A stretch of DNA of 64,000 nucleotides from Porticoccaceae bacterium (GTDB taxonomy: Bacteria > Pseudomonadota > Gammaproteobacteria > Pseudomonadales > Porticoccaceae). The notes under the pieces are model-generated. The model did not search any database and was not told the DNA's origin. It saw only the letters and a program-made list of their open reading frames with translations. Positions 1 to 64,000 of the stretch are shown piece after piece. The translations under genes were made by a program, and so were the position numbers. Position 1 is the first letter of the stretch. Every line of letters begins with the position of its first letter. The stretch covers positions 2,516 to 66,515 of the forward strand of contig JALNZZ010000001.1 of assembly GCA_023229065.1 (NCBI GenBank), written 5' to 3'.

Positions 1-4
1 CGCA

Positions 5-730
5 TCAGCACAGCCCTCCGTTGACGGCGATCACCTGGCGGGTGATGTAGGCGGCTTCGGGGGAGAGCAGAAAGCGCACCAGTGCCGCTACCTCCTCGGG
101 CTTGCCAGCACGGCGCGCCGGAATCATGGCGGCTAACTCATCGGGTACGGCGCCGTCGCTCATGTCAGTCGCGATCAGCCCCGGTGCCACGCAGTTGACG
201 GTGATTTCCCGTTTGGCCAGCTCCAGCGCCAGGGATTTGCTGGCCGCGATAACGCCGGCCTTGGCAGCGCTGTAGTTGGTTTGACCGCGATTGCCGATCA
301 GGCCGGATACCGAGGCCAGGGTGACGATGCGGCCGGGTTGGCGTCGTCGTACCATCGGCATGGTCACCGGGTGCAACACATTGTAGAAGGCATCCAGATT
401 GGTATGGATTACCGAATCCCAGTCCTCGCCAGTAAGGGCGGGAAAGGCCCCATCGCGAATGATACCGGCATTGCAAACCACACCGTAGTAAGCGCCGTGG
501 GCTTCAATGTCCGCTTCCAGCACTTCGCGACAGCGGTCGCGGTCGGCTACGTCGAACTGCAACACTCGGGCTGAGCCGCCCCGGCTCTCAATGGCGCTGC
601 GCACGGCCTCGGCATCGCTCACCTGGCTGCGGCAGTGCAGGACCAATGGGTAACCGGCAGCGGCCAGGGTCAGGGCGATGGCGCGACCGATGCCTCGGCT
701 GGAGCCGGTCACCAGTACAGTGCCGCTCAT
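5..730 (-). CDS. 3-oxoacyl-ACP reductase, SDR family (ApeQ/FabG-like ketoreductase)
   Basis: MSGTVLVTGSSRGIGRAIAL Rossmann motif and YSAAKAG catalytic Y-x3-K. I chose the ATG at 730, which forms an ATGA overlap with the upstream gene stop. The ORF-track N-terminal extension to 823 was rejected. Confidence 0.85.
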   Translation of the reverse strand: MSGTVLVTGSSRGIGRAIALTLAAAGYPLVLHCRSQVSDAEAVRSAIESRGGSARVLQFDVADRDRCREVLEADIEAHGAYYGVVCNAGIIRDGAFPALTGEDWDSVIHTNLDAFYNVLHPVTMPMVRRRQPGRIVTLASVSGLIGNRGQTNYSAAKAGVIAASKSLALELAKREITVNCVAPGLIATDMSDGAVPDELAAMIPARRAGKPEEVAALVRFLLSPEAAYITRQVIAVNGGLC

Positions 731-1188
731 TGCGGGTTCTCCTGCATGAATTCCTCGATATTCTCCGGCATGTAGACGTTGAGGTTGGCGTTGGCGGCAA
801 TATTCGGGCCGCAGATCGAACACTCGAAAACTTGCAGACCGTTAGTCCCTTCAGTAACTGCCTGCACGGATATTGCCAGCCTTGTGCCCAAGGGGAAATA
901 GGCGCAACCGGGCTCGTAGCGTCTGGTGCTCACCAAAAAGCCGATGCGCACCGGGTTGCCGGCGCGGCGGGCGTTGGCGCCAGCATAGGCGGCGATGGCC
1001 TGACCCATGTACTCGAGGCCAACCCAGCTGGGTACGCCGCGATCTTCAGCGAACAGTGACTCGGGAGTGATAGTGACACTGGCGGTCAGGCCGCTGTCGC
1101 GCACTTCGTCGACCTTGTCCAGCAATACCATGGGGGTGTCATGGGGAAGCAGATCGCGAATGGGCGGTGTTGTGCTGGTGGTGCTCAT
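727..1188 (-). CDS. hotdog-fold 3-hydroxyacyl-ACP dehydratase (ApeP-like)
   Basis: About 153 aa starting MSTTSTTPPIRDLLPHDTPMVLLDKV. Size and position between KS and KR match APE-type clusters. ATGA overlaps at both ends. Confidence 0.7.
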   Translation of the reverse strand: MSTTSTTPPIRDLLPHDTPMVLLDKVDEVRDSGLTASVTITPESLFAEDRGVPSWVGLEYMGQAIAAYAGANARRAGNPVRIGFLVSTRRYEPGCAYFPLGTRLAISVQAVTEGTNGLQVFECSICGPNIAANANLNVYMPENIEEFMQENPQ

Positions 1189-2360
1189 GGTGTTTCTCGC
1201 GTCAGGATCAGCGACAAGTTGTTGCCGCCAAAGGCGAAGGAGTTGCTCATGGCTGTCTGTACCGGGTGCTCCAAGCAACTGTGGCCGAGCCCTGTAAGCA
1301 AGGGCATGGCCGGGTCGGGCTGCCCATCCCATTGATGGGGCGGCAGTCTGCCGTCGTCGCGCTGCAGTAGTAGCCAGCACAGTAGCGCTTCAATGGCCCC
1401 CGCTGCGGCCAGAGTATGCCCGGTGAGAGGCTTGGTGGAGCTGCAGGGAGTCGCGCTACCCAGTACCCGGCTTACGGCCAGCGCTTCCACCTGGTCGTTC
1501 TGGGTTGTAGCTGTGCCGTGGAGGTTGAGATAGTCGATTTGCTCCGGTGCCAGATCGGCTCTGGCCAAGGCCTGGCGAATCGCGGCTTCGGCTCCCCTGC
1601 CCTCTGGATGCGGGGAAGAAATATGGTGGGCATCGGAACTCTCCCCCCATCCTGCCAAGCGCACTGCTCCTGGCTCCCGGGTCATCACGAACAGTGCGGC
1701 ACCTTCGCCGATATTGATGCCTCGGCGGTTGATGCTGAAGGGGTTGCAGGGGGTGTCGGCGGTGACCATCAAGGCCGAAAAACCCGCTACCGTCATGCGG
1801 CACAGGCTGTCGACGCCCCCAGCCACCACCGCATCGCACACGCCGAGTTGCAGCAGTCGCGCAGCCGAAACCAGTGCCTTGCCTCCCGAGGTGCAGGCAG
1901 ACGACACCACGGAGCAGGGACCGCCCAAGTCGAGCCAGCGGGCCAGAAAGCGTCCCGGAGCAGAGAATTCCTGGGTGCTGTAGTGGTAATCCGCAGCCAG
2001 TGCAATATCACCAGCGGCGACACTGAGCGCCGCTTCGCCTTCGGCGATACCGGAGGTGCTGGTGCCGATGACCACGCCGATGCGGTCGCGGCCGTAGCGG
2101 GCTTTGAGCTCCTCCACTACCGGCAGCAAGGGTGTCAAGGCCGCTGCCAAGAGACGGTTGTTGCGGCTGTCCTCGCCAGCGATTGTCGCTGGCGGCAGGG
2201 TTGCGTCGACTTTGCCGAGGGGCATGGCGCGCCCAGGCGAGTAAGAGTCGCTAACAGGGAGGGAAGGTGGTGTCGTGGCGAACAGGTTGCGCTCCACTTC
2301 GTCGGTGTTGGTGCCGAGGGCACAGATGACGCCAGCGTGGTTGAGATACACAGCGGTCAC
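1185..2360 (-). CDS. beta-ketoacyl-ACP synthase (ApeO-like KS)
   Basis: 391 aa with active-site SSACTSGGKAL Cys, HGTATTQND and GHTLAAAGAIE His motifs. GTG start in a GTGA overlap with the upstream stop. Confidence 0.9.
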   Translation of the reverse strand: MTAVYLNHAGVICALGTNTDEVERNLFATTPPSLPVSDSYSPGRAMPLGKVDATLPPATIAGEDSRNNRLLAAALTPLLPVVEELKARYGRDRIGVVIGTSTSGIAEGEAALSVAAGDIALAADYHYSTQEFSAPGRFLARWLDLGGPCSVVSSACTSGGKALVSAARLLQLGVCDAVVAGGVDSLCRMTVAGFSALMVTADTPCNPFSINRRGINIGEGAALFVMTREPGAVRLAGWGESSDAHHISSPHPEGRGAEAAIRQALARADLAPEQIDYLNLHGTATTQNDQVEALAVSRVLGSATPCSSTKPLTGHTLAAAGAIEALLCWLLLQRDDGRLPPHQWDGQPDPAMPLLTGLGHSCLEHPVQTAMSNSFAFGGNNLSLILTRETP

Positions 2361-2908
2361 AGAGCAGTCCTCGACAGGCTGTGGACGGTGAGAAGCATAT
2401 TCTGCCCGATATAGTCGATCTCGCGCCCGTTCTCGGTCGCTTCTGCCGTGAGGTAACGCAGGCGCACCAGCTCCTGCCCCCGCCGGCGCAGTACCCGGTG
2501 GTTGTTTTCTTCGCTGACTGTCCAGTCCGGGCCAGCGAACTCCCAGGCTGGCAGGGGTAGATGATGGAGGTAGAGTGCCAGCAGCAGCTGATGGGACAGC
2601 ACAGCGGACCAGCCAGGGGGTGCCTGCAGGGTGTGTGGGGTGCCGCCAGTATGAGACAGAGCCACCAGACGCCGCCCCAGGCCGTCGAACGCTACCAGTG
2701 TCAGCTGACCTGGAGTGAGTGCCACGGCGGCGTCGAGCGTCAGAGTTTTACCGTCGGCGGCAATCTGGACCCGCTCGCGGCTCTGCCAGCAGCAGTCGAG
2801 CTGTTGCGGCGCGGGCAGGGCCAACTGCGCCAGGCGCTGAGGAGCAGTAGTCGCACAGCCGCTGGCAAAGGCGATCAGTACAAGTAGTGCAAGCCTCTTC
2901 AACGGCAC
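2357..2908 (-). CDS. DUF3261-like lipoprotein (ApeN-like)
   Basis: Signal peptide with lipobox LIAFASGC. 183 aa. Conserved position next to the KS in APE clusters. The family assignment is from memory. Confidence 0.6.
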   Translation of the reverse strand: MPLKRLALLVLIAFASGCATTAPQRLAQLALPAPQQLDCCWQSRERVQIAADGKTLTLDAAVALTPGQLTLVAFDGLGRRLVALSHTGGTPHTLQAPPGWSAVLSHQLLLALYLHHLPLPAWEFAGPDWTVSEENNHRVLRRRGQELVRLRYLTAEATENGREIDYIGQNMLLTVHSLSRTAL

Positions 2909-4128
2909 AGTTCCGCGAGAGTGGCGAGGCGCCGCCGGGAGTCACGCACAAAGGGGTTGGCGGTGTCCCAGGCGTACCCGGCCAGGATGGAAGCGATCAT
3001 TGCCCGCACCTGTGGCTGGTGATTGGCAGCGAAGATCACTTTTTGGAAGCTGCCGTCGTACCAGCCGCTGACATAGGTGCGGAAGGTTTCTACACCCAGG
3101 CGCAAGGGCTCGGCATACTCTTGTTCCCAGTCGATGTGCTCGCCGCGCAGTTGACGAGCCACCAGAGGGGTAGCGAGGCTGGCGGATTTCATCGCGATGG
3201 TGACGCCAGAAGAAAACACCGGGTCGAGAAACTCGCCAGCATTCCCCAGCAGGGCGAAGCCGGGGCCCCACAGCGACTTGACCTTGCAGGCATAACCGCC
3301 GATCTGCCGCACCTGGGTATCAAACACAGCGTTGTTGAGCAGTGCAGATAGGTCCGGGCTCTCGGCGAGAGCGCTCTGCAGGACACTGAGCAACTGATCC
3401 TCGGCACCCTCGTCAGTGTAGTAATCCTGGCGTGCTACCACCCCTACCGAGCAGCGACCATCGCTGAAGGGGATAAGCCAGTACCAGACATCATCGAGGT
3501 CGGGGTGGATCACGATCAAAATCTTGTCTCTGTCGTGCTTGGGATCGCTGATATTGTCGGCAATATGGGTGAACACGGCTCTGCGCACGGGGAAGTCGGA
3601 GGGCAGCTCCAGGTCCAGCAGGCGTGGCAACACGCGCCCAAAGCCAGATGCATCAAGCACGAACCCGGCGCGCAGTTGATGGGGCTCGTTGCGGTCGTCA
3701 CGATAGCTCAGTACCGGCTGCCCGTCTTCGTAATGGAAGGCTTCGAGGCGGTGACCGTAGCGTACATCGGCGCCTGAGGCGGCAGCTTCGTTGGCCAGGA
3801 CATGGTCGAAGCGGGCGCGCTGAACCTGGAAGGTAGTACCCGGCCCACTGCTGAACTTGTCGCGGAAGTCAAAGGCGGTGTAGTTGCCGCTGCGCACAAA
3901 AGCGGCGCCATTCTTGTACTGAAAGCCGGCCTGATCGACAGCCTCCCCCATGCCTGCTTCGTGGATGAACTCCATGCATTGGGGCAGCAGGCTTTCACCG
4001 ATGGAGAAGCGGGGAAAGGTGGCCTGCTCAAGCACCACTACTTTTAGGCCTTGTTGGCGCAGCAGAGCCGCAGCAATAGCACCGGAAGGACCGGCGCCGA
4101 TAATGGCAACATCGGTTGTTTCAGTCAT
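2899..4128 (-). CDS. flavin-dependent halogenase-like FAD monooxygenase
   Basis: N-terminal GAGPSGAIAA dinucleotide fold, FPRFSIGESLLPQ motif, and WYWLIP (WxWxIP signature, nt 3469-3486). 409 aa. ATGA overlap with the MMPL gene stop. Confidence 0.8.
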   Translation of the reverse strand: MTETTDVAIIGAGPSGAIAAALLRQQGLKVVVLEQATFPRFSIGESLLPQCMEFIHEAGMGEAVDQAGFQYKNGAAFVRSGNYTAFDFRDKFSSGPGTTFQVQRARFDHVLANEAAASGADVRYGHRLEAFHYEDGQPVLSYRDDRNEPHQLRAGFVLDASGFGRVLPRLLDLELPSDFPVRRAVFTHIADNISDPKHDRDKILIVIHPDLDDVWYWLIPFSDGRCSVGVVARQDYYTDEGAEDQLLSVLQSALAESPDLSALLNNAVFDTQVRQIGGYACKVKSLWGPGFALLGNAGEFLDPVFSSGVTIAMKSASLATPLVARQLRGEHIDWEQEYAEPLRLGVETFRTYVSGWYDGSFQKVIFAANHQPQVRAMIASILAGYAWDTANPFVRDSRRRLATLAELCR

Positions 4129-6440
4129 GGTTGACGTCCTGTAGGCAGGGCCAGGCCCCAGAGATGGAACAACAATGGGGTGACGAGCCAGCTACACAGC
4201 AGTCCGGCAAACACGACGCTGCCGAAATGATGCAGCACCGGTACCTGGCTCAGGGAGAGCAGGCCGAAGGCCAGGATTGAGGTCGCCATCGCCAGGGTGG
4301 CGGCGACCCAGGTATCGCCATTGAGGCCGAGCTCGAGATAAAACACCGCTGTATCCACCGATAGCCCCAGTACCAGTAGCAGGGCGAGAACATGAAAGAG
4401 GGTCACCCCGCCGCTGGCGGATAATGCCAGACTGGCCGCTAACGAAACAAGCACCGAGACGGCCACCACTACTCCGTGGCGGCCAAATAATAGTGGGCAG
4501 GCAAGCGCGAACAGCGCTATGAATATTGTTAGTAGCGCTGTTACCTCGGTGCGCAGCAGCGCTAAAGTGGTAGATACATCGGTGATCAGATCCACCGCGC
4601 TGACACCGGGTAGATCAGCGGCAGCGCTATACAGGCTGGCGGGAATTTCTGTCCCGTGGCGGACCAGCACCAGGCCCTGCTGGTGGTCGCCCAGATGCAG
4701 CGGCGGGAAAAGGGCGGCTACTGCAGCTGGTACCTGATCTGGAGTCAGAGCATCCTCAGACGCCTCGTTGGTGGGGAAGCCGTTGGTCAGGGGGCGCCAC
4801 TCCTGGCAGTCACTGGCGAGCCGTGCGCAGAGACTGGCCAGGGCACCCTCTGGGCCGTAGAGCACGTTTGCCACCAAGGCGCGATCGCGGCGCTGGCGCT
4901 CCAGCGACGGCACCATTTGCACGGTGGCCATCACGGGTGACGGTGAATGTCCCTGGTTCAGTAGATCCACTAATCGCTCCATGCGGCTCAGTACCTGCTG
5001 GCGATCCTCCCCTGCTACGGTCCAGTAACGCTGGCTGTCGATGCCGCCAAGCAGGCCTTGTATCTGGTGCTCATCGGCCAACAGTGCCGCGCTGGAGGTG
5101 TTGAGCAAGCGAATATCGTCGCGCCCGCCCTGACCCGCGACCCAGAGGGCGAGTGCCGGGACGCCTATCACCAAAGCCACTAACCAGGGCCAGCGCCGCG
5201 CTGCCAGGCGTTGATAGACGGCAGCAAAATAGCGAGGGTAAAAGTGTCGCCAGACAGCAAAGGTTGGCGACGCTGGGGCCTGGTAGTTGAGCGATAGCAC
5301 CGCAGTCGCGGCACAGGCACTCAGGAGCCCCGCGACCATGAATACGGCAAACTGGTGTAGTCCAGGGAAAGGCGACCACAGTTGAATCAGATAGGCGGCG
5401 ATACTGGAGCCGGCGCTTAGCAGCACTCCGCGCCGCACCAGGCGCCAGGCGGTGCGAGAGCTTCCCGTACTCTGGTGCTTGATCAAAAAGTGAAAACAAT
5501 AGTCCACCGCCAGACCCAGCAGGGTTGAGCCGAAGGCCAGGGTTACCAGATGAACGCGGTCGAATACCGCCAGGCTTACTGCCAGAGCTGCCACTGTGGC
5601 GCTGACCAGGATGACAGCGATGGCGACTAGAGCCTGCCGGGAGCGAAACACCGCTATTACCAGCAGCAAAATACCCAGCAGCGAGCCACTGCCAATCAGG
5701 GAAATCTCGAAGCGCGCCAGGCGGGTGGCTTCGGCGGCGTGAAATACCAGCCCTGACCGGAGCAAGCGGGCCTGTGGGTCGTGACTGGCAAATGCTGCCA
5801 CCGTGTCGGCCACTGCACTCTGGGCCGTGGCCGTAAAAGGGCTGGACTCCAGTGTGCCGCGCAGCAATAACCAGCTGTAGCCATTGTTGCGCAGACTGGG
5901 AAACCCGCCGCTCATGCCGAAGTGCCCCGTGTTGCCCAGCAGGGATTGCAACCATTTGCCGCCCAGATTGAAGGGGTCTTCTGCCACGCTGTAGAGGCGC
6001 GGAGCGGGTACCGGGCTGTGGAGCTCCCGCAGTAGCTCGTCAGCCAGAGCTGCGGCATCGCCTTTCTGCAGGGCGCTGCGCATCTCGGGAGACAGCAGCT
6101 GGTGGCGGTAGGGAGCGAAAAAATCACTCAGCTCGGTGAGCGGGTCGCCGTGGGGGAGAGCCATTGAAACGCCGGGTTGTTCAGCCAGCTGGTGCTGGAG
6201 CTCAGTGGCCAGGGCGAGTGCCTTATCCGCTTCGGGGTGGGACACCAGGATGACAAACTGTTTGTCGAAACGGTCAGCGACCAGACGGGAGAAGTTCGGG
6301 CCAGTGGCAGTCTGAGGTATCAGCCCCAGAATGTTACTCTCGAAAGCGCCTCCCCCCGCCACTCGCCAGACACAATACAGCGCCGCCAGCAGTAGCAGTG
6401 CGCACCAGGCCTGTAGAGGCCACCGCCGGGCAGCTGCCAT
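4125..6440 (-). CDS. MMPL/RND-superfamily membrane exporter (ApeM-like)
   Basis: 771 aa with two blocks of multiple hydrophobic helices separated by large soluble loops. Sits beside the LolA-like gene, as in APE clusters. Confidence 0.8.
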   Translation of the reverse strand: MAAARRWPLQAWCALLLLAALYCVWRVAGGGAFESNILGLIPQTATGPNFSRLVADRFDKQFVILVSHPEADKALALATELQHQLAEQPGVSMALPHGDPLTELSDFFAPYRHQLLSPEMRSALQKGDAAALADELLRELHSPVPAPRLYSVAEDPFNLGGKWLQSLLGNTGHFGMSGGFPSLRNNGYSWLLLRGTLESSPFTATAQSAVADTVAAFASHDPQARLLRSGLVFHAAEATRLARFEISLIGSGSLLGILLLVIAVFRSRQALVAIAVILVSATVAALAVSLAVFDRVHLVTLAFGSTLLGLAVDYCFHFLIKHQSTGSSRTAWRLVRRGVLLSAGSSIAAYLIQLWSPFPGLHQFAVFMVAGLLSACAATAVLSLNYQAPASPTFAVWRHFYPRYFAAVYQRLAARRWPWLVALVIGVPALALWVAGQGGRDDIRLLNTSSAALLADEHQIQGLLGGIDSQRYWTVAGEDRQQVLSRMERLVDLLNQGHSPSPVMATVQMVPSLERQRRDRALVANVLYGPEGALASLCARLASDCQEWRPLTNGFPTNEASEDALTPDQVPAAVAALFPPLHLGDHQQGLVLVRHGTEIPASLYSAAADLPGVSAVDLITDVSTTLALLRTEVTALLTIFIALFALACPLLFGRHGVVVAVSVLVSLAASLALSASGGVTLFHVLALLLVLGLSVDTAVFYLELGLNGDTWVAATLAMATSILAFGLLSLSQVPVLHHFGSVVFAGLLCSWLVTPLLFHLWGLALPTGRQP

Positions 6441-7042
6441 TACTGGTCCGCGTGGCGAGTGGTGGTCACGCGCAGCAATAGCTCACTGCGGTCGCCGTTA
6501 GTATCGCGTATTTCCACCCGCTCGATGTGGTCACTTCCTTCCAGTAATATGCCTTCCATCTGTTGTGCCAAAGCTGGCAGGCGTGGGGTCAGGCGGAGAG
6601 TCCAGCTGTCGCCGCGGGAGGCGTGGGCGACATCAAAGTATTCTGCAAGGCGGTCGAGGTCGCCTGAGAAAACACCCAGGAAGATACCAGCCACCAGTTC
6701 CGAGGAGGGTACTGGCCGCAGGGTGCCAGTTGCGTCCCCTGCGACGACGCCGTCGGTGGGAGTAATGCGTACTTCGTTGGCGATAGGGTCGGTGGTACGC
6801 CAGACAATGCCTTCACTGCGCCGATAACGAAAGGTACCGGAGGAGTGAAGGGGCACGGCCAGCACGCTGATATGGCGAATCTGCTCGAACTCGCCGTCCA
6901 GGATGTCGATCTGAGCCAGGCGAGCAGCCAGTGACACCAGTGAGTCGTCAGCTTGCTGGTGGTCCTGCGCCCAGGCCGTGCCTCCCGCCAACAGCAGTGT
7001 CACCACCCACAGGGCGACGACGGTCAGGCACCGGTTCTTCAT
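6440..7042 (-). CDS. LolA-like outer-membrane lipoprotein carrier protein (ApeL-like)
   Basis: Start at MKNRCLTVVALWVVTLLLAGGTAWAQ (signal peptide). About 200 aa. ATGA overlap with the thioesterase stop. The longer ORF-track N-terminus was rejected. Confidence 0.7.
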   Translation of the reverse strand: MKNRCLTVVALWVVTLLLAGGTAWAQDHQQADDSLVSLAARLAQIDILDGEFEQIRHISVLAVPLHSSGTFRYRRSEGIVWRTTDPIANEVRITPTDGVVAGDATGTLRPVPSSELVAGIFLGVFSGDLDRLAEYFDVAHASRGDSWTLRLTPRLPALAQQMEGILLEGSDHIERVEIRDTNGDRSELLLRVTTTRHADQ

Positions 7043-7491
7043 GGCAGTAACCCCAACTTGCGGGTTAGCACCGGGGGTGAGGCAAGCTGCATCTCGCCGC
7101 TGTCCATGGCGACAGCTACCTGGATGGTATGCCCCTTGGTGAGTCGCTTGCCGGTGGCGAGATCGGTGATCAAGTAGTCGATGCGGAGCCGGTTTTCCCA
7201 CTCTGCAAGGGTGGCGGTTACCCGAATTTTTTGCTGAAAGCGGGCTGCCCCCACATAGCGAATACGCATGTCGATCACCGGCCAGAAATACCCTGATTCG
7301 CTCATCTGGGAGTAGTTGTAGTCGATGCGGTCGAGCAAGGCGCAGCGCGCCAGTTCGAAATACTTGCTGTAGTGGCCGTGCCAGGCAACCTGGGCAGAGT
7401 CCACATCGTGGAAGGGAATCTCGATGATGACGTCGGCGCTGGGCAAGGGCGCGTTGTCGGAGGAAGGGAGGCTATCAGGCATCTGTATCAT
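7039..7491 (-). CDS. 4HBT/YbgC-type hotdog acyl thioesterase (ApeK-like)
   Basis: 150 aa. The FHDVDSAQVAWHGHYSKYFE motif is typical of 4-hydroxybenzoyl-CoA thioesterase-fold enzymes. Confidence 0.75.
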   Translation of the reverse strand: MIQMPDSLPSSDNAPLPSADVIIEIPFHDVDSAQVAWHGHYSKYFELARCALLDRIDYNYSQMSESGYFWPVIDMRIRYVGAARFQQKIRVTATLAEWENRLRIDYLITDLATGKRLTKGHTIQVAVAMDSGEMQLASPPVLTRKLGLLP

Positions 7492-8446
7492 CTCTGCTTG
7501 TGAGAGGCGGTGGAGAAAGCTTTCTCGCCGCCGATTGCCAAAAGGGAAAGAAGTTGTACCACTGCCAGGGAGCGCTCAGGCAGTGCTGTTCGAGCTGTGT
7601 TACAAAGGCGTCGGCCAGGGCATTGCGTTGCAAGGTGCGCTCTTTACGGGGAACGGTGCCGCCCTGCCAGAGGGCCTTGAAGTGGATATGGTAGCGTCCA
7701 TTGTGCTTGAGGCTATGGATGGTCAAGACCGGCGCTTCCAGAGCTATGGCGAGGGCAAAAGGACCGAGAGGGAAAGGTGCCGGTTCACCGAGAAAGTCGC
7801 GTTCAAGGCTACGACCGTTGCCGATGGCTACCCGGTCGGCGGCGATGGCGATGAATTCACCTGCCCCGATTTTATCGCTCAGGTGCATGGCGGTTCCGAT
7901 GTCGAGATCCGTCACTTGCAGCAGCTCCACTTGCGAGTGACGATTGTGATGTGCCAGTACTTCGTTGAACTTGGCGGCGTTGAGCGTGTGCTGGAGCACT
8001 GTGAGGCGGAGTCTGGGGCGGCTTTCCGACAAGGCCTGGCAGATCTCGAAGTTGCCGAGATGGGAGATCAGGATTACGGCGCCTTGCTTGCGGTCCAGTA
8101 GATTATCGATAAGCTCGCCGCCATGCAGGGTCACCTGATAGCGGGTGATGTCGCCCATCCACACTGCGAGCTTGTCCAGCAGCGCATTGGCAAACTGCCA
8201 CAGATGGTAGATAAAGTGCCAGGGGCGCGGGGCCGGGAAGGTCGGGTCGAAGCGGTGCAAGCGGCGGCGATAGTCGGCAGATGCCAGTCGAGCCTGGCGA
8301 TGAAACAGGGCATAACACAGCACAACTGGGGCAAGGCACAGACGAAAGAGCCACACGCCGCCCAGGCGATACATTGCCACCAGTAGACGTATACCGCGCA
8401 GGGTGGCGGTTTCCGGGCGCTCGGCCCAGTGCGCCGGATCGTTCAA
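7475..8446 (-). CDS. LpxL/HtrB-like (lipid A biosynthesis-type) acyltransferase
   Basis: N-terminal HWAERPETATLRGIRLLV...LCLAPVVLCYALF, then HLGNFE (HX4E-like acyltransferase motif). Proposed TTG start at 8446 in a TTGA overlap with the GT2 stop. The start is uncertain, and the alternative is the ATG of MYRLGG. Confidence 0.65.
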   Translation of the reverse strand: MNDPAHWAERPETATLRGIRLLVAMYRLGGVWLFRLCLAPVVLCYALFHRQARLASADYRRRLHRFDPTFPAPRPWHFIYHLWQFANALLDKLAVWMGDITRYQVTLHGGELIDNLLDRKQGAVILISHLGNFEICQALSESRPRLRLTVLQHTLNAAKFNEVLAHHNRHSQVELLQVTDLDIGTAMHLSDKIGAGEFIAIAADRVAIGNGRSLERDFLGEPAPFPLGPFALAIALEAPVLTIHSLKHNGRYHIHFKALWQGGTVPRKERTLQRNALADAFVTQLEQHCLSAPWQWYNFFPFWQSAARKLSPPPLTSRDDTDA

Positions 8447-9204
8447 CGGGACTGCCCTCCCCGCTGCTGGCGTGTCAGCAGGGCCGGGATGCGCGGCAGC
8501 ATGGCGAAAAATAACCGGGCGTGCATGCGTGAAATAAGAGCGTTGTCGCGCCACAAGCGGAAATGGGATACGCCATTTTCCGGGTAGATCACGCGGGTTT
8601 GGAGTTGCTGCAAAGGGAGCCCGGCCCAGTACCAGCGCACAATGAATTCCACGTCGAAATCCATGCGGTCGCCCACCGGAGCCTGCTCCAGCAAGGTACA
8701 GGACCCGGCCAGGGGGTAGACACGAAAGCCGCACATGCCATCGCGGATTCGCGGCGACAGTGTATTGATCCAGACCCAGATGTGAGTGAGATAGCGGGCG
8801 TAGTAGCGGTGGCGTGGGACACAAGCATCGTAGGCTGGGTAGCCAGCTACCAGGGCATCGGGATGGCGCCGGGCGAGGTCTAGAAAGCGCCCCACATCGC
8901 CGGTGTCGTGCTGACCATCGGCATCGATCTGAAGAGCGTGACTGAAGCCCAGTTGGCGGGCGGTGCGCAGGCCATCCTTTACAGCCGCGCCCTTGCCGCC
9001 ATTGGCAGCACGCCGCACCAGGTGCACTTGGCTCCGAGTGCTGGCGATGGTATCAATGACTTCACGGCAGGGGGAACTGCTGCCGTCATCCACCAGTACC
9101 ACGGGTACGCCGGTGGCGAGCAGCTCGTCTACCGTGCGTGCCAACACCCTTTCATGGTTGTAGACAGGAATCACAGCGCAGGCGTGCAGGGTGTCAGATA
9201 CCAT
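8443..9204 (-). CDS. family 2 glycosyltransferase (ApeJ-like)
   Basis: Starts MVSDTLHACAVIPVYNHERV, with VLVDDGSSSP and QIDADGQHD (DxD) motifs. The long N-terminal ORF extension to 9540 was rejected because it lies inside the upstream gene. Confidence 0.8.
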   Translation of the reverse strand: MVSDTLHACAVIPVYNHERVLARTVDELLATGVPVVLVDDGSSSPCREVIDTIASTRSQVHLVRRAANGGKGAAVKDGLRTARQLGFSHALQIDADGQHDTGDVGRFLDLARRHPDALVAGYPAYDACVPRHRYYARYLTHIWVWINTLSPRIRDGMCGFRVYPLAGSCTLLEQAPVGDRMDFDVEFIVRWYWAGLPLQQLQTRVIYPENGVSHFRLWRDNALISRMHARLFFAMLPRIPALLTRQQRGGQSR

Positions 9205-10894
9205 GGCTTTTCTCGCAACTGAACAGCACTCGCCCGCTGGCGTGGCGACCGCGGGCAGAGCTGTAGCTGAAGTGTAGGCGGGTGCGTTCCGGCTGCCATT
9301 GCAGCTCCAGCGACACCAGGGCACCGGGGTGAATGATGTGCTGGAACTTGATCGCTTCGAGCCCAGTGAAGGTGTCGAGCCCTGTGAAGTGCTGGCGGGC
9401 GTAGTGGATCGCCCAGTGGGTCTGTACCACACCTGGCAGTACGGGGTTGCCTGGAAAATGGCCGTTGAAGTAGAACAGATTGTCGGGAATGTGTAGATGC
9501 AGCCGGCAGTGGGTGCCAGCGACCAGCTCTTCGCTCTCAAGCAGTATGGGAAAGCGGCTCTGGCGTTCGCTTATGAACAGCTCGGTGAGCGTGTCGACAG
9601 TGGTCTTGCCCTGACTGTTGAGCGGCATCCGCGCTACATAGCGCCAGTAACGCGGCAGAGCCACGGGGTCCACCGGGCCGGCAATGTGGTCGCGCAGCAG
9701 ACCGTTGACTGCTTGCCGGCCGCGATCAATCAGTGCTGCATTGCCTTCCGCAGTGAGCCTGATCACCGCACCGAGGCGGCCCTTGCGCTCTGCCAGTGGC
9801 ACTAGCCGGGCCTCCTGCACCCAGGGGTGGCTGGTCAGAGAGCTTTCCAGGGTGGATAGAGCAATCCGCTTGCCTCCGATCTTGGTGATGCGATCGATGC
9901 GCCCGGCGAGAGTGAAAGTCGTGGATGACAGGATCTGACCTGCATCCGCCGTTGTCAGGGGGCGGTCATGGGCAAGGGCTGGCGAGTGAATGCGCAACTG
10001 GTCCGATTGCTCATGAGAGGTCGCGGGGGGGTGATCTACGGTAATGCCGGGCAGGCACTGCCAGATCGCGGAAGGGTGCCGTCGCCAGGCGACAGCACCT
10101 GTTTCTGTACTGCCGTAAATTTCCGTGATCGATGTGCCGAACAGCTCGAGGCAGCGGATTGCATCGTTCTCCGCCAGAGGGGCTCCGGCGCTGAATACCC
10201 GTGAGATGCGGTTGTGAACGCTGTCCGGGTCCAGATTGTCCGGCAGATGTCGTAGGTGCACCGGACTGCATACCAGGGCTAGATGTTGTTGTCGGGCAAG
10301 ACGCTCGAGGGCCAGGGGGTGATGGACGGTGCGGCTGTGGAACAGCGCTCCCCGAGTGAGGGGCCACAGCAGTCCGAACGGCAGGCCGAACATGTGATGG
10401 TGCGACACCATATTGACCACTAGCGTATTCTGCTCTTGGTTGCCCCACAGGTGGTCGATCAGGGCGAGCTCACTGTCCAGTTGCGCGAGGCTTTTGGGCA
10501 CTGCTTGGGGACTGCCGCTGGAGCCCGAAGTAAACAGGACCAGCGCGGTGTCGCCGGGCAGCTCGGCGGGCAGGGCCGCAGGGTCGAAAACGGTAGCACA
10601 GCTGCCGTCCGAGAGCGGAGCCATCAGTGCGGAGGGGAGATCGCGAAAGCCACTGGCAGAAACCACCGCGACTCTAGCGCTGCGCCACGCGGCCCACAGC
10701 CAGGAGAGAAACTCACAGGGCTCGGGCTGGTGGATGGCGACGGGGCCAGGTGGCAATGTCGCGAGGTGATTTTCACGGCACTGTACTCGATGGCGGAACC
10801 AACCCCAGTCGAGGACGCCTTCAGGGCCTGTCGCTAGAGGTTCGGCGTCAGCCGGGTGCTGGCCAGTGATCAAGGTCGCTAGTGGGCTAGCCAT
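9194..10894 (-). CDS. adenylate-forming (AMP-ligase) enzyme fused to a C-terminal FabZ-like hotdog dehydratase (ApeH+ApeI-like)
   Basis: The N-terminal ~440 aa has LVLFTSGSSGSPQAV (AMP-binding P-loop-like) and EIYGSTETG motifs. The C-terminal ~120 aa carries GHFPGNPVLPGVV (FabZ active-site motif, nt 9431-9460). Confidence 0.8.
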   Translation of the reverse strand: MASPLATLITGQHPADAEPLATGPEGVLDWGWFRHRVQCRENHLATLPPGPVAIHQPEPCEFLSWLWAAWRSARVAVVSASGFRDLPSALMAPLSDGSCATVFDPAALPAELPGDTALVLFTSGSSGSPQAVPKSLAQLDSELALIDHLWGNQEQNTLVVNMVSHHHMFGLPFGLLWPLTRGALFHSRTVHHPLALERLARQQHLALVCSPVHLRHLPDNLDPDSVHNRISRVFSAGAPLAENDAIRCLELFGTSITEIYGSTETGAVAWRRHPSAIWQCLPGITVDHPPATSHEQSDQLRIHSPALAHDRPLTTADAGQILSSTTFTLAGRIDRITKIGGKRIALSTLESSLTSHPWVQEARLVPLAERKGRLGAVIRLTAEGNAALIDRGRQAVNGLLRDHIAGPVDPVALPRYWRYVARMPLNSQGKTTVDTLTELFISERQSRFPILLESEELVAGTHCRLHLHIPDNLFYFNGHFPGNPVLPGVVQTHWAIHYARQHFTGLDTFTGLEAIKFQHIIHPGALVSLELQWQPERTRLHFSYSSARGRHASGRVLFSCEKSHGI

Positions 10895-11450
10895 GAGCGC
10901 CTCGTATCCGGCGGCGTACCAGCCACTCCCCTGCCAGCAGGGCACCCATTAACAGATAAGCAATGAAGCCGTTATAGAGTAGCCACCAGCGCTGGTCACC
11001 AAACACTGTTGCCAGCGCAATGGTGCCGTTGAGAGCGAAAAAGAGCGTCCATACCTGGGTTACCCGGCGGGTGTAACGAACGGCTTCTGACGGCAGATCT
11101 GGCTCTCGCAGTCGCGCTACAAGTTCGATGGCAGAGGGCGGGCGAGCCAGGCTGACGGCAAAGACTGCCAGCAGCACACAGTTGACCAGCACCGGATACA
11201 ACAGCAGACCGAAAGATGAGCCAGTGACCAAGGTAATAGCGGTGGTGCCCAGAGCGGCGGCGACCAGCGCCACCAGGCTTGCCTGGAGCTGCCCAGTGGA
11301 ACGAGCGCTAACCAGACGCCAGCCGACAACAAGTACCAGCAGTAGCGCCAGCCAGCGGGGGTCCAGGTAGCGCAAGCCAATGAACACGGCGGCGGGATAG
11401 AGCAGAAGCAGAGCGCTGCTGGCAAGCCGCCCCCTGGCGCTGTCAGCCAT
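10887..11450 (-). CDS. small polytopic membrane protein (ApeG/COG4648-like)
   Basis: About 187 aa and almost entirely hydrophobic helices. Lies between the ACPs and the adenylase as in APE clusters. Start MADSARGRL was chosen. Confidence 0.6.
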   Translation of the reverse strand: MADSARGRLASSALLLLYPAAVFIGLRYLDPRWLALLLVLVVGWRLVSARSTGQLQASLVALVAAALGTTAITLVTGSSFGLLLYPVLVNCVLLAVFAVSLARPPSAIELVARLREPDLPSEAVRYTRRVTQVWTLFFALNGTIALATVFGDQRWWLLYNGFIAYLLMGALLAGEWLVRRRIRGAHG

Positions 11451-11694
11451 CGCGGAGCAGGCCCTCCACCGCAGTGATGATATCGCCCACGGTGCGGACA
11501 TTCTTGAAATCCTCGGGCGCGATCTTGCGGCCAGTATAGTTTTTGAGTTCCACGATCAGGTCGACGGCGTCAATGCTATCGATATCCAGGTCGTCATAGA
11601 GATGGGCGTCTTCGCTGAGACTGGCCGGGTCCAGCTCGAACATCTCGCTCATCAGGCCGGTGACATGCTGGTAGATTTGCTGGCGTGACTTCAT
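11443..11694 (-). CDS. acyl carrier protein
   Basis: 83 aa, acidic, with the phosphopantetheine-attachment motif DLDIDSIDAVDL. Confidence 0.9.
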   Translation of the reverse strand: MKSRQQIYQHVTGLMSEMFELDPASLSEDAHLYDDLDIDSIDAVDLIVELKNYTGRKIAPEDFKNVRTVGDIITAVEGLLRDG

Positions 11695-11966
11695 GTCGGT
11701 GTTCCTCCTCGCTGACTGGCTACCAGCCGGGCGAGATCGACGATGCTGGCGAAATACTGTTTGACATCGTCGGTCTCGGGGTCGAGCTTGATGCCGTAGC
11801 GCTTTTGTAGGGCCACGCCGATTTCCAGCGCGTCGATGGAGTCCAGGCCCAGCCCATCATTGAACAGGGGTGCCTCGTCGTCGATGTCATCGGGGCCGAT
11901 GTCTTCCAAATCGAGAGTTTCGATGATCATGACCTTGAGTTCATTGTGTAGTGTGTCAGTGCCCAT
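11691..11966 (-). CDS. acyl carrier protein
   Basis: 91 aa, acidic, with the GLGLDSIDALEI attachment motif. ATGA overlap with the second ACP. Confidence 0.9.
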   Translation of the reverse strand: MGTDTLHNELKVMIIETLDLEDIGPDDIDDEAPLFNDGLGLDSIDALEIGVALQKRYGIKLDPETDDVKQYFASIVDLARLVASQRGGTPT

Positions 11967-12732
11967 GGCAGTGGCGTTCCTCGGTAAAAAAATGCTCCAG
12001 ACTGTCAGTAAGGTGCCGTGCGCCGAGGGGCGCGGGACAGTCTAGAAAGGGGGTTATAGCGATGTCGTCCCTGACCGAGAAAGTCATTGCAAACGGTCGC
12101 TCGGGAATATGATACCACCGGTGCTGCTTGCTCAAGGTGGGGGGTGAGCAATGGATGATTACCGGTGTTACCGGCACTTGGCAGCGCACGGCAATGTTGG
12201 CTGCACCGCGCTGCAAGAGAATGGGCGCCCCCTCGCGAGTGCGGGTGCCCTCGGGAAAGATCACCAGCACATCGCCAGCGGCAAGGGAGCTGGCTGCCTG
12301 CTCCAGTAGAGTGCTGCCGCGGTCGTTGGTGATATACCCGGCCAGGGCGATGAAACCGCGCATGGCCGGGTTGTTCAGCAAGCGACTCTTGACGATACAG
12401 TTGGCGTTGGGCAAGAGCGCTACCAGCAGTACCACATCGATCAGGGTGGGATGGTTGGCCAGCACCAATAACCCTTGCCGGTTGAGCTTTTCTATACCGT
12501 TCACCTGCCAGGTCATCACGCCAAGTCCCTGCATCAGGTGGGCAAAGCCACGAAACAGCCAATGTACCAAGCGCCGTGAGCGCCGCTGACGGTCAGCGGC
12601 GGTACCCGGCAGCAGGTAGAGGACGGGTGTTGCCACGAGAGGGACCAGCACCCCGCCCACACCGAACACCACAAAGCAGAAGGCGGTGGCAACCAGGCGC
12701 CAGAGATAGTTCAGGTGCTTCCACGCAGTCAT
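11956..12732 (-). CDS. PlsC-type lysophospholipid/1-acyl-glycerol-3-phosphate acyltransferase (ApeD-like)
   Basis: Starts MTAWKHLNYLWRL with an N-terminal TM segment. Motifs LANHPTLIDV (HX4D) and IFPEGTRT. The ORF-track extension to 12987 was rejected because it lies inside the CLF gene. Confidence 0.8.
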   Translation of the reverse strand: MTAWKHLNYLWRLVATAFCFVVFGVGGVLVPLVATPVLYLLPGTAADRQRRSRRLVHWLFRGFAHLMQGLGVMTWQVNGIEKLNRQGLLVLANHPTLIDVVLLVALLPNANCIVKSRLLNNPAMRGFIALAGYITNDRGSTLLEQAASSLAAGDVLVIFPEGTRTREGAPILLQRGAANIAVRCQVPVTPVIIHCSPPTLSKQHRWYHIPERPFAMTFSVRDDIAITPFLDCPAPLGARHLTDSLEHFFTEERHCHGH

Positions 12733-12733
12733 G

Positions 12734-13438
12734 TCAGTGTTTGGCGATGGTCCAGTGCCCACCGTTATGGGAGGCGCTGAAGGTTTGTTGTGAAGAAGCG
12801 AGAAACTCGATAAAGCGCAGCGCCTGGGGCAGGCTCTCCTTGGGCGCTGTGCAGTCTGCGGCCACTTGGTCGCCGGCGCGGTCGAGGGTGACGGCCAGTC
12901 CAGTGCCGGGACCAACCACGAAACTGGCGGCAAACGGTGCCGCCGGCCAGGTGCAATCGCGCTGGTAGAGCGCCGGCACGGGAGCATCGGCGATCACGCA
13001 GATGACTTGTTCATTGGTTTCTCTCACCAGCCCCGCGGCTTCCAGCAGCACAGGCACCAGACATTCGTCCTGGGCCGCGATACTGGTGATGTTGGCGGTA
13101 AGGCCCCTGTGTATCGATACGATACCGGTGATGGCGTTGTGTACTGACAAGCTGAAGTGCATGGGAGATACCGGTTCACCGCGCGCTAGCTCGCTAAGTA
13201 CACTGAGTGTCCGCTCCAGGTCGCCGTGACGCGAACCGTAGACCACAGGGATGTCAGCGGTATGACGCAGCAGCTCTGCTGCAGTTGCGCGCCCGAGCGT
13301 GTTGAGACGCCGGCGCAACATGGCTGGGATGGCGGACACATCGGGAGTGTCGCTGACGTGCAGCACGGAGCCAGGCACCAGTGGGTGCGCGGGGGTGGTC
13401 CAGCCGGACCAGTTGGAAATAGCAAGCTCAACAGCCAT
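12734..13438 (-). CDS. KS-related protein lacking the active-site Cys (chain-length-factor-like, ApeC-like)
   Basis: 234 aa starting MAVELAISNWSGWTT. First gene of the operon. No ACxSG motif is visible. The assignment comes from position and from remembered beta-ketoacyl synthase N-terminal-like proteins of APE clusters. Confidence 0.55.
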   Translation of the reverse strand: MAVELAISNWSGWTTPAHPLVPGSVLHVSDTPDVSAIPAMLRRRLNTLGRATAAELLRHTADIPVVYGSRHGDLERTLSVLSELARGEPVSPMHFSLSVHNAITGIVSIHRGLTANITSIAAQDECLVPVLLEAAGLVRETNEQVICVIADAPVPALYQRDCTWPAAPFAASFVVGPGTGLAVTLDRAGDQVAADCTAPKESLPQALRFIEFLASSQQTFSASHNGGHWTIAKH

Positions 13439-13823
13439 CCCGGGGCTGGCACCTTCATTGGAAGTGAGGAGGTTGATGCTCAGATTGCAGAGACGGCAAG
13501 GGCCGTTTGCTATCTCTCATCTGACAAGCGGAGTGAAGTCTAGCAGATGCCTGAAGAGGGGCAAGGTTCGCTTTATCGCCCCAGAGTTTGGTTGCAGCAG
13601 ATCTGGCCGAGCGAGTATCGCCGCTCCATCCCGCAATGGACGCCACAGAGTTGTCTGAGACATTGCTTCAATGTCGGATGGAGGACCAGAACGCAGTACT
13701 TGGACAGAGCGCAAAGGATGGATAAACTGCCGGCAACTGCGGCTGTGTCAAGGACCGTCACAGGCCCCTTGGTCATTAAGGGGAGCACAGCTGCTGTTAC
13801 CTAACCGATAGAAGGAGTTTACC

Positions 13824-14261
13824 GTGCATCTCAAGCTTGCCCTCGTTTTTGCCCTCGTGGCCTTGTTCAGCCTGCCCGGTCATGCCCGGGATACCAAGCA
13901 CCTGCTCTCCATTGATGAGGCGATGAGCTCTGCCGACTTTCAGGAAAGGCTCGACCCGAATGTCCGTCTCTATTTTGGTGATACCCCTCACCCACAGCCT
14001 CTCCAGCGGCGCGGTGAATACGTTTCCAACAAGAAGACCAATGCTGTCGGCAAGTCCGATCGCCGCGCCTGTGAGTGGGTGCTGCTGTCCGCCTTGTTGA
14101 GCCTGCAGGAGAGAGCTGTGGCCGAAGGTGGAAACGCAGTGGTCAATATCCGCAGCTACTACAAGAAAAACACCTTCTCCAGCACCACTGAGTACGAATG
14201 TCATACCGGCGCGGTGATTGCCGGGGTGGCCCTCAAGGGGGAGGTGGTCAAGCTGCCCTAG
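13824..14261 (+). CDS. conserved secreted protein of unknown function
   Basis: GTG start 7 nt after a GAAGGAG Shine-Dalgarno. Signal peptide MHLKLALVFALVALFSLPGHA. From memory, homologues are often mislabelled excinuclease ATPase subunit. Confidence 0.6.
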   Translation: MHLKLALVFALVALFSLPGHARDTKHLLSIDEAMSSADFQERLDPNVRLYFGDTPHPQPLQRRGEYVSNKKTNAVGKSDRRACEWVLLSALLSLQERAVAEGGNAVVNIRSYYKKNTFSSTTEYECHTGAVIAGVALKGEVVKLP

Positions 14262-14311
14262 CACTGATCGATTCAGCAGGGCGTGCCTTATCCTTCCGCT
14301 GATACTGTCCT

Positions 14312-14974
14312 GTGACCAGCAGCGCGGCAGCGGTGCTGCTGGCGATCGACGAGGTGCCTGATCGAGTCATCGCCCGTTGGCTTGCCGCTTTGCCTGACTC
14401 GGCACAGACGCGTGCCCATGCGTTTCGCTCAGCCCGTCGTTACCGCCAGTTCGTGGCTGCGCGCCACCTGCTGACCACTCTGCTGCGGGAGCAGCTTGGA
14501 AGCGCAGTAGAAATTGCCGCCAAGCCCGATGGCAGACCTGGCATCGCAGGTGCCGAAGCATACTGCTCCCTTGCCCACAGTGGCAGTGCGGTGATGGCGG
14601 GGTTCAGCCTGCTGGGTCCTGTCGGGGTCGATATCGAGCAACATCGTCCACGAAATTTCGAGCGCCTGGTGATGACCTACTTCCACCCGAGAGAGCAGAA
14701 GGAGTTCGCCGCTCTGGATCGCGACCAGCGAGAGCCCTGGTTCTACCGGCTGTGGACGCGCAAAGAAGCCTGTGCCAAGGCCTTGGGCCAGGGGCTGACA
14801 CTGAAAGCCCTGGCGTCACTGGTGCCAGGCGAGGGTAATCACTTTGCGCTCAGCAGCGGCGTTCGCCAAAACTATAGTTTTGCAGTGGCCCATGGTGGTG
14901 TTGCAGAGGTAGTGCCCAGGGTGGTTTCCCATGAGGGCGCCGCCAGGCTTGCTGGTGAGGAGCCATTTACCTAG
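14312..14974 (+). CDS. Sfp/EntD-type 4-phosphopantetheinyl transferase
   Basis: GVDIEQHR and WTRKEACAKALG motifs. 220 aa. GTG start. Confidence 0.8.
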   Translation: MTSSAAAVLLAIDEVPDRVIARWLAALPDSAQTRAHAFRSARRYRQFVAARHLLTTLLREQLGSAVEIAAKPDGRPGIAGAEAYCSLAHSGSAVMAGFSLLGPVGVDIEQHRPRNFERLVMTYFHPREQKEFAALDRDQREPWFYRLWTRKEACAKALGQGLTLKALASLVPGEGNHFALSSGVRQNYSFAVAHGGVAEVVPRVVSHEGAARLAGEEPFT

Positions 14975-15053
14975 AACTCCGTGAGGCAAGCAGGCGGAGT
15001 TTCCCCTGAGCGGAGAACCTACCGGCTGATGCTATCTGCTAGAATCCGCCCCC

Positions 15054-17210
15054 ATGGACGTAACCACTCTGATCGACTCTCTTAATGCCGCCCAGCGCGA
15101 AGCCGTAACCTGTACCGATAGCCACCTGCTAGTGCTGGCGGGTGCCGGCAGTGGCAAAACCCGGGTGCTGGTGCACCGTATCGCCTGGCTGGCGCGGGTG
15201 GAGGGTATATCGCCCTACTCGATACTGGCGGTGACTTTTACCAATAAGGCGGCCCGGGAGATGCGTGAGCGCATCAACGAGCTGCTCGGTATGTCGCCCC
15301 AGGGTATGTGGGTGGGCACCTTCCACGGCCTGGCGCACCGCTTGCTGAAGGCCCACTGGCACGATGCCGGTCTGCCGGAAAACTTTCAGATCCTCGACTC
15401 CGATGACCAGTTGCGCTTGATCAAGCGTATTTACGCAACTCTCGATATCGACGATGGCCGCTGGCCCGTGCGTCAAGCGCAGTGGTTTATCAACGGACAG
15501 AAAGACGAGGGTTTGCGCGCCCGCCATATTGAGCGCACCAGCGATCCTTTCACACTCACCATGATTCAGGTGTACACCGCCTATGAAGAGGCGTGCCAGC
15601 GCGGCGGGTTGGTAGATTTTGCCGAGTTGCTGCTGCGGGCTCACGAGCTGTGGCTGGAAAAGCCTGAACTGTTGGCTCATTACCAGCAGCGTTTTTCCCA
15701 TATTCTCGTGGATGAGTTTCAGGACACCAACGCCATTCAGTACGCCTGGTTGCGCATGTTGGCGGGCAAGGCGGCTATCGTCACTGCCGTCGGGGACGAC
15801 GACCAGTCCATCTATGGTTGGCGTGGTGCTCGCATCGAGAACATCCAGAACTTCACCAGCCATTTTGAGAATGCCAAAGTGGTGCGCCTGGAGCAAAACT
15901 ATCGCTCCACCGGTACCATCCTCAAGGCGGCCAACGCTGTGATCGCGCGCAACAGCGAGCGGCTGGGCAAAAATCTGTGGACCGAAGCCCACGACGGTGA
16001 GCCGATAGCCCTCTACGCGGCGTTCAACGAGCACGACGAAGCACGTTTTATTGCCGGCCGTATTCAGGATTGGGTAACGCAAGGCAACTTGCGCAGCGAC
16101 TGCGCCATTCTCTACCGCTCCAATGCCCAGTCCCGGGTGCTGGAAGAGGCCTTGCTGCGTGAGCAGGTACCCTATCGTATCTACGGTGGCCAGCGCTTTT
16201 ACGAGCGTCTGGAGATCCGCAACGCCCTGGCTTATCTGCGGTTGGTAGTGAACCGCCGCGATGACGCTGCCTTCGAGCGGGTGGTAAACACCCCTACCCG
16301 GGGCATCGGTGACAAGACGCTCGACGAAGTGCGTCAGCTGGCTCGCGCCGAAGGCCTCGCGCTGTGGGATGCCACCCGCGAGGCGATCCCGCGCCTGCCT
16401 GGGCGGGCCGCCAATGCGCTGCAGCACTTTCTCGACCTGATCGATGGGCTGGCCAGTGGTATTGAAGAGTTGCCTCTCCACGAGCAGGTGGACCATGTGC
16501 TGGAGCGCAGTGGCCTGATCGATTTCCACCGCCGCGAAAAGGGTGAGCGCGGTCAAACACGAGTGGAAAACCTGGAGGAATTGGTCAGCGCCTGTCGCGC
16601 CTATGAGCCAGAGGATCCCGACCTCCCTGCCCTGCCCCAGTTTCTCGCCGAGGCAGCCCTCGATGCGGGAGAGCAGCAGGCTGACAGCCATGAAGATGCG
16701 GTGCAGTTGATGACCCTGCACTCCGCCAAAGGCCTCGAGTTTCCCTTGGTCTTCATCGCGGGTATGGAGGAAAACCTCTTTCCTCACAAGATGTCTGCCG
16801 AGGACCCTGAGCGCCTTGAAGAAGAGCGGCGTCTGGCTTATGTGGGGATCACCCGGGCGATGGAGAAGCTGTACCTGAGCTTTGCCGAGTGTCGCCAGCT
16901 GCACGGTAGCGAAAGCTGGAACGCAGTATCGCGCTTTGTGCGCGACATCCCCGCGGAGTTGGTAGAGGAGGTGCGTCTCGGCAGCGCCGTGTCGCGACCC
17001 ACCAGCTACGCCGCCAAAGGGCCTTTTAGTGCCACGAGCGATGGCGCAGACACAGGCCTGAGACTCGGCCAGCGAGTGATGCACAAGGTCTTCGGTGAGG
17101 GAGTGGTACTCAATATGGAGGGCGGGGGCGCCCATGCCCGGGTCCAGGTCAACTTTAGTGAAGGTGCCAAGTGGCTGGTGTTGCAGTACGCCAATCTGCA
17201 AGCGCTCTAA
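15054..17210 (+). CDS. uvrD: DNA helicase II
   Basis: 718 aa, near-collinear with remembered E. coli UvrD (MDV..LLDSLN..QREAV, LAGAGSGKTRVLVHRIAWL, DEFQDTN, QNYRST, LMTLHSAKGLEF). Confidence 0.95.
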   Translation: MDVTTLIDSLNAAQREAVTCTDSHLLVLAGAGSGKTRVLVHRIAWLARVEGISPYSILAVTFTNKAAREMRERINELLGMSPQGMWVGTFHGLAHRLLKAHWHDAGLPENFQILDSDDQLRLIKRIYATLDIDDGRWPVRQAQWFINGQKDEGLRARHIERTSDPFTLTMIQVYTAYEEACQRGGLVDFAELLLRAHELWLEKPELLAHYQQRFSHILVDEFQDTNAIQYAWLRMLAGKAAIVTAVGDDDQSIYGWRGARIENIQNFTSHFENAKVVRLEQNYRSTGTILKAANAVIARNSERLGKNLWTEAHDGEPIALYAAFNEHDEARFIAGRIQDWVTQGNLRSDCAILYRSNAQSRVLEEALLREQVPYRIYGGQRFYERLEIRNALAYLRLVVNRRDDAAFERVVNTPTRGIGDKTLDEVRQLARAEGLALWDATREAIPRLPGRAANALQHFLDLIDGLASGIEELPLHEQVDHVLERSGLIDFHRREKGERGQTRVENLEELVSACRAYEPEDPDLPALPQFLAEAALDAGEQQADSHEDAVQLMTLHSAKGLEFPLVFIAGMEENLFPHKMSAEDPERLEEERRLAYVGITRAMEKLYLSFAECRQLHGSESWNAVSRFVRDIPAELVEEVRLGSAVSRPTSYAAKGPFSATSDGADTGLRLGQRVMHKVFGEGVVLNMEGGGAHARVQVNFSEGAKWLVLQYANLQAL

Positions 17211-17355
17211 AAACGAAAACCCAAGCTGGGCACCGTCGTCTGCCGCCAATACCCCGATAAGATTGGTGTGACAGTAAGCCGGGGTTGCAGTGTGGTGAGC
17301 TCACTCGCGTATAACTTGAAACTCAGCCCCATGGGCTTTGCTGGGAGAATCCACA

Positions 17356-18495
17356 ATGACAATAAAATTCATGTCGGGCGCACTTGTCCTGATACTCGCT
17401 GTGCTGTTGGCCGGTTGCGGCGCAGGTGAGCCGACGGCTGGCAGTGATGCAGGGGCAGCCGCCCCTGCCAAGGTCTATCGCTGGAAGATGGTAATGGCGT
17501 GGCCGAAGAACTTTCCGGGTCTTGGCACTGGTGCGGAGCGCTTCGCCGAGCACGTGGCGACCATGAGTGCGGGCCGGCTCAAGATACACATCTACGGTGC
17601 CGGTGAGCTGGTCCCGCCGATGGAAGTGTTTGATGCTGTCTCTCAGGGCACAGCGGAGATGGGCCACAGCGCCGCCTATTACTGGAAGGGCAAGGTGCCA
17701 GCTTCGGTCTTCTTTACCTCCGTGCCCTTTGGCATGACCACGGCAGAGACCAATGCCTGGCTGCACTACGGGGGCGGTTTGGAGCTGTGGCGGGAAGCCT
17801 ATGCGCCGTTCAATATCATTCCTTTTGCTGGCGGCAATACCGGCGTGCAGATGGCCGGCTGGTTCAGCAAAGAAATCAATAGCCTGGCGGATCTCAAAGG
17901 TCTCAAGATGCGCATTCCCGGGCTCGGTGGCGAAGTTTTTCAGCGGGTCGGCGGCCAGCCCATCAATATTCCCGGCAGTGAGCTGTACATCTCGATGGAA
18001 ACGGGGGTAATTGACGCCGTGGAGTGGGTTGGCCCCTACAACGACCTCGCCTTCGGTTTCCAGAACCTGGGCAAGGGGCAGCGCACCTTGCGCTACTACT
18101 ATCCGGGCTGGCAGGAGCCTACCGGAACCTTGGAGCTGTTGGTCAACAAGAAAGCTTTCGAAAGTCTGCCCGCGGATTTGCAGGCGATTGTGGAAGTGGC
18201 TGCCCGCGCCGCCAACCAGGACATGATGGATGAATACATTGCCTACAGTGCCAGAGCCTATCGGGACCTGCTGGAGAGATATGGTGTGGATATTCGTCCA
18301 CTGCCAATGGATGTGCTGGAGAGTCTGAGGCAGGAGTCTGCCAAGGTATTGGAAGATATCGCCGCCAGTGACGAGCTGGCGGGGCGGATACACGCCTCCC
18401 AACAGGCGTTTGCAGCCCACACAGTGCCTTACCAGCGCATTACCGAAGAAGCCTACATTGAGGTCAGGCGGGCCTTGGAGAAGCCGTTAGAATAA
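17356..18495 (+). CDS. TRAP-transporter DctP-family periplasmic solute-binding protein (orphan)
   Basis: Lipoprotein-like signal LAVLLAGCGAG. The YRWKMVMAWPKNFPGLG..AYYWKGK region is typical of a DctP-like family. No DctQ/DctM genes are adjacent. Confidence 0.7.
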   Translation: MTIKFMSGALVLILAVLLAGCGAGEPTAGSDAGAAAPAKVYRWKMVMAWPKNFPGLGTGAERFAEHVATMSAGRLKIHIYGAGELVPPMEVFDAVSQGTAEMGHSAAYYWKGKVPASVFFTSVPFGMTTAETNAWLHYGGGLELWREAYAPFNIIPFAGGNTGVQMAGWFSKEINSLADLKGLKMRIPGLGGEVFQRVGGQPINIPGSELYISMETGVIDAVEWVGPYNDLAFGFQNLGKGQRTLRYYYPGWQEPTGTLELLVNKKAFESLPADLQAIVEVAARAANQDMMDEYIAYSARAYRDLLERYGVDIRPLPMDVLESLRQESAKVLEDIAASDELAGRIHASQQAFAAHTVPYQRITEEAYIEVRRALEKPLE

Positions 18496-18982
18496 CCTTC
18501 AAGCGCTGTTCATTTCCAGGATCAAGAGCGATGGAGAGCTGTTTCAGGTACAGGTGGACGTTGCTTTCTGCTGCAGCCGCGCCAGGCTTGCCGGATAGTG
18601 TCGCCCCTTGCCAGGCTGCCAGGAGGGCTTGCAGAAGTTCACCTTGCAGTCGCTCGGCAACCAGCTCATTGTCGAGGATTGCCTGCCGCAACGTTTCGCT
18701 ATCGGCCGCTGAGGGGGCGGCGATAGCTGACCGATACTTTTTGAGCCAGCGGCGGGCCGATCGCAAAGGTCTGACCAGGTTCTGACGCCAAGGCTCGCTA
18801 TCGTTGATCAGCATGTGCAATTGTGCCGGGTGGAGTGGCCCCCACTCATAGCCTGACCACAGGCACAGCAAGAGCAGCATGACATCAAGATCGTACTGTT
18901 CTTGCAGCCACAGACAGGCATCCGCCACCCCTGGCTCGCCGTAAAGATGGGTAGCAAACAGCCAAAAGTCGTTTGTTTTCAT
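18464..18982 (-). CDS. TIGR02444/DUF2390-like conserved hypothetical protein
   Basis: 172 aa starting MKTNDFWLFATHLYGEPGV..CLWLQ. Family recalled from memory. Its 3-prime end overlaps the convergent TRAP gene by 32 nt. Confidence 0.5.
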   Translation of the reverse strand: MKTNDFWLFATHLYGEPGVADACLWLQEQYDLDVMLLLLCLWSGYEWGPLHPAQLHMLINDSEPWRQNLVRPLRSARRWLKKYRSAIAAPSAADSETLRQAILDNELVAERLQGELLQALLAAWQGATLSGKPGAAAAESNVHLYLKQLSIALDPGNEQRLKVILTASPRPA

Positions 18983-18994
18983 GCCGCAGTGCTC

Positions 18995-20443
18995 TCAGCG
19001 TCGCCAGAACATGGGCGAGAACAGTACCAGTACGGTAAAGATTTCCAATCGTCCCAGGATCATGGCGACGACCAGTACCCACTTGGAGAAAGCGTTGAGA
19101 TCGCCGAAATGGGCTGCGACATCACCGAGGCCGGGGCCGAGATTGTTGAGGCTGGCGGCAGTGGCTGACCAGGCGGTGACGAAATCCATCCCGGCGGCCA
19201 ATAGCAACAAGACGATCAAGTAGTAGACCGCCAGATAGACGCCAAAAAATGCCCATACCGCATCGGTGACACGGGTGGGTACCGCCCAGTTGCGGACCTT
19301 CATTGAAAACACACCACTGGGGTGCACCAGCCGAGCGATCTCGCGCATTACCTGCTTGTACATAATCAGCATACGGCCCATTTTTACGCCGCCGGTGGTG
19401 GAACCAACGCAGCCGCCAAAGAACGACATCACCAGCAGAAAGAACGGCAAAAAACTGGGCCAGGCGCTGAAGTTGGCGGTAGCAAAGCCGGTCGTGGTGG
19501 TAATGGATACCAGCTGGAAGATACCGTGTACAACGCTCTGTTCCATACCGTAAACGCGGGCAAAGAACAGATAGCCACATACCACCACCGAGCAGCCCAA
19601 CAGGATGAGCAAAAAGGCCTTGGCTTCCGGGTTGCGCCAGTAGTGGAATACAGTGCCTCGTATCCAGGTGTAGTAGTGCAGTCCAAAGCTGATGGACGAC
19701 AACACCATAAAAATGATGCAGATGGCATAGATCAGATTGTTGTCGAATTGCCCGATACTGGTGTCGTAATTGGCGAAACCGCCAGTGGCAACGGTGGAGA
19801 AGCTGTGGGTGAGGGCGTCGAAGAAGGTCATCCCCGCGGCCCAGTAAGCGAGGGTACAAGCGGCGTTGAGCATGACATAGATAAGAAACAGCGCCTTGGC
19901 GGTTTCGGCGATGCGCGGCGTCATCTTGGTTTCCTTTGACGGTCCCACCATCTCTGTGCGGTAGAGCTGCATGCCGCCGATGCCCAACATGGGCATAATC
20001 GCCACGGCGATCACTACGATACCGATACCGCCGAGAAAGTGTAGCTGCTGTCGGTAGTAGAGAATCGAGCGGGGCAAGTCGTCGAGGCCGCTGATTACAG
20101 TGCCGCCTGTGGTGGTGATACCGGAAACAGACTCGAACAGGGCGTCGCTGAAGGATAGCGCCAGGCTATCCACCAGCAGCAGCGGCAGAGTGCCGGTAAG
20201 TCCTAATGCCAGCCAGAACAGCACCGTAATGATAAAGCCGTCGCGGGTGCGCAGTTCTGCGTTGATGCGGCTGAACGGCAGCCACATCAGCATCCCCAGA
20301 GAGAAGGTAATAGCGAAAGCAAGAAAAAAAGCCTCGGCGGTGTCCTCGGTATATGCCACCGACACCACGATGGGCACCAGCAGAGTGATGCTGAACAACA
20401 TCAGAAACAGGCCGAGAATACGCGAGACGACGGCGGGGTGCAT
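18995..20443 (-). CDS. trkH: Trk potassium uptake membrane subunit
   Basis: 482 aa polytopic protein, adjacent to trkA, with typical TrkH length and sequence character. Confidence 0.9.
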   Translation of the reverse strand: MHPAVVSRILGLFLMLFSITLLVPIVVSVAYTEDTAEAFFLAFAITFSLGMLMWLPFSRINAELRTRDGFIITVLFWLALGLTGTLPLLLVDSLALSFSDALFESVSGITTTGGTVISGLDDLPRSILYYRQQLHFLGGIGIVVIAVAIMPMLGIGGMQLYRTEMVGPSKETKMTPRIAETAKALFLIYVMLNAACTLAYWAAGMTFFDALTHSFSTVATGGFANYDTSIGQFDNNLIYAICIIFMVLSSISFGLHYYTWIRGTVFHYWRNPEAKAFLLILLGCSVVVCGYLFFARVYGMEQSVVHGIFQLVSITTTTGFATANFSAWPSFLPFFLLVMSFFGGCVGSTTGGVKMGRMLIMYKQVMREIARLVHPSGVFSMKVRNWAVPTRVTDAVWAFFGVYLAVYYLIVLLLLAAGMDFVTAWSATAASLNNLGPGLGDVAAHFGDLNAFSKWVLVVAMILGRLEIFTVLVLFSPMFWRR

Positions 20444-20478
20444 GGCGTGTCCTGAGTTAAAAGTCCTGAACGATGGGC

Positions 20479-21861
20479 CTAGAAGAAAGAGAAGCCGACC
20501 TGGAAGAGTCGCTCTATATCCTTGACCCGGCGCTTGTCCACCACGAACACGATGACGTGATCGCCATTTTCAATCACCGTATCGCGGTGGGCGATCACTA
20601 CTTTGCCGTTGCGTTCCAGTGCTGCAAGGGTCGCGCCGGGAGGAGACACGATGTCCTCAATCTTGCGGCCTACCACCTTGGAGCTCTTGGCATCGCCGTG
20701 GACGATGATTTCCAGTGCTTCGGCCGCACCGCGACGCAAGGAATGCACGTTGACTGCACCGCTCTTGCGCACATGGGTGAGCAACAGGCTGGCGGTAGCC
20801 TGCTGCGGCGAGACGGCAATATCGATTTCTCCAGCTTGCATCAGGTCTGCATACACCGGATTCTGAATCAGGGTGAGCACCTTCCGGCAACCGAGTCGCT
20901 TGGCCAGCAGGGACGCCATGATATTGACTTCATCGTCATTGGTGAGGGCCAAAAACAAGTCGGTTTTGTCGATATTCTCCTCGCGCAGCAGGTCCTGGTC
21001 AGTAGCGGAACCATTGAGCACCGTGGTGCGGTCCAGATGCTCGGCGAGAAACTCGCAGCGGGCGCGAGTAAACTCGATGATCTTGACGTTGTAATCGTGC
21101 TCCAGGGCCTGGGCGAGGCGGAAGCCGACATTGCCGCCGCCGGCGATGATGAGCCGCCGATAGGGAAGCTCTTGTTGGCGCAGCTCGCCCAGCACAGTGC
21201 GAATATTGTCCCGTGCGGCAATGAAAAACACTTCGTCGCCAGCTTCGATCACCGTATCGCCTTTTGGCACTATGGAGCGATCGTGGCGAAAAATAGCTGC
21301 CACCCGGGTATCCACCTTGGGCAGATGCTCTTTGAGAGAGCGCAGCTGTTTGCCCACCAGAGGGCCGCCGTTGTAGGCGCGCACAGCGACCAGCTGCATG
21401 ATGCCGTTGGCAAAGTCGAGCACCTGTAGGGAGCCAGGTTGTTCCACCAAGCGGCGGATATAGTCGGTGACTACTTGCTCGGGAGTAATAAGCACATCGA
21501 CGGGGATATGCTCGGCGGTGAACAGTTTGTCGCGGAAGCGGGGGTTGGCATAGCTCTGGGCACGCACTCGAGCGATCTTGGTGGGGGTGCGAAACAGCGA
21601 ATAGGCCACTTGGCAGGCCAGCATATTGATTTCGTCGCTACTGGTGACGGCCACGATCATATCCGCGTCCTCCATGCCAGCGCGAAGGAGTACATCCGGA
21701 TGGCAGCCCATGCCGAGCACGGTGCGGATATCGAGGCGGTCCTGTAACTCCTGCAGGCGATTGCCGTTAATGTCCACCACGGTAATATCGTTGGCTTCAC
21801 CTGCCAGATGCTCCGCCAGGGTGCCACCTACCTGACCGGCGCCGACAATAGTAATTTTCAT
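20479..21861 (-). CDS. trkA: Trk system NAD-binding peripheral subunit
   Basis: Starts MKITIVGAGQVGGTLAEHL. A second Rossmann motif IIAGGGNVGFRLA. About 460 aa. ATGA overlap with the rsmB stop. Confidence 0.95.
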   Translation of the reverse strand: MKITIVGAGQVGGTLAEHLAGEANDITVVDINGNRLQELQDRLDIRTVLGMGCHPDVLLRAGMEDADMIVAVTSSDEINMLACQVAYSLFRTPTKIARVRAQSYANPRFRDKLFTAEHIPVDVLITPEQVVTDYIRRLVEQPGSLQVLDFANGIMQLVAVRAYNGGPLVGKQLRSLKEHLPKVDTRVAAIFRHDRSIVPKGDTVIEAGDEVFFIAARDNIRTVLGELRQQELPYRRLIIAGGGNVGFRLAQALEHDYNVKIIEFTRARCEFLAEHLDRTTVLNGSATDQDLLREENIDKTDLFLALTNDDEVNIMASLLAKRLGCRKVLTLIQNPVYADLMQAGEIDIAVSPQQATASLLLTHVRKSGAVNVHSLRRGAAEALEIIVHGDAKSSKVVGRKIEDIVSPPGATLAALERNGKVVIAHRDTVIENGDHVIVFVVDKRRVKDIERLFQVGFSFF

Positions 21862-23192
21862 GACAGTGCAGCTTCCTGTTCCGGTAGTACCTTCTCCAGC
21901 AAAGCATAGTAAAAGCCATCCGGTCCACCTGGTGTTGGCAGCAATTGCCGACCGCAGCTGGTGGCGATGCCCCACGAAACGTCGATGGGCAGTAGGCGTG
22001 CTTCTGGGTGATGTTCGGTAAAGGCGCTTACCACGGCGTCATTCTCCGCCGGTAATACAGAGCAAGTTGCGTACAGCAGCTGTCCGCCGGGTTTCAGCAC
22101 AGCCCACAGTGCCGTTAGTAGAGCCAGCTGGGTTGCGGCCAGTCTGCCGATATCGGCAGACTGGCGCAACAGCTTGATATCGGGGTGGCGGCGTATCACA
22201 CCACTGGCAGAGCAGGGAGCGTCGAGCAGTATACGGTCGAAGAGGCGCCCGTCCCACCAGGAGGACAGGGTTGCGGCATCGGCGGCTTTGAGCGTAGCGC
22301 AGAGGCCAAGGCGGTCGAGATTGTCAGCAACTCGCTGGAGTCGCTCACCGTCCACATCAAGGGCGACCAGCTCTGCAAGGGCGGGCTGCTGTTCCAGGAG
22401 GTGGCAGGCTTTGCCGCCGGGGGCACTGCAGGCGTCCAGCGCCCGCTCGCCAGGAGCGGGTGCCAGCAGCTGTGCACACAGCTGGGCCGCCTCGTCCTGT
22501 ACGCTCACCGCCCCGACGCTGAAATCGGGCAGCAGATCCACGGCCTGGGGCTCGTCCAGGTAGATGGCGGTAGGGGTCAGGGGCGCGGCATGAGCACCTA
22601 TGCCTGCATCGGCGAGTTGTATCAGGTAGTTGTCCCGGTCGCCGTGGCGGGTGTTGACCCGCAAGACCATGGGCGGTCGTGTATTGTTGGCGGCAAACAG
22701 GGCCGTAGCTTGTTCAGGCCAGGCGCTTTCGAGTGCCTTGCGCAGCCAGGTCGGATGAGCTGTGGTGAATTGAGGGTCGGTGGCGAAGCGGGCCTCAAGA
22801 CTGTCGCGCTCGCGCAGGAAGCGACGCAACACACCGTTGGCGAGGCCTTTGGCCCAGGGTCGTTTGAGGGCCTGACAGGCGGCGACCGTTTCGTTGACAG
22901 CAGCGTGATCGGGCGTGCGCATATGGCGTAACTGATAGAGGCCGGCGGCCAGCAGCATGGTGATCTCGGCGTCTTTGGCCTTAAGGGGGCGGTCGATCAG
23001 AGCGCCGAGCAGCCGTTCCAGTGCCGGGTACCAGCGCAGGGTGCCGTAGCAGAGTTCTTGCACCAAAGCGCGGTCAGAGGCGGTGACTCGCTCCAAGGCG
23101 GCGGGGAGCAGAGTGTTCAGTGAGCCCTCTTGGCGCAAAACGCCAGCCAGTACTCGGGCACAGGCTTCCCGTGCTTTCACTGCGCAGTGCAC
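21858..23192 (-). CDS. rsmB: 16S rRNA (cytosine967-C5)-methyltransferase
   Basis: N-terminal NusB-like region, SAM motif DACSAPGGK and catalytic DAPCSASGV. GTG start. fmt-rsmB-trkA synteny. Confidence 0.9.
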   Translation of the reverse strand: MHCAVKAREACARVLAGVLRQEGSLNTLLPAALERVTASDRALVQELCYGTLRWYPALERLLGALIDRPLKAKDAEITMLLAAGLYQLRHMRTPDHAAVNETVAACQALKRPWAKGLANGVLRRFLRERDSLEARFATDPQFTTAHPTWLRKALESAWPEQATALFAANNTRPPMVLRVNTRHGDRDNYLIQLADAGIGAHAAPLTPTAIYLDEPQAVDLLPDFSVGAVSVQDEAAQLCAQLLAPAPGERALDACSAPGGKACHLLEQQPALAELVALDVDGERLQRVADNLDRLGLCATLKAADAATLSSWWDGRLFDRILLDAPCSASGVIRRHPDIKLLRQSADIGRLAATQLALLTALWAVLKPGGQLLYATCSVLPAENDAVVSAFTEHHPEARLLPIDVSWGIATSCGRQLLPTPGGPDGFYYALLEKVLPEQEAALS

Positions 23193-23249
23193 TCTCTCAA
23201 GGGATGTCTTGCAGGGCGAAGGGCACCGGATAAAGTGGAAACTATGGCA

Positions 23250-24185
23250 TCATTCAAGTCGATCACCGACGGTGAATAGGGTGGGGTTGCCGCGCAGGAT
23301 GTCGGCCACTGGTAGACGCTTTTTGCCCGGCAGCTGGGCTTCGTGAATTTTCAGGGCGCCGCGCCCGCAAGCGACGGTGATACCGCCGTCCCCCACAGTG
23401 ATCACTGTGCCTGGTGGTTTGTCGCTAACAATATCGACGGGAGCGGCGGCCCAGATGCGCAGATGCGCTTCGCCCAGACGAGCAAATGCGACGGGAAAGG
23501 GGTTGAAGGCTCGCACCTGACGGTCGATATGCACAGCGTCCCGCTGCCAGTCGATGGCTGCCTCTTCCTTGGTGATCTTGGCGGCATAGGTAGCGAGATT
23601 GCCATCTTGTGCGGTGGGTTGGAGTTCCCCTTTTGCCAGCAGGGTCAAGGTGTCAAGCAGGGCCGGAGGGCCCAGCTGTGCCAGGCGGTCGTGAAGACTG
23701 CCGCCGGTATCTTGGGCAGTGATGGGGCAGCGGATTTCCAGTAGCATATCACCGGTGTCGAGACCGGCGTCCATTTGCATGATTGTGATGCCGGTTTCGG
23801 TGTCGCCGGCCTCAATGGCCCGTTGGATGGGGGCGGCGCCGCGCCAGCGCGGCAGCAGGGAAGCGTGGACGTTGATGCAGCCAAAGCGGGGAATATCGAG
23901 TACTGCCTGGGGCAATAGTAGACCGTAGGCTACCACGATGAAGAGATCGGGTTTGAGGTTAGCCAGCTGGTGCTGGGCATCGGGATCTCTCAGGCTGGGT
24001 GGCTGAAAAACTGGCAGGCTGTGATTTTGGGCCAATGCCTTGACCGGACTGGCGGTGAGCTTTTTGCCGCGTCCAGCGGGGCGGTCGGGCTGGGTAAAGA
24101 CGCCGACCACGCGGCAGTTGGCGGCAATCAGGGCGTCCAGGTGGTGGGCGGCGAACTCAGGGGTGCCGCCAAAGACGATACGCAC
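23250..24185 (-). CDS. fmt: methionyl-tRNA formyltransferase
   Basis: MRIVFGGTPEFA, TQPDRPAGRG and HASLLPRWRGAAPIQ motifs. GTG start. Confidence 0.95.
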   Translation of the reverse strand: MRIVFGGTPEFAAHHLDALIAANCRVVGVFTQPDRPAGRGKKLTASPVKALAQNHSLPVFQPPSLRDPDAQHQLANLKPDLFIVVAYGLLLPQAVLDIPRFGCINVHASLLPRWRGAAPIQRAIEAGDTETGITIMQMDAGLDTGDMLLEIRCPITAQDTGGSLHDRLAQLGPPALLDTLTLLAKGELQPTAQDGNLATYAAKITKEEAAIDWQRDAVHIDRQVRAFNPFPVAFARLGEAHLRIWAAAPVDIVSDKPPGTVITVGDGGITVACGRGALKIHEAQLPGKKRLPVADILRGNPTLFTVGDRLE

Positions 24186-24203
24186 GGGGTTATCCTTGTA
24201 GGT

Positions 24204-24710
24204 TCAAGCCTGTTGGCGTTGTAGTTTTTCGAGTTTTTGACGGATGCGCTGCCGTTTGACAGGAGACAGGTAGTCAACGAACAGTTTGCCCTCCAGGTGG
24301 TCCAGTTCGTGCTGGATGCATACTGCCAGCAAGCCGTCGGGCTCCAGTTCAAAGGGGTTGCCGTCGCGGTCGAGAGCCTTGACGCGAATCTGGGCCGGGC
24401 GTGCTACATCTTCGTAGAATCCAGGTACCGATAAGCAGCCTTCCTGGTAGTCACGGCTTTCGTCGCCAATCACTTCCACTTCCGGGTTGATAAATACCAA
24501 AGGCTGGTTGCCCTCCTCCGAAATATCCATCACTACTACCCGCTCGTGGACATTGACCTGAGTCGCGGCGAGGCCGATACCGGGGGCCGCGTACATGGTC
24601 TCGAACATGTCGTCCACCAGCTGGCGGATGCGTTCGTCCACCTCGGCCACGGGGCGGGCGCGAGTGCGCAGGCGGGGGTCGGGAAATTCAAGGATGGTGA
24701 GAATGGCCAT
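24204..24710 (-). CDS. def: peptide deformylase
   Basis: [17 protein letters not shown] and QHELDHLEG motifs. 168 aa. Confidence 0.97.
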
Positions 24711-24914
24711 AGTGTTCGTAACAGACAGATTAGTGTTCGCAACAGATTTCTAGCAAAATGGCGCGGGCCACTGCTAACATTGGGTTCAGAATAACACCGG
24801 GACTCGCTGTCCGGGCCTCTGACAGGGCTTGCAAGGGAATCAAGCCTTGGGCAATCGCGAGCTTGTGGCAGGAAAGTATACATCATTGAGGAACAGCACA
24901 CAGGACGGCTCACG

Positions 24915-25961
24915 ATGAAAAGAATCCTACTGGCGCTGCTGGCGGTGTGGCTGCAGGTTGCGGCCGCAATGGCAGGCAGCGTGGAGCTCAAGGATGATGT
25001 TCCGGCTCGCTATACCGTAAAGGCCGGTGATACGCTGTGGGAGATTTCCACAGTGTTTTTGAAAAAGCCCTGGCAGTGGCCAGAAATTTGGCAAGCCAAC
25101 CCCCAAATTGCCAACCCCCAGCTGATTTATCCCGGTGATGTCATTGCGCTCACGTATGTGGATGGTCAGCCGCACCTGACCTTGGAGCGCAGTGGCCAGC
25201 CGGCTGAACACGCGGATGGTCGTACTGTGGTATTGCGGCCACAGGTTCGTGTATCGCCGCACGAGAATGTCATCCCCGCCCTGCCCTTGGGGGTGGTGAA
25301 TAGCTTTCTGTCCCGTACCAGAATAGTGGAGGCTGGTGATCTGGAGAACGCCCCCTATGTCCTCGCCGGCCACGAGAAGCGTTTGATATCCGGTATGGGC
25401 GACGACTTCTTCGCTCGCGGTGTGATGCCCGAGGGTGAGGACTTTCTCGGAATCTACCGCAAGGGCGACCCCTATATCGATCCCGATACCCAGGAGCTGT
25501 TGGGGCTCAGGGCTGAAGACATCGGTTCAGCCCAGGTCAAGCGAGTCAGTGGCGAGGTCGCCACCTTGAAGACGACTCGCAGTGTGCGGGAAATCCGTGT
25601 CGGCGACCGTCTGTTGTCCCATGAAGAACGGCGCCTCAAGCCGGCTTTCTATCCTCAGGCTCCAGACGTGGATATCAAGGGCAAAATAGTCTCGGTGGAA
25701 GGCGGTGTTAGCCAGGTGGGCCACCTGGATGTGGTCGCTATCAATCGTGGAGAGCGGGACGGTCTCCAGAGCGGTGATGTCCTTGGCATCTTCAAGCAGG
25801 GCGAGACCGTTCACGACCGTCTTGCTGGTGAACAGATTGTGCTGCCCTCAGAGCGGGCTGGTCTGCTGATGGTGTTTCGCAGCTTTGAAAAAATGAGCTT
25901 CGGCCTGGTGATGCATGCAGACCGTCCTCTGGCGGTTGGCGATGAGATTGCCAACCCCTGA
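24915..25961 (+). CDS. LysM peptidoglycan-binding protein, TsaP-like
   Basis: Signal peptide, then LysM (YTVKAGDTLWEISTVFLKKPWQWPEIW). Position divergent from def and upstream of dprA, as for Pseudomonas PA0020. Confidence 0.8.
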   Translation: MKRILLALLAVWLQVAAAMAGSVELKDDVPARYTVKAGDTLWEISTVFLKKPWQWPEIWQANPQIANPQLIYPGDVIALTYVDGQPHLTLERSGQPAEHADGRTVVLRPQVRVSPHENVIPALPLGVVNSFLSRTRIVEAGDLENAPYVLAGHEKRLISGMGDDFFARGVMPEGEDFLGIYRKGDPYIDPDTQELLGLRAEDIGSAQVKRVSGEVATLKTTRSVREIRVGDRLLSHEERRLKPAFYPQAPDVDIKGKIVSVEGGVSQVGHLDVVAINRGERDGLQSGDVLGIFKQGETVHDRLAGEQIVLPSERAGLLMVFRSFEKMSFGLVMHADRPLAVGDEIANP

Positions 25962-26052
25962 CAGCTGTTGTACCGGCAGGCAGACCAGGTAGATACTCTT
26001 TTAATTGCCGTCCGGCGTTGCCGGGCCTTGGTTCCAGGGAGGGAACAGATAA

Positions 26053-27138
26053 ATGGCCGACCATGCTGCACTGGTACTGATGCAGGTACCTCAGATCACG
26101 CCGGCGCTGATGCGCTTGGCGATTAGCACCTTCGCCGACCTCAAGACTTTTCTTGCTGCGTCTCCAGAAGATTGCCCGGCGCCGCTTCTCCCTGTTCATG
26201 CCGCTTACCATCTCAACCCTGCCCGGTATCACGCTGCTGCTGCACAATTGGCTGAGCGGCTCGCAGTGGAGGATATCGGAACCCTGGTACTGGGGGAGTC
26301 CGGCTACCCAGCCCTGCTGGCGGAAATTCAGCGTCCTCCACCACTGCTTTTCGTGCGCGGGGATCCCGCTGTACTGTCGCTGCCACAGTTGGCCATAGTC
26401 GGCAGCCGCCACGCCAGCAGCGGTGGGCTTCACAACGCTCGCATTTTTGCTGCCGAGCTGGCGGCGAGTGGCTTTGTCATCACCAGTGGGCTGGCACTGG
26501 GAGTGGACGGTGCCGCGCATCGCGGCGCGTTGGAGCGGGGGAAAACCGTCGCGGTGCTCGGTACGGGCATTGATATCTGTTATCCCCACCAGCACCGCAA
26601 ATTGGCGCAAGCAATTCTCGCTGGTGGTGGAGCTCTGGTGAGTGAGTTTCCCCTGGGGTTGACGCCGAGGCGGGAAAATTTTCCTCAGCGCAATCGTATT
26701 ATCAGCGGCCTCGGTTTGGGGGTGCTGGTGGTCGAAGCGGCCAGAGGAAGCGGCTCGCTGATCACTGCGCGGCAGGCGATGGAGCAGGGCCGAGAGGTAT
26801 TCGCGATACCTGGCTCGGTACACAACCCCCAGGCCAGAGGTTGCCACTGGCTGATTCGCGAGGGCGCCACCTTGGTGGAAAGTGTGGGTGATATTGTGGA
26901 GCACCTCGGTGGCCTGCTGGCCTACAAAGCAGAGGAGGTGGCCCCTGACGTACCCGCCGTTGCGACGGAAGATGAAGCTCGCCTGCTGACAGCCATGGGC
27001 TACGATCCAGTGAGTCCCGACACCCTAGTGGAGCGCACCGGCTTTGCCATCGCACATCTGACTGGCCTGCTGGTCGGCCTGGAGCTGCGCGGAGTGGTAG
27101 AAAGTGTTATGGGCGGGCTTTATCTGCGCCAGCGTTGA
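26053..27138 (+). CDS. dprA: DNA-processing protein DprA/Smf
   Basis: GSRHAS, GLALGVDGAAHRGAL and PQRNRIISGL motifs. 361 aa. Confidence 0.9.
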   Translation: MADHAALVLMQVPQITPALMRLAISTFADLKTFLAASPEDCPAPLLPVHAAYHLNPARYHAAAAQLAERLAVEDIGTLVLGESGYPALLAEIQRPPPLLFVRGDPAVLSLPQLAIVGSRHASSGGLHNARIFAAELAASGFVITSGLALGVDGAAHRGALERGKTVAVLGTGIDICYPHQHRKLAQAILAGGGALVSEFPLGLTPRRENFPQRNRIISGLGLGVLVVEAARGSGSLITARQAMEQGREVFAIPGSVHNPQARGCHWLIREGATLVESVGDIVEHLGGLLAYKAEEVAPDVPAVATEDEARLLTAMGYDPVSPDTLVERTGFAIAHLTGLLVGLELRGVVESVMGGLYLRQR

Positions 27139-27195
27139 TTGCCGCTTTTGCCTATTTGCGGTAGCCTCAGCGGCTTGACCATTGTCACCACGCCC

Positions 27196-27783
27196 ATGAA
27201 CTCAGCCACCTTCGCCTGTTGGACCCGGCACTACCGTATCCGTCGCGCCGCCCAGGCGATCGCTGCCGGCGGGGTGGTGGCCTACCCCACTGAAGCAGTC
27301 TGGGGGCTGGGTTGCGACCCCCTTAATCGCGAGGCAGTGATGCGGGTTCTTGAGCTCAAGGGCAGGAAGGTGGCCAAGGGAGTGATTCTGATCGCCGCCG
27401 AACTGGATCAGCTATTACCGTTTATTGGTACCCTCGATGCTGCCGAGCACCAGCGTTTGGCGGTGGCGGGCAACAGGGCAGTGACCTGGGTCGTACCCGC
27501 CAGTGCACAAGCGCCGGCCTGGGTCACCGGCGGTCGCGATACCATTGCTGTACGCATTACTCGCCACCCGGTGGCGGCAGCTCTAAGTCGTGTGGTGGGC
27601 ACTGCGTTGGTTTCTACCTCGGCCAACCCCCAGGGGCATCTGCCCGCGCGCAGTGCCATGAAGGTTCACCAGTATTTTCGCGGCCGCCTCGCAGATATTA
27701 CCCCCGGTGCGGTGGGGCGGGCTGCCAAACCCAGTGAGATCCGCGATATTCGCACGGGGCACATTCTCAGGTCTGGGGGGTGA
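27196..27783 (+). CDS. tsaC: L-threonylcarbamoyladenylate synthase (YrdC/Sua5 family)
   Basis: VVAYPTEAVWGLGCDP and STSANPQG motifs. Start chosen at MNSATF. Confidence 0.85.
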   Translation: MNSATFACWTRHYRIRRAAQAIAAGGVVAYPTEAVWGLGCDPLNREAVMRVLELKGRKVAKGVILIAAELDQLLPFIGTLDAAEHQRLAVAGNRAVTWVVPASAQAPAWVTGGRDTIAVRITRHPVAAALSRVVGTALVSTSANPQGHLPARSAMKVHQYFRGRLADITPGAVGRAAKPSEIRDIRTGHILRSGG

Positions 27784-27814
27784 GGTTATGCGGACAGGCT
27801 TTTTCAAGGAGTAG

Positions 27815-28732
<918 letters not shown>

Positions 28733-28741
28733 GGTGGGCCG

Positions 28742-29575
28742 ATGACCGACAGTTATGCTGTGTTCGGCAATCCCATTGCCCACTCTCGCTCGCCGGAGAT
28801 TCACAGCCGCTTTGCCGAAGCGACAGGTCAGGAGATGGCCTATCACCGCCAGCTGGTACCAGTGGATGGTTTTGTCGAAGCTGCTGAAGCGTTTTTTCGC
28901 AGTGGCGGCAAAGGACTCAATATTACCCTGCCCTTCAAGCAGGAAGCCTTTGCCTGGGCGACGGAACTGACATCGCGAGCCCGCCGGGCCGGCGCGGTGA
29001 ACACCTTGGTGCCACTGGAGAGTGGCGCTATTCTGGGTGATAACACCGATGGCGCTGGTATGGTGCGCGACATGCTTGCGAATCATGAATGGGGCCTGGC
29101 CGCCCGTCGGGTACTGATACTCGGTGCCGGTGGTGCTGTGCGCGGTGTGTTGGAGCCACTGCTGGCGGAGCGACCGGCGGCGGTGACTATCGCCAATCGC
29201 ACTGCGGCCAAGGCGCTGGAGCTGGCAGGGGCATTCAGTGAGCTGGGCGTGGTAGAAGGTTGTGGCTACGAGGGTTTGGCTGGAAGGTCGTTTGAGGTAG
29301 TGATCAATGGCACCAGCGCCAGTTTGGCTGGCGATTTGCCGCCCCTGCCCGAGGACCTGTTGGCCCCCGGCGCTCGCTGTTACGACATGGCTTACGGGCG
29401 CGAGCCCACGGTGTTCATGGCGTGGGCGGAGCGCCACGGTGCCGCCGCTGTGGCGGACGGCCTGGGTATGTTGGTGGAGCAAGCGGCGGAAGCGTTTTTG
29501 TTGTGGCGGGGGGTGCGCCCCGAGACCGTGCCGGTGATAGAGGCTCTGCGGGCAGACCTGGCATCAGCCGTCTGA
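28742..29575 (+). CDS. aroE: shikimate dehydrogenase
   Basis: [29 protein letters not shown] and [11 protein letters not shown] motifs. Confidence 0.92.
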
Positions 29576-30127
29576 CGACTGGCTGGCCTCCTCTGCCAAA
29601 TACTGGTCTTTCAGCTTGACGTAGTTCAGCGGCGAATAAGTAAAGAATTTCCGTTCAGAGTCCTTGAGCGGGCGGCCCTGTTTGCAGGGATTGCCAACAT
29701 AGACAAAGCCGCTTTCCAGGGTTTTGCCGGGTGGGACCATGCAGCCGGCACCGATAATGACTTCATCCTCTACCACCGCACCATCGTTGACGATAGCGCC
29801 ATTGCCCACCAGGATGCGGTTGCCCAAGGTGCAGCCATGCAGGATGGCGCGGTGGCCGATTATCACGTCATCCCCGATGGTCAGCGGCCAGCCGCCGGGG
29901 TTGAAGTCGCTGGCATGGGTGATGTGCAGGACAGCATTGTCCTGAACGTTTGAGCGGTGGCCGATACGAATGCGGTGCATATCGCCGCGAATGACTGCAC
30001 CGGGCCAAACGGAGACATCGTCACCAAGCTCTACGTCGCCGATGACGGTGGCTGCGGGGTCGATATAGGTTCGCTGGCCGAGACGGGGAGTTTTGCCGCC
30101 AAATGAGCGGATGGATGAGCGGGACAT
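29564..30127 (-). CDS. gamma-class carbonic anhydrase-like hexapeptide-repeat protein (YrdA/PaaY-like)
   Basis: Left-handed beta-helix hexapeptide repeats ([45 protein letters not shown]). Start chosen at MSRSSIRSF. Confidence 0.8.
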
Positions 30128-30200
30128 GGCGGATTCCTGTGCTGCCTGATGCGGGAGGGCTATAATAAGCTTCCGCGGGGCTGAATCAAGAGTGGTGTCT

Positions 30201-30440
30201 ATGACTGTGGTAAAACGTTTTATCGCCGGGGCCGTGTGTCCGCGTTGCGCGGCTATGGACCGCATCGTGATGTACAGCGAGAACGGCAAGCAGTTCCGCG
30301 AGTGTGTCAGCTGTGGTTATCGTGACGAAATGCTCCTCCAATCCTCCCCTCGAGAGCTGGATACTCGAGTCAATCGCAGTGAGGAAGAGCGCCGCGACGA
30401 GGTTCGACCAGTGAAACTAATAGATCCTAAAGCTGTTTGA
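30201..30440 (+). CDS. YheV-family zinc-ribbon protein
   Basis: FIAGAVCPRC..MDRI..RECVSCGY has two CxxC pairs. About 79 aa. Divergent from the yrdA-like gene, as in enterobacteria (from memory). Confidence 0.65.
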   Translation: MTVVKRFIAGAVCPRCAAMDRIVMYSENGKQFRECVSCGYRDEMLLQSSPRELDTRVNRSEEERRDEVRPVKLIDPKAV

Positions 30441-30508
30441 CCTGCCGGCGCTGAAGGGAGGAGCCTACCTTTCCAGCCTTGCCGTTTCTTGTGCTCTGTC
30501 TCACTTCT

Positions 30509-31144
30509 TTAATGAATCGTCGGCGGCAGCCGGAAGATATCTCCCGCCAGGCTATCCTGTAAGCACGGCCAGCGCTGCATCAGCGCTTTTGTCAAAGTGG
30601 CCGATGGTGCTTTCTGTCCCGCAGCCGGTGATGGCGGCGCCCAGCCGCTGACTAAATCACTGCTCAGCAGGCTCGCGGCGCTGTCCAACTGATTGGCGAA
30701 GCCTTCACCGATCAGTTGGTGGATCACCAGGTTGGAGCGCGTGCTATCAAGGGGAATTAAGGCTTGTCCATGGACCACCAGGTGGTGGTCGCTGGTTTCC
30801 TCAATCAGTCGATGAGCCAGGTAGGCGCTACTCATGGCGCCATTCAATCCCAGGTGACCTTGGAGCAGTGGCGGGGGGCGAGCAAATAGTTCTCCGCAGC
30901 TATTTGCCAGTACTTCTGCTCTGTCCTCGGTGCCCTGCAGGGCGTTGAGTTCGAGCAGGGCGTCGAGAATATCTGGCAACCGCCTGACATACTGAGTGAC
31001 GAAGTCGAGCAGCTCGCTAGCGCGGGGCGCAATGGTGCCGTGGAGGCTGTGCAGCCGACTTCGTAGCAGCTGGCTCAGCTCGCCGGTCCGCTGCTCGTGG
31101 TGTTCGGCATTTGCGATGATGGTGCGTAGATTGACGGTATCCAT
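30509..31144 (-). CDS. hypothetical protein
   Basis: 211-aa ORF from MDTVNLRTIIANAEHHE with codon usage similar to its neighbours. No motif I recognise. Confidence 0.45.
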   Translation of the reverse strand: MDTVNLRTIIANAEHHEQRTGELSQLLRSRLHSLHGTIAPRASELLDFVTQYVRRLPDILDALLELNALQGTEDRAEVLANSCGELFARPPPLLQGHLGLNGAMSSAYLAHRLIEETSDHHLVVHGQALIPLDSTRSNLVIHQLIGEGFANQLDSAASLLSSDLVSGWAPPSPAAGQKAPSATLTKALMQRWPCLQDSLAGDIFRLPPTIH

Positions 31145-31449
31145 GAAGAAAAAGCTAGCTCCGTAGTGCCAGATTGCAAAGAACCAAAGTGCATATAAGA
31201 GGCTCTTCAAGATTGAGTCTGTCTCGCCAAGGCCCGTCTGGCCTACAAACAAGCAGTTTTTGGGTGCTTTATTATCCCGAGGAAAAAAGCCTGTTTATTT
31301 GCGCTGGATCATGGTTTTTCTACCGTGACTGTCGCGGAATTGTTCTGCTATACTCGGGCGACTGTCCGGGTAGACAGCGCTTTTTCTTGCTACGGCACTT
31401 CTGCACGGAGACGAGAACTCTACTAAATTAATAATGGAGAAAACGGGCG

Positions 31450-32604
31450 ATGCTAGCTAATGCCAAGCAGTTCATCATGCGCGTGCTTACTCCTTTTCTG
31501 CTATTTCCATTGGCTGCCGCCGCCCAGGCGCAACAGAGTGGAACATGGCGAGAGGTGTTAAACATGACGCCGGGCGTCACGGAAGTGAGTCGGCAAATCT
31601 ACGATCTACACATGATTATCCTCTGGATCTGTGTAGCAATAGGTACAGCGGTATTTGCCGTGATGTTCTACAGTGTGATAGTGCATCGGAAGTCTCGGGG
31701 TTATAAAGCAGCAAACTTTCATGAAAGCACTACCGTAGAAATCATCTGGACCGTCGTCCCCGCTCTTATTCTCGTCATCATCGCCATCCCCGCCACCAAA
31801 ACCCTCGTCAATCTCTACGATACTTCCGATGCTGAACTGGACGTCAAAGTTACTGGTTACCAGTGGCGTTGGCAGTACGAGTATCTGGGCGAGGGCGTGC
31901 AGTTTATGAGCGATCTGTCATCCAGTAATGACCAGATCTATAACCGTGAAGAAAAAGGTGAGTTCTATCTCGCTGAGGTCACCGAGCCGCTGGTGATTCC
32001 TGTCGATACCAAAGTGAGATTTCTGATCACTGCCAACGATGTTATCCACTCCTGGTGGATGACCGACTTCGGGGTCAAGAAGGACGCTATACCAGGCTAT
32101 ATCAATGAAACCTGGGCACGAGTCGATAAAACCGGTGTGTATCGCGGTTATTGTGCCGAGCTGTGTGGTCAGGGCCATGCCTTTATGCCGGTGGTAGTTC
32201 ATGTGGTGGAAAAGGACGAGTTCGCTCAGTGGCTCGATGATAAAAAAGCCGAAGCCGAAACTCTTCGCGAGTTGGCATCCCAGCAGTTTTCCCTGGAAGA
32301 GCTGATGGAGCGCGGCGAAGGTGTTCACAACCGTACTTGCTCTGCTTGTCACCAGACCAGCGGTGAAGGCATTGCCGGCGTGTTCCCACCTATTAAGGGA
32401 AGCGCTCTGGCTTTGGGACCTGTAGAAGACCACATGAATATCGTGGTGAATGGTTCTCCCGGCACCGCCATGCAGGCGTTCGGCGGTCAGCTCTCCGAGG
32501 TGGATATCGCCGCGGTGCTTACCTACCAGCGCAATGCCTGGGGTAACGACACCGGCGATGTGGTCCAGCCCGTCGATGTTCTCATGTTCAAACAGGGCCA
32601 GTAA
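31450..32604 (+). CDS. coxB: cytochrome c oxidase subunit II with fused C-terminal cytochrome c domain
   Basis: CuA site CAELCGQGHAFM, C-terminal heme motif CSACH, two N-terminal TM helices. Confidence 0.93.
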   Translation: MLANAKQFIMRVLTPFLLFPLAAAAQAQQSGTWREVLNMTPGVTEVSRQIYDLHMIILWICVAIGTAVFAVMFYSVIVHRKSRGYKAANFHESTTVEIIWTVVPALILVIIAIPATKTLVNLYDTSDAELDVKVTGYQWRWQYEYLGEGVQFMSDLSSSNDQIYNREEKGEFYLAEVTEPLVIPVDTKVRFLITANDVIHSWWMTDFGVKKDAIPGYINETWARVDKTGVYRGYCAELCGQGHAFMPVVVHVVEKDEFAQWLDDKKAEAETLRELASQQFSLEELMERGEGVHNRTCSACHQTSGEGIAGVFPPIKGSALALGPVEDHMNIVVNGSPGTAMQAFGGQLSEVDIAAVLTYQRNAWGNDTGDVVQPVDVLMFKQGQ

Positions 32605-32619
32605 CGGAGGATTAAAGTC

Positions 32620-34173
32620 ATGGCACACGGTCCCGCTAAAGGTATTGGTCGCTGGCTCTTCACCACGAACCATAAAGACATTGGCACAATGTATCTTTGG
32701 TTCAGCTTTTCCATGTTCTTTCTGGGTGGCTTTTTCGCGATGGTTATTCGCGCTGAATTATTTGCCCCTGGTATGCAGCTCGTCGACCCCAACTTTTTCA
32801 ACCAGATGACTACCATGCACGGGCTGGTAATGGTGTTCGGCGCCATCATGCCCGCCTTCGTGGGGTTGGCCAACTGGATGATTCCACTGCAGATTGGCGC
32901 GCCTGATATGGCTCTGCCGAGAATGAATAACCTGAGTTTCTGGATTCTGCCCTGTGCGTTCATCGTTTTGGCGTCCACACTATTTATGGAGGGCGGTGCT
33001 CCCAACTTTGGTTGGACTTTCTATGCGCCTCTCTCCACTACCTATGCGCCAGCGTCGGTAAATTACTTTATCTTCGCTCTCCACATCATGGGCGCGTCGT
33101 CGATCATGGGCTCCATCAATATCATCGCCACTATTCTCAATATGCGTGCCCCCGGTATGACGCTGATGAAAATGCCGATGTTCGCTTGGACCTGGCTTAT
33201 CACTGCCTTCCTGTTAGTAGCGGTGATGCCGGTACTGGCTGGCGCTGTTACCATGATTTTGATGGATATTAACTTCGGTACCAGTTTCTTCGACGCCGCT
33301 GGTGGCGGGGACCCGGTGTTGTTCCAGCATGTCTTCTGGTTCTTCGGGCACCCCGAGGTATACATCATCATCCTCCCTGCTTTTGGTGTGATTTCTGCAA
33401 TTATCCCCACCTTTAGTCGCAAGCCGCTGTTTGGCTATTCATCCATGGTGTATGCCACTGCAGCCATTGCCTTCCTGTCCTTTATCGTGTGGGCGCACCA
33501 CATGTTTACGGTCGGAATGCCGATCGCAGGTGAGCTGTATTTTATGTATGCCACCATGCTGATCGCGGTGCCCACTGGCGTGAAAGTGTTTAACTGGGTG
33601 ACCACCATGTTCAGGGGGTCAATCAGCCTGGAAACCCCAATGCTGTTTGCCATTGCCTTTGTGATCCTGTTTACCATCGGTGGTTTCACTGGTGTGATGC
33701 TGGCGCTCGCACCGGCAGATATCCAGTACCACGATACCTACTTTGTGGTGGCTCACTTCCACTATGTGATGGTGGCCGGTGCGGTATTCTCGGGGACTGG
33801 CGCTGTCTACTACTGGCTGCCCAAATGGTGTGGCCGCATGTATAACGAGGCGCTGGGCAAAGTGCAGTTCTGGCTTGCATTCATCGGCTTCAACATCGCT
33901 TTCTTCCCGCAGCACTTCCTGGGGCTAGCCGGTATGCCCCGTCGCTACGCCGATTACTCCTTGCAGTTTGCCGATTGGAATATGGTGTCCAGCGTGGGCG
34001 CTTTTATGTACGGCGCGGCGCAGGTGCTGCTTCTTTACAACGTGCTGAGCACCGTTATCGCGGGCAAGAAGGTGACTGAGCCCAAGACGTGGGAAGGGGC
34101 GGAAGGCCTGGAGTGGACAGTGCCAACACCTGCTCCCTACCACACTTTCACTACGCCACCCGAGGTGAAGTGA
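32620..34173 (+). CDS. coxA: cytochrome c oxidase subunit I
   Basis: [22 protein letters not shown] and HFHYVM motifs. 517 aa. Confidence 0.97.
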
Positions 34174-34208
34174 CTACACTGTAACTGTAGCAACGAGAGG
34201 AGGTAAGC

Positions 34209-34763
34209 ATGGCTACTGCTGTTCATAAGACACTGATAAAACTGAGTGTTGGCGCGGTTGTTATGTTTGCCTTCGCCATGTTTGCAATGCCACCTCTGTA
34301 TACCATGTTTTGTGAAGTAACGGGTATCGGGATCAACACTGGCGAGCCGTATGTCGCGACAGAGGCAGGTATTGATGAAAGTCGCACCGTGCGAGTGCAA
34401 TTCGTCACCACCAATAATGCTGAAATGCCCTGGCAGTTTGCGCCTAGCATCCACGAAGTGAGAGTTCATCCCGGTGAGCCGACGCCGGTAACTTTTTGGG
34501 CTCACAACACCACCGACAATGATATGGTGGGTCAAGCCATTCCCAATGTGGCGCCCTTTAATGCGGCTCAGTACTTTCACAAGACGGAATGTTTTTGCTT
34601 TAACAACCAGCCGCTGGCGGCCGGTGAAAAGGCAGACTTGCCTTTGGTCTTCATTGTGGACCCGGATCTGCCTCCGGCAGTGAAAACCATCACTCTGTCG
34701 TACACCATGTTTGATATCACGGATCGCCAGAGCGGCGGCCCTGTAGCAGCCACAACAAACTGA
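34209..34763 (+). CDS. ctaG: cytochrome c oxidase assembly protein CtaG/Cox11
   Basis: FCEVTGIG and copper-binding TECFCF motifs. 184 aa. Confidence 0.9.
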   Translation: MATAVHKTLIKLSVGAVVMFAFAMFAMPPLYTMFCEVTGIGINTGEPYVATEAGIDESRTVRVQFVTTNNAEMPWQFAPSIHEVRVHPGEPTPVTFWAHNTTDNDMVGQAIPNVAPFNAAQYFHKTECFCFNNQPLAAGEKADLPLVFIVDPDLPPAVKTITLSYTMFDITDRQSGGPVAATTN

Positions 34764-34809
34764 AGAGCAATAGCGCGCCCGGGTAGGGGTGTTAATTCGG
34801 AGAGCAATA

Positions 34810-35694
34810 ATGATGGCAACTGAAAGCAGTACTTACTATGTACCGGAGCAAAGCAAGCTTCCGGTAGTGACCGGCATTGGTCTGGGTGTCATGGCTTGGG
34901 GAGCGGCCACCTGGGCAAAAGGCGGCTCAAGCATGGTTTTCCTGGTGGGTGTGTTGATTCTGGGCACGGCGCTTTTCAGCTGGTTTAGCACTGTCATTCG
35001 GGAGAATCGCGCTGGTCTCACCAACGACCAGCTCAAGCGCTCCTATGTGTGGGCCATGACCTGGTTTATCTTCTCCGAAGCAATGTTTTTTGCCGTGCTC
35101 TTCGGCTCCCTGTTTTATGTGCGTGTGTTGGCATTGCCGTGGCTCAGTGAAGGCCCTACCCAGGAATTGCTGTGGAACGGGTTTGAAGCTTCATGGCCCC
35201 TGTTCGTTACCCCCGACATGGCTGTTGCCGGGGAGGCGGCGCGGGTAAAGGGCCCTGATGCCATCATCGACCCCTGGCATCTGCCACTGATCAATACCCT
35301 GATCCTGATGGCGTCCAGTGTCACTCTCCATGTCGCTCACACAGCGCTTAAAAAAAATAGTCGCAAGCCGTTTCTTATTTGGCTGGGCATCACGGTCGTG
35401 CTGGGTATCACTTTCTTGTTCTTTCAGGTCGAAGAATATATTGAAGCCTACAGAGAGCTGGGTTTGACCCTTGGTTCGGGTATCTACGGCACAACTTTCT
35501 TTATGCTCACCGGTTTCCATGGCGCCCACGTGACGCTGGGTACCTTTATGCTGTTGGTGCAATGGCTTCGAGGTCTCAAGGGGCACTTCAGCCACGATGA
35601 TGCCTTTGGCTTTGAAGCGTCTTCCTGGTATTGGCACTTTGTCGACGTAGTGTGGGTCGGGCTGTTTATCTTTGTCTATGTGTTGGGCTCCTGA
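34810..35694 (+). CDS. coxC: cytochrome c oxidase subunit III
   Basis: FFMLTGFHGAHVTLG and WYWHFVDVVW motifs. ATG chosen after the GGAGAG SD. Confidence 0.93.
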   Translation: MMATESSTYYVPEQSKLPVVTGIGLGVMAWGAATWAKGGSSMVFLVGVLILGTALFSWFSTVIRENRAGLTNDQLKRSYVWAMTWFIFSEAMFFAVLFGSLFYVRVLALPWLSEGPTQELLWNGFEASWPLFVTPDMAVAGEAARVKGPDAIIDPWHLPLINTLILMASSVTLHVAHTALKKNSRKPFLIWLGITVVLGITFLFFQVEEYIEAYRELGLTLGSGIYGTTFFMLTGFHGAHVTLGTFMLLVQWLRGLKGHFSHDDAFGFEASSWYWHFVDVVWVGLFIFVYVLGS

Positions 35695-35746
35695 TCGCTG
35701 CTGACGGGGGCCGCGTTTAGGTAGAGTTCGACAGTGGGGCTTCACT

Positions 35747-35775
35747 AAAAATGGCCAGGCGACCCTGGCCATTTT
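35747..35775. terminator. bidirectional intrinsic terminator between coxC and the DUF2909 gene
   Basis: AAAA-ATGGCCAGG-cgac-CCTGGCCAT-TTT: a 9-bp perfect stem flanked by an A-run and a T-run. Confidence 0.7.
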
Positions 35776-35801
35776 GCTGTTATCCTCTTTAGCGAGCAGA
35801 T

Positions 35802-36050
35802 TTAGGGGCGCGGTGCTGTGTGATGTGGATGCAGCTGCTGGTCCCAAGGTGCGGTACTGCCTAGCTTACCGCTGACAAAGCCATAAGTGATGGCTCCCAG
35901 CAGCAGGGCGGCAAGTGTGACGCGCACTCCGAGGCTATGGAGCAGGCGCCGTCGCGAATTGCCAGCATCTTGAATCAGGAAGTACAGACCGCTGCTGAGA
36001 CTTATCAACACCGCAACAAACAGCACGACAATAATGATTTTTAAAAGCAT
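35802..36050 (-). CDS. twin-transmembrane small protein (DUF2909-like)
   Basis: 82 aa with two hydrophobic helices. Conserved position inside gammaproteobacterial cox clusters (from memory). Confidence 0.6.
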   Translation of the reverse strand: MLLKIIIVVLFVAVLISLSSGLYFLIQDAGNSRRRLLHSLGVRVTLAALLLGAITYGFVSGKLGSTAPWDQQLHPHHTAPRP

Positions 36051-36087
36051 AGTAGTGTCCGCGTGGAATGGGGTGATTTAAACACAG

Positions 36088-36855
36088 ATGGGTGATGGGG
36101 CGAAGCTGACGGGTGCCAAGGGTTTTCACTGGCGGATCAACTGGCTGATACTGGTCTTTGCCGGCATATTTTTGCCTCTCACCCTTGCACTCGGCTATTG
36201 GCAGCTGGGCCGTGCAGAGGAAAAGACAGCCTTGCTCGCGGCCAGCCTGGCCAATGAGCTGGCGCCACCTGTAACACTGGCAGAGCTGAGTCGCGCAGAA
36301 GATTACAATTATCGTCGTGTGCAGGTCAGTGGCTCCTTCGACAATCAACGTACGATATTGTTGCAGAATCGGGTACGCAACGGCCTGCCAGGGTATGAGG
36401 TTGTCGAGCCTTTCCAGGAGGCCAGGAGTGGCCGCTGGCTGCTGGTGAATCGTGGTTGGCTGCCCGGTGCAGCGGGTAACAAACCGCCGCTGGTTGTACC
36501 GGTAGAAGGCAAAGTATTGCTCAGTGGTCATCTTTACCGTTCACTGGGAGAACCCTTCACTCTCGGTGAAGAGCAGTGGCGTGAGGGCTGGCCGCAGGTG
36601 CTGCAAAATCTTGAAACTGAAGCGCTGGCTGAACGCCTGGGTGTGGTCCTCTATCCCTATACCTTAAGACTGGATATAGAGTCGCCCGGTGCTCTGACAG
36701 TAGGTTGGCCGAAAGTTAATATTCAACCGGAAAAGCATCGAGCCTATGCCGTCCAGTGGTTTGCTATGGCTGCTGCACTGGTGATGTTGTCCGTTTTTGC
36801 GAATTCAAACCTGGGCGAAGTGATTCGCCGCGTATGGAGAAGACCTAATGAGTGA
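36088..36855 (+). CDS. SURF1-family cytochrome oxidase biogenesis protein
   Basis: N-terminal TM then LGYWQLGRAEEK, VNRGWLP, and a C-terminal TM with HRAYAVQWFAMA. Confidence 0.85.
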   Translation: MGDGAKLTGAKGFHWRINWLILVFAGIFLPLTLALGYWQLGRAEEKTALLAASLANELAPPVTLAELSRAEDYNYRRVQVSGSFDNQRTILLQNRVRNGLPGYEVVEPFQEARSGRWLLVNRGWLPGAAGNKPPLVVPVEGKVLLSGHLYRSLGEPFTLGEEQWREGWPQVLQNLETEALAERLGVVLYPYTLRLDIESPGALTVGWPKVNIQPEKHRAYAVQWFAMAAALVMLSVFANSNLGEVIRRVWRRPNE

Positions 36856-37471
36856 GGGCGCCAAGAGCTATAGTGCACCCCTGCAGATCGTGTTGATGTT
36901 GGGAATAGTCATTGCCACTATCATCGCTGGCTATCTGATGACCCCGCGCACCGATGAAGCACGTCAATCCCTGGTGGAAACGCTGGGGACCAAAAACAAA
37001 GGTGTATTGTTGTCGCCTACCCTCGATATTGATGCCTTGGCGTTACAGCGAGGCGACGGGACTCGCTGGAGTATTCCTCAGGGAAGCTTGCGCTGGCGCA
37101 TCCTGATTCCCGCTGTGGATCAGTGCAATGAAGAATGCCGACAGATGCTCTATATCACCCGCCAAATCCATATCCGTCTTAATAAGCAGGCGAACAGGGT
37201 GGAGCGCGCTTACGTATCCCTCGGTGAAGAGGTTGATCCGTCGTTTAAGGAATTCCTCGATCAAGAACACCCCTATACGCTAGCCCTCAGGACCGATCGG
37301 GAGCACTTCGAAAGCTGGCTGGCGGGTAGCCAGCTCGACTGGCAGCCCGACAAGCAGGTGGCGATTCTGGTGGACCCCGTTGGGCGCGCCATGATGTTCT
37401 ACACCAGTGACGATCCGGGCACGGATATTCTGTTGGATCTAGAGCATTTGCTCAAACACTCTCCCCAGTAG
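36848..37471 (+). CDS. membrane-anchored hypothetical protein of the cox biogenesis cluster
   Basis: 207 aa with a single N-terminal TM (LQIVLMLGIVIATIIAGYL). Overlaps the SURF1 stop by 8 nt. Contains a CNEEC motif. Confidence 0.55.
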   Translation: MSEGAKSYSAPLQIVLMLGIVIATIIAGYLMTPRTDEARQSLVETLGTKNKGVLLSPTLDIDALALQRGDGTRWSIPQGSLRWRILIPAVDQCNEECRQMLYITRQIHIRLNKQANRVERAYVSLGEEVDPSFKEFLDQEHPYTLALRTDREHFESWLAGSQLDWQPDKQVAILVDPVGRAMMFYTSDDPGTDILLDLEHLLKHSPQ

Positions 37472-37511
37472 CGGCTGGTGGATTCCTCCTTTTTTGCATG
37501 TTCTGGAGTAA

Positions 37512-38564
37512 ATGCCCATGGCGCTTTTCAATGCATCTTCACTCCGCAAGCCCGGCTTTAGGTTGGCGCTAGTCGCTTTCTGTGTAGCCATTGTCGTGGT
37601 GGCTTTGGGTGCGTTTACCCGCTTGGTGGATGCCGGCCTCGGTTGTCCCGACTGGCCAGGCTGTTACGGCCACTTACTGTGGCCGATCCAGGAACACAAT
37701 GTCACCCGCGCAAACGAAATTTGGCCGGATAATCCCGTCGAGCACGACAAGACCTGGCCGGAGATGGTACATCGCTATTTTGCCGGCTCCCTTGGTCTGT
37801 TGGTGGTAGCCCTTGCCATCGTGGCGTGGAAGCGCCGCGAAGAGAGTGACCAGCCTTTTCGACTGCCACTGCTCCTGCTCTTTGTGGTGGTCTGGCAAGC
37901 ATTATTCGGTATGTGGACCGTAACCCTCAAGCTGTGGCCGCAAATTGTTACTCTGCACCTGATGGGGGGTATAACAGTGCTGTCTCTGCTGTGGCTGTTG
38001 GTGTTGCGTCTCGACAATCAGCACTGGCAGCTGTCCGAGGGGCTGCACCACAAGAGCCTGAAGCTTCGACCCTGGGTAATCGTCTGTCTGGTGTTAGTCG
38101 CATTGCAAATCATGCTGGGGGGCTGGACGGCTGCTAACTATGCCGCTTACGCCTGTGTGGACTTTCCAACCTGTCGCGGCGATTGGTGGCCAGCCATGGA
38201 CATGGCGACAGGGTTTGATATCTTTCAGACCATCGGCCCCAACTATCTGGGAGGCTTGCTGGAAAGCAATGCCCGGGTCGCCATTCACTATACCCACCGC
38301 ATCGGTGCGTTAGTGGTCAGCCTGGCTCTACTGGTGTTGTGCGTACGCCTGGTGACCATAGGCGAGCGCCGTTTTAGCCGTCTTGCACTGGTGATCTTTG
38401 CTGCTCTAGCACTGCAGGTCGGGCTCGGTATTACCAATGTGCTGATGCATATCCCGCTTTCCGTAGCGGTGCTGCATAACGCTGGTGGTGGCTTGCTGTT
38501 GTTGACCCTGGTCACCCTGGCCTGCAAGCTGTGGAGCGTTGAGAGGAAGGAGCGAGCGGTATGA
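37512..38564 (+). CDS. ctaA: heme A synthase (COX15/CtaA)
   Basis: [12 protein letters not shown] and HRYFAG motifs, eight predicted helices, 350 aa. Confidence 0.88.
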
Positions 38565-39466
38565 TAGGTGTGAGCGGCAGCAAAGCGAGTTGGCGCGACT
38601 ACCTGGAGCTCACCAAGCCTAGAGTAGTGGCGCTGATGATACTCACCGCCCTGATTGGCATGTTCCTGGCGGTGCCGGGCATGGTGCCGCCGTCCGTATT
38701 GCTGTGGGGCAACCTGGGCATTGCCCTGTGTGCAGGCTCTGCTGCCACCGTCAATCATTTGGTGGACCGCCATGTCGATACCAAAATGGCGCGCACTTTC
38801 AACCGGCCGATAGCAACGGGGCGAGTCGAGCCACGCAATGCCCTGCTGTTCGCTGTTTTGCTTGGTTTGTCCGGCATGGTCATTCTTGTGGTCTTTATCA
38901 ATGCTCTCACCGCTTGGCTGACCTTGGCGTCACTGGTGGGCTATGCAGTGGTTTACACCCTGTTTCTCAAGCGTGCAACGCCCCAGAACATTGTTATTGG
39001 TGGCCTGGCTGGTGCCGCTCCGCCCCTGCTGGGTTGGACTGCAGTGACGGGTGAAATACATGGCTATGGGCTGTTGCTCGTGCTGATTATTTTTGCCTGG
39101 ACCCCACCCCACTTCTGGGCCTTGGCGGTGCATCGCCGGGATGAGTATGCCAAGGCCAAGGTACCGATGTTGCCAGTGACCCACGGCGATCGCTACACGC
39201 GCCTGCATATCCTCCTCTACACCATCATTATGATCGTCGTGACCGTGATGCCTTTTGTAACTGGCATGAGTGGTTGGCTTTATTTACTCGGAGCACTACT
39301 GCTGGGAGCCTGTTTTCTGTACTGGGCGATCGTGTTAATGATTGGCAGGGATCCCAATGCCGGTATGGCCACTTTCAAGTACTCGATCCTCTACCTGATG
39401 TTGTTATTTATCATCATGTTGCTGGATCACTATCTGGTGGCGCCGCCATTTTTGACCCTGAAGTAA
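38561..39466 (+). CDS. ctaB: protoheme IX farnesyltransferase (heme O synthase)
   Basis: [21 protein letters not shown] and [10 protein letters not shown] motifs. ATGA overlap with ctaA. Confidence 0.93.
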
Positions 39467-39483
39467 CGTCTGTGGAGTGAGTC

Positions 39484-40128
39484 ATGAGCACCAAGCGCAA
39501 TATCTGGATTACCGTGGCAGCCTGTGTTGTCTTTGCTGGGCTGATGATTGCAGGGGTCGTCAACAAGCAGCTCCAGCCGCGGCAGTTAAGTGAGCGTGAG
39601 ATGCACGAACTCGGTGCGATGGTGTTGCAGCAACCTCGCCGCTTCAGTGATTTTGCACTGATAAATCACAAGGGCGAACACTTTGTCCGAGAGGATCTGC
39701 TGGGCAAGTGGACGCTGTTGTTCCCGGGCTTTACCTTCTGTCCAGATATTTGCCCTACCACAATGGGTACCCTCAATAGGCTCTACAATGCTCTGGATGA
39801 GAATGAGCGCGACAACTTGCAGGTGGCATTGCTGACCATTGACCCCGAGCGGGATACGCCACAGCAGCTGGATTCTTATGTGTCTTATTTCAACCCGGCT
39901 TTCCTCGGTCTGACGGGTACACCGGCCCAGATTCTCAATCTGGCGACTCAGCTCAATGTGGTGTACAGCCGGGTACCCCTCGACGGCGACAACTACACCA
40001 TGGATCACAGCAGCAACGTGGTGATCATCAATCCACGGGGGGATTACCACGGTTTCTTCCGTCCCCCACTTGATGAGGGCGCTATGCGCCAGGCTTGGCG
40101 CTCCATGGTGAAAAGTTTTCGGGGTTGA
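39484..40128 (+). CDS. SCO1/SenC copper chaperone
   Basis: N-terminal TM anchor, FTFCPDICPTT (CxxxC) and MDHSS (copper-ligand His) motifs. Confidence 0.9.
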   Translation: MSTKRNIWITVAACVVFAGLMIAGVVNKQLQPRQLSEREMHELGAMVLQQPRRFSDFALINHKGEHFVREDLLGKWTLLFPGFTFCPDICPTTMGTLNRLYNALDENERDNLQVALLTIDPERDTPQQLDSYVSYFNPAFLGLTGTPAQILNLATQLNVVYSRVPLDGDNYTMDHSSNVVIINPRGDYHGFFRPPLDEGAMRQAWRSMVKSFRG

Positions 40129-40173
40129 GTCTCGCTGTACCGGAGCGAAGCTGCCTCGCCAGGCCAGCTGAGG

Positions 40174-40959
40174 TCAGCCGCGCTGGCGCCGGGTCAGGGC
40201 GGCGATAAAGAGTAGACCGCAGGCGAGGACAATGGTGGGCCCCATCGGGGTGTCCCACCACCAGGAGGCAGCGATACCCAGGCATACTGCTACAGAGCCG
40301 ACAAGACTGCCAAATATAGCCATGTGTTCGGGGCGGGTGGCGAAACGCCGCGCAGTGGCCGCAGGGATTACCAGGAGTGAGGTGATCAGCAGAACGCCTA
40401 CTACTTTCATGCCAATGGCGATCACCAGGGCCAGCAACAGCATCTGAACTGTCTTTACCAGTCCCACCCGGACTCCTTCGACTCGCGCCAGGTCTTCGTG
40501 AACCGTAATGGCCAGCAAGGGAGTCCACAACCAGTACACCAGGGCCAGCACCAGTCCGCTGGCGAGCCAAATGGCGATGGTCTCTGTGGTAGTGACTGCC
40601 AGAAGGTCGCCAAACAGCAGCGCTTCTAGGTTAACCCGGGCACCGGGAATCAGCGACATGGCCACCAGTCCCAAGGCCAGAGAGCTGTGGGAGAGAATGC
40701 CGAGCAGGGTGTCGGAGGCCAGGCTCTGTTGGCGACCCAGTGCCAGTAACAGCAGGGCGATAACGAGACAGACAACGATGACCATTGGGCCTGGAGCTAC
40801 CTGTAGCCACAGGCCAGCGGCGATACCCAGCAAGGCAGAATGGGCCAGAGTGTCGCCAAAGTAGGCGAGGCGCCGCCACACGACGAATGCCCCCAGCGGC
40901 CCGCTGACAATGGCTACACCAAGCCCGGCCAGCAGAGCCAGGATGAGAAAGTCAGCCAT
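40174..40959 (-). CDS. znuB: zinc ABC transporter permease
   Basis: About 261 aa polytopic ABC-3 permease, downstream of znuC. Start [12 protein letters not shown] was chosen (a GTG at 40974 is possible). Confidence 0.88.
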
Positions 40960-41704
40960 GGTGATGCCCTCCACAGGTATCGCTACCGGACGTTACTTTG
41001 CCGTGCAGACTGTGTTCATGGTCGTGGTGGTGGGTATACAGGGCTGTGCGCACCCCGAATAGTTCAGTGTAAGCAGGGTCGACAGAGACGATTTCCGGTG
41101 TGCCCTGACAGCACACATGGCGGTTGAGACAGATAACCCTGTCGGTGGCGGCCATCACCAGGTGGAGGTCGTGGGATACCATCAGGATGGCACAGCCAGT
41201 TTCATTGCGAATACGCGTAATCAGTCGGTAGAGTGCTTCCTGGCCAGTGATGTCGACTCCCTGTACGGGCTCGTCGAGCACCAGCAGCTCCGGCTGGCGC
41301 AACAGCGCGCGAGCCAAGAGGACGCGCTGGGTTTCACCTCCGGACAGAGAGGTAACTGGCTGGTGCAGCAGGTGAGGTATTTCCACCCGCTCCAGGGCAT
41401 CGCGGCCACGCTGGGGGTTGCGATCGGCAAGGGCCAGAAAGCCGGCCACGGAAAGTGGCAGGGTGGCATCGATATGCAACTTCTGGGGCATGTACCCAAC
41501 GCGCAAGCGGTGGGAGAAGCGGAGGGTGCCGCTGCCTGGCTTCTGCAGGCCCAGTATGACTCGTACCAGGCTGGTTTTGCCGGCGCCGTTTGGGCCGATC
41601 AGGGTCAAAATCTGACCGGCTTCCAGGTCGAGGCTGACATCTTCCAGTACGGTGCGTCCGGCAAAGCCAAGGTACAGGTTGCGCACGCTCACCAGGTTGC
41701 TCAT
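40952..41704 (-). CDS. znuC: zinc ABC transporter ATPase
   Basis: Walker [10 protein letters not shown], signature LSGGETQRV, Walker B LLVLDEP, and a C-terminal His-rich tail. Confidence 0.92.
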
Positions 41705-42198
41705 GATGAACTGTCCTCTTGCTGGCAGGAGGCACACAGGCCTGAGAGCTCAATATTTTGTGTTTCCAGCTGGAAGCCAGCGCGGCTGGCGGTGTCCTCC
41801 AGCGACTTGTTAAGCGTTTCAGCACTCACTTCTGCAGCGCTGCCACAGCAGCGGCAGACCATGAAGACGTCGCTGTGCTCACTGCCGGGGAAGGGGCAGC
41901 CGATAAAGGCGTTGTAGGAGGGTAAGCGGTGTATCAATCCCATTTCCAGCAGGAAGTCTATGGCCCGATAAACACTGGGAGGGCGAATAGGGCGACCGAG
42001 GATGCTCGGTAGCTGCTCGACCACGGCGTAGGCGCCTAAGGGCCGGTGGCTCTGCCAGATCAGTTCCAATACCGCGCGGCGGATCGGTGTGAGCCGCACA
42101 CCCGCTTCAGTGCAATGCTGTTCGGCATGGCTGAGGGCCGCACTCAGGCAGCGGTTGTGGTCATGATGATGATGGGCTGCGCGAGAATTACTCAGCAT
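41701..42198 (-). CDS. zur: zinc uptake regulator, Fur family
   Basis: His-rich N-terminus, winged-helix region ([12 protein letters not shown]), CRCCG and CASC zinc-site pairs. ATGA overlap with znuC. Confidence 0.88.
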
Positions 42199-42224
42199 GA
42201 TGAGGGTCAATACCAGCAGTGATT

Positions 42225-42239
42225 TGGTATAATGTACCA
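42225..42239. promoter_or_regulatory. candidate Zur box in the zur-znuCB / znuA divergent promoter
   Basis: TGGTATAATGTACCA has inverted arms TGGTA/TACCA. It matches 12 of 15 positions of the remembered core TGTTATAATATAACA and overlaps a TATAAT -10-like hexamer. Confidence 0.45.
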
Positions 42240-42315
42240 CTTTATTTGGCGGCCAGGTTTTCAGACCCGGTTGAATGTAAGGAGCGCGGCAAAAAGCCGC
42301 AGGGTCTGGCCAAGA

Positions 42316-43242
42316 ATGAAACAATGTAACATCTGTCGAAAGCTGTGCATAGGATTGTTTACCCTGGTTTGTGTAGGGGGCACAGTGCTGGCTGGTAGTG
42401 ATAAGGGAGAGACTGGCCCGCCGAGTTCAAGCCGGGTGGAAAAGCCGCAACTGGCAGTCTCGATTCGTCCTTTGGCCATGATTGTCCGCGAGTTGGTTGG
42501 CGACGCAGTGGAGATTCGCCAGCTGATTGATGCCGGACAGGATCCCCACCACGCGGCTCTACAGCCATCCCGCCGGCAGCAACTCGATGAGGCTGATCTG
42601 GTGATCTGGGTCGGGCCGGGGCTGGAATCCTTTCTCGCCCGTCCACTGGCGAATTTTGCCGCAGAGCGGCGAGTCACCTGGTTGCCGGGTGAGAGCTCGG
42701 GGAGTCACGGGCATCATCATCCCGCAGGTGAGGATCCTCACCCCTGGCTGTCTCCCTCCCAAACGCTTGTTTTCAGTCGCCGCTTGGCGTTGGTACTCAC
42801 TGCCAGGTACCCTGTTCTGGCACCCGACATTCAGTCTCGTCTGTCCGCCTTTGAAGACCGTCTCGAACATCAGGCTGCGGAGTTGATGCTGCGCCTGGAA
42901 CCCTTGCGCCGCGATGGCCAGACCTTTATCGCCGAGCACGCTGCTTATGGCTCCTTTGTCGCTTTTGCCGGCCTGACTGAGGCCGGTAGTCTCAGTGACA
43001 GCTCGGGAGTAGCCCAAGGAGCGAGAAACTTACAGGCTCTCCAGGACCGCACTGATGTCGCCTGCATCGCGGTAGAGCAGGCACCCGGTTCTCGGTTGGC
43101 TATCCAGCTAGCAGCTACACTGGCGGTGCCGGTGGTGGAAATTGACCCTTTCGGCACCCTGTTGTCAGACAGCGCCAGTTACAGCGACTTGATGGAGAGC
43201 GTGGTGGCTGGTTTTGAGCAATGCCTGGCCGGAGCTGAATAG
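42316..43242 (+). CDS. znuA: periplasmic zinc-binding protein
   Basis: Signal peptide, His/acidic loop GSHGHHHPAGEDPHPW, cluster-9 SBP length. Divergent from zur-znuCB. Confidence 0.9.
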   Translation: MKQCNICRKLCIGLFTLVCVGGTVLAGSDKGETGPPSSSRVEKPQLAVSIRPLAMIVRELVGDAVEIRQLIDAGQDPHHAALQPSRRQQLDEADLVIWVGPGLESFLARPLANFAAERRVTWLPGESSGSHGHHHPAGEDPHPWLSPSQTLVFSRRLALVLTARYPVLAPDIQSRLSAFEDRLEHQAAELMLRLEPLRRDGQTFIAEHAAYGSFVAFAGLTEAGSLSDSSGVAQGARNLQALQDRTDVACIAVEQAPGSRLAIQLAATLAVPVVEIDPFGTLLSDSASYSDLMESVVAGFEQCLAGAE

Positions 43243-43321
43243 GAAACGGTGCCGTCGGCCGGGTTAGCGAAGCCTCTTCGGTGATGGTGTATCCTTAGTG
43301 TCATTGCCACAAGGATTTTCC

Positions 43322-46042
43322 ATGACCACAGACGACAATGCTCCGCTGGTGCTGGTTGACGGCTCCTCCTACTTGTACCGCGCTTTTCATGCCCTGCCAC
43401 CCTTGACCAGCTCCAAAGGGCAGCCTACGGGGGCGGTCAAAGGTGTGATCGCTATGCTCAAGCGCCTTGCCAAGGATTATCAGGGCAGCACCCTGGTAGT
43501 GGTTTTCGATGCCAAGGGAAAGACCTTTCGCGACGAGCTCTTCGAACAGTACAAATCCCATCGCCCACCGATGCCCGATGATCTGCGCAGCCAGATCGAG
43601 CCGATCCACGCTATCGTTCGCGGCATGGGCCTACCGTTGCTGATTATCGACGGCGTCGAGGCAGACGATGTTATTGGCACCCTCGCCTGCCAGCATGCTC
43701 GCGAGGGCAAGTCGGTGGTGATCTCCACGGGCGATAAGGACATGGCTCAGCTGGTGGAGGAACGCATTACGCTGGTCAACACCATGACGGATACTCGTCT
43801 TGACCGCGATGGGGTGGTAGAAAAATTCGGGGTGCCCCCGGAGCTGATCATCGATTACCTGGCTCTGGTTGGCGACAAGTCCGACAATATTCCCGGGGTG
43901 CCGGGGGTGGGCGAAAAAACGGCCCTGGCGCTGCTGCAGAATCTGGGGGGGCTGGATGTCATTTACGGCGATCTGGAAGCGGTGCGCAACCTCGATTTTC
44001 GCGGTGCCAAAAAAATGCCGGAAAAGCTCGCCGAGCACCGTGAGCAGGCCTATCTTTCCTATCAGCTGGCGACCATCAAAACCGATGTCGAGCTTGATGA
44101 AGACTCCGCCAGTTTGGCCCCGGCTGCGCCGGACAAGCAGCGTCTTGTCGAACTGTTTCTCGATCTGGAGTTCAAGGCGTGGAGTGATGAGCTGCTGGCT
44201 GATGAAGAGGTCAGCGCGAGCCAGCCTGCGCTTGCAAAGGACTGGCAGACCATCCTGGACAAGGAATCCTTCGAAACCTGGCTCGAACGCCTGAAGCGGG
44301 CACCATTGTTTGCTTTCGATACCGAAACCACCAGTCTGAACTACATGGAGGCGGAGCTGGTGGGCCTCTCTTTTGCCGTCCAGCCCCATGAAGCAGCTTA
44401 TGTGCCATTGGGCCACGACTATCTGGGCGCCCCACCCCAGCTGGATCGCCAGTGGGTACTGGAGCGTCTCAAGCCCCTGTTGGAGGACGCCAATCACCAC
44501 AAGCTGGGCCAAAACCTCAAGTACGATACCAGTGTGCTTGCGCGCCATGGCATCAAGTTGCGCGGAGTGGTTTTCGACACCATGCTGGAGTCCTATGTGC
44601 TGGACTCCACCGCTACCCGCCACGATATGGACAGCCTGGCCCTCAAGTATCTGGGTGAGAAAACGATTCACTTTACAGATATCGCCGGCAAAGGCGTGGG
44701 ACAGCTGACCTTCAACCAGGTTTCTCTGGAGGAGGCTGCTCCCTACGCAGCCGAAGATGCGGATATTACCTTGCGCTTGCATCAAGCCTTGTGGCCCCGT
44801 CTCGAAGAGATACCGTCGTTGCGCAAGGTGTTCGAGACCATTGAAATGCCGCTGATGCCTGTGCTGTCTCGCATCGAGCGCAATGGCGCCCGCGTTGATG
44901 CTGCGCTGCTCAAGAAACAGGGTGACGAAATTGCCACTCGCCTCGACGAGCTCGAGCGGGAGGCACATGAGCTGGCGGGACAGTCCTTTAACCTGGCTTC
45001 CCCCAAGCAGCTGGGGGAAGTGCTCTTCGACAAGCTGAAGATCCCGGTGTTGAAGAAAACGGCCACCGGGGCTCCGTCCACAAAAGAAGAAGTGCTTCAG
45101 GAGTTGGCGCTGGATTATCCCTTGCCGCGCTTGCTCCTTGAGCACCGCGGGTTGGCCAAGCTCAAATCCACCTATATCGACAAGCTGCCACGCATGGTCA
45201 ACCCGGCTACCGGACGCGTCCACACCTCCTACCACCAGGCCGGGACGGCCACCGGACGGCTGTCGTCCTCTGACCCCAATCTGCAGAATATCCCTGTTCG
45301 CAGTGCCGAGGGACGCCGTATCCGCCAAGCGTTTGTGGCCGACAAGGGTAATTTGATCTTGGCGGCAGACTACTCACAGATCGAACTGCGCATCATGGCG
45401 CATCTGTCTGGTGACGAGAGCCTGCTGCAGGCCTTCCGCGATGGGCTCGACATCCACCGGGCCACTGCGGCGGAAGTATTTGAAACCCCGCTCGACAAGG
45501 TTACCCAGGACCAGCGTCGCAGTGCCAAAGCGATTAATTTTGGCCTGATCTACGGCATGTCAGCCTTTGGGTTAGCACGTCAACTGCACTTGGGGCGCAA
45601 CCAGGCGCAGGAGTATATCGATCTCTATTTTGCCCGTTACCCGGGCGTCGCTGCCTATATGGAGAACACCCGGCAGCAGGCTCGCGAACAGGGTTTTGTG
45701 GAAACGCTCTTCGGGCGCAGGCTCTACCTGCCTGATATCAAGGCTGGCAAGGGCCAGCTGAGGCAAGCGGCCGAGCGCACCGCGATCAATGCCCCCATGC
45801 AGGGTACTGCCGCAGATATCATCAAGCGAGCCATGATCAGTGTCGATGACTGGCTGACGGAGCAGGGGCTGGCTACCCGCATGATTATGCAGGTGCATGA
45901 TGAGCTGGTGTTTGAAGTGCCGGAGAAAGAGCTGGACACTGTTCACGATGAGGTGAGCCGCCGGATGGCCGCCGCTGCAGAACTAGCTGTGCCGCTGGTA
46001 GTGGAAGTAGGCAGCGGACTCAATTGGGATGAGGCGCATTAA
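43322..46042 (+). CDS. polA: DNA polymerase I
   Basis: 5-prime nuclease N-terminus ([14 protein letters not shown]), 3-5 exo FDTETT, polymerase motifs DYSQIELR and QVHDELVFE. Confidence 0.97.
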
Positions 46043-46335
46043 AGACCTTTCTGACCATGGTCGAAACCCTTGGAAAGCAATCACTGGTGCCGTGGAACCA
46101 AGCGCATTTCTCTGGTTCAGAGTAAGCGCAGCCTTGGTAAACTGTGTTCACCGGTTCTTCGCCTTGCTTGTTTAGCCTTGTTCCGCGTTATTTGAAGTAT
46201 GGATGCTCTGGTCTCTCCTCTCTTTGGGGTAGGTTGTTTTTCCTTTTATATCAGTTGCTTGGGTGTAAAAGATCAGTGTGGAATAGCAAGAAAAGCAGGG
46301 TGAAGAAAATAATTTTCATTTTTTGAGAATTTATT

Positions 46336-46362
46336 GAACTTTAGGGATAAGGACCGGTCTGA
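46336..46362 (+). promoter_or_regulatory. sigmaE/AlgU-type (ECF) promoter
   Basis: GAACTT (46336-46341), a 16-nt spacer, then TCTGA (46358-46362). This is an exact match to the remembered AlgU/RpoE consensus GAACTT-N16/17-TCTGA. Confidence 0.6.
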
Positions 46363-46368
46363 GATAGC

Positions 46369-46465
46369 GGTTAGTGTTTCCTCTTCGTTGTGAGCAAACC
46401 GGGAACCCTCTCCCCTCTTGGCAATCCCGGTTCTTCTGCCGGCGCACCTTGCGCCGGCTTTTTTA
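46369..46465 (+). ncRNA. candidate ~100-nt sRNA in the polA-engB spacer (ErsA/Spot 42 genomic position)
   Basis: Begins a few nt after the ECF promoter. Internal hairpin AACCGGGA (46397-46404) / TCCCGGTT (46425-46432) with a C/U-rich loop. Ends in an intrinsic terminator. No plausible ORF. The 5-prime end is predicted only. Confidence 0.55.
46438..46464 (+). terminator. Rho-independent terminator
   Basis: GCCGGCGC-acctt-GCGCCGGC followed by TTTTTT. It lies about 400 nt after the polA stop, so it is unlikely to be the polA terminator. Confidence 0.8.
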
Positions 46466-46499
46466 TCTCCCCGTTTTGCCTTCTCGCTTTTCCTGTTTT

Positions 46500-47123
46500 C
46501 TACAGGCTCTGTTCAAGCCATTGATTCATAAAGGCTTCAAGCTCGCTAAGCCCCTGTTTTTTGAGGGCTGAAAAAAGTTGCACGGACACGTGGTCGATTC
46601 CGGCGTCGGCCAGTTGCCGGCGTACTTTAAGAAGCTCGTTGCTGGCGGGGCCATGATTGAGTTTGTCGGCCTTGGTAAGCAGAATATGCAGGGGCAGGTG
46701 ACCGGCCTGGGCCCAGCGGATCATTTGCCAGTCGTACTCCTGTAGCGGATGGCGAATATCCATCAGCAATACCAATCCCTTCAGGGATTGGCGTTGCTGG
46801 AGGTATTCCGCCAGGTGCTTGTCCCAGTCACTTTTCACGGCTTTTGATACCTTGGCAAAGCCGTAGCCTGGCAGGTCCACCAGGCGGCGTCCCGGTCCAA
46901 GGCTGAAAAAGTTGATCAGTTGAGTGCGCCCAGGGGTCTTGCTGGTGCGCGCCAACTTGCTTTGACGGGTCAGCGTATTGATGGCGCTGGACTTTCCGGC
47001 GTTGGAGCGGCCGGCAAAGGCGACTTCTGCGCCTGTGTCCGTTGGACATTGGTGCAGTGTGGGCGCACTTTGCATGAAAGTGGCAGTGGCGAAATTGATG
47101 GCTTCAGTCATAGCTTTACTCAT
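46500..47123 (-). CDS. engB: ribosome biogenesis GTPase YihA/EngB
   Basis: G1 [15 protein letters not shown] and LTKADK motifs. 207 aa. Confidence 0.93.
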
Positions 47124-47281
47124 GGCTGGGCAGTATAGCGTTTAAGCTTGGCAAAGGAATGGTATATAATGCGCCGCCCGAACAGGCCCCAGGGTCTGCT
47201 AATGACGAGACTTGAGACGCTGGTTGCCGGTGGGTCGAGAAGTCTCGATTACTGAGACATGTAGCCAAGACGGAATCCCCC

Positions 47282-47923
47282 ATGATGAAAACTGCGAGTG
47301 GTTTAGCCTTTGTCCTGTCCCTCATGATCGCCCCTTTTGCCATGGCCGCAGGGGATGCCAAAGCTGGTGAAGGCAAGACCGCTGTCTGTGTCGCCTGTCA
47401 CTCGAGCGACGGCAACAGCCCCTCCCCGGCTTTCCCCAAACTGGCTGGCCTCGGCGAGAAGTATTTGCTCAAGCAGTTGAAGGATATCCAGTCGGGCGCC
47501 CGTCCAGTACTCGAAATGACAGGTATGCTCAATGGTTTTAACGAGCAGGATCTAGCAGACATCGCTGCTTACTACAACTCTCAAACCCGCCAGATGGCGG
47601 GTGCCAAGGACGTCAAGCTGGATCTTGGCGAGCGTATCTATCGCGGCGGTAACATTGCTACCGGCGTGGCAGCTTGTATCGGCTGTCATGCTCCCAGCGG
47701 TAATGGCAACGCTCCCGCAGGTTATCCGGCTCTCGGCGGCCAATATGCCGACTATATCGCCAAGCAGTTGCGCGCTTTCCGCACTGCTGCCCATGATGAA
47801 GAAGATGCCAGCGGCCGCGACAACGATGGTGAGCCCGCCATGATGCGCGGTGTCGCTGCTCGTATGACCGATCAGGAGATCGACGCTGTAGCCAACTACA
47901 TTGCGGGTCTCAAGGGTAACTAG
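47282..47923 (+). CDS. diheme cytochrome c4
   Basis: Signal peptide plus two heme motifs, CVACH and CIGCH. 213 aa. Position between engB and dsbA as in Pseudomonas. Confidence 0.9.
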   Translation: MMKTASGLAFVLSLMIAPFAMAAGDAKAGEGKTAVCVACHSSDGNSPSPAFPKLAGLGEKYLLKQLKDIQSGARPVLEMTGMLNGFNEQDLADIAAYYNSQTRQMAGAKDVKLDLGERIYRGGNIATGVAACIGCHAPSGNGNAPAGYPALGGQYADYIAKQLRAFRTAAHDEEDASGRDNDGEPAMMRGVAARMTDQEIDAVANYIAGLKGN

Positions 47924-47954
47924 GGCAGGCCTGAAGTCCAGCTGATAATGAATC

Positions 47955-47982
47955 AAAAAGGCGGCCTGGTGCCGCCTTTTTT
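47955..47982 (+). terminator. Rho-independent terminator after cytochrome c4
   Basis: AAAAAG-GGCGGC-ctggt-GCCGCC-TTTTTT. Confidence 0.8.
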
Positions 47983-48122
47983 GTGTTTAGCCGGTAAGGA
48001 AGCTGGCCCGGCAGGTCAGAAAGCCGCTAAATCGGCTAACAGGCGGCTTACTTTTGTGTAAACTCTCGGTGCGTACCGCCGACCGGTGGGCACCTGGTCA
48101 AGATAGATAACCTGGAGCAGAC

Positions 48123-48848
48123 ATGCAGAATCTCACCAAGTGGATATTCCCTTTTTTGATCGTCTTTGCCCTTGGCTGCCAGGCCGAGCAGGACAGTGCT
48201 CAGGCGACGGCCGCTGCGCCCCCAGCCGAGGCCCCGGTCTCTGCCACCATTGATGCCAAGCCAGCTTCATCTGCCTCTGCCAACTATGTGGCTGGCACTC
48301 ACTACGAAGTACTGCCACAACCCGTGCCCACTGCCGACCCCAGCAAGATCGAAGTTGCCGAAGTGTTTTGGTACGGTTGTGGTCACTGTTATGACTTCGA
48401 GCCCCTGTTCGAGTCCTGGGCGGAGAACTTGCCCGCTGATGTAGCGGTGGTGCGCAGCCCTGCCATGTGGGATCAGCAGGGTATCATGGAGCGCCATGCC
48501 CGGATCTATTACACAGCGAAGGCTCTGGGTGTGTTCGACGAAGTGCATATGGCGACCTTCGAGGCAATGAACCTGCACCGCAACCAGCTGCAAACGGAGG
48601 AGGCCATTGCCAAGCTGTTTGAAGAGAAAGGGGTGAGCCGGGAGGACTTCGACAAAACTTTCAACTCTTTCGGAGTCACCAGCGCCGTCAAGCAGGCCGA
48701 GTCGCGGTTGCGAGGCTACCGCACCCAGGGCACACCGGAAGTGGTGATCAATGGTACCTACCGGGTAAGTAGCCGCCTGGCGGGGGGGCACCAGGACATG
48801 CTCAATGTCTCCAGCTTCCTGATCGAGAAGATCCGCAGCGAGCAATAA
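48123..48848 (+). CDS. dsbA: thiol:disulfide oxidoreductase DsbA with extended N-terminal linker
   Basis: The FWYGCGHCYDFEP CxxC active site sits in a thioredoxin fold. The N-terminus has signal peptide FLIVFALGC followed by an Ala/Pro-rich ~40-aa low-complexity stretch. Confidence 0.88.
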   Translation: MQNLTKWIFPFLIVFALGCQAEQDSAQATAAAPPAEAPVSATIDAKPASSASANYVAGTHYEVLPQPVPTADPSKIEVAEVFWYGCGHCYDFEPLFESWAENLPADVAVVRSPAMWDQQGIMERHARIYYTAKALGVFDEVHMATFEAMNLHRNQLQTEEAIAKLFEEKGVSREDFDKTFNSFGVTSAVKQAESRLRGYRTQGTPEVVINGTYRVSSRLAGGHQDMLNVSSFLIEKIRSEQ

Positions 48849-48859
48849 TGCTTTAGAAA

Positions 48860-48884
48860 GAAGGCCACCTGATCGGTGGCCTTC
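48860..48884. terminator. hairpin between convergent dsbA and the PF10136-like gene
   Basis: GAAGGCCACC-tgatc-GGTGGCCTTC is a perfect 10-bp stem. The U-tail is weak on both strands. Confidence 0.45.
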
Positions 48885-48923
48885 GCCGTTATTGGTCCCT
48901 TCTGTCCGTCATCTTTAAAGCGA

Positions 48924-50930
48924 TCAGTGGGATTCGTCTTTCTCTTCTTCGTCATCTTCTTCCTGGCTGCGTGGTGGCAGCAGCAGAGACAAGGGCGCGC
49001 TGCGCACTTGACGCCACACCGCTGTGGCCAGTTTGGGCAAGCTGCTGATGCGTGCTCCCCGGGAGCGCAGGGCAGTCCACAGGGCAAGTGAAAAACTGAC
49101 CCAGAGGTTGATGGCCGCAATAAGTAGAACGCAGGCTCCGTAGTAGAGCCACTGTCTGCTATCCAGAGCCAGCACCCCTGAGGCATAGCCCAGATCGGCG
49201 GAGGAGAATGCTACGTGGCGGATATCCAGGGGTAGCCCCACTAGATAGCCGACGTAACCTGTCATGCCAAGCATGCAGCCAAAGGTAAAGTTGCCGATCA
49301 GGGCGCCATAATTGTCGCTTATGTAGACCGCTAGACGCTGCCGCCAGGCAGCTGGCAGGAAGGGTCGCAGCCAGGGGTGATGGCCCAGGCGGGCGGCGAG
49401 TTCGATGCGGGCGGCGCGGTTGTCGAAATAACCGGACACCAATCCCGACACAAACAGCCAGATGCCAGCGATGCCAGCGTGGAACAGCGCTGGGCTGGCG
49501 GTTATGTCGAGCTTGTAAAGCAGGTAATCGGCGCTGTCGCTATCCAGCGGCGCCTGCCCCAGCCAGTGGTTATAGCCGAGTACCACCAAGTAGGCTACCG
49601 ACATTGCCAGCGCTACATTGCCGGCAATGGCAATAAATTGTGAGCGGCTCACGCGCACCAGCAGTTCTGCCAGCTTGGTGGGGTTGGCTCGCCCTCGTTC
49701 CTCTTCGACAGCATTGGCAAAGTGAGCGGCGGTCATCGCCGGTTGCTTGGTAGCTACTGTGCATCCCACTATATGAATGAGTACAAAGCCCAGGGCGTAG
49801 TTGAGACTGCTCAGCAGCGACTCGGTAAATGGCCCGTGGTTTTGGCCGATGATGTGGATTTTTACCAGCGCCATAAAGGCAATGATAAAGCCGCCTCCCG
49901 CTGCCGAGGCAAGCATGGCGAGATAGTCGCGGCGATCGCTGGTGACGTAGTGCTCGCCGTGATGGCTGGCATTTTCTGTCACGCTGCGCGCCAGCAGCTT
50001 GCTGTTCTGGCGCCAGAGCCCGGCGAGGCTGTGACGCTGTGTGCTGGCAACGACGAGCTGCTTGAATAGCACGATGGCTTTTTCGTTAAAGGCTTCGCGC
50101 TGTCTGACGGTGAGGGTGTCGAGCAACAGCTCAATGCGCTGGAGAGTCTGGTTGAGGCGTTCCAGCAGGAGGGTCAGGTCGAGGCTTGAGCCGCGGGATA
50201 CCATACGCTTGCGCAGCTTCTGCAGGCCTTCCTCACATTGGCTGAGCAGTACTCTGGCGTGATCGTCCTCGTAGAACTCGATTTCATCATCGAGCCACTG
50301 TGCATAGAGACGGACAAACGCCGACAGCTCGCGCTGCTGGGCAACAAAGGCGGAGTCGCGCTTCGCGACATGGGGGTCGAGGCGCTGGATCTCCACGTTC
50401 AACTCTTCCGCTGCCACCCAGATGGAAAGCATCTCGATAGCGTACAGTACTTCGTGGCACACCTTGCGGCGTACTTTCTTGAGTTGCTCGCGGTCGTGAT
50501 TCCACAGAATGGAAAGCAGGTCAATCCAGCTTTCGGTGGGAATGGCTACCACCCAGTCTGCATCGCTGGGGTCGTGAAAAATGGACCCGAGAGCATCGCG
50601 GATATTATTGTCATCCGCTGGCAGTGGGTTGAGCCTTTCATAGAGACGGGTGAAAAATTCCCGGCTGAATCCGCGCCGCGCAAGGACGCCGAGTGACGTA
50701 AAGACTTCAAAGTAACCAGCCCCCATCAGCCAGTCTTGCAAGCAGCTGGAGAGTTTGGCGTGATGATCGGGGTGCTCCCTCAGCCATTGCTGCAAGGCAT
50801 CCATGCGAGCGATCACCGCATCGCTTGTCTCTTTGCGGCGCGGGCGAAGCCAGTCGACAATGCGCTTCATGGCCTCCACTGCGGTGAGCGTTTCAGTGGT
50901 TTCCAGATAATTGAACAGTTTGTTTCTCAA
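48924..50930 (-). CDS. large membrane protein of the family historically labelled site-specific recombinase (Gcr-type, PF10136-like)
   Basis: 668 aa with a soluble helical N-terminal half and a polytopic C-terminal half, plus an acidic tail EEDDEEEKDE. The family label is recalled from memory. No recombinase catalytic motifs are seen. Confidence 0.5.
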   Translation of the reverse strand: MRNKLFNYLETTETLTAVEAMKRIVDWLRPRRKETSDAVIARMDALQQWLREHPDHHAKLSSCLQDWLMGAGYFEVFTSLGVLARRGFSREFFTRLYERLNPLPADDNNIRDALGSIFHDPSDADWVVAIPTESWIDLLSILWNHDREQLKKVRRKVCHEVLYAIEMLSIWVAAEELNVEIQRLDPHVAKRDSAFVAQQRELSAFVRLYAQWLDDEIEFYEDDHARVLLSQCEEGLQKLRKRMVSRGSSLDLTLLLERLNQTLQRIELLLDTLTVRQREAFNEKAIVLFKQLVVASTQRHSLAGLWRQNSKLLARSVTENASHHGEHYVTSDRRDYLAMLASAAGGGFIIAFMALVKIHIIGQNHGPFTESLLSSLNYALGFVLIHIVGCTVATKQPAMTAAHFANAVEEERGRANPTKLAELLVRVSRSQFIAIAGNVALAMSVAYLVVLGYNHWLGQAPLDSDSADYLLYKLDITASPALFHAGIAGIWLFVSGLVSGYFDNRAARIELAARLGHHPWLRPFLPAAWRQRLAVYISDNYGALIGNFTFGCMLGMTGYVGYLVGLPLDIRHVAFSSADLGYASGVLALDSRQWLYYGACVLLIAAINLWVSFSLALWTALRSRGARISSLPKLATAVWRQVRSAPLSLLLPPRSQEEDDEEEKDESH

Positions 50931-51004
50931 AAGTGCTCCCCGTGGTGGGTCTGGTCAGGTGGATAGGGCGCCGTAGTGGGTCGCAGGCGCCCCTTGTCGA
51001 GTGC

Positions 51005-53392
51005 TCAGCCTAAAGGCCAGCTCCAGCCGGTGATCTCCTCGCTGTCCACCCCATGCTCATGGGCATGGTGGCGGGCGGCAATCTGCAGGTCTCGCAACTT
51101 TTCCTTCACATGGGCGCCTCGGGTGCGCAGCTTCGCTACCCGGTCGATGGCGTTGATAGCCAGGCTGTAGCGATCGACATTGTTGGCGATAGCCAGTTCG
51201 AGAGGGGTATTGATGCTGCCTTTCTCGATATAACCGCGCACGTGCAAGTTGGCGTGGTTGGTGCGCCGGTAGGCGAGGCGATGAATCAGCCAGGGGTAGC
51301 CGTGGAAGTTGAAGATGATGGGCTTATCGACGGTAAACAGACTGTCGAAGTCGCGATCGCTGAGGCCGTGGGGGTGAGCAGTATCGGGCGTCATGCGGAA
51401 CAGATCGACTACGTTGATAAAGCGAATCTTGAGATCCGGGAAGTGCTCTCGCAGCAGTGCTGTGGCAGCCAGAGCCTCCTGGGTAGCGAGATCGCCACAG
51501 CCGGCCATCACCAGATCCGGCTCACTGCCCTGATCGTTGCTGGCCCAGTCCCAGATACCGATGCCCTTGGTGCAGTGGATAATAGCGGCCTCCATGTCGA
51601 GGTACTGCAGGTGGTTCTGCTTGTCGCAGACGATGACATTGATGTCGTTGTGGCTGCGTAGACAGTGGTCTGCGGTGGACAGCAGACAGTTGGCATCCGG
51701 GGGCAAGTAGATACGTGTTACCGCTGGGTTCTTGTTGACAACCAGATCGAGAAAACCGGGGTCCTGGTGAGTAAAGCCATTGTGGTCCTGGCGCCACACG
51801 GTGGAGGTGATCAGCAGATTGATAGAGGCGATGGGGGCTCGCCAGGAAAGGTCTTCGCAAATGGCCAGCCATTTGGCGTGCTGGTTGAACATGGAGTCGA
51901 TGATATGAACGAAGGATTCGTAAGTGGCAAAGAAGCCGTGGCGTCCTGTGAGTACATAGCCCTCAAACCAGCCCTGCAAAGTGTGCTCGGAGAGTATCTC
52001 CAGTACACGGCCGTCCGCTGCCAGTTCACCGCCGTCATCATCTGCCGGCAGACGGTCTGCCAGCCACAGCTTTTTGCTCACCTCGTAAATGGCGTCGAGC
52101 TTGTTGGAGGTGTTCTCGTCGGGACCGAAGACCCGGAAGTTGTTCATGTTGCGGGCCATGGTGTCGCGCAACAGTGCGCCAAGAGGCTTGGTATTCATGG
52201 CGCGGTACTTGCCGGGGCGGGAATGCTCGCCGGGCTGCGAGAGGGCCACCGCGTAATCGCGAAAATCCGGCAGCCTCAGGTCGCGGCGCAGCAAGCCCCC
52301 GTTGGCGTGGGGATTCGCGCCCATGCGTCGACGGCCCTCGGGTGCCAGCTTGCGCAGATGCTCGACAAGGCGCCCTTCGGCATTGAACAGTTCTTCGGGG
52401 CCATAGCTGCGCAGCCACTGCTCCAGCCGGCGCAGATTGCTGGGGTTGCTATGCACGTCGGCGAGGGGCACCTGGTGAGAGCGCCAGCTCCCCTCCACCT
52501 GGTGGCCGTTGGCAGTTTTGGGGCCGGTCCAGCCTTTGGGGGAGCGCAGCACAATCATCGGCCAGCGCGGTCGCTCCAGCGAGTCGCCGCTGCGGGCTCG
52601 GTGCTGGATTGCCTTGATGGCATCAACACACTGATCAAGGGCCGCAGCCATCTGTTGGTGCATCACTGCGGGGTCGTCCCCTTCGACGAAAAAAGGCGTC
52701 CAGCCGTAGCCGCGAAACAGACTGTCCAGTTCGTCGTGGCTGATGCGGGCGAGGATGGTAGGGTTGTTGATCTTATAGCCATTGAGGTGGAGGATGGGCA
52801 GTACAGCACCGTCGCGTGCGGGGTTGAGAAACTTGTTGGAGTGCCAGGCGGTGGCCAGCGGCCCAGTTTCAGCCTCGCCATCGCCGACGGCGGTAAAGAC
52901 GATCAGGTCGGGGTTGTCAAAAGCGGCCCCAAAGGCGTGCGACAAGCTGTAGCCCAGCTCGCCGCCCTCGTGGATGGAGCCGGGCAGCTCGGGAGTGCAA
53001 TGGCTGCCGAAGCCGCCGGGGAAAGAAAAGTGGCGGAACAGGGCGGCGATGCCCTCCTCGTCCTCGCCAAACTCGGGGTAGATCTCGGAGAAGCTGCCTT
53101 CCAGGTAGACAGGAGCGAGCACGCCGGGCGCACCGTGGCCAGGACCAGTGATAAAAATGGCATTGAGGTCACTGGCGCGGATTACCCTGTTGGCATGAAC
53201 GTACATGAACGACAGCCCGGGGCTTGCGCCCCAGTGGCCGAGCAGGCGTTTTTTGATATGTTCCGGTTTGAGCGGTTCCTTCAACAGGGGGTTGTCGCGC
53301 AAGTAGATCATGCCGGCGGCCAGATAGTTGCAGGCGCGCCAGTAGGCGTGGATTGCGTCGAGCTGGTCGGGAGAGAGGGGATTCGTGCTCAT
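51005..53392 (-). CDS. xfp: xylulose-5-phosphate/fructose-6-phosphate phosphoketolase
   Basis: Signatures [13 protein letters not shown] and GDGEAETGP (TPP binding). About 795 aa. Start chosen at [11 protein letters not shown]. Confidence 0.93.
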
Positions 53393-53405
53393 ATTCTGGC
53401 TCCGG

Positions 53406-54551
53406 TCAGTGGTTCGTGGGGTGCGTTGGCGAAGGTGACGCACCCAGAAGTTCCAAAGTTTGGCGGGCGATTTCTAGCTCCTCGTTGGTGGGAATGACTA
53501 GCACGGCGACGTTGGAGCTCTCGCGGTGGATGGGACTGATGATACCCATTGCTGCCTCGTTGCGCTCGGGGTCGATGGCGATGCCGAGAAGGTCCAGGCC
53601 GGCGCAGGCCTGGGCGCGCACCCAGGGGTGATTCTCGCCAACGCCGGCGGTGAACACCAGAGCGTCCAGCCCTCCCAGGGCGGCGGCATAGGCGCCGATG
53701 TATTTGCGGATGCGGTAGGTATAGATGTCCAGAGCCAGGCGTGCGTACGCGTCGTTGCCGTCGGCGCGCGCCCGCACCTCGCGCATGTCGGCGCTGCCGC
53801 ACAGACCCAGCAGGCCGCTCTCTCGCGTCAGCACGGTTTCCAGTTCAGCGAGGGACAGTCCGTTAGTGCGCGCAAGGTGAAAGAGAATGCCCGGATCCAG
53901 ATCGCCAGCGCGGGTGCCCATCATCAGTCCTTCCAGCGGTGTCAGCCCCATGGAGGTGTCGATGCATTGGCCGCTGTCGATGGCGGCGGCGCTGGCGCCG
54001 TTGCCGAGGTGCAGGCTGATCATTTTCAGGTCGCCGCGCTCCAGGTACTCCGCTGCTCGCTTGGACACATAGCCGTGGGAAATGCCGTGAAAGCCGAAGC
54101 GCCGTACACCGTACTGTTCCGGCAGTGGGTAGCGCCGCGCCCGTTCCGGCAGGGCGTGGTGGAAGGCGGTATCGAACGCCGCTACCTGGGGCAGGTCGGG
54201 GAAGTGACGCCGGCAGCCGCGCATGATAGCCAGGGCGGGCGGGTTGTGGAGCGGCGCCAGATCGGCGAGGCGATCGAGGGCGGACAGCGCCTCTTCGTCG
54301 ATGAGCGCGGCGCGCCCGAAGGCATCGCCACCGTGCACCACCCGGTGGCCGATGGCCGTCAGCGTCTCGCCGACCGGCAGAGCGCTGTGCACCTCCGCCA
54401 CGACCTGTTCGAGCGCCTGACCGTGATCGCTGTCGCCGGCGGCGGAGCTCAGGCCGTCGAGGGTGCCGGCGGCGAGCTGATGGAGGTCGCCGCGCCGGTA
54501 CAGGCGGTACTTCAGGGACGAGCTGCCGGCGTTGAGGATCAGCAGGGCCAT
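53406..54551 (-). CDS. ackA: acetate kinase
   Basis: [18 protein letters not shown] and VFTAGVGEN motifs. 381 aa. Lies 13 nt upstream of xfp. Confidence 0.92.
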
Positions 54552-54839
54552 GTGAGTTCTCCCGGTGGAGGGTGCAGGACATGCTCAGGCAGCGCTCATT
54601 GCTTGGGAGCATGGAGTTCCAAAGATACGCCGACAGACAGGCTGCGGCCTAATCTCCTATGCCACTACAATATCCCTGTAATCCGATGACATGACAAGGC
54701 TTATAATGGTAGCCTTCGCGCGCTGTACCACTGCTATAGCGTTGTTAAAACAGCATTTTGTTGCCCACGGTTTTCAGTGAGCGTCACTAGGGGACACTCG
54801 ATGCTGCTCTGACCGGGTAGCTTTCTACGCAGGGTATTT

Positions 54840-54866
54840 TTCATCGTACGGATGTTCATCGTACGG
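54840..54866. repeat. tandem direct repeat TTCATCGTACGG x2 (15-bp period) upstream of the glycosyltransferase gene
   Basis: The copies at 54840-54851 and 54855-54866 are identical, and each contains the palindrome CGTACG. The repeat lies 45-70 nt upstream of the ATG at 54911. Confidence 0.7.
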
Positions 54867-54910
54867 GTGGTCTGGCAAGGATCCTCAATAATAGACTACA
54901 GGGCTGTCTC

Positions 54911-56674
54911 ATGAAATTGGTGGCTATTCCCGCAACAGGTGAAGGATTCCCTGTGCTGAGTATTATCCTTCCCTACTATCGCAAGCTGGAGGATTTCCGC
55001 CGGGTACTGCCGATAAACGCGCCGTTTTTCGCTCGTCCTGGTATAGAAGTGCTGTTGGTGCTGGATGAACCATCGGAAGAAGACGCACTTCTCGAATTGC
55101 TCAAAGCCTACCGGGACATTCGCTGGCGGGTGTTCGTCAATGATTTACCACACCTTTGGCGTCCACCCTGTCGGGCGATTAATGTGGGTATCAGGCAGGC
55201 ATTGGGGGAGTTCATACTGGTGTGCTCCCCCGAATCTGCTTTTGTTACTGACGTGGCTGCTATCGCGCTGCGTGCATTGCAGGATCAGCCCCGTTCAGCA
55301 GTGCTGGGTCAGGTGGGTTTTGGGGTTTTTTCGGCTATACGGCAACGGGCGGATCTACAGCGGGCATTTGTGGCGGCAGTGCCGGAACCGAAGCGTCTGA
55401 ATACCTTCTATGGCTCAATCTGTGCGCCGAAAGCGGCCTTTGAAGAAGTTCGTGGTTATGACGAGTCGTTTGATTCCTGGGGTGGGGATGATGATAACTT
55501 GCGGGTGCGCATGGAAATGGCGGGTTATGGAAATCTGTTGTGCCCCCATATGCGCTTGTTGCATCTTTCCGATGCGCCAAGGGTGGCGGAAGGCCGGAAG
55601 TTTAATCCTCAAGAGGCTTTTCACCGCCGCTCCCCATCCAGTGCTTTGGCCAATCCCTTAGAGTGGGGGCGTGATTTTAAGCGCTTAACCTACCAATGGT
55701 CGCCACCGTCAGAAACGACAGCTCTTGCGCAGGGCCATTGGTCAGCCGCTTTGATGGCGGCAATTCCTGCTCTTGCCACTCAGGCAGTGGGGTCGAAGAG
55801 ACAGTGCCCCGCCTGTGCCCGGTCGGTACACTACACAAAGTCTTTGTTCTCTTGCCTCACCTGTGATGTCAAACTGGAGTCCATTGCGCGCCGCGCCAGA
55901 ACGCGGCCAAAAGTCGCGTGTGTGATGCAGTTGCACAACGAGGAGCGAAACCTGCCCGGTTGTTTGGACCATATCCGGGATTATGTCGATGGCATTATTG
56001 CCCTCGATGACGGCTCCACGGATTCGACTGCTGAGATACTGGCTCGGGAGGACAGGGTAGTGGACTGTTTGAGAAATCCTGCCAATCCAGACCATCAATG
56101 GGCAGAGTTGGAAAACAAGGCCCGCCTGCTTGAGCGTGCTCGCCAGCTGGGATTTGACTGGGTTGTTGTTTGTGATGCGGACGAACGCTTCGAAACCCTT
56201 TTTCTGCAGCAGCTGGGTGACATTGCCGCGTCATTTCCCGATAGCGATTTACCTGTTTTTTCTCTGGCGTTTCGTGAACTGTGGAACGACCCATTGCACT
56301 TTCGAACTGATGGCCTGTGGGGTCGAAAAAGGCAGGCGCGCTTTTTCCGGGTGCCAGAAGTCATTGCCTTTAAGCAAAACCAGGCATTTCACGGCGAGTG
56401 GTATCCGGATATGGTAAGAGAGAAAGGCAGGCTCTATTCCACGGGTTATCAACTGTATCACCTGAAGATGATTTTCCGGGAAGACAGGATAAAGCGCCGG
56501 GATTTTTACAAAGCGATTGACCCTGAAAACCGTTTCCAGGCTCATGGCTATGATTATCTTGCCGAAGAAGGCGACGGAGTCAGGCTTGAACGGGTCGCTC
56601 CCGGACGTGAATATGCCTTCGATACAATCCCGGAAGCTCTCAGAGCTGTTTATGATCGAATGGCACTTGGTTAA
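54911..56674 (+). CDS. two-domain family-2 glycosyltransferase with central zinc-ribbon
   Basis: N-terminal GT2 (SIILPYYRK..., DDDN). Central CPACARSVHY..SCLTCD has two CxxC pairs. Second GT2 (ACVMQLHNEERNL, IALDDGSTDST, VCDADE). By eye, codon third positions are more A/T-rich than in the neighbours. Confidence 0.75.
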   Translation: MKLVAIPATGEGFPVLSIILPYYRKLEDFRRVLPINAPFFARPGIEVLLVLDEPSEEDALLELLKAYRDIRWRVFVNDLPHLWRPPCRAINVGIRQALGEFILVCSPESAFVTDVAAIALRALQDQPRSAVLGQVGFGVFSAIRQRADLQRAFVAAVPEPKRLNTFYGSICAPKAAFEEVRGYDESFDSWGGDDDNLRVRMEMAGYGNLLCPHMRLLHLSDAPRVAEGRKFNPQEAFHRRSPSSALANPLEWGRDFKRLTYQWSPPSETTALAQGHWSAALMAAIPALATQAVGSKRQCPACARSVHYTKSLFSCLTCDVKLESIARRARTRPKVACVMQLHNEERNLPGCLDHIRDYVDGIIALDDGSTDSTAEILAREDRVVDCLRNPANPDHQWAELENKARLLERARQLGFDWVVVCDADERFETLFLQQLGDIAASFPDSDLPVFSLAFRELWNDPLHFRTDGLWGRKRQARFFRVPEVIAFKQNQAFHGEWYPDMVREKGRLYSTGYQLYHLKMIFREDRIKRRDFYKAIDPENRFQAHGYDYLAEEGDGVRLERVAPGREYAFDTIPEALRAVYDRMALG

Positions 56675-56688
56675 ACACCTTGTAACCC

Positions 56689-56852
56689 GGTCACTGCCTG
56701 GGGAGGCTGCTTTCGAGACACGCCGTGAACCCATCCCTGGGGGCTCGTCATCGGCATCTGACCGCCAGGGATGGCGGAAATGCGGATTTTGCAGGAGCAA
56801 AAATCTGCCCTGCCGATGACGGTCTCGAAAGCAGCCTCCCCAGACAGCGACC
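56689..56852. repeat. 164-bp composite imperfect palindrome
   Basis: Outer arms 56689-56719 / 56822-56852 pair 29 of 31. Inner arms CGTCATCGGCA (56746-56756) / TGCCGATGACG (56811-56821). An apical hairpin lies at 56781-56808. A competing pair CCATCCCTGG (56731-56740) / CCAGGGATGG (56765-56774) crosses the inner stem. Confidence 0.8.
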
Positions 56853-57158
56853 TCACACGGTGCGAGAGCTTAGCCAAGCACCATTCCATCATGATCTGCT
56901 GCGCGAGTTATTATAAGGCAGTACCGCTTGAAGTCGCCGCCAGAGACGCTCCAGTGCCAGCCCGCTCAAGGCAAGGAATCACGTTTTTGGCGTGGACCTT
57001 CCGTTGGTGACTCATATCCAGAGCAGGACTAACAGGCGTTGCCCTCCTCCGGTTTCTACCCCCTTCGGGCAGAGGCCCCTTTATTTGCAGGCGCCAGACC
57101 AGTAAAATTGGCAACTTTTCCTTCCAATCCCCTTCCGCTCAGTATCAGAGGCTCTGCC

Positions 57159-58277
57159 ATGAAACCGTCCGTCAAGCCGGCCAACCCCAATTTTTCTTCC
57201 GGCCCCTGCAGCAAGCGCCCAGGCTATGATCTCGCCGCTCTGGACACCCGTAGTCTCGGCCGCTCCCACCGCGCCGCCATTGGCAAGGAGCTTCTTGGCA
57301 AGGCCTGCAGCCTGACAGCGGAAATTCTGGGACTGCCGGAAGGCTATCGGGTGGGCGTGGTGCCCGCCTCCGACACCGGTGCGGTAGAGATGGCTCTGTG
57401 GTCCCTGCTCGGTCCCCGCAAAGTACAGATGTTTGCCTGGGAGTCCTTTGGCGAGGGCTGGGTGACAGATGTAGTCAAGCAGCTCAAGCTCGACAATGTC
57501 GAAACCATCAAGGCTGACTACGGCCAGTTGCCGGACATGGGCCGCGCCGATCCCGCCGCCGATGTGGTGTTTACCTGGAATGGCACCACTTCAGGTGTCA
57601 AAGTACCTGATGCCGACTGGATTGCCGACGACCGCGAAGGGCTCACGATCTGCGACGCGACCTCAGCCGTCTTTGCGATGAATCTGCCTTTTGAAAAACT
57701 CGATGTGATTACCTACAGCTGGCAAAAGGTGCTGGGCGGCGAAGGCGCGCATGGCATGTTGATTCTCAGCCCTCGTGCCGTTGAGCGGCTGGAGTCCTAC
57801 AGTCCGCCGTGGCCGCTGCCGAAAATCTTCCGCATGACCAAAGGCGGCAAGCTGATCGAGGGTATCTTCAGAGGTGAAACCATCAACACCCCCTCCATGC
57901 TGTGTGTGGTGGACTACCTCGATGCCCTCCAATGGGTGCAGGATATTGGCGGTGTTGCGGCAACCATTGCCCGCGCTGAAGAAAACCTGGCGGTAATCGA
58001 AGAGTTTGTTGCTAGCCGCGAGTGGATCCATTTTCTTGCTGCTGACAAAACCGTGCGCTCCAACACCAGCGTGTGCCTCACCCTCGACCTGGAAGCTGAC
58101 CAGGTCAAGCAGATCGTCAAGCTGCTGGATACCGAGGGCGTAGCCTATGATATTGGCGCGTACCGTGATGCCCCTGCGGGCCTGCGTATCTGGTGTGGTG
58201 CCACCGTCTCCAGTGACGATATACGAGCTCTGATGCCGTGGATCGAGTGGGCCTATAACACTGTCCGGGCGTCGTAA
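57159..58277 (+). CDS. serC: phosphoserine aminotransferase (approx. 370-aa alternative SerC type)
   Basis: Starts [17 protein letters not shown]. The PLP lysine context is [10 protein letters not shown]. Followed by serA. Start chosen at 57159, not the ORF-track 57039. Confidence 0.8.
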
Positions 58278-58371
58278 TACCCCGGATTATGATGTAAATA
58301 GCCCCTACCGCTGATCGCTCTGGATCGGCGGTAGGGGCGCTCCGAATTTCTTTACTTATCGAGGCAATGCC

Positions 58372-59541
58372 ATGTTCAAGGTGCGAACGTACAACCAGAT
58401 TTCTCCCCTCGGCCTCAACCGCTTTGATGCTGCCCGCTACCAGGTCGGCCCCGAAGCGGCTGAGCCGGATGCTTTCATTCTGCGCAGCCACAAGCTGCAC
58501 GGTGAAGAAGTGCCCGCCAGCGTCGTGGCTGTGGCCCGCGCTGGTGCCGGTGTCAACAATATTCCCACCGCTGAGTACACCAGCAAGGGTATTGTGGTCT
58601 TCAACACCCCCGGCGCCAACGCCAATGCGGTAAAGGAGTTGATCGCCGCAGCTCTGCTGCTCAGCTCGCGAGATATTTTTGGCGGCATGAACTATGTGCA
58701 AAGCCTTACCGACATGACCGATGCCGGTGAAATGTCTAAGTTGCTGGAGAAAGAGAAGAAGCGCTTCGCCGGTACCGAGATTCTCGGCAAGACCCTCGGT
58801 GTGGTGGGGCTCGGCGCTATTGGTTCCATGGTGGCCAATATGGCGCTGGAGTTGGGTATGAAGGTTGCTGGCTATGACCCAGCGCTGTCTGTCGAAGCCG
58901 CCTGGCGCCTCTCCAGCCGGGTAGAGAAAGTAGACAGCCTGCAGGCGCTGCTGGGCAAGTCTGACTATGTAACCCTGCACGTGCCGGCCATTGAGGCCAC
59001 GCGTCACCTGATCAATGCCGAGACCGTCAAATACTTCAAGCCCGGTGCCAAGCTGCTCAACTTCGCTCGCGAAGAGATTGTTGAGCCCGACGCCCTGGTG
59101 GCGGCTCTCGACGACGGCACCCTGGCGGGCTACACCGCAGATTTTCCCACCCCTGCCCTGCTGGGCCGTAAAAACGTGGTGTTGATGCCCCATATCGGTG
59201 CAAGTACCGCAGAAGCCGAGGAAAACTGCGCGATGATGGCCGCCGATCAGCTGATCGATTTTCTCGAAAACGGCAATATTCGCAACTCGGTGAACTTCCC
59301 TGCCACCGTGATGAGCCGCAGTGGTGGACACCGCATCACCTTCAGTAACGACAACGTGCCCAAGGTGCTCGGCAATGTGCTGGCGATCCTCGCCGATAAC
59401 AACAATAACGTCATCGACTTGATGAACAAGAGCCGCGATAACGTGGCCTACAACATCATTGATGTGGAAGATGCCCCCAGTGAGGAAATCCTCGCTCGGA
59501 TCACCGCCGTGGAAGGTGTTATCCGGGTACGGGTGGTTTGA
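58372..59541 (+). CDS. serA: D-3-phosphoglycerate dehydrogenase with C-terminal ACT-like domain
   Basis: VVGLGAIGSMV Rossmann motif, the HIGAST catalytic His region, and a C-terminal regulatory domain. 389 aa. Confidence 0.85.
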   Translation: MFKVRTYNQISPLGLNRFDAARYQVGPEAAEPDAFILRSHKLHGEEVPASVVAVARAGAGVNNIPTAEYTSKGIVVFNTPGANANAVKELIAAALLLSSRDIFGGMNYVQSLTDMTDAGEMSKLLEKEKKRFAGTEILGKTLGVVGLGAIGSMVANMALELGMKVAGYDPALSVEAAWRLSSRVEKVDSLQALLGKSDYVTLHVPAIEATRHLINAETVKYFKPGAKLLNFAREEIVEPDALVAALDDGTLAGYTADFPTPALLGRKNVVLMPHIGASTAEAEENCAMMAADQLIDFLENGNIRNSVNFPATVMSRSGGHRITFSNDNVPKVLGNVLAILADNNNNVIDLMNKSRDNVAYNIIDVEDAPSEEILARITAVEGVIRVRVV

Positions 59542-59673
59542 TGTCCTGATGTGAGAGATGGCGGAGATGGGAGACAAATCGGCTCTGTCATCTCCGTCCT
59601 TTCACGTTACTGCCCGAAAGAAGCTCTTACAGACAGCTCTCTACACTTCTGCTGCGTTTAGCGGCTCTGCAGC

Positions 59674-62412
59674 CTAGTCGAGTTTTAGATGGAGCTCCTT
59701 GCGCAGCTGCTCCACTTCTACTGCAAGGGTTACCAGGGCGGCCTGTATCCGCTCTTCATGTTGGTCCTTGACTGCAAAGTGAAGTGCTTTCACGGCGCGC
59801 TCCAGATAAGTCATTTTGAACACCCCAGCGATACCGAGCAGCTGATGGAGGCTTTCTCGCAAGGTGTGCGGCTCGTGGTCATCGACTGCTTGAAGGATGC
59901 TGTCGGTGAGCTTGCTCACTTCCTGAATGAATAGTGTCATGTCGGCGTTGGGCGACAAGGGTTTCCTCTCGTCGCTGGCGACAGACAGGCGCAGATGACG
60001 TTGCAGGGTGGAAATCAGCTTGCCCTCATCGATGGGCTTGAACAACAGGTCGTTGGCACCGGCTTCGAAGAGAGCATTCTCCTCCTGTTGGAGTATGTCA
60101 GCAGTGAGCATCACGATGGGGGTATGGCAGTTGAGGCCCTGCCCCGAGCGGATGGCCTTGATAGCGTTAATACCGTTCATTTCAGGCATGTGCACGTCCA
60201 TTAAGATCAGGTCGAAAGCCTGATGATCGCAGATGGCAATGGCCTGTTGACCGTTGGTGACAGTGGTGATGTTGCTGCCGAGGTGTTCCAGGAAGGTGGC
60301 TAACAGCAGCCGATTGAACTCGTTGTCCTCGGCGATCAGGATGGAGGCAGACAGCTGTGTTCCAGAACCTTGTGCGTTGTCATCATTTTTTTCAGCGGTC
60401 AACAGGGCGGTGAGTTCGCGCATGGTCGGCGGCTTGTCGATAAAGCGTACTGGCTTGCCATCGCCTCCAGTCCAGTCGTGCAGGATGGGTGAGAAATTGC
60501 TGAGTGGCGCAATGATTACAATCGGGCAGGCAAAGCGATTGCGGAGGTAGTCCACATGGTGCTCGAGGGTGCTCGGCGCCTGGCTGACCGGTACCGAGTA
60601 GAGGATGATGTCCGGCTCTTGACCACCACCGCCGATTTCCAGGTCGGTGGTGGATTCACAGGATTCGATACTCTCCACAAAATAAGTCAGCAGCCGTTCC
60701 AGGGCGTGGCGGCTGTGAGGATGGGAATCGAACAGCAGCACGCAGGAGTAGTCCGGCTGGGGCGGCTCAGCCAGTGCCGATACTGTAAGAGGCAGTTCCA
60801 CAGCGAACGTGGTGCCTTTACCGGCAGTACTGTCGATATGAATGGTGCCATCCATCAGCGTGACCAGATTGCGCACGATAGTCAGGCCCAGACCGGAACC
60901 ACCAAAGCGACGGGAGATGGAATTGTCGGCTTGAGAAAAGGGCTCGAAGATCAGGGCCCGCTGTTTTTCCGGAATACCGATACCGGTGTCGATTACCTGA
61001 ATAAGCAGCCGCGCCTGTTTTCCCACCGTGGTGCTGCCGCGTGCTGACACACGCACGATCACCTCACCACTGGAGGTGAATTTGATGGCATTGGACACCA
61101 AGTTGTAAACGATCTGGCGGATACGCAGATTGTCACCGATCAGCGCCTGGGGCAGGTTGGGGGCCAGGTCAAGAATCAGCTCCAGCCCTTTCTGGTGGGC
61201 ACTGGGTGCCATCAGAGCTACCGGACCTTCCAGGCAATCCAGCAGGTTAAAGGGCGCGCTCTCCAGCTCAATACTCCCTGAATGCAGGCGGGTAATATCA
61301 ATGATGTCATCAATCAACTGCAAGAGTTGGAGCGAAGCTTGCTGAATGATGATGCAGTAACGCTTTTCAGCAGCGGTGAGCTGTGATTCTCCTAGCAGTC
61401 GTACAAACCCCTGAATAGCGGTTATGGGAGTGCGCAGCTCATGGCTCATCTGGGCGAGAAAGCCTGTTTTTGCCTGATTGGCGTCCTCTGCCTCGCGCCG
61501 CGCCTTATCCAGCTCGTGGTTCTTCTGCTGCAGGTCATCGAGCAGGGTCTGCAGCTGCTGGGTAGCCGCAGAGACTTTATTCTGCAAATTCTGGCGGTTT
61601 TCCAGGATCGTACTGGCTAAATGATTGATACCGTGAGCAAGCATCGCCAGTTCATCGTGGCCACTGGGGGCGAGACGGGCATGCAAGTTGCCCTCCTCCA
61701 GTTCGCGTACTGTGCGGGTTATTGCTGTTATAGGGCGCACCACGGTATTGCTGAGCAGATAAGTCAGTACTGCTGCGCCCGCTAGTACGACGAGGCTAAT
61801 CAGTAAATGGGTAAGGAGAATTTCACGGGCCAAGGTGTTGGTTCCGGAGCGATCGGCACTTACCACCACCCAGCCCAGCAGACTGTCAGTTGCCTCCTCC
61901 TGCTCAAGTTGGGGCTCCTGAGTGGTCTGGTAGTCACTGATATCGATATCGTTGAGATAGACAGGGCGCTCGATCACCAAGAAGTCTGCTTCCAGGTGGC
62001 TGTAATTGCCGGCTTTGAGATCCATTAGGCGCTCTAGTGGCTGCGGTTGGGTAGCAAACAGCAGCTCCCGGTTGCGGTCTAGAAATACCACTGATTGCAT
62101 GAAGGGCGTGTGTTTGGTGGCGTCAGTGAAGGAGCGCAACAAGTCGGCTTGACCGGTAAAGATCGCAAAGTCGGATACTCGCGCCAGATTTTCAGCGGTC
62201 AGTGTGGTGGTGAGAAGCAAGTTGTTCGCCAATTCCGAGCGGCGGGTATCGATGGTGTGCCAAGTGATGATGGCGTTGACGATAACCACCGGGATGATAC
62301 TGAGCAAAAACAGTCTGGAGCGGATGCCGGTGATAAACGCAGCCGGCCTTCTCGCCATGCGCTGACTAGTGGCGGGTTTGTTGAGGTCGGGTTCAGGGCT
62401 GAGAGGCGTCAT
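59674..62412 (-). CDS. unorthodox hybrid sensor histidine kinase (TM-sensor-TM, HAMP, HisKA, HATPase, pseudo-receiver, receiver, Hpt)
   Basis: H-box MSHELRTP, N-box LVSNAIKFT, G-boxes DTGIGI and GGSGLGLTIV, receiver ILIAEDNEFN..LILMDVHMPEMNG, and C-terminal Hpt LHQLLGIAGVF. The start could instead be MARRPAAF at 62358. Confidence 0.88.
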   Translation of the reverse strand: MTPLSPEPDLNKPATSQRMARRPAAFITGIRSRLFLLSIIPVVIVNAIITWHTIDTRRSELANNLLLTTTLTAENLARVSDFAIFTGQADLLRSFTDATKHTPFMQSVVFLDRNRELLFATQPQPLERLMDLKAGNYSHLEADFLVIERPVYLNDIDISDYQTTQEPQLEQEEATDSLLGWVVVSADRSGTNTLAREILLTHLLISLVVLAGAAVLTYLLSNTVVRPITAITRTVRELEEGNLHARLAPSGHDELAMLAHGINHLASTILENRQNLQNKVSAATQQLQTLLDDLQQKNHELDKARREAEDANQAKTGFLAQMSHELRTPITAIQGFVRLLGESQLTAAEKRYCIIIQQASLQLLQLIDDIIDITRLHSGSIELESAPFNLLDCLEGPVALMAPSAHQKGLELILDLAPNLPQALIGDNLRIRQIVYNLVSNAIKFTSSGEVIVRVSARGSTTVGKQARLLIQVIDTGIGIPEKQRALIFEPFSQADNSISRRFGGSGLGLTIVRNLVTLMDGTIHIDSTAGKGTTFAVELPLTVSALAEPPQPDYSCVLLFDSHPHSRHALERLLTYFVESIESCESTTDLEIGGGGQEPDIILYSVPVSQAPSTLEHHVDYLRNRFACPIVIIAPLSNFSPILHDWTGGDGKPVRFIDKPPTMRELTALLTAEKNDDNAQGSGTQLSASILIAEDNEFNRLLLATFLEHLGSNITTVTNGQQAIAICDHQAFDLILMDVHMPEMNGINAIKAIRSGQGLNCHTPIVMLTADILQQEENALFEAGANDLLFKPIDEGKLISTLQRHLRLSVASDERKPLSPNADMTLFIQEVSKLTDSILQAVDDHEPHTLRESLHQLLGIAGVFKMTYLERAVKALHFAVKDQHEERIQAALVTLAVEVEQLRKELHLKLD

Positions 62413-63481
62413 GGTTAAGGTCCGCGCTGAGGCGTTGTGTCAGTTGCTGGTGGAGCCAGTCTTCGCTGCCGACGGTGATACCGAGAGCTCTCGCGACTGA
62501 GGGGTTGAGCGCCACGCTGAAGTCCCGGGGCGGGAAGGCGCGCCAGAGGCGTTCTTGTTCGGACTGCTTCGCTGGTTCGAACAGCTCTTGGTTTGTGGGC
62601 TGCACTTTTTGCCAGGCGAGATAGCGATCCAGCCAGGCGGCCCCCTGGCGTCCGATGTCAAAAGGGTCCGACTGCAGAGACACCAGGGCACCAGCTTTGG
62701 CGTAGGCCCGGGAAAAGCCTATCACCGGCACTTTGTGGCGGTAGCCGAGAAACAGTGCCCAGCGTGCTACTGACTGATTGAAGAGGCCGCGGTCCGGCAC
62801 CGCAATGAAGACGTCGGCATCGCTGAACAGGGGTGTGAGCGCGGTTATCGGGTTGTCGCGGGTGTGCAGCAGGGTGTCGGCTACGGACAGTTTGTGCTGT
62901 CGGGCCAGAGCGGCAAAAAGCTCTCGCTGACGGCTGGAGTGATCGCCAAACGCTGTCGCCAGTATTCGGCTGTCGGGTTTGATCAGCAGAGCCAGGTGGA
63001 TAAAGCGTTCCAGAGGCTGATCTACCAGAATGGCGGCCTGCTGATAAGGGGTTGACGCCCCTGCTGTCAGATCCCTCCAGGTGGAGCTGGTGATAAACAG
63101 ATTGAGCCTGGGGTTGCTCGAAAAGTGTGTCAGAGCGTTGACGGCGGCCTCTGTGCCGATGGTTACCAGTAGATGAGTTGCTGGCAGGGTGGTCGATTCC
63201 AGCTGAGCGCTGCGCAGCAGGCGCATGGTCAGCCTGGGGTGGCGGCTCGCGACAGCTTGGCGGAAGGCCTGTGCCACCTGGTGATAATGCTCACTGTCGT
63301 CGGACAGCACGATGCTCATGTCGGTGCTGGCCAGGGCCGGTGCGGACATCAGTACCAGCAAGACAAGGCAGAGCAAGTGTGCCAGTCGCTGGCAGAGCCA
63401 ATTTCTTCGGCGCTCACTGTGACATCGTGGCGACGATGGAGTTGGCATCGGCCTGATTGATGGGCGAAGGGCCACAGTCAT
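62393..63481 (-). CDS. periplasmic ABC-substrate-binding-protein-like protein (COG2984-like) without cognate permease/ATPase
   Basis: Signal peptide LVLLVLMSAPALAS. About 330-aa mature protein. Immediately upstream of, and overlapping, the kinase gene. The family assignment is from memory of similar sensor-associated SBP-like genes. Confidence 0.55.
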   Translation of the reverse strand: MTVALRPSIRPMPTPSSPRCHSERRRNWLCQRLAHLLCLVLLVLMSAPALASTDMSIVLSDDSEHYHQVAQAFRQAVASRHPRLTMRLLRSAQLESTTLPATHLLVTIGTEAAVNALTHFSSNPRLNLFITSSTWRDLTAGASTPYQQAAILVDQPLERFIHLALLIKPDSRILATAFGDHSSRQRELFAALARQHKLSVADTLLHTRDNPITALTPLFSDADVFIAVPDRGLFNQSVARWALFLGYRHKVPVIGFSRAYAKAGALVSLQSDPFDIGRQGAAWLDRYLAWQKVQPTNQELFEPAKQSEQERLWRAFPPRDFSVALNPSVARALGITVGSEDWLHQQLTQRLSADLNHDASQP

Positions 63482-63509
63482 CTAACAGCGTCCGTTGGCA
63501 ATGGCTGGG

Positions 63510-64000
63510 TCATGGCAGGTTTACTGCGGCACTGAGAAAAACCCGTGTCTTGAATTGGTTGACGGGGTCGAATTCAGCATAGCTATTGCCCAGGTTTTGC
63601 GCTGTGAGCCTGACTGTGCCATCGGTACGGCCAAGAGTAAAACGCCATGCCAGCTGGGCATCCACTCGAGTGAAACTATCAATAGCCTTACCATCCTCCC
63701 AGCGTAGCCGCGACTGATGATAGGTAGCCAGCGACAAAGTGAAGGCTTCACCCAGCTCTTGGCCTACCAGCAACCCGGCACTGTGGCGGGCCATACGATC
63801 ATTGCGGTCCATGAATTCTGGCACCGGTAAGCGCTGCCTAAGCATGCGACTGTTCATGTCGGTATGAGTGTAGTGCAGGCGCAGAAAAGTTTTGGCCGTC
63901 ACTTGTCCGCTGAGCTGGATTTCGCCACCACGAAAGCGCCAGTAACCATTGTTTTCATGGCGTCTCAGGTAGCTGTCGAATACCGAGACAGGGGGCAAAG
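63510..64000 (-). CDS. outer-membrane beta-barrel protein, TonB-dependent-receptor-like C-terminal fragment (runs off the window)
   Basis: Alternating amphipathic beta-strand pattern (FTLSLATYHQSRLRWE, VDAQLAWRFTLG, VRLTAQNLGNSYAEF). The gene start lies beyond 64000. Confidence 0.5.
   Translation of the reverse strand, partial: LPPVSVFDSYLRRHENNGYWRFRGGEIQLSGQVTAKTFLRLHYTHTDMNSRMLRQRLPVPEFMDRNDRMARHSAGLLVGQELGEAFTLSLATYHQSRLRWEDGKAIDSFTRVDAQLAWRFTLGRTDGTVRLTAQNLGNSYAEFDPVNQFKTRVFLSAAVNLP

Follow-up and report, generated by a model that had tools for sequence, protein, structure and literature searches.

We report an operon in an uncultured Porticoccaceae gammaproteobacterium that, with a probability we put at close to nine in ten, directs the biosynthesis and export of an aryl-polyene lipid (APE/APEL) of the type encoded by the ape genes of E. 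coli and Xenorhabdus. Sequence motifs of one of its proteins suggest that the product is probably a halogenated aryl-polyene lipid. The operon occupies the left end of the analysed stretch of 64,000 nucleotides (hereafter, the window), and all its genes are on the minus strand.

Operon organization and boundaries

The original prediction of 16 minus-strand genes between positions 5 and 13438, each overlapping the next at start and stop or separated from it by 1 nt, agrees with the open reading frames found at these coordinates. Its tally of five ATGA, one GTGA, one TTGA and one TAATG junction, a 1-nt gap and six longer overlaps was reproduced across the 15 junctions, the lengths of which depend on the start codons chosen for the 16 ORFs. 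Reading leftwards from the first gene, the chain-length factor (CLF) and PlsC genes are separated by the 1-nt gap (12734/12732), PlsC and the first acyl carrier protein (ACP) gene overlap by 11 nt, the two ACP genes by ATGA, and the apeG-like gene by 8 nt with each of its neighbours, the second ACP gene and the ligase-dehydratase gene. Further overlaps join ligase-dehydratase to GT2 (11 nt), GT2 to the LpxL-like gene (TTGA), the latter to the thioesterase (8 or 17 nt), thioesterase to the LolA-like gene (ATGA), LolA-like to apeM-like (TAATG), and apeM-like to the halogenase-like gene (ATGA). The halogenase/DUF3261 overlap is 10 nt with GTG 2908 or a second TTGA with TTG 2902, and is followed by DUF3261/ketosynthase (KS; GTGA), KS/dehydratase (DH; ATGA), and DH/ketoreductase (KR; ATGA). 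Between the GT2 start (9204) and the KR stop (5), the gene calls on three near-identical metagenome contigs agree with all of these boundaries; the contigs end short of the five junctions further right.

The stop codon of the KR gene (7–5) overlaps the ATG of the next gene (5–3) as TGATG, hence the operon continues past the left edge of the window. The expectation that a second KS of the ApeR type lies there was borne out by a metagenome contig (L001) that is 99.9% identical to window positions 1–10730 and reveals the sequence further left. The gene of this initiating KS spans positions 10726–11952 of L001; its first 5 nt fall within the window (1..5), the remainder (408 aa) to the left of it. 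The protein scores 704 bits with NF006587 (cutoff 470), is 59% identical to E. coli ApeR, matches AbApeR (PDB 7F27, 7e-150), and has the catalytic residues Cys164-His301-His335. It is followed on L001 by a small methyltransferase gene and then by convergent unrelated genes. Thus, the count of 16 is right for the genes in the window, whereas the whole unit comprises 17 ape genes (apeC to apeR) and the coupled methyltransferase. These data support a single operon of putatively translationally coupled genes for an aryl-polyene type II PKS-lipid pathway resembling apeC–apeQ, with the ApeR-type KS beyond the left edge.

Polyketide synthase genes

The first gene of the operon encodes an ApeC-type, half-size CLF (12734..13438, 234 aa; PF13723 Ketoacyl-synt_2, 3.6e-52), which is 28% identical to E. 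coli ApeC, matches 6QSP_B (ApeC, 7e-21), and lacks Cys/His/His catalytic motifs in its sequence. Its presumed partner, the ApeO-type elongating KS (1185..2360, 391 aa), has the residues Cys156-His281-His315 and is 46% identical to E. coli ApeO; it scores 492 bits with NF006618 (cutoff 407) and matches 6QSP_A (X. doucetiae ApeO) at 1e-106. Two ACPs with DSI motifs are encoded, the ApeE-type (11691..11966, 91 aa, Ser43; NF006617, 92 bits, cutoff 70) and the ApeF-type (11443..11694, 83 aa, Ser40; NF003757, 121 bits, cutoff 65), each 52% identical to its E. coli counterpart.

A 566-aa protein (9194..10894; PF00501 and PF22818 ApeI-like) fuses an ApeH domain for aryl-acid adenylation and ACP loading with an ApeI dehydratase (33 and 40% identity to E. 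coli ApeH and ApeI, respectively), residues 459–548 matching 6QSR_A. One alignment covers both parts in each of the related loci L007, L008, and L009. The remaining reduction and dehydration enzymes are an ApeP-type hotdog dehydratase (727..1188, 153 aa; PF22817 ApeP-like; 28% identity to E. coli ApeP), whose sole PDB match is 6QSR_B, and an ApeQ-type 3-ketoacyl-ACP reductase of the FabG2 group (5..730, 241 aa; Pfam adh_short/KR; TIGR01831, 380 bits, cutoff 339; 59% identity to E. coli ApeQ). The closest solved structures are those of Ape proteins: 6QSP A/B (ApeO:ApeC), 6QSR A/B (ApeI:ApeP), and 7F27 (ApeR), the identities of 6QSP and 7F27 being confirmed (PMC8358021).

Putative lipid assembly and export genes

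Four enzymes are candidates for lipid assembly. These are an ApeD-type lysophospholipid (PlsC-family) acyltransferase (11956..12732, 258 aa; PF01553; 48% identity to E. coli ApeD), a GT2 glycosyltransferase (8443..9204, 253 aa; PF00535), an LpxL/HtrB-family acyltransferase (7475..8446, 323 aa; PF03279 Lip_A_acyltrans), and an ApeK-type 4HBT/YbgC-family thioesterase (7039..7482 or from an alternative ATG at 7491, 147 aa; PF13279 4HBT_2; 54% identity to E. coli ApeK). The GT2 and LpxL-like proteins are 48 and 35% identical to the N-terminal and C-terminal parts of E. coli ApeJ, respectively. The top NCBIfam match of the GT2, the polyprenyl-phospho-GalNAc synthase PpgS (2.6e-14), is below its cutoff.

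The domain calls of the original prediction were all upheld, 14 of 14 Pfam-assignable ones by Pfam; the "MMPL" protein and the small membrane protein have no Pfam match and are identified by their likeness to E. coli ApeM and ApeG and by hydropathy. The former, an ApeM-type RND/MMPL-like exporter (4125..6440, 771 aa), shares 28% identity with E. coli ApeM (residues 33–523, E 3e-27), has weak matches to HpnN/HAE3 RND models, and shows an RND-like hydropathy profile of two transmembrane bundles with a large loop before each. The latter, an ApeG-type integral membrane protein (10887..11450, 187 aa) with several hydrophobic segments, likewise has no NCBIfam match and is 59% identical to E. coli ApeG, which is annotated as a COG4648 family member. 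An ApeL-type LolA-like periplasmic carrier (6440..7042, 200 aa; PF19574 LolA_3) with a signal-like N-terminal sequence is 28% identical to E. coli ApeL. Finally, a LolB-like DUF3261 lipoprotein (2357..2902, alternative GTG at 2908, 181 aa; PF11659) ends its lipobox in FASGC and occupies the position of E. coli ApeN, to which no similarity was detected at E 1e-3.

Halogenase-like gene

Between apeM and apeN the operon contains a gene for a flavin-dependent halogenase-like protein (2899..4128, 409 aa; PF04820 Trp_halogenase), which is found at the same position in L007, L008, and L009. The protein has the complete set of four motifs by which flavin-dependent halogenases are recognised (PMC8407142), i.e., GxGxxG (at 11), a lysine (Lys72) aligned to the KxGA lysine of Mpy16, WxWxIP (WYWLIP, at 215), which is suggested to prevent monooxygenation, and FxxPxxSxG (FLDPVFSSG, at 300). 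The CmlS halogenase model matches at 8.5e-40, far below its cutoff. No flavin reductase gene was found in the cluster.

A somewhat unlikely alternative is that within the same ape-type operon this flavoprotein hydroxylates or reduces the ring or the chain of the aryl polyene, and the lipid is not halogenated. Public names of close homologues are in line with this: NCBI mostly uses "NAD(P)/FAD-dependent oxidoreductase", and "flavin-dependent dehydrogenase" and even "menaquinone reductase" occur. The protein also scores well with models of the geranylgeranyl reductase family and of the monooxygenase QhpG, and its closest structure, 3NIX (3e-105), is a structural-genomics entry labelled only "Flavoprotein/dehydrogenase". 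A halogenase is annotated in the Azoarcus cluster, and a word search of the paper on that cluster yields no mention of a halogenated product. On the other side stand the complete motif set and the PDB matches that follow 3NIX (Mpy16, ChlB4, Bmp2, CndH, PltA, CmlS), the first ten of which are deposited as halogenases or, for ChlB4, known as one. Given the motifs, we regard halogenation of the product as probable.

Comparison with known clusters

The genes from apeC to apeR follow the order of the annotated E. coli cluster at 28–59% identity, ApeN and the halogenase-like protein being unmatched there. The proposed correspondence with apeC to apeQ of E. coli and Xenorhabdus is thus well founded: the clusters are collinear, APE models pass their cutoffs, and the nearest structures are Ape proteins. 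As in the E. coli/Xenorhabdus type, the CLF gene is far from the KS gene and two ACPs are encoded. Three features distinguish the operon from E. coli ape: ApeH and ApeI form one protein, the separate GT2 and LpxL-like acyltransferase take the place of ApeJ, and the halogenase-like gene is added. The halogenase-bearing gene order also occurs in a second Porticoccaceae MAG, Haliea, and Cupriavidus.

The further suggestion that the operon mirrors the Xanthomonas pigment cluster does not hold, since the architecture is of the ape type and the halogenase alone recalls xanthomonadin. A strict xanthomonadin-type cluster, as in Xanthomonas, Lysobacter, and Azoarcus, in which the XanB2 chorismatase supplies 3-hydroxybenzoate for a brominated, O-methylated aryl octaene ester, is improbable. 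It would account for the halogenase-like gene, which Xanthomonas clusters also have (PMC3691225), and for the methyltransferase after the last KS; however, the family of this methyltransferase occurs in housekeeping contexts in Marinobacter, and neither the window ORFs that were scanned nor the Pfam labels on the 6.5-kb left flank include a chorismatase/XanB2. Moreover, KS and CLF are 10 kb apart here, compared to the adjacent ORF16–ORF17 pair of Xanthomonas (PMC3691225), two ACPs contrast with the single one of xanthomonadin clusters (PMC8253772), and the genes are arranged as in E. coli apeC–apeR.

Flexirubin-type biosynthesis, with a tyrosine-derived 4-coumarate starter and an aryl polyene esterified to a dialkylresorcinol, is very improbable. 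The top curated match of the ligase domain is indeed a 4-coumarate-CoA ligase model (TIGR02372), and the flexirubin LolA2 and FlxB models give weak matches, yet all of these are below the curated cutoffs (112 bits and far below for the ligase, 4e-10 for LolA2 on the ApeL-type carrier, 272 against 340 for FlxB), while FabG2 passes. The structure 3NIX, which we take to come from the Bacteroidetes species Cytophaga hutchinsonii, points the same way as these matches. Against them, the host is gammaproteobacterial, the gene order is that of E. coli ape, no tyrosine ammonia-lyase was seen in the scanned window ORFs or left-flank Pfam labels, and no DarA or DarB was recognised (in the direct test, made with the DarB model, KS2 scored 23 bits against a cutoff of 550). 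Least credible is a non-pigment operon for a second fatty-acid synthase or envelope-lipid remodelling, its KS, KR, DH, and ACP being paralogues from primary metabolism. All core enzymes do belong to FAS II superfamilies, and PlsC-type and LpxL-type acyltransferases and Lol-like proteins are part of the cluster. Nevertheless, neither the KSs nor the ACPs fall in with the fatty-acid synthase proteins of primary metabolism: the FabF model scores 196 (ApeO-type KS) and 359 (cutoff 494) and the AcpP model TIGR00517 23 and 44 (the latter for ApeF; cutoff 70), whereas the APE-cluster paralogue models exceed their cutoffs, giving APE-family matches. A CLF of half size, dehydratases of the ApeI and ApeP families, and an aryl-acid ligase are APE hallmarks, and no enoyl reductase is encoded in the cluster.

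Divergent flank

The operon is preceded by a divergent intergenic region of 385 bp (13439..13823), presumably containing its promoter. A consensus scan of this region found a single weak sigma-70-like site, on the plus strand, and no promoter-like site on the operon strand; an Rfam scan gave no match. The first divergent gene (13824..14261, plus strand) encodes a conserved secreted protein of 145 aa, which has no Pfam or NCBIfam family and is dissimilar to E. coli ApeA. L007 contains a 79% identical ORF in the same place and orientation; the protein is a tentative candidate for membership of the ape system.

Next to it, on the same strand, is a gene for a 4'-phosphopantetheinyl transferase (PPTase) of the Sfp/AcpT type (14312..14974), 36% identical to E. 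coli AcpT, with HetI and AcpT models matching below cutoffs (6e-18 and 3e-17). The original prediction did not include this gene. AcpT lies directly after apeR in E. coli, and a PPTase gene also follows apeR in Cupriavidus (L009); the Porticoccaceae PPTase gene is divergent and upstream. In E. coli O157, AcpT is the activator of the ApeE/F homologues (PMC8253772), and the Porticoccaceae PPTase likely activates both ACPs of the operon.

Starter unit and proposed pathway

A scan over 13.8–63.5 kb, which covered all ORFs except the truncated one at 63510–63998 and overlapping ones in other strands or frames judged spurious, revealed no member of an aromatic ammonia-lyase, chorismatase, or UbiC family. 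The reported lack of an ammonia-lyase and a chorismatase in the window is therefore sustained, but a methyltransferase gene is coupled just left of it, and the statement that the starter cannot be inferred was too strict. A starter gene is likewise missing from the E. coli ape cluster, for which the predicted starter is 4-hydroxybenzoate made by UbiC and activated by ApeH; Xenorhabdus ApeH adenylates 4-hydroxybenzoate and loads it onto ACP in vitro (PMC8253772). A missing starter gene is thus normal, as the clusters of both organisms draw on UbiC, and hydroxybenzoate becomes the default candidate for the starter of the Porticoccaceae operon.

From the genes, their order, and their families we infer the following chemistry, guided by work on Xenorhabdus and a deletion study in E. 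coli (PMC8253772; bioRxiv 10.1101/2020.12.19.423268). In Xenorhabdus the core PKS steps have been reconstituted in vitro, and lipid assembly was postulated from mutants. The AcpT-like PPTase would prime both ACPs, and the ApeH domain would adenylate hydroxybenzoate, most likely 4-hydroxybenzoate from a UbiC encoded elsewhere in the genome, and load it onto the ApeE-type ACP. The ApeR-type KS may perform the first condensation with malonyl-ACP, after which the ApeO:ApeC heterodimer (KS:CLF) would extend the chain, and the ApeQ reductase with the ApeI and ApeP dehydratases would introduce one trans double bond per unit; since an enoyl reductase is absent, the polyene would be conjugated. The halogenase-like enzyme, which resembles halogenases acting on carrier-protein-bound substrates, probably adds chlorine or bromine to the aryl head group while this is tethered to ACP. 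The thioesterase, PlsC-type, GT2, and LpxL-type enzymes would then join the polyene to a glycerophospholipid-sugar anchor, and ApeG, the RND-like ApeM, the LolA-like ApeL, and the lipoprotein ApeN may deliver the product to the outer membrane; there, aryl-polyene pigments would protect the cell against oxidative and light stress.

Operon Structure and Its Continuation to the Left

An ORF scan of the minus strand identified an unbroken run of 16 genes from position 13438 down to position 5. The original prediction had described these genes as translationally coupled, and with all candidate starts listed, the choice of one start per gene does reproduce the claimed pattern of junctions. Five of these are of the ATGA type (ACP1/ACP2, thioesterase/LolA-like, transporter/halogenase, KS/DH, and DH/KR), while GTGA, TTGA, and TAATG occur once each (DUF3261/KS, GT2/LpxL-like, and LolA-like/transporter, respectively). 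To these are added a 1-nt gap between the chain-length factor (CLF) and PlsC genes and six longer overlaps of 8–17 nt. The halogenase/DUF3261 junction can be read either as a 10-nt overlap (GTG at 2908) or as a second TTGA (TTG at 2902), and the DUF3261 protein translated from the TTG start carries a clean lipoprotein signal, MKRLALLVLIAFASGC. Gene calls on three near-identical metagenome contigs place the boundaries identically between the GT2 start and the KR stop; these contigs stop short of the five junctions further right of the GT2 start.

A promoter and terminator scan of the region 13300–15100 returned one weak site on the plus strand, and neither a promoter site on the operon strand nor a terminator. 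Across the full window, neither Rfam nor tRNA scanning produced a match. The GC content of the cluster is 60–63% vs. 54–64% in the rest of the window, which gives no clear indication that the cluster was recently transferred.

The KR protein is present on 12 public contigs. The metagenome contig L001 (ENA ERZ27247346 k141_725626) is 99.9% identical to positions 1–10730 of the window and reaches 6.5 kb further left. Here, in a TGATG junction, the KR stop overlaps the ATG (window positions 5–3) of a 408-aa ketosynthase (KS2), of which 5 nt lie inside the window. An ApeR-type ketosynthase had been expected off the left edge, and KS2 is such a protein: it scores 704 bits with the NF006587 model (cutoff 470), shares 59% identity with E. 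coli ApeR, and has Acinetobacter ApeR (7F27, 7e-150) as the second-ranking of its solved relatives. KS2 is followed by a gene for a 231-aa methyltransferase, whose GTG overlaps the KS2 stop by 8 nt. Further along L001, the genes run in the convergent direction and encode a PLD-family protein, YdjM, and a hydrolase, which puts the end of the operon after the methyltransferase.

Family Assignment of the Encoded Proteins

The domain labels of the original prediction were confirmed by Pfam for 14 of the 16 proteins. These include Ketoacyl-synt_2 (the CLF), a PlsC-type acyltransferase, two PP-binding acyl carrier proteins (ACPs), AMP-binding and ApeI-like dehydratase domains within a single protein, GT2, a lipid-A-type acyltransferase, a 4HBT thioesterase, LolA_3, Trp_halogenase/FAD, DUF3261, the N- and C-terminal domains of the KS, an ApeP-like dehydratase, and an SDR/KR. 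For two proteins, the 771-aa "MMPL" protein and the 187-aa membrane protein, Pfam gave nothing even with the threshold relaxed to E 0.1. The former (4125–6440, minus strand) aligns with E. coli ApeM at 28% identity (E 3e-27), and its hydropathy profile resembles that of RND/MMPL proteins, with two transmembrane bundles and a large loop before each. This transporter is accompanied by partner proteins of the LolA_3 and DUF3261 families. The current Pfam MMPL/RND models seem to leave the ApeM-type exporter family uncovered. Across residues 82–182, the membrane protein matches E. coli ApeG with 59% identity.

The ketosynthases and ACPs could in principle be proteins of primary fatty acid synthesis, and this reading was rejected on the basis of curated-model cutoffs and ranked PDB scores, by which the grouping of the KS was judged. 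The KS at 1185–2360 scores 492 bits with NF006618 (cutoff 407) and only 196 bits with the fabF model (cutoff 494); its best PDB match is ApeO of X. doucetiae (6QSP_A, 361 bits, 1e-106), and the best FabF reaches 167 bits. The ACPs pass the models for aryl-polyene paralogs (NF006617, 92 bits vs. a cutoff of 70; NF003757, 121 vs. 65) and fall below the cutoff of the AcpP model. The DSI serine is present in both ACPs. The CLF (12734–13438) is half-length (234 aa) and matches PF13723 (3.6e-52) and ApeC (6QSP_B, 7e-21). The Cys-His-His catalytic residues are found in both ketosynthases and are missing from the CLF. The ApeI- and ApeP-type dehydratases match PF22818 and PF22817 and chains A and B of 6QSR, and the ApeQ-type KR passes the FabG2 model TIGR01831. 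The identities of 6QSP and of 7F27/7F28 are those stated in PMC8358021. The ApeH-type ligase part contains an AMP-binding domain and is syntenic with, and 33% identical to, E. coli ApeH; every curated model is below cutoff for it. Among the 18 proteins, Pfam and the curated models detected no enoyl reductase.

Comparison With the E. coli and Xenorhabdus Clusters

Used as a DNA query, the KR–KS2 region has homologs in 825 of 5426 complete E. coli genomes. One annotated example among them encodes, in order, a lipoprotein, a methyltransferase, a chain-length factor, a lysophospholipid acyltransferase, two carrier proteins, a COG4648 protein, an AMP-binding protein, a FabZ-like dehydratase, GT2, a thioesterase, a LolA-like protein, an MMPL transporter, DUF3261, KS, hotdog, FabG2, a second KS, and acpT; this list corresponds to apeA–apeR (PMC8253772). 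The genes apeC to apeR are matched in the same order at 28–59% identity, which bears out the aryl-polyene reading. Identity is 28% for ApeC, ApeL, ApeM, and ApeP, 40% for ApeI, 46% for ApeO, 48% for ApeD, 52% for ApeE and ApeF, 54% for ApeK, and 59% for ApeQ; the N-terminal half of ApeJ is matched by the GT2 protein (48%) and its C-terminal half by the LpxL-like protein (35%). On this sequence evidence, we assign the cluster to the aryl-polyene type with the E. coli-type architecture and a halogenase add-on.

The operon shares with the ape clusters of CFT073 and X. doucetiae, whose products are aryl-polyene lipids (APELs), the apeC–apeR order with the CLF first and a KS near the end, the two ACPs, the ApeG/L/M/N export set, overlapping ORFs, an AcpT-type phosphopantetheinyl transferase (PPTase), and the lack of a starter-unit gene within the cluster. 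Unlike in E. coli, a single 566-aa fusion protein combines ApeH and ApeI, whereas ApeJ, a single 558-aa protein in E. coli, is split into GT2 and the LpxL-like acyltransferase. A gene for a 409-aa halogenase-like flavoprotein is inserted between apeM and apeN, the PPTase gene is located upstream and divergently rather than after apeR, and apeR is followed by the gene for a PrmA-like methyltransferase. A homolog of E. coli ApeA was found neither in the window nor in any of the fetched loci, and the window has no homolog of ApeB.

The order of 17 genes, including the halogenase and the ApeH–ApeI fusion, is identical in a second Porticoccaceae metagenome-assembled genome (MAG), L007, in Haliea sp. 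E1-2-M8 (L008), and in Cupriavidus sp. 2SB (L009), all of them uncharacterized, with the halogenase being 82, 74, and 60% identical, respectively. In each of the three, a single HSP covers the ligase and dehydratase parts, and hence the fusion is no assembly artifact. Porticoccaceae are placed in Cellvibrionales, Gammaproteobacteria. The E. coli-type architecture with an added halogenase is thus found in both γ- and β-Proteobacteria.

The gene for the Sfp/AcpT-type PPTase (14312–14974, plus strand) precedes the operon in divergent orientation, and its product shows 36% identity to E. coli AcpT, the enzyme that has been shown to activate the ApeE/F homologs of E. coli O157 (PMC8253772). Both E. 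coli and Cupriavidus carry a PPTase gene directly behind apeR; the association with ape clusters thus recurs, and the position varies. We count this PPTase, which the original prediction did not list, as part of the ape system. Next to it, a 145-aa ORF (13824–14261, plus strand) begins with a signal-like stretch at its N-terminus and is assigned to no family by Pfam or NCBIfam; a 79% identical ORF occupies the same place in the second Porticoccaceae MAG, divergent from apeC. An ApeA-like role was considered for this secreted protein and rejected, as it has no similarity to E. coli ApeA and belongs to no family.

The genes that follow apeR differ among the relatives, and this slot is therefore variable. 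Haliea has a true ApeB-type methyltransferase there (L008 15685–16773, plus strand; 48% identical to E. coli ApeB), the only one among all fetched loci, the second Porticoccaceae MAG has an ORF of up to 497 aa lacking a Pfam family (L007 15316–16809, plus strand), and Cupriavidus has the PPTase. The class I, PrmA-like methyltransferase that trails the operon studied here (L001 11945–12640) was rejected as an ApeB equivalent, having no homology to E. coli ApeB. Its homologs are common in Marinobacter (L013, L014) at 64–70% identity in non-APE contexts, in one example amid housekeeping genes. Another organism from the same metagenome sample (L011/L012) encodes a 70% identical methyltransferase 5 kb downstream of an ApeR-like KS. 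The segment that follows this KS (1313–4953) encodes a TonB-receptor-like protein (855 aa, weak Plug match) and a MauG-type di-haem peroxidase. The trailing methyltransferase may be a co-transcribed bystander; a role as the head-group methylase is the less likely alternative.

Starter Unit and Comparison With Pigment Clusters

Two further families of aryl-polyene clusters were weighed against the E. coli type. The Xanthomonas pig cluster and its Lysobacter and Azoarcus relatives also encode a type II PKS for an aryl polyene and share with our operon the AMP-ligase, a glycosyltransferase, an acyltransferase, a LolA-like protein, and an exporter; a halogenase gene within the cluster is likewise common to both (2899–4128 in the window). 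These clusters form 3-hydroxybenzoate by the XanB2 chorismatase and have an adjacent KS–CLF pair and a single ACP (PMC3691225, PMC3949708, PMC8253772), whereas in the window the CLF and KS genes are separated by 10 kb and two ACPs are encoded. A XanB2-type chorismatase was found neither among the ORFs scanned at 13.8–63.5 kb nor among the Pfam labels of the genes in the 6.5-kb left flank. As for the flexirubin type, no aromatic ammonia-lyase family, such as that of the tyrosine starter enzyme, was found in the scanned ORFs of the window or in the left-flank Pfam labels, and no DarA or DarB genes for a dialkylresorcinol were recognized; the DarB model is matched only by KS2, at 23 bits vs. a cutoff of 550, and the flexirubin-specific LolA2 and FlxB models are below cutoff.

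That the window has no starter-unit gene holds: the ORFs scanned at 13.8–63.5 kb include no aromatic ammonia-lyase, chorismatase, or chorismate lyase and contain only housekeeping genes, among them uvrD, a TRAP binding protein gene, trkH/trkA, rsmB, fmt, def, dprA, tsaC, hemF, aroE, a cytochrome oxidase (cox) operon, znuABC/zur, polA, phosphoketolase/acetate kinase genes, and a hybrid sensor kinase gene. The shikimate-pathway gene aroE was considered as a starter-unit gene and rejected as belonging to primary metabolism, and the UbiA-family gene, being located inside the cox operon, is read as heme O synthase. The further claim that the starter cannot be inferred is not borne out, since the E. 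coli cluster likewise lacks such a gene and is predicted to take 4-hydroxybenzoate from the ubiquinone enzyme UbiC (PMC8253772). In vitro, Xenorhabdus ApeH adenylates 4-hydroxybenzoate and loads the acid on the ACP (PMC8253772). By analogy with these two systems, hydroxybenzoate is the presumed default starter; the exact acid may be 4-HBA, 3-HBA, or 4-coumarate.

Several other features of this neighborhood were observed. A 668-aa protein (48924–50930, minus strand) matches PF10136 ("Site-specific recombinase") end to end (8.8e-221), contains a weak formate/nitrite-transporter-like stretch, and is encoded between dsbA-like and phosphoketolase genes. The phosphoketolase gene (XFP, 812 aa) adjoins that of acetate kinase (381 aa; 51005–54551, minus strand), and their third-position GC is very high (0.76 and 0.82). 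Four sizeable ORFs of 207–412 aa have no Pfam match at E 1e-5 (30509–31252, minus strand; 36848–37471, 41117–41917, and 57039–58277, plus strand). The ORF at 41117–41917, between znuB-like and zur-like genes, overlaps an alternative minus-strand ORF that is probably the real znuC.

The Halogenase-Like Flavoprotein

The flavoprotein encoded at 2899–4128 (minus strand) has the motifs GAGPSG at residue 11, WYWLIP at 215, and FLDPVFSSG at 300; in the alignment with Mpy16, Lys72 falls on the KxGA lysine. GxGxxG, a conserved lysine, WxWxIP, and FxxPxxSxG are recognition motifs of flavin-dependent halogenases (PMC8407142). The closest solved relative is 3NIX (3e-105), deposited only as "Flavoprotein/dehydrogenase," after which the PDB matches include Mpy16, ChlB4, Bmp2, CndH, PltA, and CmlS (E 1e-31 to 1e-38). 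These six "variant B" halogenases share fold-level sequence similarity and all diagnostic motifs with our protein, which is nevertheless much nearer to the uncharacterized 3NIX. Their substrates are, or are presumed to be, tethered to carrier proteins (see PMC8407142), and this kinship fits action on an ACP-bound aryl starter or polyene. The variant B enzymes take pyrrolyl- or tyrosyl-carrier proteins, whereas the predicted substrate here is hydroxybenzoyl- or aryl-polyenoyl-ACP.

In NCBI, a Porticoccaceae MAG encodes a protein 100% identical to the flavoprotein. Close homologs are mostly named "NAD(P)/FAD-dependent oxidoreductase" in public databases, and the cluster contains no flavin reductase gene. 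More than 8000 homologs were found at E ≤ 1e-30; the best 120 of them are all at least 62% identical, and those named among these 120 come from Cellvibrionales, Marinobacter, and the β-proteobacterium Chitinolyticbacter. No characterized member of the family was met among the homologs listed. A halogenase is annotated in the Azoarcus cluster, and a text search of the Azoarcus paper found no mention of a halogenated product. Given the motifs and PDB matches, the flavoprotein is probably, although by no means surely, a halogenating enzyme. At slightly less than even odds, the family may consist of true carrier-protein-dependent halogenases, with environmental ape-type clusters making chlorinated or brominated aryl-polyene outer-membrane lipids. 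In that case, the enzyme would establish hydroxybenzoyl- or aryl-polyenoyl-ACP as a new class of halogenase substrate. Outside the Xanthomonas-type and flexirubin-type pigments, we know of no such class of halogenated products.

Proposed Pathway and Significance

The following scheme is drawn by homology to the Xenorhabdus work and to an E. coli deletion study. In Xenorhabdus, the core PKS steps have been reconstituted in vitro, the lipid-assembly steps have been postulated from deletion mutants, and the lipid backbone is glycerol-phosphate-GalNAc (PMC8253772; bioRxiv 10.1101/2020.12.19.423268). In our operon, the PPTase would prime both ACPs, the ApeH domain would load the aryl acid on the ApeE-type ACP, and ApeR would start the chain. 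ApeO:ApeC would then elongate it, with ApeQ and ApeI/ApeP leaving conjugated trans double bonds, and the halogenase would probably modify the tethered aryl group. The ApeF-type ACP may serve as the carrier of another conjugated acyl chain; ApeD, GT2, and the LpxL-like acyltransferase would build the lipid, to be carried to the outer membrane by ApeG, ApeM, ApeL, and ApeN.

The cluster is an ordinary, previously undescribed member of the best-known family of Gram-negative biosynthetic gene clusters. With it, the family gains one example, drawn with correct limits, from a Porticoccaceae lineage that is uncultured; past annotation, it is of little importance. Natural-product chemists could find modest starting points in the halogenase-like enzyme, in the gene slot behind apeR with its changing content, and in the lipid anchor.

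Follow-up and report, generated by a model that had tools for sequence, protein, structure and literature searches.

A flavin-dependent halogenase-like gene in an aryl-polyene operon of a Porticoccaceae bacterium

The window (the whole 64-kb stretch of DNA analysed) carries a flavin-dependent halogenase-like gene at 2899–4128 of the minus strand, with an ATG start and a product of 409 residues, identified from its open reading frame and translation, a match to PF04820, PDB matches, an AlphaFold model and Foldseek searches. Read on the plus strand, the same interval gives a translation full of stops, which places the gene on the minus strand. Immediately upstream lies the gene for a 771-residue ApeM-like RND/MMPL transporter (4125–6440, minus strand; weak HpnN/RND matches, homologues called MMPL; ApeM is described in PMC8253772), whose TGA overlaps the halogenase ATG as ATGA at 4125–4128. 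Downstream is a DUF3261/ApeN-like lipoprotein gene (2357–2902, minus strand; PF11659, 1.9e-15), giving 181 residues from TTG 2902, where the gene caller starts the frame on contig L010 (99.94% identical), with GTG 2908 as an alternative. The junction of the halogenase stop with this start is accordingly TTGA, or a 10-nt overlap if GTG 2908 is used. The original prediction, which named both neighbours correctly, described the gene as ATGA-coupled to each; ATGA holds at the transporter junction only, but because both junctions overlap, translation of the gene is coupled to that of its neighbours in the operon on either side.

The remaining operon genes are likewise on the minus strand. Beyond the lipoprotein gene come an ApeO-like ketosynthase (1185–2360; PF00109/PF02801; NF006618, 1.1e-147), an ApeP-like dehydratase (727–1188; PF22817, gene call on L010) and an ApeQ/FabG-like ketoreductase (5–730; FabG models, L010). 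Past the window edge, L010 shows the operon ending in another ketosynthase gene and, last, a gene for a SAM methyltransferase; the idea that a methyltransferase had been swapped for the halogenase was dropped on this observation. On the other side of the transporter, assigned by gene call and Pfam match, lie a LolA-like carrier (ApeL, 6440–7042; PF19574), a 4HBT thioesterase (ApeK, 7039–7482; PF13279), a lipid A-type acyltransferase (7475–8446; PF03279) and a family 2 glycosyltransferase (8443–9204; PF00535) corresponding to the two halves of ApeJ, and a fused aryl-acid AMP-ligase (ApeH) and ApeI dehydratase (9194–10894; PF00501 and PF22818). An ApeG-like membrane protein (10887–11450), placed by operon position and synteny and without a Pfam match, is followed by two acyl carrier protein (ACP) genes (11443–11694 and 11691–11966, together 11443–11966; PP-binding calls on L010, translations), an ApeD-like lysophospholipid acyltransferase (11956–12732; PF01553, gene call) and an ApeC-like chain-length-factor ketosynthase, the first gene of the operon (12734–13438; PF13723, 3.6e-52). 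On the plus strand stand a small secreted protein (13824–14261), recognized by similarity to other clusters as a conserved accessory gene (54% identity to a small gene ending the Pseudoalteromonas cluster, 29% to a Ralstonia-cluster gene), and a 4'-phosphopantetheinyl transferase divergent from the operon (14312–14974; PF01648), which probably activates the two cluster ACPs; a transferase of this kind also flanks the clusters at loci L003, L004 and L009.

The ape-type core is therefore complete (ApeC-type chain-length factor, ApeO/ApeR ketosynthases, ApeI/ApeP dehydratases, ApeQ reductase, ligase and ACPs), as is the set for lipid anchoring and export (acyltransferases, glycosyltransferase, LolA-like carrier, RND/MMPL transporter and DUF3261 protein). 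From apeC to apeR the operon matches the E. coli CFT073 apeA–apeR cluster gene for gene and in the same order (PMC8253772). It differs in having the halogenase between apeM and apeN, ApeH fused to ApeI, ApeJ split, and the methyltransferase last; in E. coli the methyltransferase ApeB lies near the cluster start (PMC8253772). The published apeA–R table contains no halogenase (PMC8253772), in line with the original prediction that enterobacterial clusters lack such a gene. Pfam scans of the larger open reading frames of the 64-kb window found neither a flavin reductase gene nor a starter-unit gene (TAL, XanB2 or UbiC).

The halogenase-like protein opens with a GxGxxG FAD-binding motif, GAGPSG (residues 11–16; 4081–4098, minus strand), the N-terminal dinucleotide-binding hallmark of flavin-dependent halogenases (FDHs). 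This motif forms part of the stretch GAGPSGAIAA (residues 11–20; 4069–4098) and is followed by FPRFSIGESLLP (residues 38–49; 3982–4017), which includes FPRFSIGES (residues 38–46; 3991–4017, minus strand) with Glu45 in the GES triplet. FPRFSIGES aligns with the FPRxxIGES of CndH, Bmp2, Mpy16 and ChlB4. The active-site glutamate is E346 of PrnA in tryptophan halogenases, and the GES glutamate has been proposed for CmlS; Glu45, which also occurs in the aligned halogenases, may be the counterpart here. Lys72 (codon 3913–3915, minus strand), within FQYKNGAAF, is the predicted catalytic lysine (forming a chloramine or guiding HOX). The original prediction had proposed to seek this residue by alignment, and Lys72 indeed stands opposite a lysine in all five alignments with PDB sequence matches (Mpy16, ChlB4, Bmp2, 3NIX and CndH). 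Residue counting pairs it with K76 of CndH, the catalytic residue there; the catalytic-lysine position of FDHs is that of PrnA K79, CndH K76 and RadH K74. A literature search on CndH Lys76 found no relevant paper; K74 of RadH is essential (PMC10377541).

Further along, a WxWxIP motif (WYWLIP, residues 215–220; 3469–3486, minus strand), a feature thought to block monooxygenation in FDHs (PMC8407142), precedes an Fx.Px.Sx.G motif (FLDPVFSSG, residues 300–308, with F300, P303, S306 and G308; 3205–3231, minus strand), which lines the tunnel and the halide site in FDHs (motif defined in PMC8407142). GNAGEF stands directly before FLDPVFSSG and places Asn296 where the GD motif usually has Asp. All four published halogenase motifs (definitions in PMC8407142) are thus found in the protein, and the frame, the two N-terminal stretches and the WYWLIP signature named by the original prediction are present as described, on the minus strand.

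Pfam Trp_halogenase (PF04820) matches with 90.8 bits (1.2e-25) over a gathering cut-off of 21 bits. The NCBIfam CmlS model gives 136.8 bits against a cut-off of 900, and a geranylgeranyl-reductase model scores nearly as high (TIGR02032; 123.5 bits, 1.3e-35); other matches below threshold are to QhpG monooxygenase (4.6e-34), LodB/GoxB and MenJ. No NCBIfam model reaches its threshold, and the protein can accordingly be assigned to no named equivalog. A sequence search of the PDB returns 3NIX first (355 bits), then variant-B halogenases (108–136 bits), then monooxygenases (45 bits or less). The AlphaFold model (pLDDT 96.3, pTM 0.94) gives a similar order with Foldseek: 3NIX matches at TM 0.95, ranks 7–40 are exclusively halogenases (34 chains, TM 0.71–0.89; PltA 0.89, Mpy16 0.88, ChlB4 0.87, Bmp2 0.83), and the first reductases and hydroxylases (GGR, PHBH) appear from rank 41 onward at TM ~0.70. 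Solved halogenases match the predicted fold better than flavin monooxygenases or reductases do, and the PDB sequence ranking agrees. The protein had been predicted to be a halogenase rather than an ordinary FAD monooxygenase; PF04820, the conserved Lys72 and WxWxIP, and both rankings support this, and a grouping with hydroxylases, raised as a possible objection, is the opposite of what either ranking gives.

A neighbour-joining tree puts the window protein together with 3NIX in a clade apart from Mpy16, ChlB4, Bmp2 and CndH. By sequence, the protein is assigned to a large sister clade of the CndH/PltA/Bmp2 group and outside that group, which modifies the CndH/PltA-like placement first proposed: variant-B halogenases are its closest characterised relatives, and it forms with 3NIX a separate branch beside them. 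3NIX, a structural-genomics entry titled 'flavoprotein/dehydrogenase' from Cytophaga hutchinsonii, is the only solved structure in this clade. It matches the window protein over its full length (E = 2.8e-105; 43% identity in the structural alignment, TM 0.95, rmsd 1.5–1.9 Å) and shares with it Lys72, WxWxIP, GNA-x-EFLDPxFSSG and the C-terminal WYDG and LAGYxWD. Unlike the window organism, its source belongs to the Bacteroidota, and 3NIX supplies a structure without chemistry. Its closest sampled relative (P0287, 50% identity) lies inside a flexirubin/aryl-polyene-type cluster. Members of the clade come from Bacteroidota, Alpha-, Beta- and Gammaproteobacteria and further groups, among them proteins of Ralstonia solanacearum, Cupriavidus metallidurans, Eikenella corrodens and Pseudoalteromonas; most are named by NCBI just 'NAD(P)/FAD-dependent oxidoreductase'. 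The PDB matches, the tree and a literature search on 3NIX and halogenase yielded no biochemically characterised member.

An alignment of 111 sequences (relatives and references, including representatives of 50%-identity clusters) has Lys72 in 110, W217 in all 111, W215 in 109, I219 and P220 in 109–110, and G44, E45 and S46 in 108–110; near-invariance on this scale excludes a chance motif match. Within the clade (56 sequences) G11, G13, P14 and G16 are invariant, as are F38, P39, R40, G44, E45, S46 and K72, and F300, D302, P303, S306, S307 and G308. Asn in place of the usual GD-motif Asp is a trait of the whole 3NIX-like clade.

This Asn, the TIGR02032 and QhpG scores, the generic database names and a clade for which no characterised member was found all speak for a non-halogenating flavoenzyme that has retained the motifs, either a ring hydroxylase or a reductase of the polyene or its lipid anchor, with a pigment free of halogen as the consequence. 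We hold this to be improbable, as the lysine and WxWxIP, the motif proposed to block monooxygenation, vary little or not at all within the clade, and the reductase and hydroxylase models stay below their curated cut-offs while their folds rank under 34 halogenase chains. The window protein has IGES, as do the aligned halogenases, in place of the cysteine motif of geranylgeranyl reductases. A reductase or hydroxylase was rejected as the main reading on the invariant lysine, WxWxIP and Fx.Px.Sx.G, together with the lower rank of those folds.

The preferred assignment, a halogenase, can be followed into other genomes. One scan of genome contigs returned only three close relatives. The order transporter–halogenase–DUF3261 recurs in a Porticoccaceae MAG (82% identity), Haliea (74%), Cupriavidus (60%) and Pseudoalteromonas (59%), a position conserved from Gamma- to Betaproteobacteria. 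More distant clade members (41–55% identity), at loci of Ralstonia, Nevskia, two metagenome contigs and one MAG contig, occupy different positions within aryl-polyene or flexirubin-type clusters. Clusters of these types account for 10 of 11 independent loci with clade members; at the exception, P0153, the gene adjoins HMG-CoA-synthase-like, thioesterase and ABC transporter genes. P0153 is the observation that would suit a halogenase acting on a substrate unrelated to the pigment and lodged in the operon by accident. Set against the overlapping junctions, the conserved position and the other 10 loci, such an accident is very improbable. One further relative, P0125, is a natural 816-residue fusion of a halogenase of this type with a ketosynthase.

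The variant-B FDHs PltA, Mpy16, Bmp2, ChlB4 and CndH guide our view of the substrate. They have the same fold as the window protein (TM 0.75–0.89), the same motifs, an aligned lysine and a comparable size, likewise without a lid of the tryptophan-halogenase type; their genes sit beside those of carrier proteins, and they take small aromatic acyl groups in thioester linkage. The presumed substrate is tethered 6-methylsalicylate for ChlB4 and a tethered tyrosine analogue for CndH (PMC8407142). They differ from the window protein in sequence (24–28% identity in structural alignments), in falling in a separate tree clade and in carrying the usual Asp of the GD motif where its clade has Asn. The substrate would differ too, being a type II PKS aryl or aryl-polyenoyl thioester in place of a pyrrolyl or tyrosyl thioester. 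The two cluster ACPs are the likely tethers, with the substrate most likely held as a thioester on one of them.

A genuine halogenase might instead act late and on a free substrate, in the manner of variant A: either the aryl-polyene acid after its release or the pigment on its lipid anchor. RadH is a free-substrate enzyme structurally closest to variant B (PMC10377541), so similarity to variant B is no proof of carrier-protein dependence, and RadH, like CmlS, is classed as variant A though both stand structurally near variant B (PMC10377541, PMC8407142). For a related pathway, methylation after assembly has been proposed (PMC8253772), and the gene lies among export genes (transporter, DUF3261), away from the ACPs. 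Its position differs between clusters, however, and therefore carries little weight. The nearest characterised relatives by sequence and fold (PltA, Mpy16, Bmp2, ChlB4 and CndH) are ACP/PCP-dependent, the 409-residue protein is about as long as Bmp2 and has no extra C-terminal lid domain, and the P0125 ketosynthase fusion points to action during chain assembly; we consider late action unlikely.

Halogenated relatives of these pigments offer a partial parallel. As the original prediction stated, xanthomonadins are brominated, and Xanthomonas clusters do carry a halogenase gene (PMC3691225): a predicted flavin halogenase, XCC4001, is present, as is XanB1, a 'putative reductase/halogenase'. Xanthomonadins bear 0–2 bromines and a methyl group (PMC3691225, PMC3838355), and the window operon resembles Xanthomonas, with its brominated and methylated products, in having both a halogenase and a methyltransferase. 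Gene organisation differs, and in Xanthomonas the starter 3-/4-hydroxybenzoate is a product of XanB2 (PMC3949708), whereas the window cluster is without XanB2. Xanthomonas proteins are absent from the best 120 matches of either homology search (the second seeded with a Nevskia protein) and from the named clusters.

In favour of halogenation, brominated xanthomonadins come from halogenase-carrying clusters, and Lysobacter has no halogenase gene and makes a non-brominated pigment (PMC3691225). Azoarcus BH72 lends some support to a non-halogenating flavoenzyme, as its cluster has a gene labelled 'halogenase' (ArcA) yet its pigment is non-halogenated (PMC3949708). ArcA and XCC4001 share 26% identity over 61% of ArcA's length, and ArcA adjoins a XanB2 homologue. 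It is probably a XanB1-type protein of another family, and for this reason we give the Azoarcus counter-example less weight.

The motifs, the fold, the clade and the link between that clade and aryl-polyene clusters are observed, and the protein is, in our judgement, probably a flavin-dependent halogenase of the two-component type, tailoring the aryl polyene of the surrounding ape-type type II polyketide operon. Since the published sequence motifs and the fold of an FDH are there, it is fair to predict a chlorinated or brominated pigment. For catalytic activity, halide, halogenated position and timing on the ACP we infer a course by analogy with characterised halogenases. FADH2 from an unlinked flavin reductase would react with O2 to give a flavin hydroperoxide, and attack by chloride or bromide would then yield hypohalous acid. 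The WxWxIP strand would hold the organic substrate off the flavin, a separation proposed to prevent hydroxylation. HOX would move to Lys72, which would pass electrophilic halogen to a position ortho to the hydroxyl on the polyene's electron-rich hydroxyphenyl head; the adjacent polyene carbon is a less likely target. The operon-terminal SAM methyltransferase would add a methyl group, the acyltransferases and glycosyltransferase would attach the halogenated, methylated aryl polyene to its lipid anchor, and the ApeL/M/N-like proteins would carry the anchored pigment to the outer membrane.

Aryl-polyene pigments protect against oxidative and light damage, and halogenated examples, the xanthomonadins and chlorinated flexirubins, have been known for decades. 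In the literature searched, a halogenating enzyme for such pigments appears as gene annotation only. The clade picture is a useful by-product of this analysis, a coherent sister group of variant B found almost always in aryl-polyene or flexirubin-type clusters. That the 3NIX-like clade is a dedicated aryl-polyene halogenase family is a tentative proposal to which we give somewhat less than even credence. If true, outer-membrane aryl-polyene lipids carrying chlorine or bromine would be far commoner than the known xanthomonadins and chloro-flexirubins suggest, and the classic halogenated pigments would gain a candidate enzyme family that already has a crystal structure. With 3NIX as an orphan structure and with members in bacteria that are easy to culture and genetically tractable, the question of halogenation is directly testable. 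For the window organism the locus is one more such operon, an ordinary, well-supported annotation without surprise: a halogenase in an aryl-polyene operon is a common arrangement, already annotated in many bacteria, and several records give the gene the name 'tryptophan 7-halogenase', among them that of Pseudoalteromonas shioyasakiensis, where it stands between the transporter and DUF3261 genes.

The window has a G+C content of about 60%, and 2899–4128 is open on the minus strand only, encoding a 409-residue product. The motifs first read in it, GAGPSGAIAA (10 residues, 11–20), FPRFSIGESLLP (residues 38–49) and WYWLIP (residues 215–220, nucleotides 3469–3486), are all found at these places in the minus-strand translation, accompanied by two additional halogenase hallmarks: Lys72 within FQYKNGAAF, and F300-LD-P303-VF-S306-S-G308, the 'Fx.Px.Sx.G' motif defined in PMC8407142. 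The protein passes Pfam PF04820 (90.8 bits, cut-off 21) and reaches none of the NCBIfam equivalog thresholds, where its best model is CmlS (136.8 bits), with a geranylgeranyl-reductase model close (123.5 bits). Its top PDB sequence match is 3NIX, a functionally unassigned flavoprotein from Cytophaga hutchinsonii (E = 2.8e-105), followed by Mpy16, ChlB4, Bmp2, CndH, FasV, PltA, CmlS and RadH (1e-38 to 3e-30), CtcP and PltM, and then monooxygenases at 5e-11 and weaker. A Foldseek search of the PDB with an AlphaFold model (from a 56-sequence alignment; pLDDT 96.3, pTM 0.94) matches 3NIX at TM 0.95 and returns only halogenase chains from ranks 7 to 40 (PltA 0.89, Mpy16 0.88, ChlB4 0.87, RadH 0.86, FasV 0.84, Bmp2 0.83–0.84, CmlS 0.78 and CndH 0.75, with CtcP and PltM also in this range); the first non-halogenases follow at TM about 0.70: a geranylgeranyl reductase and p-hydroxybenzoate hydroxylases. 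In the printed PDB alignments Lys72 lies opposite a lysine in 3NIX, Mpy16, ChlB4, Bmp2 and CndH (K76 of the last, by residue counting), and its RadH equivalent, K74, is essential (PMC10377541). The original prediction would have fallen had the catalytic lysine been missing or the protein grouped among non-halogenating hydroxylases; given the lysine alignment, the sequence ranking and the Foldseek order, it therefore withstands both computational tests.

Searching 1.84 billion representatives gave 13,108 relatives, with 507 falling below 1e-30. An alignment of 111 sequences, made up of full-length representatives together with six closer homologues and five PDB references, conserves K72 in all but one (110/111), W217 in every sequence, W215 in 109, I219/P220 in 109–110, G44/E45/S46 in 108–110 and the FxDPxFSxG residues in 107–110. 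A neighbour-joining tree assigns the window protein, along with 3NIX, to a large clade apart from that of Mpy16, ChlB4, Bmp2 and CndH; the 'CndH/PltA-like' label is therefore right as resemblance, not as membership, and the 3NIX-like clade is sister to the Mpy16/ChlB4/Bmp2/CndH group. We found no characterised member of it. The GD flavin motif contains an Asp in flavin monooxygenases and in the aligned halogenases (GDA in Mpy16, ChlB4, Bmp2 and CndH), which is replaced by Asn in at least 90% of the 3NIX-like clade (here Asn296 in GNAGEF, residues 295–300, window 3229–3246 on the minus strand). Also clade-specific are W356-Y357, G384 and N391, invariant in the C-terminal helices.

The halogenase gene sits in a single long minus-strand operon (window 1–13438), ordered from Pfam and NCBIfam searches and from gene calls on L010, a comparison contig 99.94% identical to window 1–14128. 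The order runs ApeC-like CLF, acyltransferase, two ACPs, ApeG-like membrane protein, fused aryl-acid ligase and ApeI dehydratase, glycosyltransferase, lipid A-type acyltransferase, thioesterase, LolA-like protein, RND/MMPL-like transporter, halogenase, DUF3261, ketosynthase, ApeP dehydratase and ketoreductase. Past window position 1 it continues (L010:14124-16038) with an ApeR-like second ketosynthase (408 aa) and ends with a class I SAM methyltransferase (231 aa), so the pigment is predicted to carry a methyl group in addition to the halogen. Next on L010 are a PLD-like gene in convergent orientation and a YdjM gene. ATGA coupling, proposed for both sides of the halogenase, holds for the transporter (stop and start share 4125–4128); the junction with DUF3261 is instead TTGA (TTG 2902) or a 10-nt overlap (GTG 2908). 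The operon follows the apeC–apeQ order of E. coli CFT073, whose cluster has methyltransferase ApeB near its start and, as anticipated for enterobacterial ape clusters, no halogenase (PMC8253772). In contrast to E. coli, ApeH ligase and ApeI dehydratase form one fused 566-aa protein (9194–10894, minus strand), whereas ApeJ, the glycosyltransferase/acyltransferase, is divided between two overlapping genes (7475–9204, minus strand).

Divergent and upstream lie a PPTase gene (14312–14974; Pfam search) and a plus-strand gene for a small secreted protein (13824–14261, 145 aa, no Pfam hit). The latter shares 54% identity with the product of a gene that closes the Pseudoalteromonas aryl-polyene cluster and is labelled 'excinuclease ABC subunit A' in GenBank, probably a mis-annotation; its identity to a hypothetical gene of the Ralstonia cluster is 29%. 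It seems to be an unnamed accessory conserved among these clusters. Aromatic ammonia-lyase is absent from the window cluster (1–14974, compared with loci L013, L014, L004, L007 and L009) and present in many halogenase-carrying relatives (Pseudoalteromonas, Ralstonia and representatives P0132, P0287 and P0150). The starter is probably hydroxybenzoate supplied by primary metabolism, the source also proposed for E. coli. Beyond this region the window's larger ORFs are housekeeping genes, among which we found no gene for a flavin reductase, an ammonia-lyase or chorismate utilisation.

The transporter–halogenase–DUF3261 order recurs in four relatives: a Porticoccaceae MAG (82% identity), Haliea sp. 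E1-2-M8 (74%), Cupriavidus sp. 2SB (60%) and Pseudoalteromonas shioyasakiensis (59%; 'tryptophan 7-halogenase' in GenBank). Remoter clade members occupy other positions within aryl-polyene or flexirubin-type clusters, including homologues from Ralstonia solanacearum OE1-1 (55%, adjoining a SAM methyltransferase) and Nevskia (53%), P0132 (44–46%, with ammonia-lyase), P0287 (42–44%, and 50% to 3NIX) and P0150 (41–42%, flexirubin-like with ammonia-lyase). The sole examined locus outside such clusters is that of P0153 (44%), a branch that may have a different substrate; it is flanked (L005:8661-11677) by an HMG-CoA-synthase/chalcone-synthase-like gene and a 4HBT thioesterase, beside ABC/MacB-type export genes. 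Further members come from Shewanella, Colwellia, Thalassospira, Eikenella, Solimonas, Myxococcales and Verrucomicrobiae. One search over plasmids and chromids returned 166 records, among them Cupriavidus metallidurans CH34, 117 Ralstonia megaplasmids and one 200-kb Acinetobacter junii plasmid (hit H8, CP077416.1, 199,575 bp, unannotated; 71189–72436, 56% identical), the last hinting that such clusters can be plasmid-borne. P0125 (816 aa, from the 1.84-billion-protein library) fuses a halogenase of this clade (residues 3–407, 51% identical) to a ketosynthase (residues 476–758), which suggests that the halogenase works with type II PKS machinery, although the fusion could be a gene-calling artefact.

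Halogenase genes are already described in xanthomonadin clusters, with Lysobacter lacking the gene and making a non-brominated pigment (PMC3691225, PMC3838355), and 'probable halogenase' genes are noted in other aryl-polyene clusters (PMC8776678). The window gene is soundly annotated as a predicted halogenase of a kind known from pigment clusters; the wider value lies in the clade-level link of 3NIX-like halogenases with aryl-polyene clusters. An Azoarcus cluster pairs a gene labelled 'halogenase' with a non-halogenated pigment (PMC3949708), a precedent to which we give less weight because that gene shares just 26% identity with Xanthomonas XCC4001 and probably encodes a XanB1-type protein. 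We infer halogenase activity, halide, halogenated position and timing. Most likely this is a two-component FADH2-dependent halogenase, although no reductase partner lies nearby among the window's larger ORFs. Lys72 would steer hypohalous acid generated at the flavin to the hydroxyphenyl head of the aryl polyene, either during chain growth or once the chain is complete, with the polyene most likely tethered to one of the two ACPs at that point; a variant-B-like structure is, as RadH illustrates, no proof of carrier dependence (PMC10377541). Methylation, lipid anchoring and export would follow.

Elsewhere, 48924–54551 (minus strand) carries a 668-aa PF10136 'site-specific recombinase' family protein (735 bits), adjoining a phosphoketolase–acetate kinase pair and not evidently connected with the pigment cluster. 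A complete aa3-type cytochrome c oxidase locus (31450–40128, plus strand; subunits II, I, CtaG, III, SURF1, CtaA, CtaB and SCO1) and, after it, a divergent znuCB/Zur-like regulator/znuA zinc-uptake locus (40174–43242) are ordinary housekeeping.

Follow-up and report, generated by a model that had tools for sequence, protein, structure and literature searches.

A predicted sigma-E-dependent small RNA family between polA and engB in Porticoccaceae-like gammaproteobacteria

The sRNAs MicA, RybB and MicL of the Enterobacteriaceae, and VrrA and MicV of Vibrio, make up the repressor arm of the envelope-stress response, and to our knowledge sigma-E-dependent sRNAs have been studied in a few model genera only. 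Another sRNA, Spot 42, is transcribed from a sigma-70 promoter that is repressed by CRP. Its gene, spf, was placed in the polA-engB spacer of enterobacteria by the initial annotation of the DNA studied here, and the gene order in E. coli strain MG1655 is indeed polA (+), spf (+), yihA (-). ErsA, the sRNA found at this position in Pseudomonas, regulates algC, oprD, amrZ, anr, mlaA and fleN in an Hfq-dependent manner according to the literature, and its published interaction region is the U/G-rich, unstructured stretch of nt 26-56 (..CUCCUUUGCAGUGUUUAGUGUUGGCAGAU..). The repression of mlaA, which is Hfq-dependent, involves a CCU motif of ErsA pairing with the ribosome-binding site (RBS), and a change of CCU to GGA abolishes this pairing (PMC13613067). 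Searches of the literature did not turn up an ErsA homologue described from any other genus than Pseudomonas.

The spacer between the convergent genes polA and engB in a 64-kb stretch of DNA (the whole of which is hereafter called the window) very probably holds a real, conserved and unannotated regulatory RNA gene of about 97 nt. The RNA, referred to as B, is best regarded as representing a family of its own, so far undescribed, among the sigma-E-dependent sRNAs, which are a known class. It is located at the ErsA/Spot 42 locus but belongs to neither of these two families. The features of the spacer are listed in Table 1. The host is a Porticoccaceae-like member of the Cellvibrionales, which is a different taxon from the hosts of MicA, RybB, MicL, VrrA and MicV. 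In a metagenomic protein collection, the relatives of the EngB protein from the window are named YihA/YsxC and come mostly from Porticoccaceae (76-90% identity), while the best species-level relatives, which are Porticoccaceae MAGs, have an EngB identity of 67-72%. The loci compared (numbered with the prefix L) comprised 80 at species level and a further 19 that surround more closely related EngB proteins. For ErsA, two P. aeruginosa-type loci were retrieved from metagenomes by means of the published ErsA primers (PMC8575079, Table S2). One of them, L083, has ErsA between polA and engB on the polA strand, as the initial annotation had said of P. aeruginosa, and its layout is the same as that of the window: the polA stop codon (3078-3080) is followed by GAACTT-N17-TCAGA (3171-3198), by ErsA from 3204, and by engB on the minus strand from 3344. 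The 5' end of this ErsA (CGAAUGG), located by means of a published primer, lies 6 nt after the -10 element, and its terminator with U8 ends at about 3335. The polA-engB spacer of the window is 561 nt long.

Table 1. Coordinates of the genes and predicted elements in and around the polA-engB spacer, in positions of the window.
Feature	Position	Strand	Description
polA (DNA polymerase I)	43298..46042	+	914-aa ORF; Pfam DNA_pol_A (E=2e-168) and both exonuclease domains; upstream flank
Sigma-E-like promoter remnant of A	46095..46121	+	GAACCA-N16-TCAGA
Decayed body of A, likely pseudo-sRNA	46127..46249	+	z=14.7 against the A RNA of L084
A/T-rich, UP-element-like stretch	46304..46335	+	Upstream of the -35 hexamer
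-35 hexamer of B	46336..46341	+	GAACTT; same in 11/11 B copies; identical to the ErsA -35 in L083
-10 element of B	46358..46362	+	TCTGA; 16 nt 3' of the -35
Predicted sRNA, B family	46368..46464	+	97 nt; matched end to end by covariance models R1 and R2
Unpaired 5' block, candidate seed 1	46381..46396	+	CUCUUCGUUGUGAGCA; invariant or near-invariant columns in two alignments
Internal hairpin	46397..46432	+	8-bp stem, AACCGGGA (46397-46404) / UCCCGGUU (46425-46432)
C/U-rich hairpin loop	46405..46424	+	20 nt, ACCCUCUCCCCUCUUGGCAA; carries invariant CUCCCCUCUUGG, candidate seed 2
U-rich linker	46433..46437	+	CUUCU; between hairpin and terminator
Intrinsic terminator	46438..46464	+	GCCGGCGC-ACCUU-GCGCCGGC (46438-46458) and T6 (46459-46464)
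engB/yihA (ribosome-biogenesis GTPase)	46500..47123	-	207-aa ORF; Pfam MMR_HSR1; convergent, downstream flank

The sigma-E/AlgU motif GAACTT-N16-TCTGA, reported in the initial annotation at 46336-46362, is present at exactly this place, and is the sole match in the 128 kb formed by both strands of the window. By chance, the window should contain about 0.6 matches to relaxed versions of the motif and about 0.03 exact matches to its 11 bases. If the window is considered by itself, the significance of the motif is weak, and it is because they are conserved in relatives that the RNA gene and its promoter are more than a chance occurrence. The GC content is 0.32 over 46250-46349, and an A-run/T-run block (AAAAAATTTCAAnTTTTTTG-like) is found at the equivalent place in most promoters of the family. 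A promoter scan of 45900-46700 did not find any sigma-70-like promoter. Since ErsA starts 6 nt after its -10 element, the +1 position of the window RNA was predicted to be C46368, giving a length of 97 nt. Both the hairpin with its C/U-rich loop and the terminator ending in T6 were found where the initial annotation had placed them, and the RNA folds as it had described. The fold, calculated for a 98-nt RNA, has a minimum free energy (MFE) of -34.7 kcal/mol (z = -3.2), and none of 200 shuffled sequences folds as well. The terminator has 9 pairs, 8 of which are G-C, and is the single call of a terminator scan over 45900-46700, on the plus strand only. The 5' block contains an anti-SD-like CCUCUU and is unpaired in both the MFE and the centroid structure, apart from a weak helix.

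Homologues of the window RNA are present in Porticoccaceae-like relatives, with 12 full-length copies and 1 copy that is truncated by the end of its contig. The homologues are those of the window itself, L084/85, L086, L087-90, L091, L092 (two copies), L093, L002, L003, L005 and L101, all of them in the same place and orientation as in the window. The contigs that carry the copies all come from MAGs or metagenomes. Two covariance models of the family were built, R1 from three sequences and R2 rebuilt from eleven, and they score the window RNA with 130 and 115.9 bits, respectively, although these values, unlike those of the other copies, are circular, the window being part of the seed alignment. 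Both models set the family clearly apart, and the separation obtained with R2 is wide, with at least 69.7 bits for the B members and at most 23 bits for everything else in 532 kb. A match of R1 on the minus strand at 36477-36566 (16 bits, E=0.11) is inside a coding sequence and lacks a terminator, and was rejected. The family is narrow and confined to one subclade, and it is absent from the Porticoccus-like loci L097-L099. The proposal that this is an independent sRNA gene with a sigma-E/AlgU-type promoter is supported by the relatives, as 11/11 homologues have GAACTT and, at a spacing of 16 nt, TCNNA. In these 11 copies the -10 element is TCTGA, TCTCA or TCATA, usually with GG just before it, and the spacing is constant while the letters of the spacer vary freely. 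The linker between hairpin and terminator also varies in sequence, yet it is U-rich in all copies (e.g. UUUUUAGGUUA in L087).

The structure of the RNA is conserved as well. In the model-guided alignment, whose pair counts are biased towards the model structure because the alignment was fitted to it, 98.3% of the cells are paired, and sliding the partners by 1-3 columns lowers this figure to 30-53%. Changes on both sides occur in 6 of the 16 pairs, most of the double changes stemming from the two divergent copies L005 and L093, and none of 500 column shuffles reaches the observed values for pairing and changes. For helix 1 (the internal hairpin), 97.7% of the cells are paired and 4 of the 8 pairs have both-side changes, while the values for helix 2 (the terminator) are 98.9% and 2 pairs. 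When the family was aligned with plain MAFFT, the 3' hairpin arm was placed wrongly and RNAalifold chose an alternative 4-bp GGGA/UCCC helix; this alignment was replaced. As the alternative helix lies within the hairpin, the loop may be partly occluded. The unpaired blocks, CUCUUCGUUGUGAGCA and CUCCCCUCUUGG of the loop, are better conserved than the stems, as would be expected if they served as base-pairing seeds.

In the clade of the window, the spacer contains two sigma-E-type RNA genes in tandem (three in L092), and B is the downstream member of the pair. No published name was found for the upstream paralogue, referred to here as A. In the relatives, the A RNA consists of three hairpins, each with a C-rich loop: the first carries GUUCUCCCA, the second GUUCCCCUUUG, and the loop of the terminator carries CCCCUC, as does the terminator loop of ErsA (CCCCCUCCCC). 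A and B have the same promoter type and strand, and the motifs UUCGUUGU and CCCCUC are common to both, but the similarity between them is marginal (14-23 bits with R2; z=2.25 in pairwise alignment). The A RNA is also weakly ErsA-like. The ErsA model of Rfam (RF01719) scores it with 29.5 bits (401 nt scanned, E=6e-4), most of the match falling on the CUCC block near the 5' end and on the terminator, and only 3 of 500 shuffles align with ErsA as well as A does (z=3.4). In the window, A has lost the family-invariant GUUCUCCCA and GUUCCCCUUUG as well as the terminator stem, and its fold is no better than that of shuffled sequences (z=+0.5), compared with z=-3.35 for the A RNA of the nearest relative, L084, which is intact and preceded by the same GAACCA -35 element. 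The B RNAs of these two loci differ at 1 of 97 aligned positions. The loss of motifs, stem and fold on one side, and the near-identity to the L084 copy on the other, make the A of the window look like a recent pseudo-sRNA next to a B that is under constraint. The internal hairpin of B has the same kind of loop as A, and in L087 and L092 it is still followed by UUUUU, which suggests that it is a former terminator behind which a new, GC-rich one was placed.

Spot 42 resembles B in its position and strand, and in being an RNA of about 100 nt that ends in a terminator, but the window has a sigma-E-type motif and the site expected of a sigma-70 promoter was not found there. The Spot_42 model has no match in the spacer at E<=10, the alignment of B with E. 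coli spf (L096, 3400-3510) is at z=-0.7, and R2 gives no match in L096. A scan of the whole window with Rfam at the gathering threshold returned nothing, and no Rfam family annotates B. In a permissive scan of the spacer, PrrF scored 21.6 bits (gathering score 90), with GadY and ncS035 lower; these were rejected as chance matches, since it was only the generic shape of a hairpin plus terminator that was matched. Sub-threshold matches of anti-hemB, OmrA-B and Leu_leader on the homologues were taken to be driven by the terminator and were likewise rejected. Judging by sequence alone, B has the architecture of MicA, RybB, MicL, VrrA and MicV, in that a short RNA of the Hfq type with conserved unpaired seeds is preceded by an ECF sigma-E promoter. 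The seeds themselves are not the same, however, and the window has no match to the Rfam families of these sRNAs. B is placed in their class by its ECF sigma-E consensus promoter, which immediately precedes a short RNA that lacks a coding signal and ends in an intrinsic terminator.

The arrangement is not confined to the clade of the window. In a sample of 40 species with convergent polA and engB, amounting to 14.3 kb of spacer, 19 matches to the strict pattern GAACTT-N15-17-TCNNA lie on the polA strand of the spacers and none on their opposite strand, compared with 2 in the remaining 206 kb on two strands (412 kb). The pattern is present in 15 of the 29 spacers of at least 150 nt, and in 21 of the 29 when the -35 element is relaxed. 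Each motif in a spacer is followed by about 85-150 nt and then a terminator. The sequences of the predicted RNAs differ among lineages, and what they have in common is unpaired runs of C. In 38 spacer transcripts with a sigma-E promoter, ErsA included, 74 runs of at least four C were counted, against 42.4+-4.6 in dinucleotide shuffles; 37 of the 38 have at least one such run, and the MFE structures leave 54 of the 74 unpaired. G-runs number only 11. The position, strand and promoter type of ErsA therefore reach well beyond Pseudomonas, but its RNA sequence does not.

The initial annotation had suspected an ErsA-like sRNA, which is correct as far as position, strand and promoter type are concerned, but by RF01719, the model that it had proposed for a search, and by alignment B does not belong to the ErsA family. 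RF01719 (Pseudomon-1/ErsA) scores the ErsA of L083 with 137.8 bits (gathering threshold 50 bits), and finds nothing at that threshold in the window, nor at E<=10 in the 561-nt spacer; on the L091 homologue of B it gives 14.9 bits (E=2). R1 and R2, for their part, have no match to the ErsA loci at E<=10, and the local alignment of B with ErsA is at the level of shuffled sequences (z=0.2; 202 of 500 as good). The two RNAs are nevertheless alike in general build, with about 100-130 nt in which an unpaired 5' region is followed by an internal hairpin and then by an intrinsic terminator, a promoter of the form GAACTT-N16/17-TC(T/A)GA, a start about 6 nt after the -10 element (as predicted for B), and CCU-type anti-SD elements. 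They differ in that the C-rich loop is part of the internal hairpin in B and of the terminator in ErsA, B having a separate GC-rich terminator, and in that B belongs to a tandem pair, none being seen in the Pseudomonas locus L083. It could be argued that B is a direct orthologue of ErsA which has diverged past detection by the model and shares its regulon (algC, oprD, amrZ, mlaA). This would account for the same spacer, strand, promoter type and terminator-ended RNA, for the 8-mer UUAGUGUU that is common to the 5' unpaired part of both, for the resemblance of the hairpin arms (CCnGGAnC) and for the CCCCUC displayed in a hairpin loop in both. The 8-mer varies within the B family, however (UUAAUGU and UUAACGU also occur), the U/G-rich nt 26-56 of ErsA have no counterpart in the window B RNA, and neither the Rfam model, which does not hit the window at E<=10, nor the alignment detects a relation. 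The upstream A resembles ErsA instead, and because A is the more ErsA-like copy, we consider direct orthology of B improbable.

Other explanations concern the nature of the transcript and its mode of action. The region could be an antisense or read-through transcript into engB, or merely the 3'UTR and terminator region of polA, and not encode any trans-acting RNA; only 35 nt separate the end of the terminator from the engB stop codon, and there is no second good terminator 3' of polA, because the terminator of the A copy has decayed. The terminator of B is strong, however (8 G-C pairs and T6-T9), shows compensatory changes and is kept in all copies, conservation peaks in the unpaired blocks of a short RNA and not in the terminator alone, and L093 retains the RNA gene with its own promoter beside engB although its upstream neighbour is not polA. 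The strength and conservation of the terminator and the retention of the gene in L093 make this explanation very unlikely. That the locus encodes a small protein, or has a dual function as in Spot 42/SpfP, is hardly credible. ORFs of 65, 44 and 37 aa can be read mechanically from GTG or TTG codons that lie inside the window B RNA, and E. coli spf carries an annotated 15-aa SpfP, but the window transcript contains no ATG and these ORFs continue through the terminator into engB antisense. The view taken in the initial annotation, that there is no credible ORF, agrees with the comparison of the copies, in which frames, lengths and presence of ORFs are not conserved, every ORF extends past the terminator, 1-2-nt indels break all reading frames and one copy has no ORF of at least 25 aa; a coding role was rejected. 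A third alternative accepts the sigma-E RNA and dispenses with Hfq, the C-rich loop binding G-rich mRNA motifs directly or titrating a G-rich RNA or protein. C-rich-loop sRNAs that act without Hfq are sX13 in Xanthomonas and the RsaE-type sRNAs in Gram-positive bacteria. The invariant CUCCCCUCUUGG shown in a 20-nt hairpin loop, the enrichment of unpaired C-runs across the sRNAs of the polA-engB spacer, and a sub-threshold sX13 match of the L067 spacer RNA (27.6 bits, with a gathering score of 50) are in line with this. On the other hand, the sX13 model (RF02232) does not hit the window at E<=10, the 3' module of B is the one usual for Hfq-type sRNAs (U-rich linker, GC-rich terminator and U-tail of at least 6), and its positional neighbour ErsA is Hfq-dependent, so that we regard an Hfq-independent action as unlikely.

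We therefore favour the reading of 46368-46464(+) as a stand-alone gene for a trans-acting sRNA of about 97 nt, and consider it likely that it acts and evolves along the following lines. Judging by its conserved promoter, B would be transcribed by an RpoE/AlgU-type ECF sigma factor under envelope stress, upon release of the sigma factor, and the RNA would be ended by its own intrinsic terminator, which can be read directly from the sequence. Two conserved, unpaired C/U-rich stretches, the 5' block ..CCUCUUCGUUGUGAGCA and the hairpin loop CCCUCUCCCCUCUUGG, are the candidate seeds. By analogy with ErsA, MicA and RybB, the CCUCUU and CCCUCUCCCCUCUU blocks may pair with purine- or G-rich ribosome-binding regions of mRNAs, probably those of envelope proteins, and the pairing would reduce the translation of the targets, probably with Hfq bound to the U-rich linker, terminator and U-tail. 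When both candidate seeds were run against the 64-kb window with RNAduplex, no target stood out: the antisense self-matches are the sole outliers and the rest are ordinary SD-like or G-rich sites. As for its origin, B would be the downstream member of a tandem pair that a Porticoccaceae-like clade carries at the ErsA/Spot 42 position, and its C-rich-loop hairpin may be the former terminator of an ancestor of the ErsA/A type, behind which a new terminator was added.

A more tentative extension, which we see as possible but somewhat doubtful, is that the polA-engB spacer is an ancient and re-used site for envelope-stress sRNAs in Pseudomonas, Cellvibrionales and their relatives, and that B has its own seeds and regulon, with targets unlike those of ErsA. 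If so, sigma-E RNAs with C-rich loops would have been duplicated, re-terminated and lost repeatedly at this site, ErsA being one of the descendants; the twin anti-SD-like C/U blocks of B would serve to damp the translation of envelope mRNAs, and the decayed A twin of the window would record a recent hand-over of function from an ErsA-like copy to a new one.

For the biology of these bacteria, the result is a gain in annotation together with some evolutionary detail; it does not represent a new kind of system and would not surprise a specialist. It adds a well-defined and computationally supported sRNA family in Porticoccaceae-like marine gammaproteobacteria, which are abundant in the environment and genetically unstudied. 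The locus also provides an example of sRNA gene turnover at a fixed site, where a gene was duplicated in tandem, a terminator became an internal hairpin and one copy decayed, and the conserved promoter is a usable marker of the sigma-E regulon in uncultured Porticoccaceae-like lineages.

The number of sRNA genes in the polA-engB spacer differs between relatives. At locus L092, three sigma-E-type sRNA genes, namely one copy of A (the upstream tandem paralogue) and two of B (the predicted sigma-E-type sRNA), occupy the intergenic region between the engB end at 2106 and polA at 2776. The copy of A in the window has retained a promoter-like GAACCA-N16-TCAGA but has lost its terminator stem as well as the C-rich motifs that are invariant in the A family; L084, the closest relative, has an intact A RNA. 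Porticoccus litoralis (L094) carries two tandem copies of a type which is distinct again (L094/L095 2130-2573), which shows GAACTA-N16-CCTAA together with two motifs, UUUCUCCCCAAAC and AAUCCCCAAGC. An additional well-conserved RNA type with a sigma-E promoter (GUGUGUUUUAC..CAUGAGCUAACUCCUCCCCUAAUGGC..) is common to several Cellvibrio-like MAGs (spacers L008, L029, L035, L038 and L048), where it is sometimes followed downstream by a second sigma-E-promoter RNA, and the type has no Rfam match above threshold.

Both the A and the B RNA display a CCCCUC motif in a hairpin loop, as does ErsA in the loop of its terminator hairpin; ErsA is the P. aeruginosa sRNA found at the polA-engB position. This ErsA loop reads CCCCCUCCCCAUAC in the P. 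aeruginosa-type locus (L083 3285-3335), and is strongly conserved in the consensus of Rfam RF01719. In the ErsA literature examined, the reported interaction sites are in an unstructured region (nt 26-56), and no function was found described for the terminator-hairpin loop. The current annotation of spf (Spot 42) in E. coli MG1655 gives it a dual function, with an ORF for the 15-aa SpfP (L096 3418-3465). The B RNA of the window contains neither an ATG nor a conserved small ORF.

Features of the window flanking the B gene and engB
Feature	Window position	Strand	Remark
Paralogue A (decayed), the upstream member of the tandem sigma-E sRNA pair	46095-46249	+	Promoter-like motif kept, C-rich motifs and terminator stem gone
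Cytochrome c4-like and DsbA-like genes	47282-48848	+	Far side of engB

The gene order polA, sRNA(s), engB, cytochrome c and dsbA is conserved across all close relatives. At L093 (2115-2318), the 3' end of engB is adjoined by a gene coding for a FemAB-like acetyltransferase instead of polA. Since a B-type sRNA gene with its own promoter persists there without polA as a neighbor, the B-type RNA gene moves with engB and not with polA.
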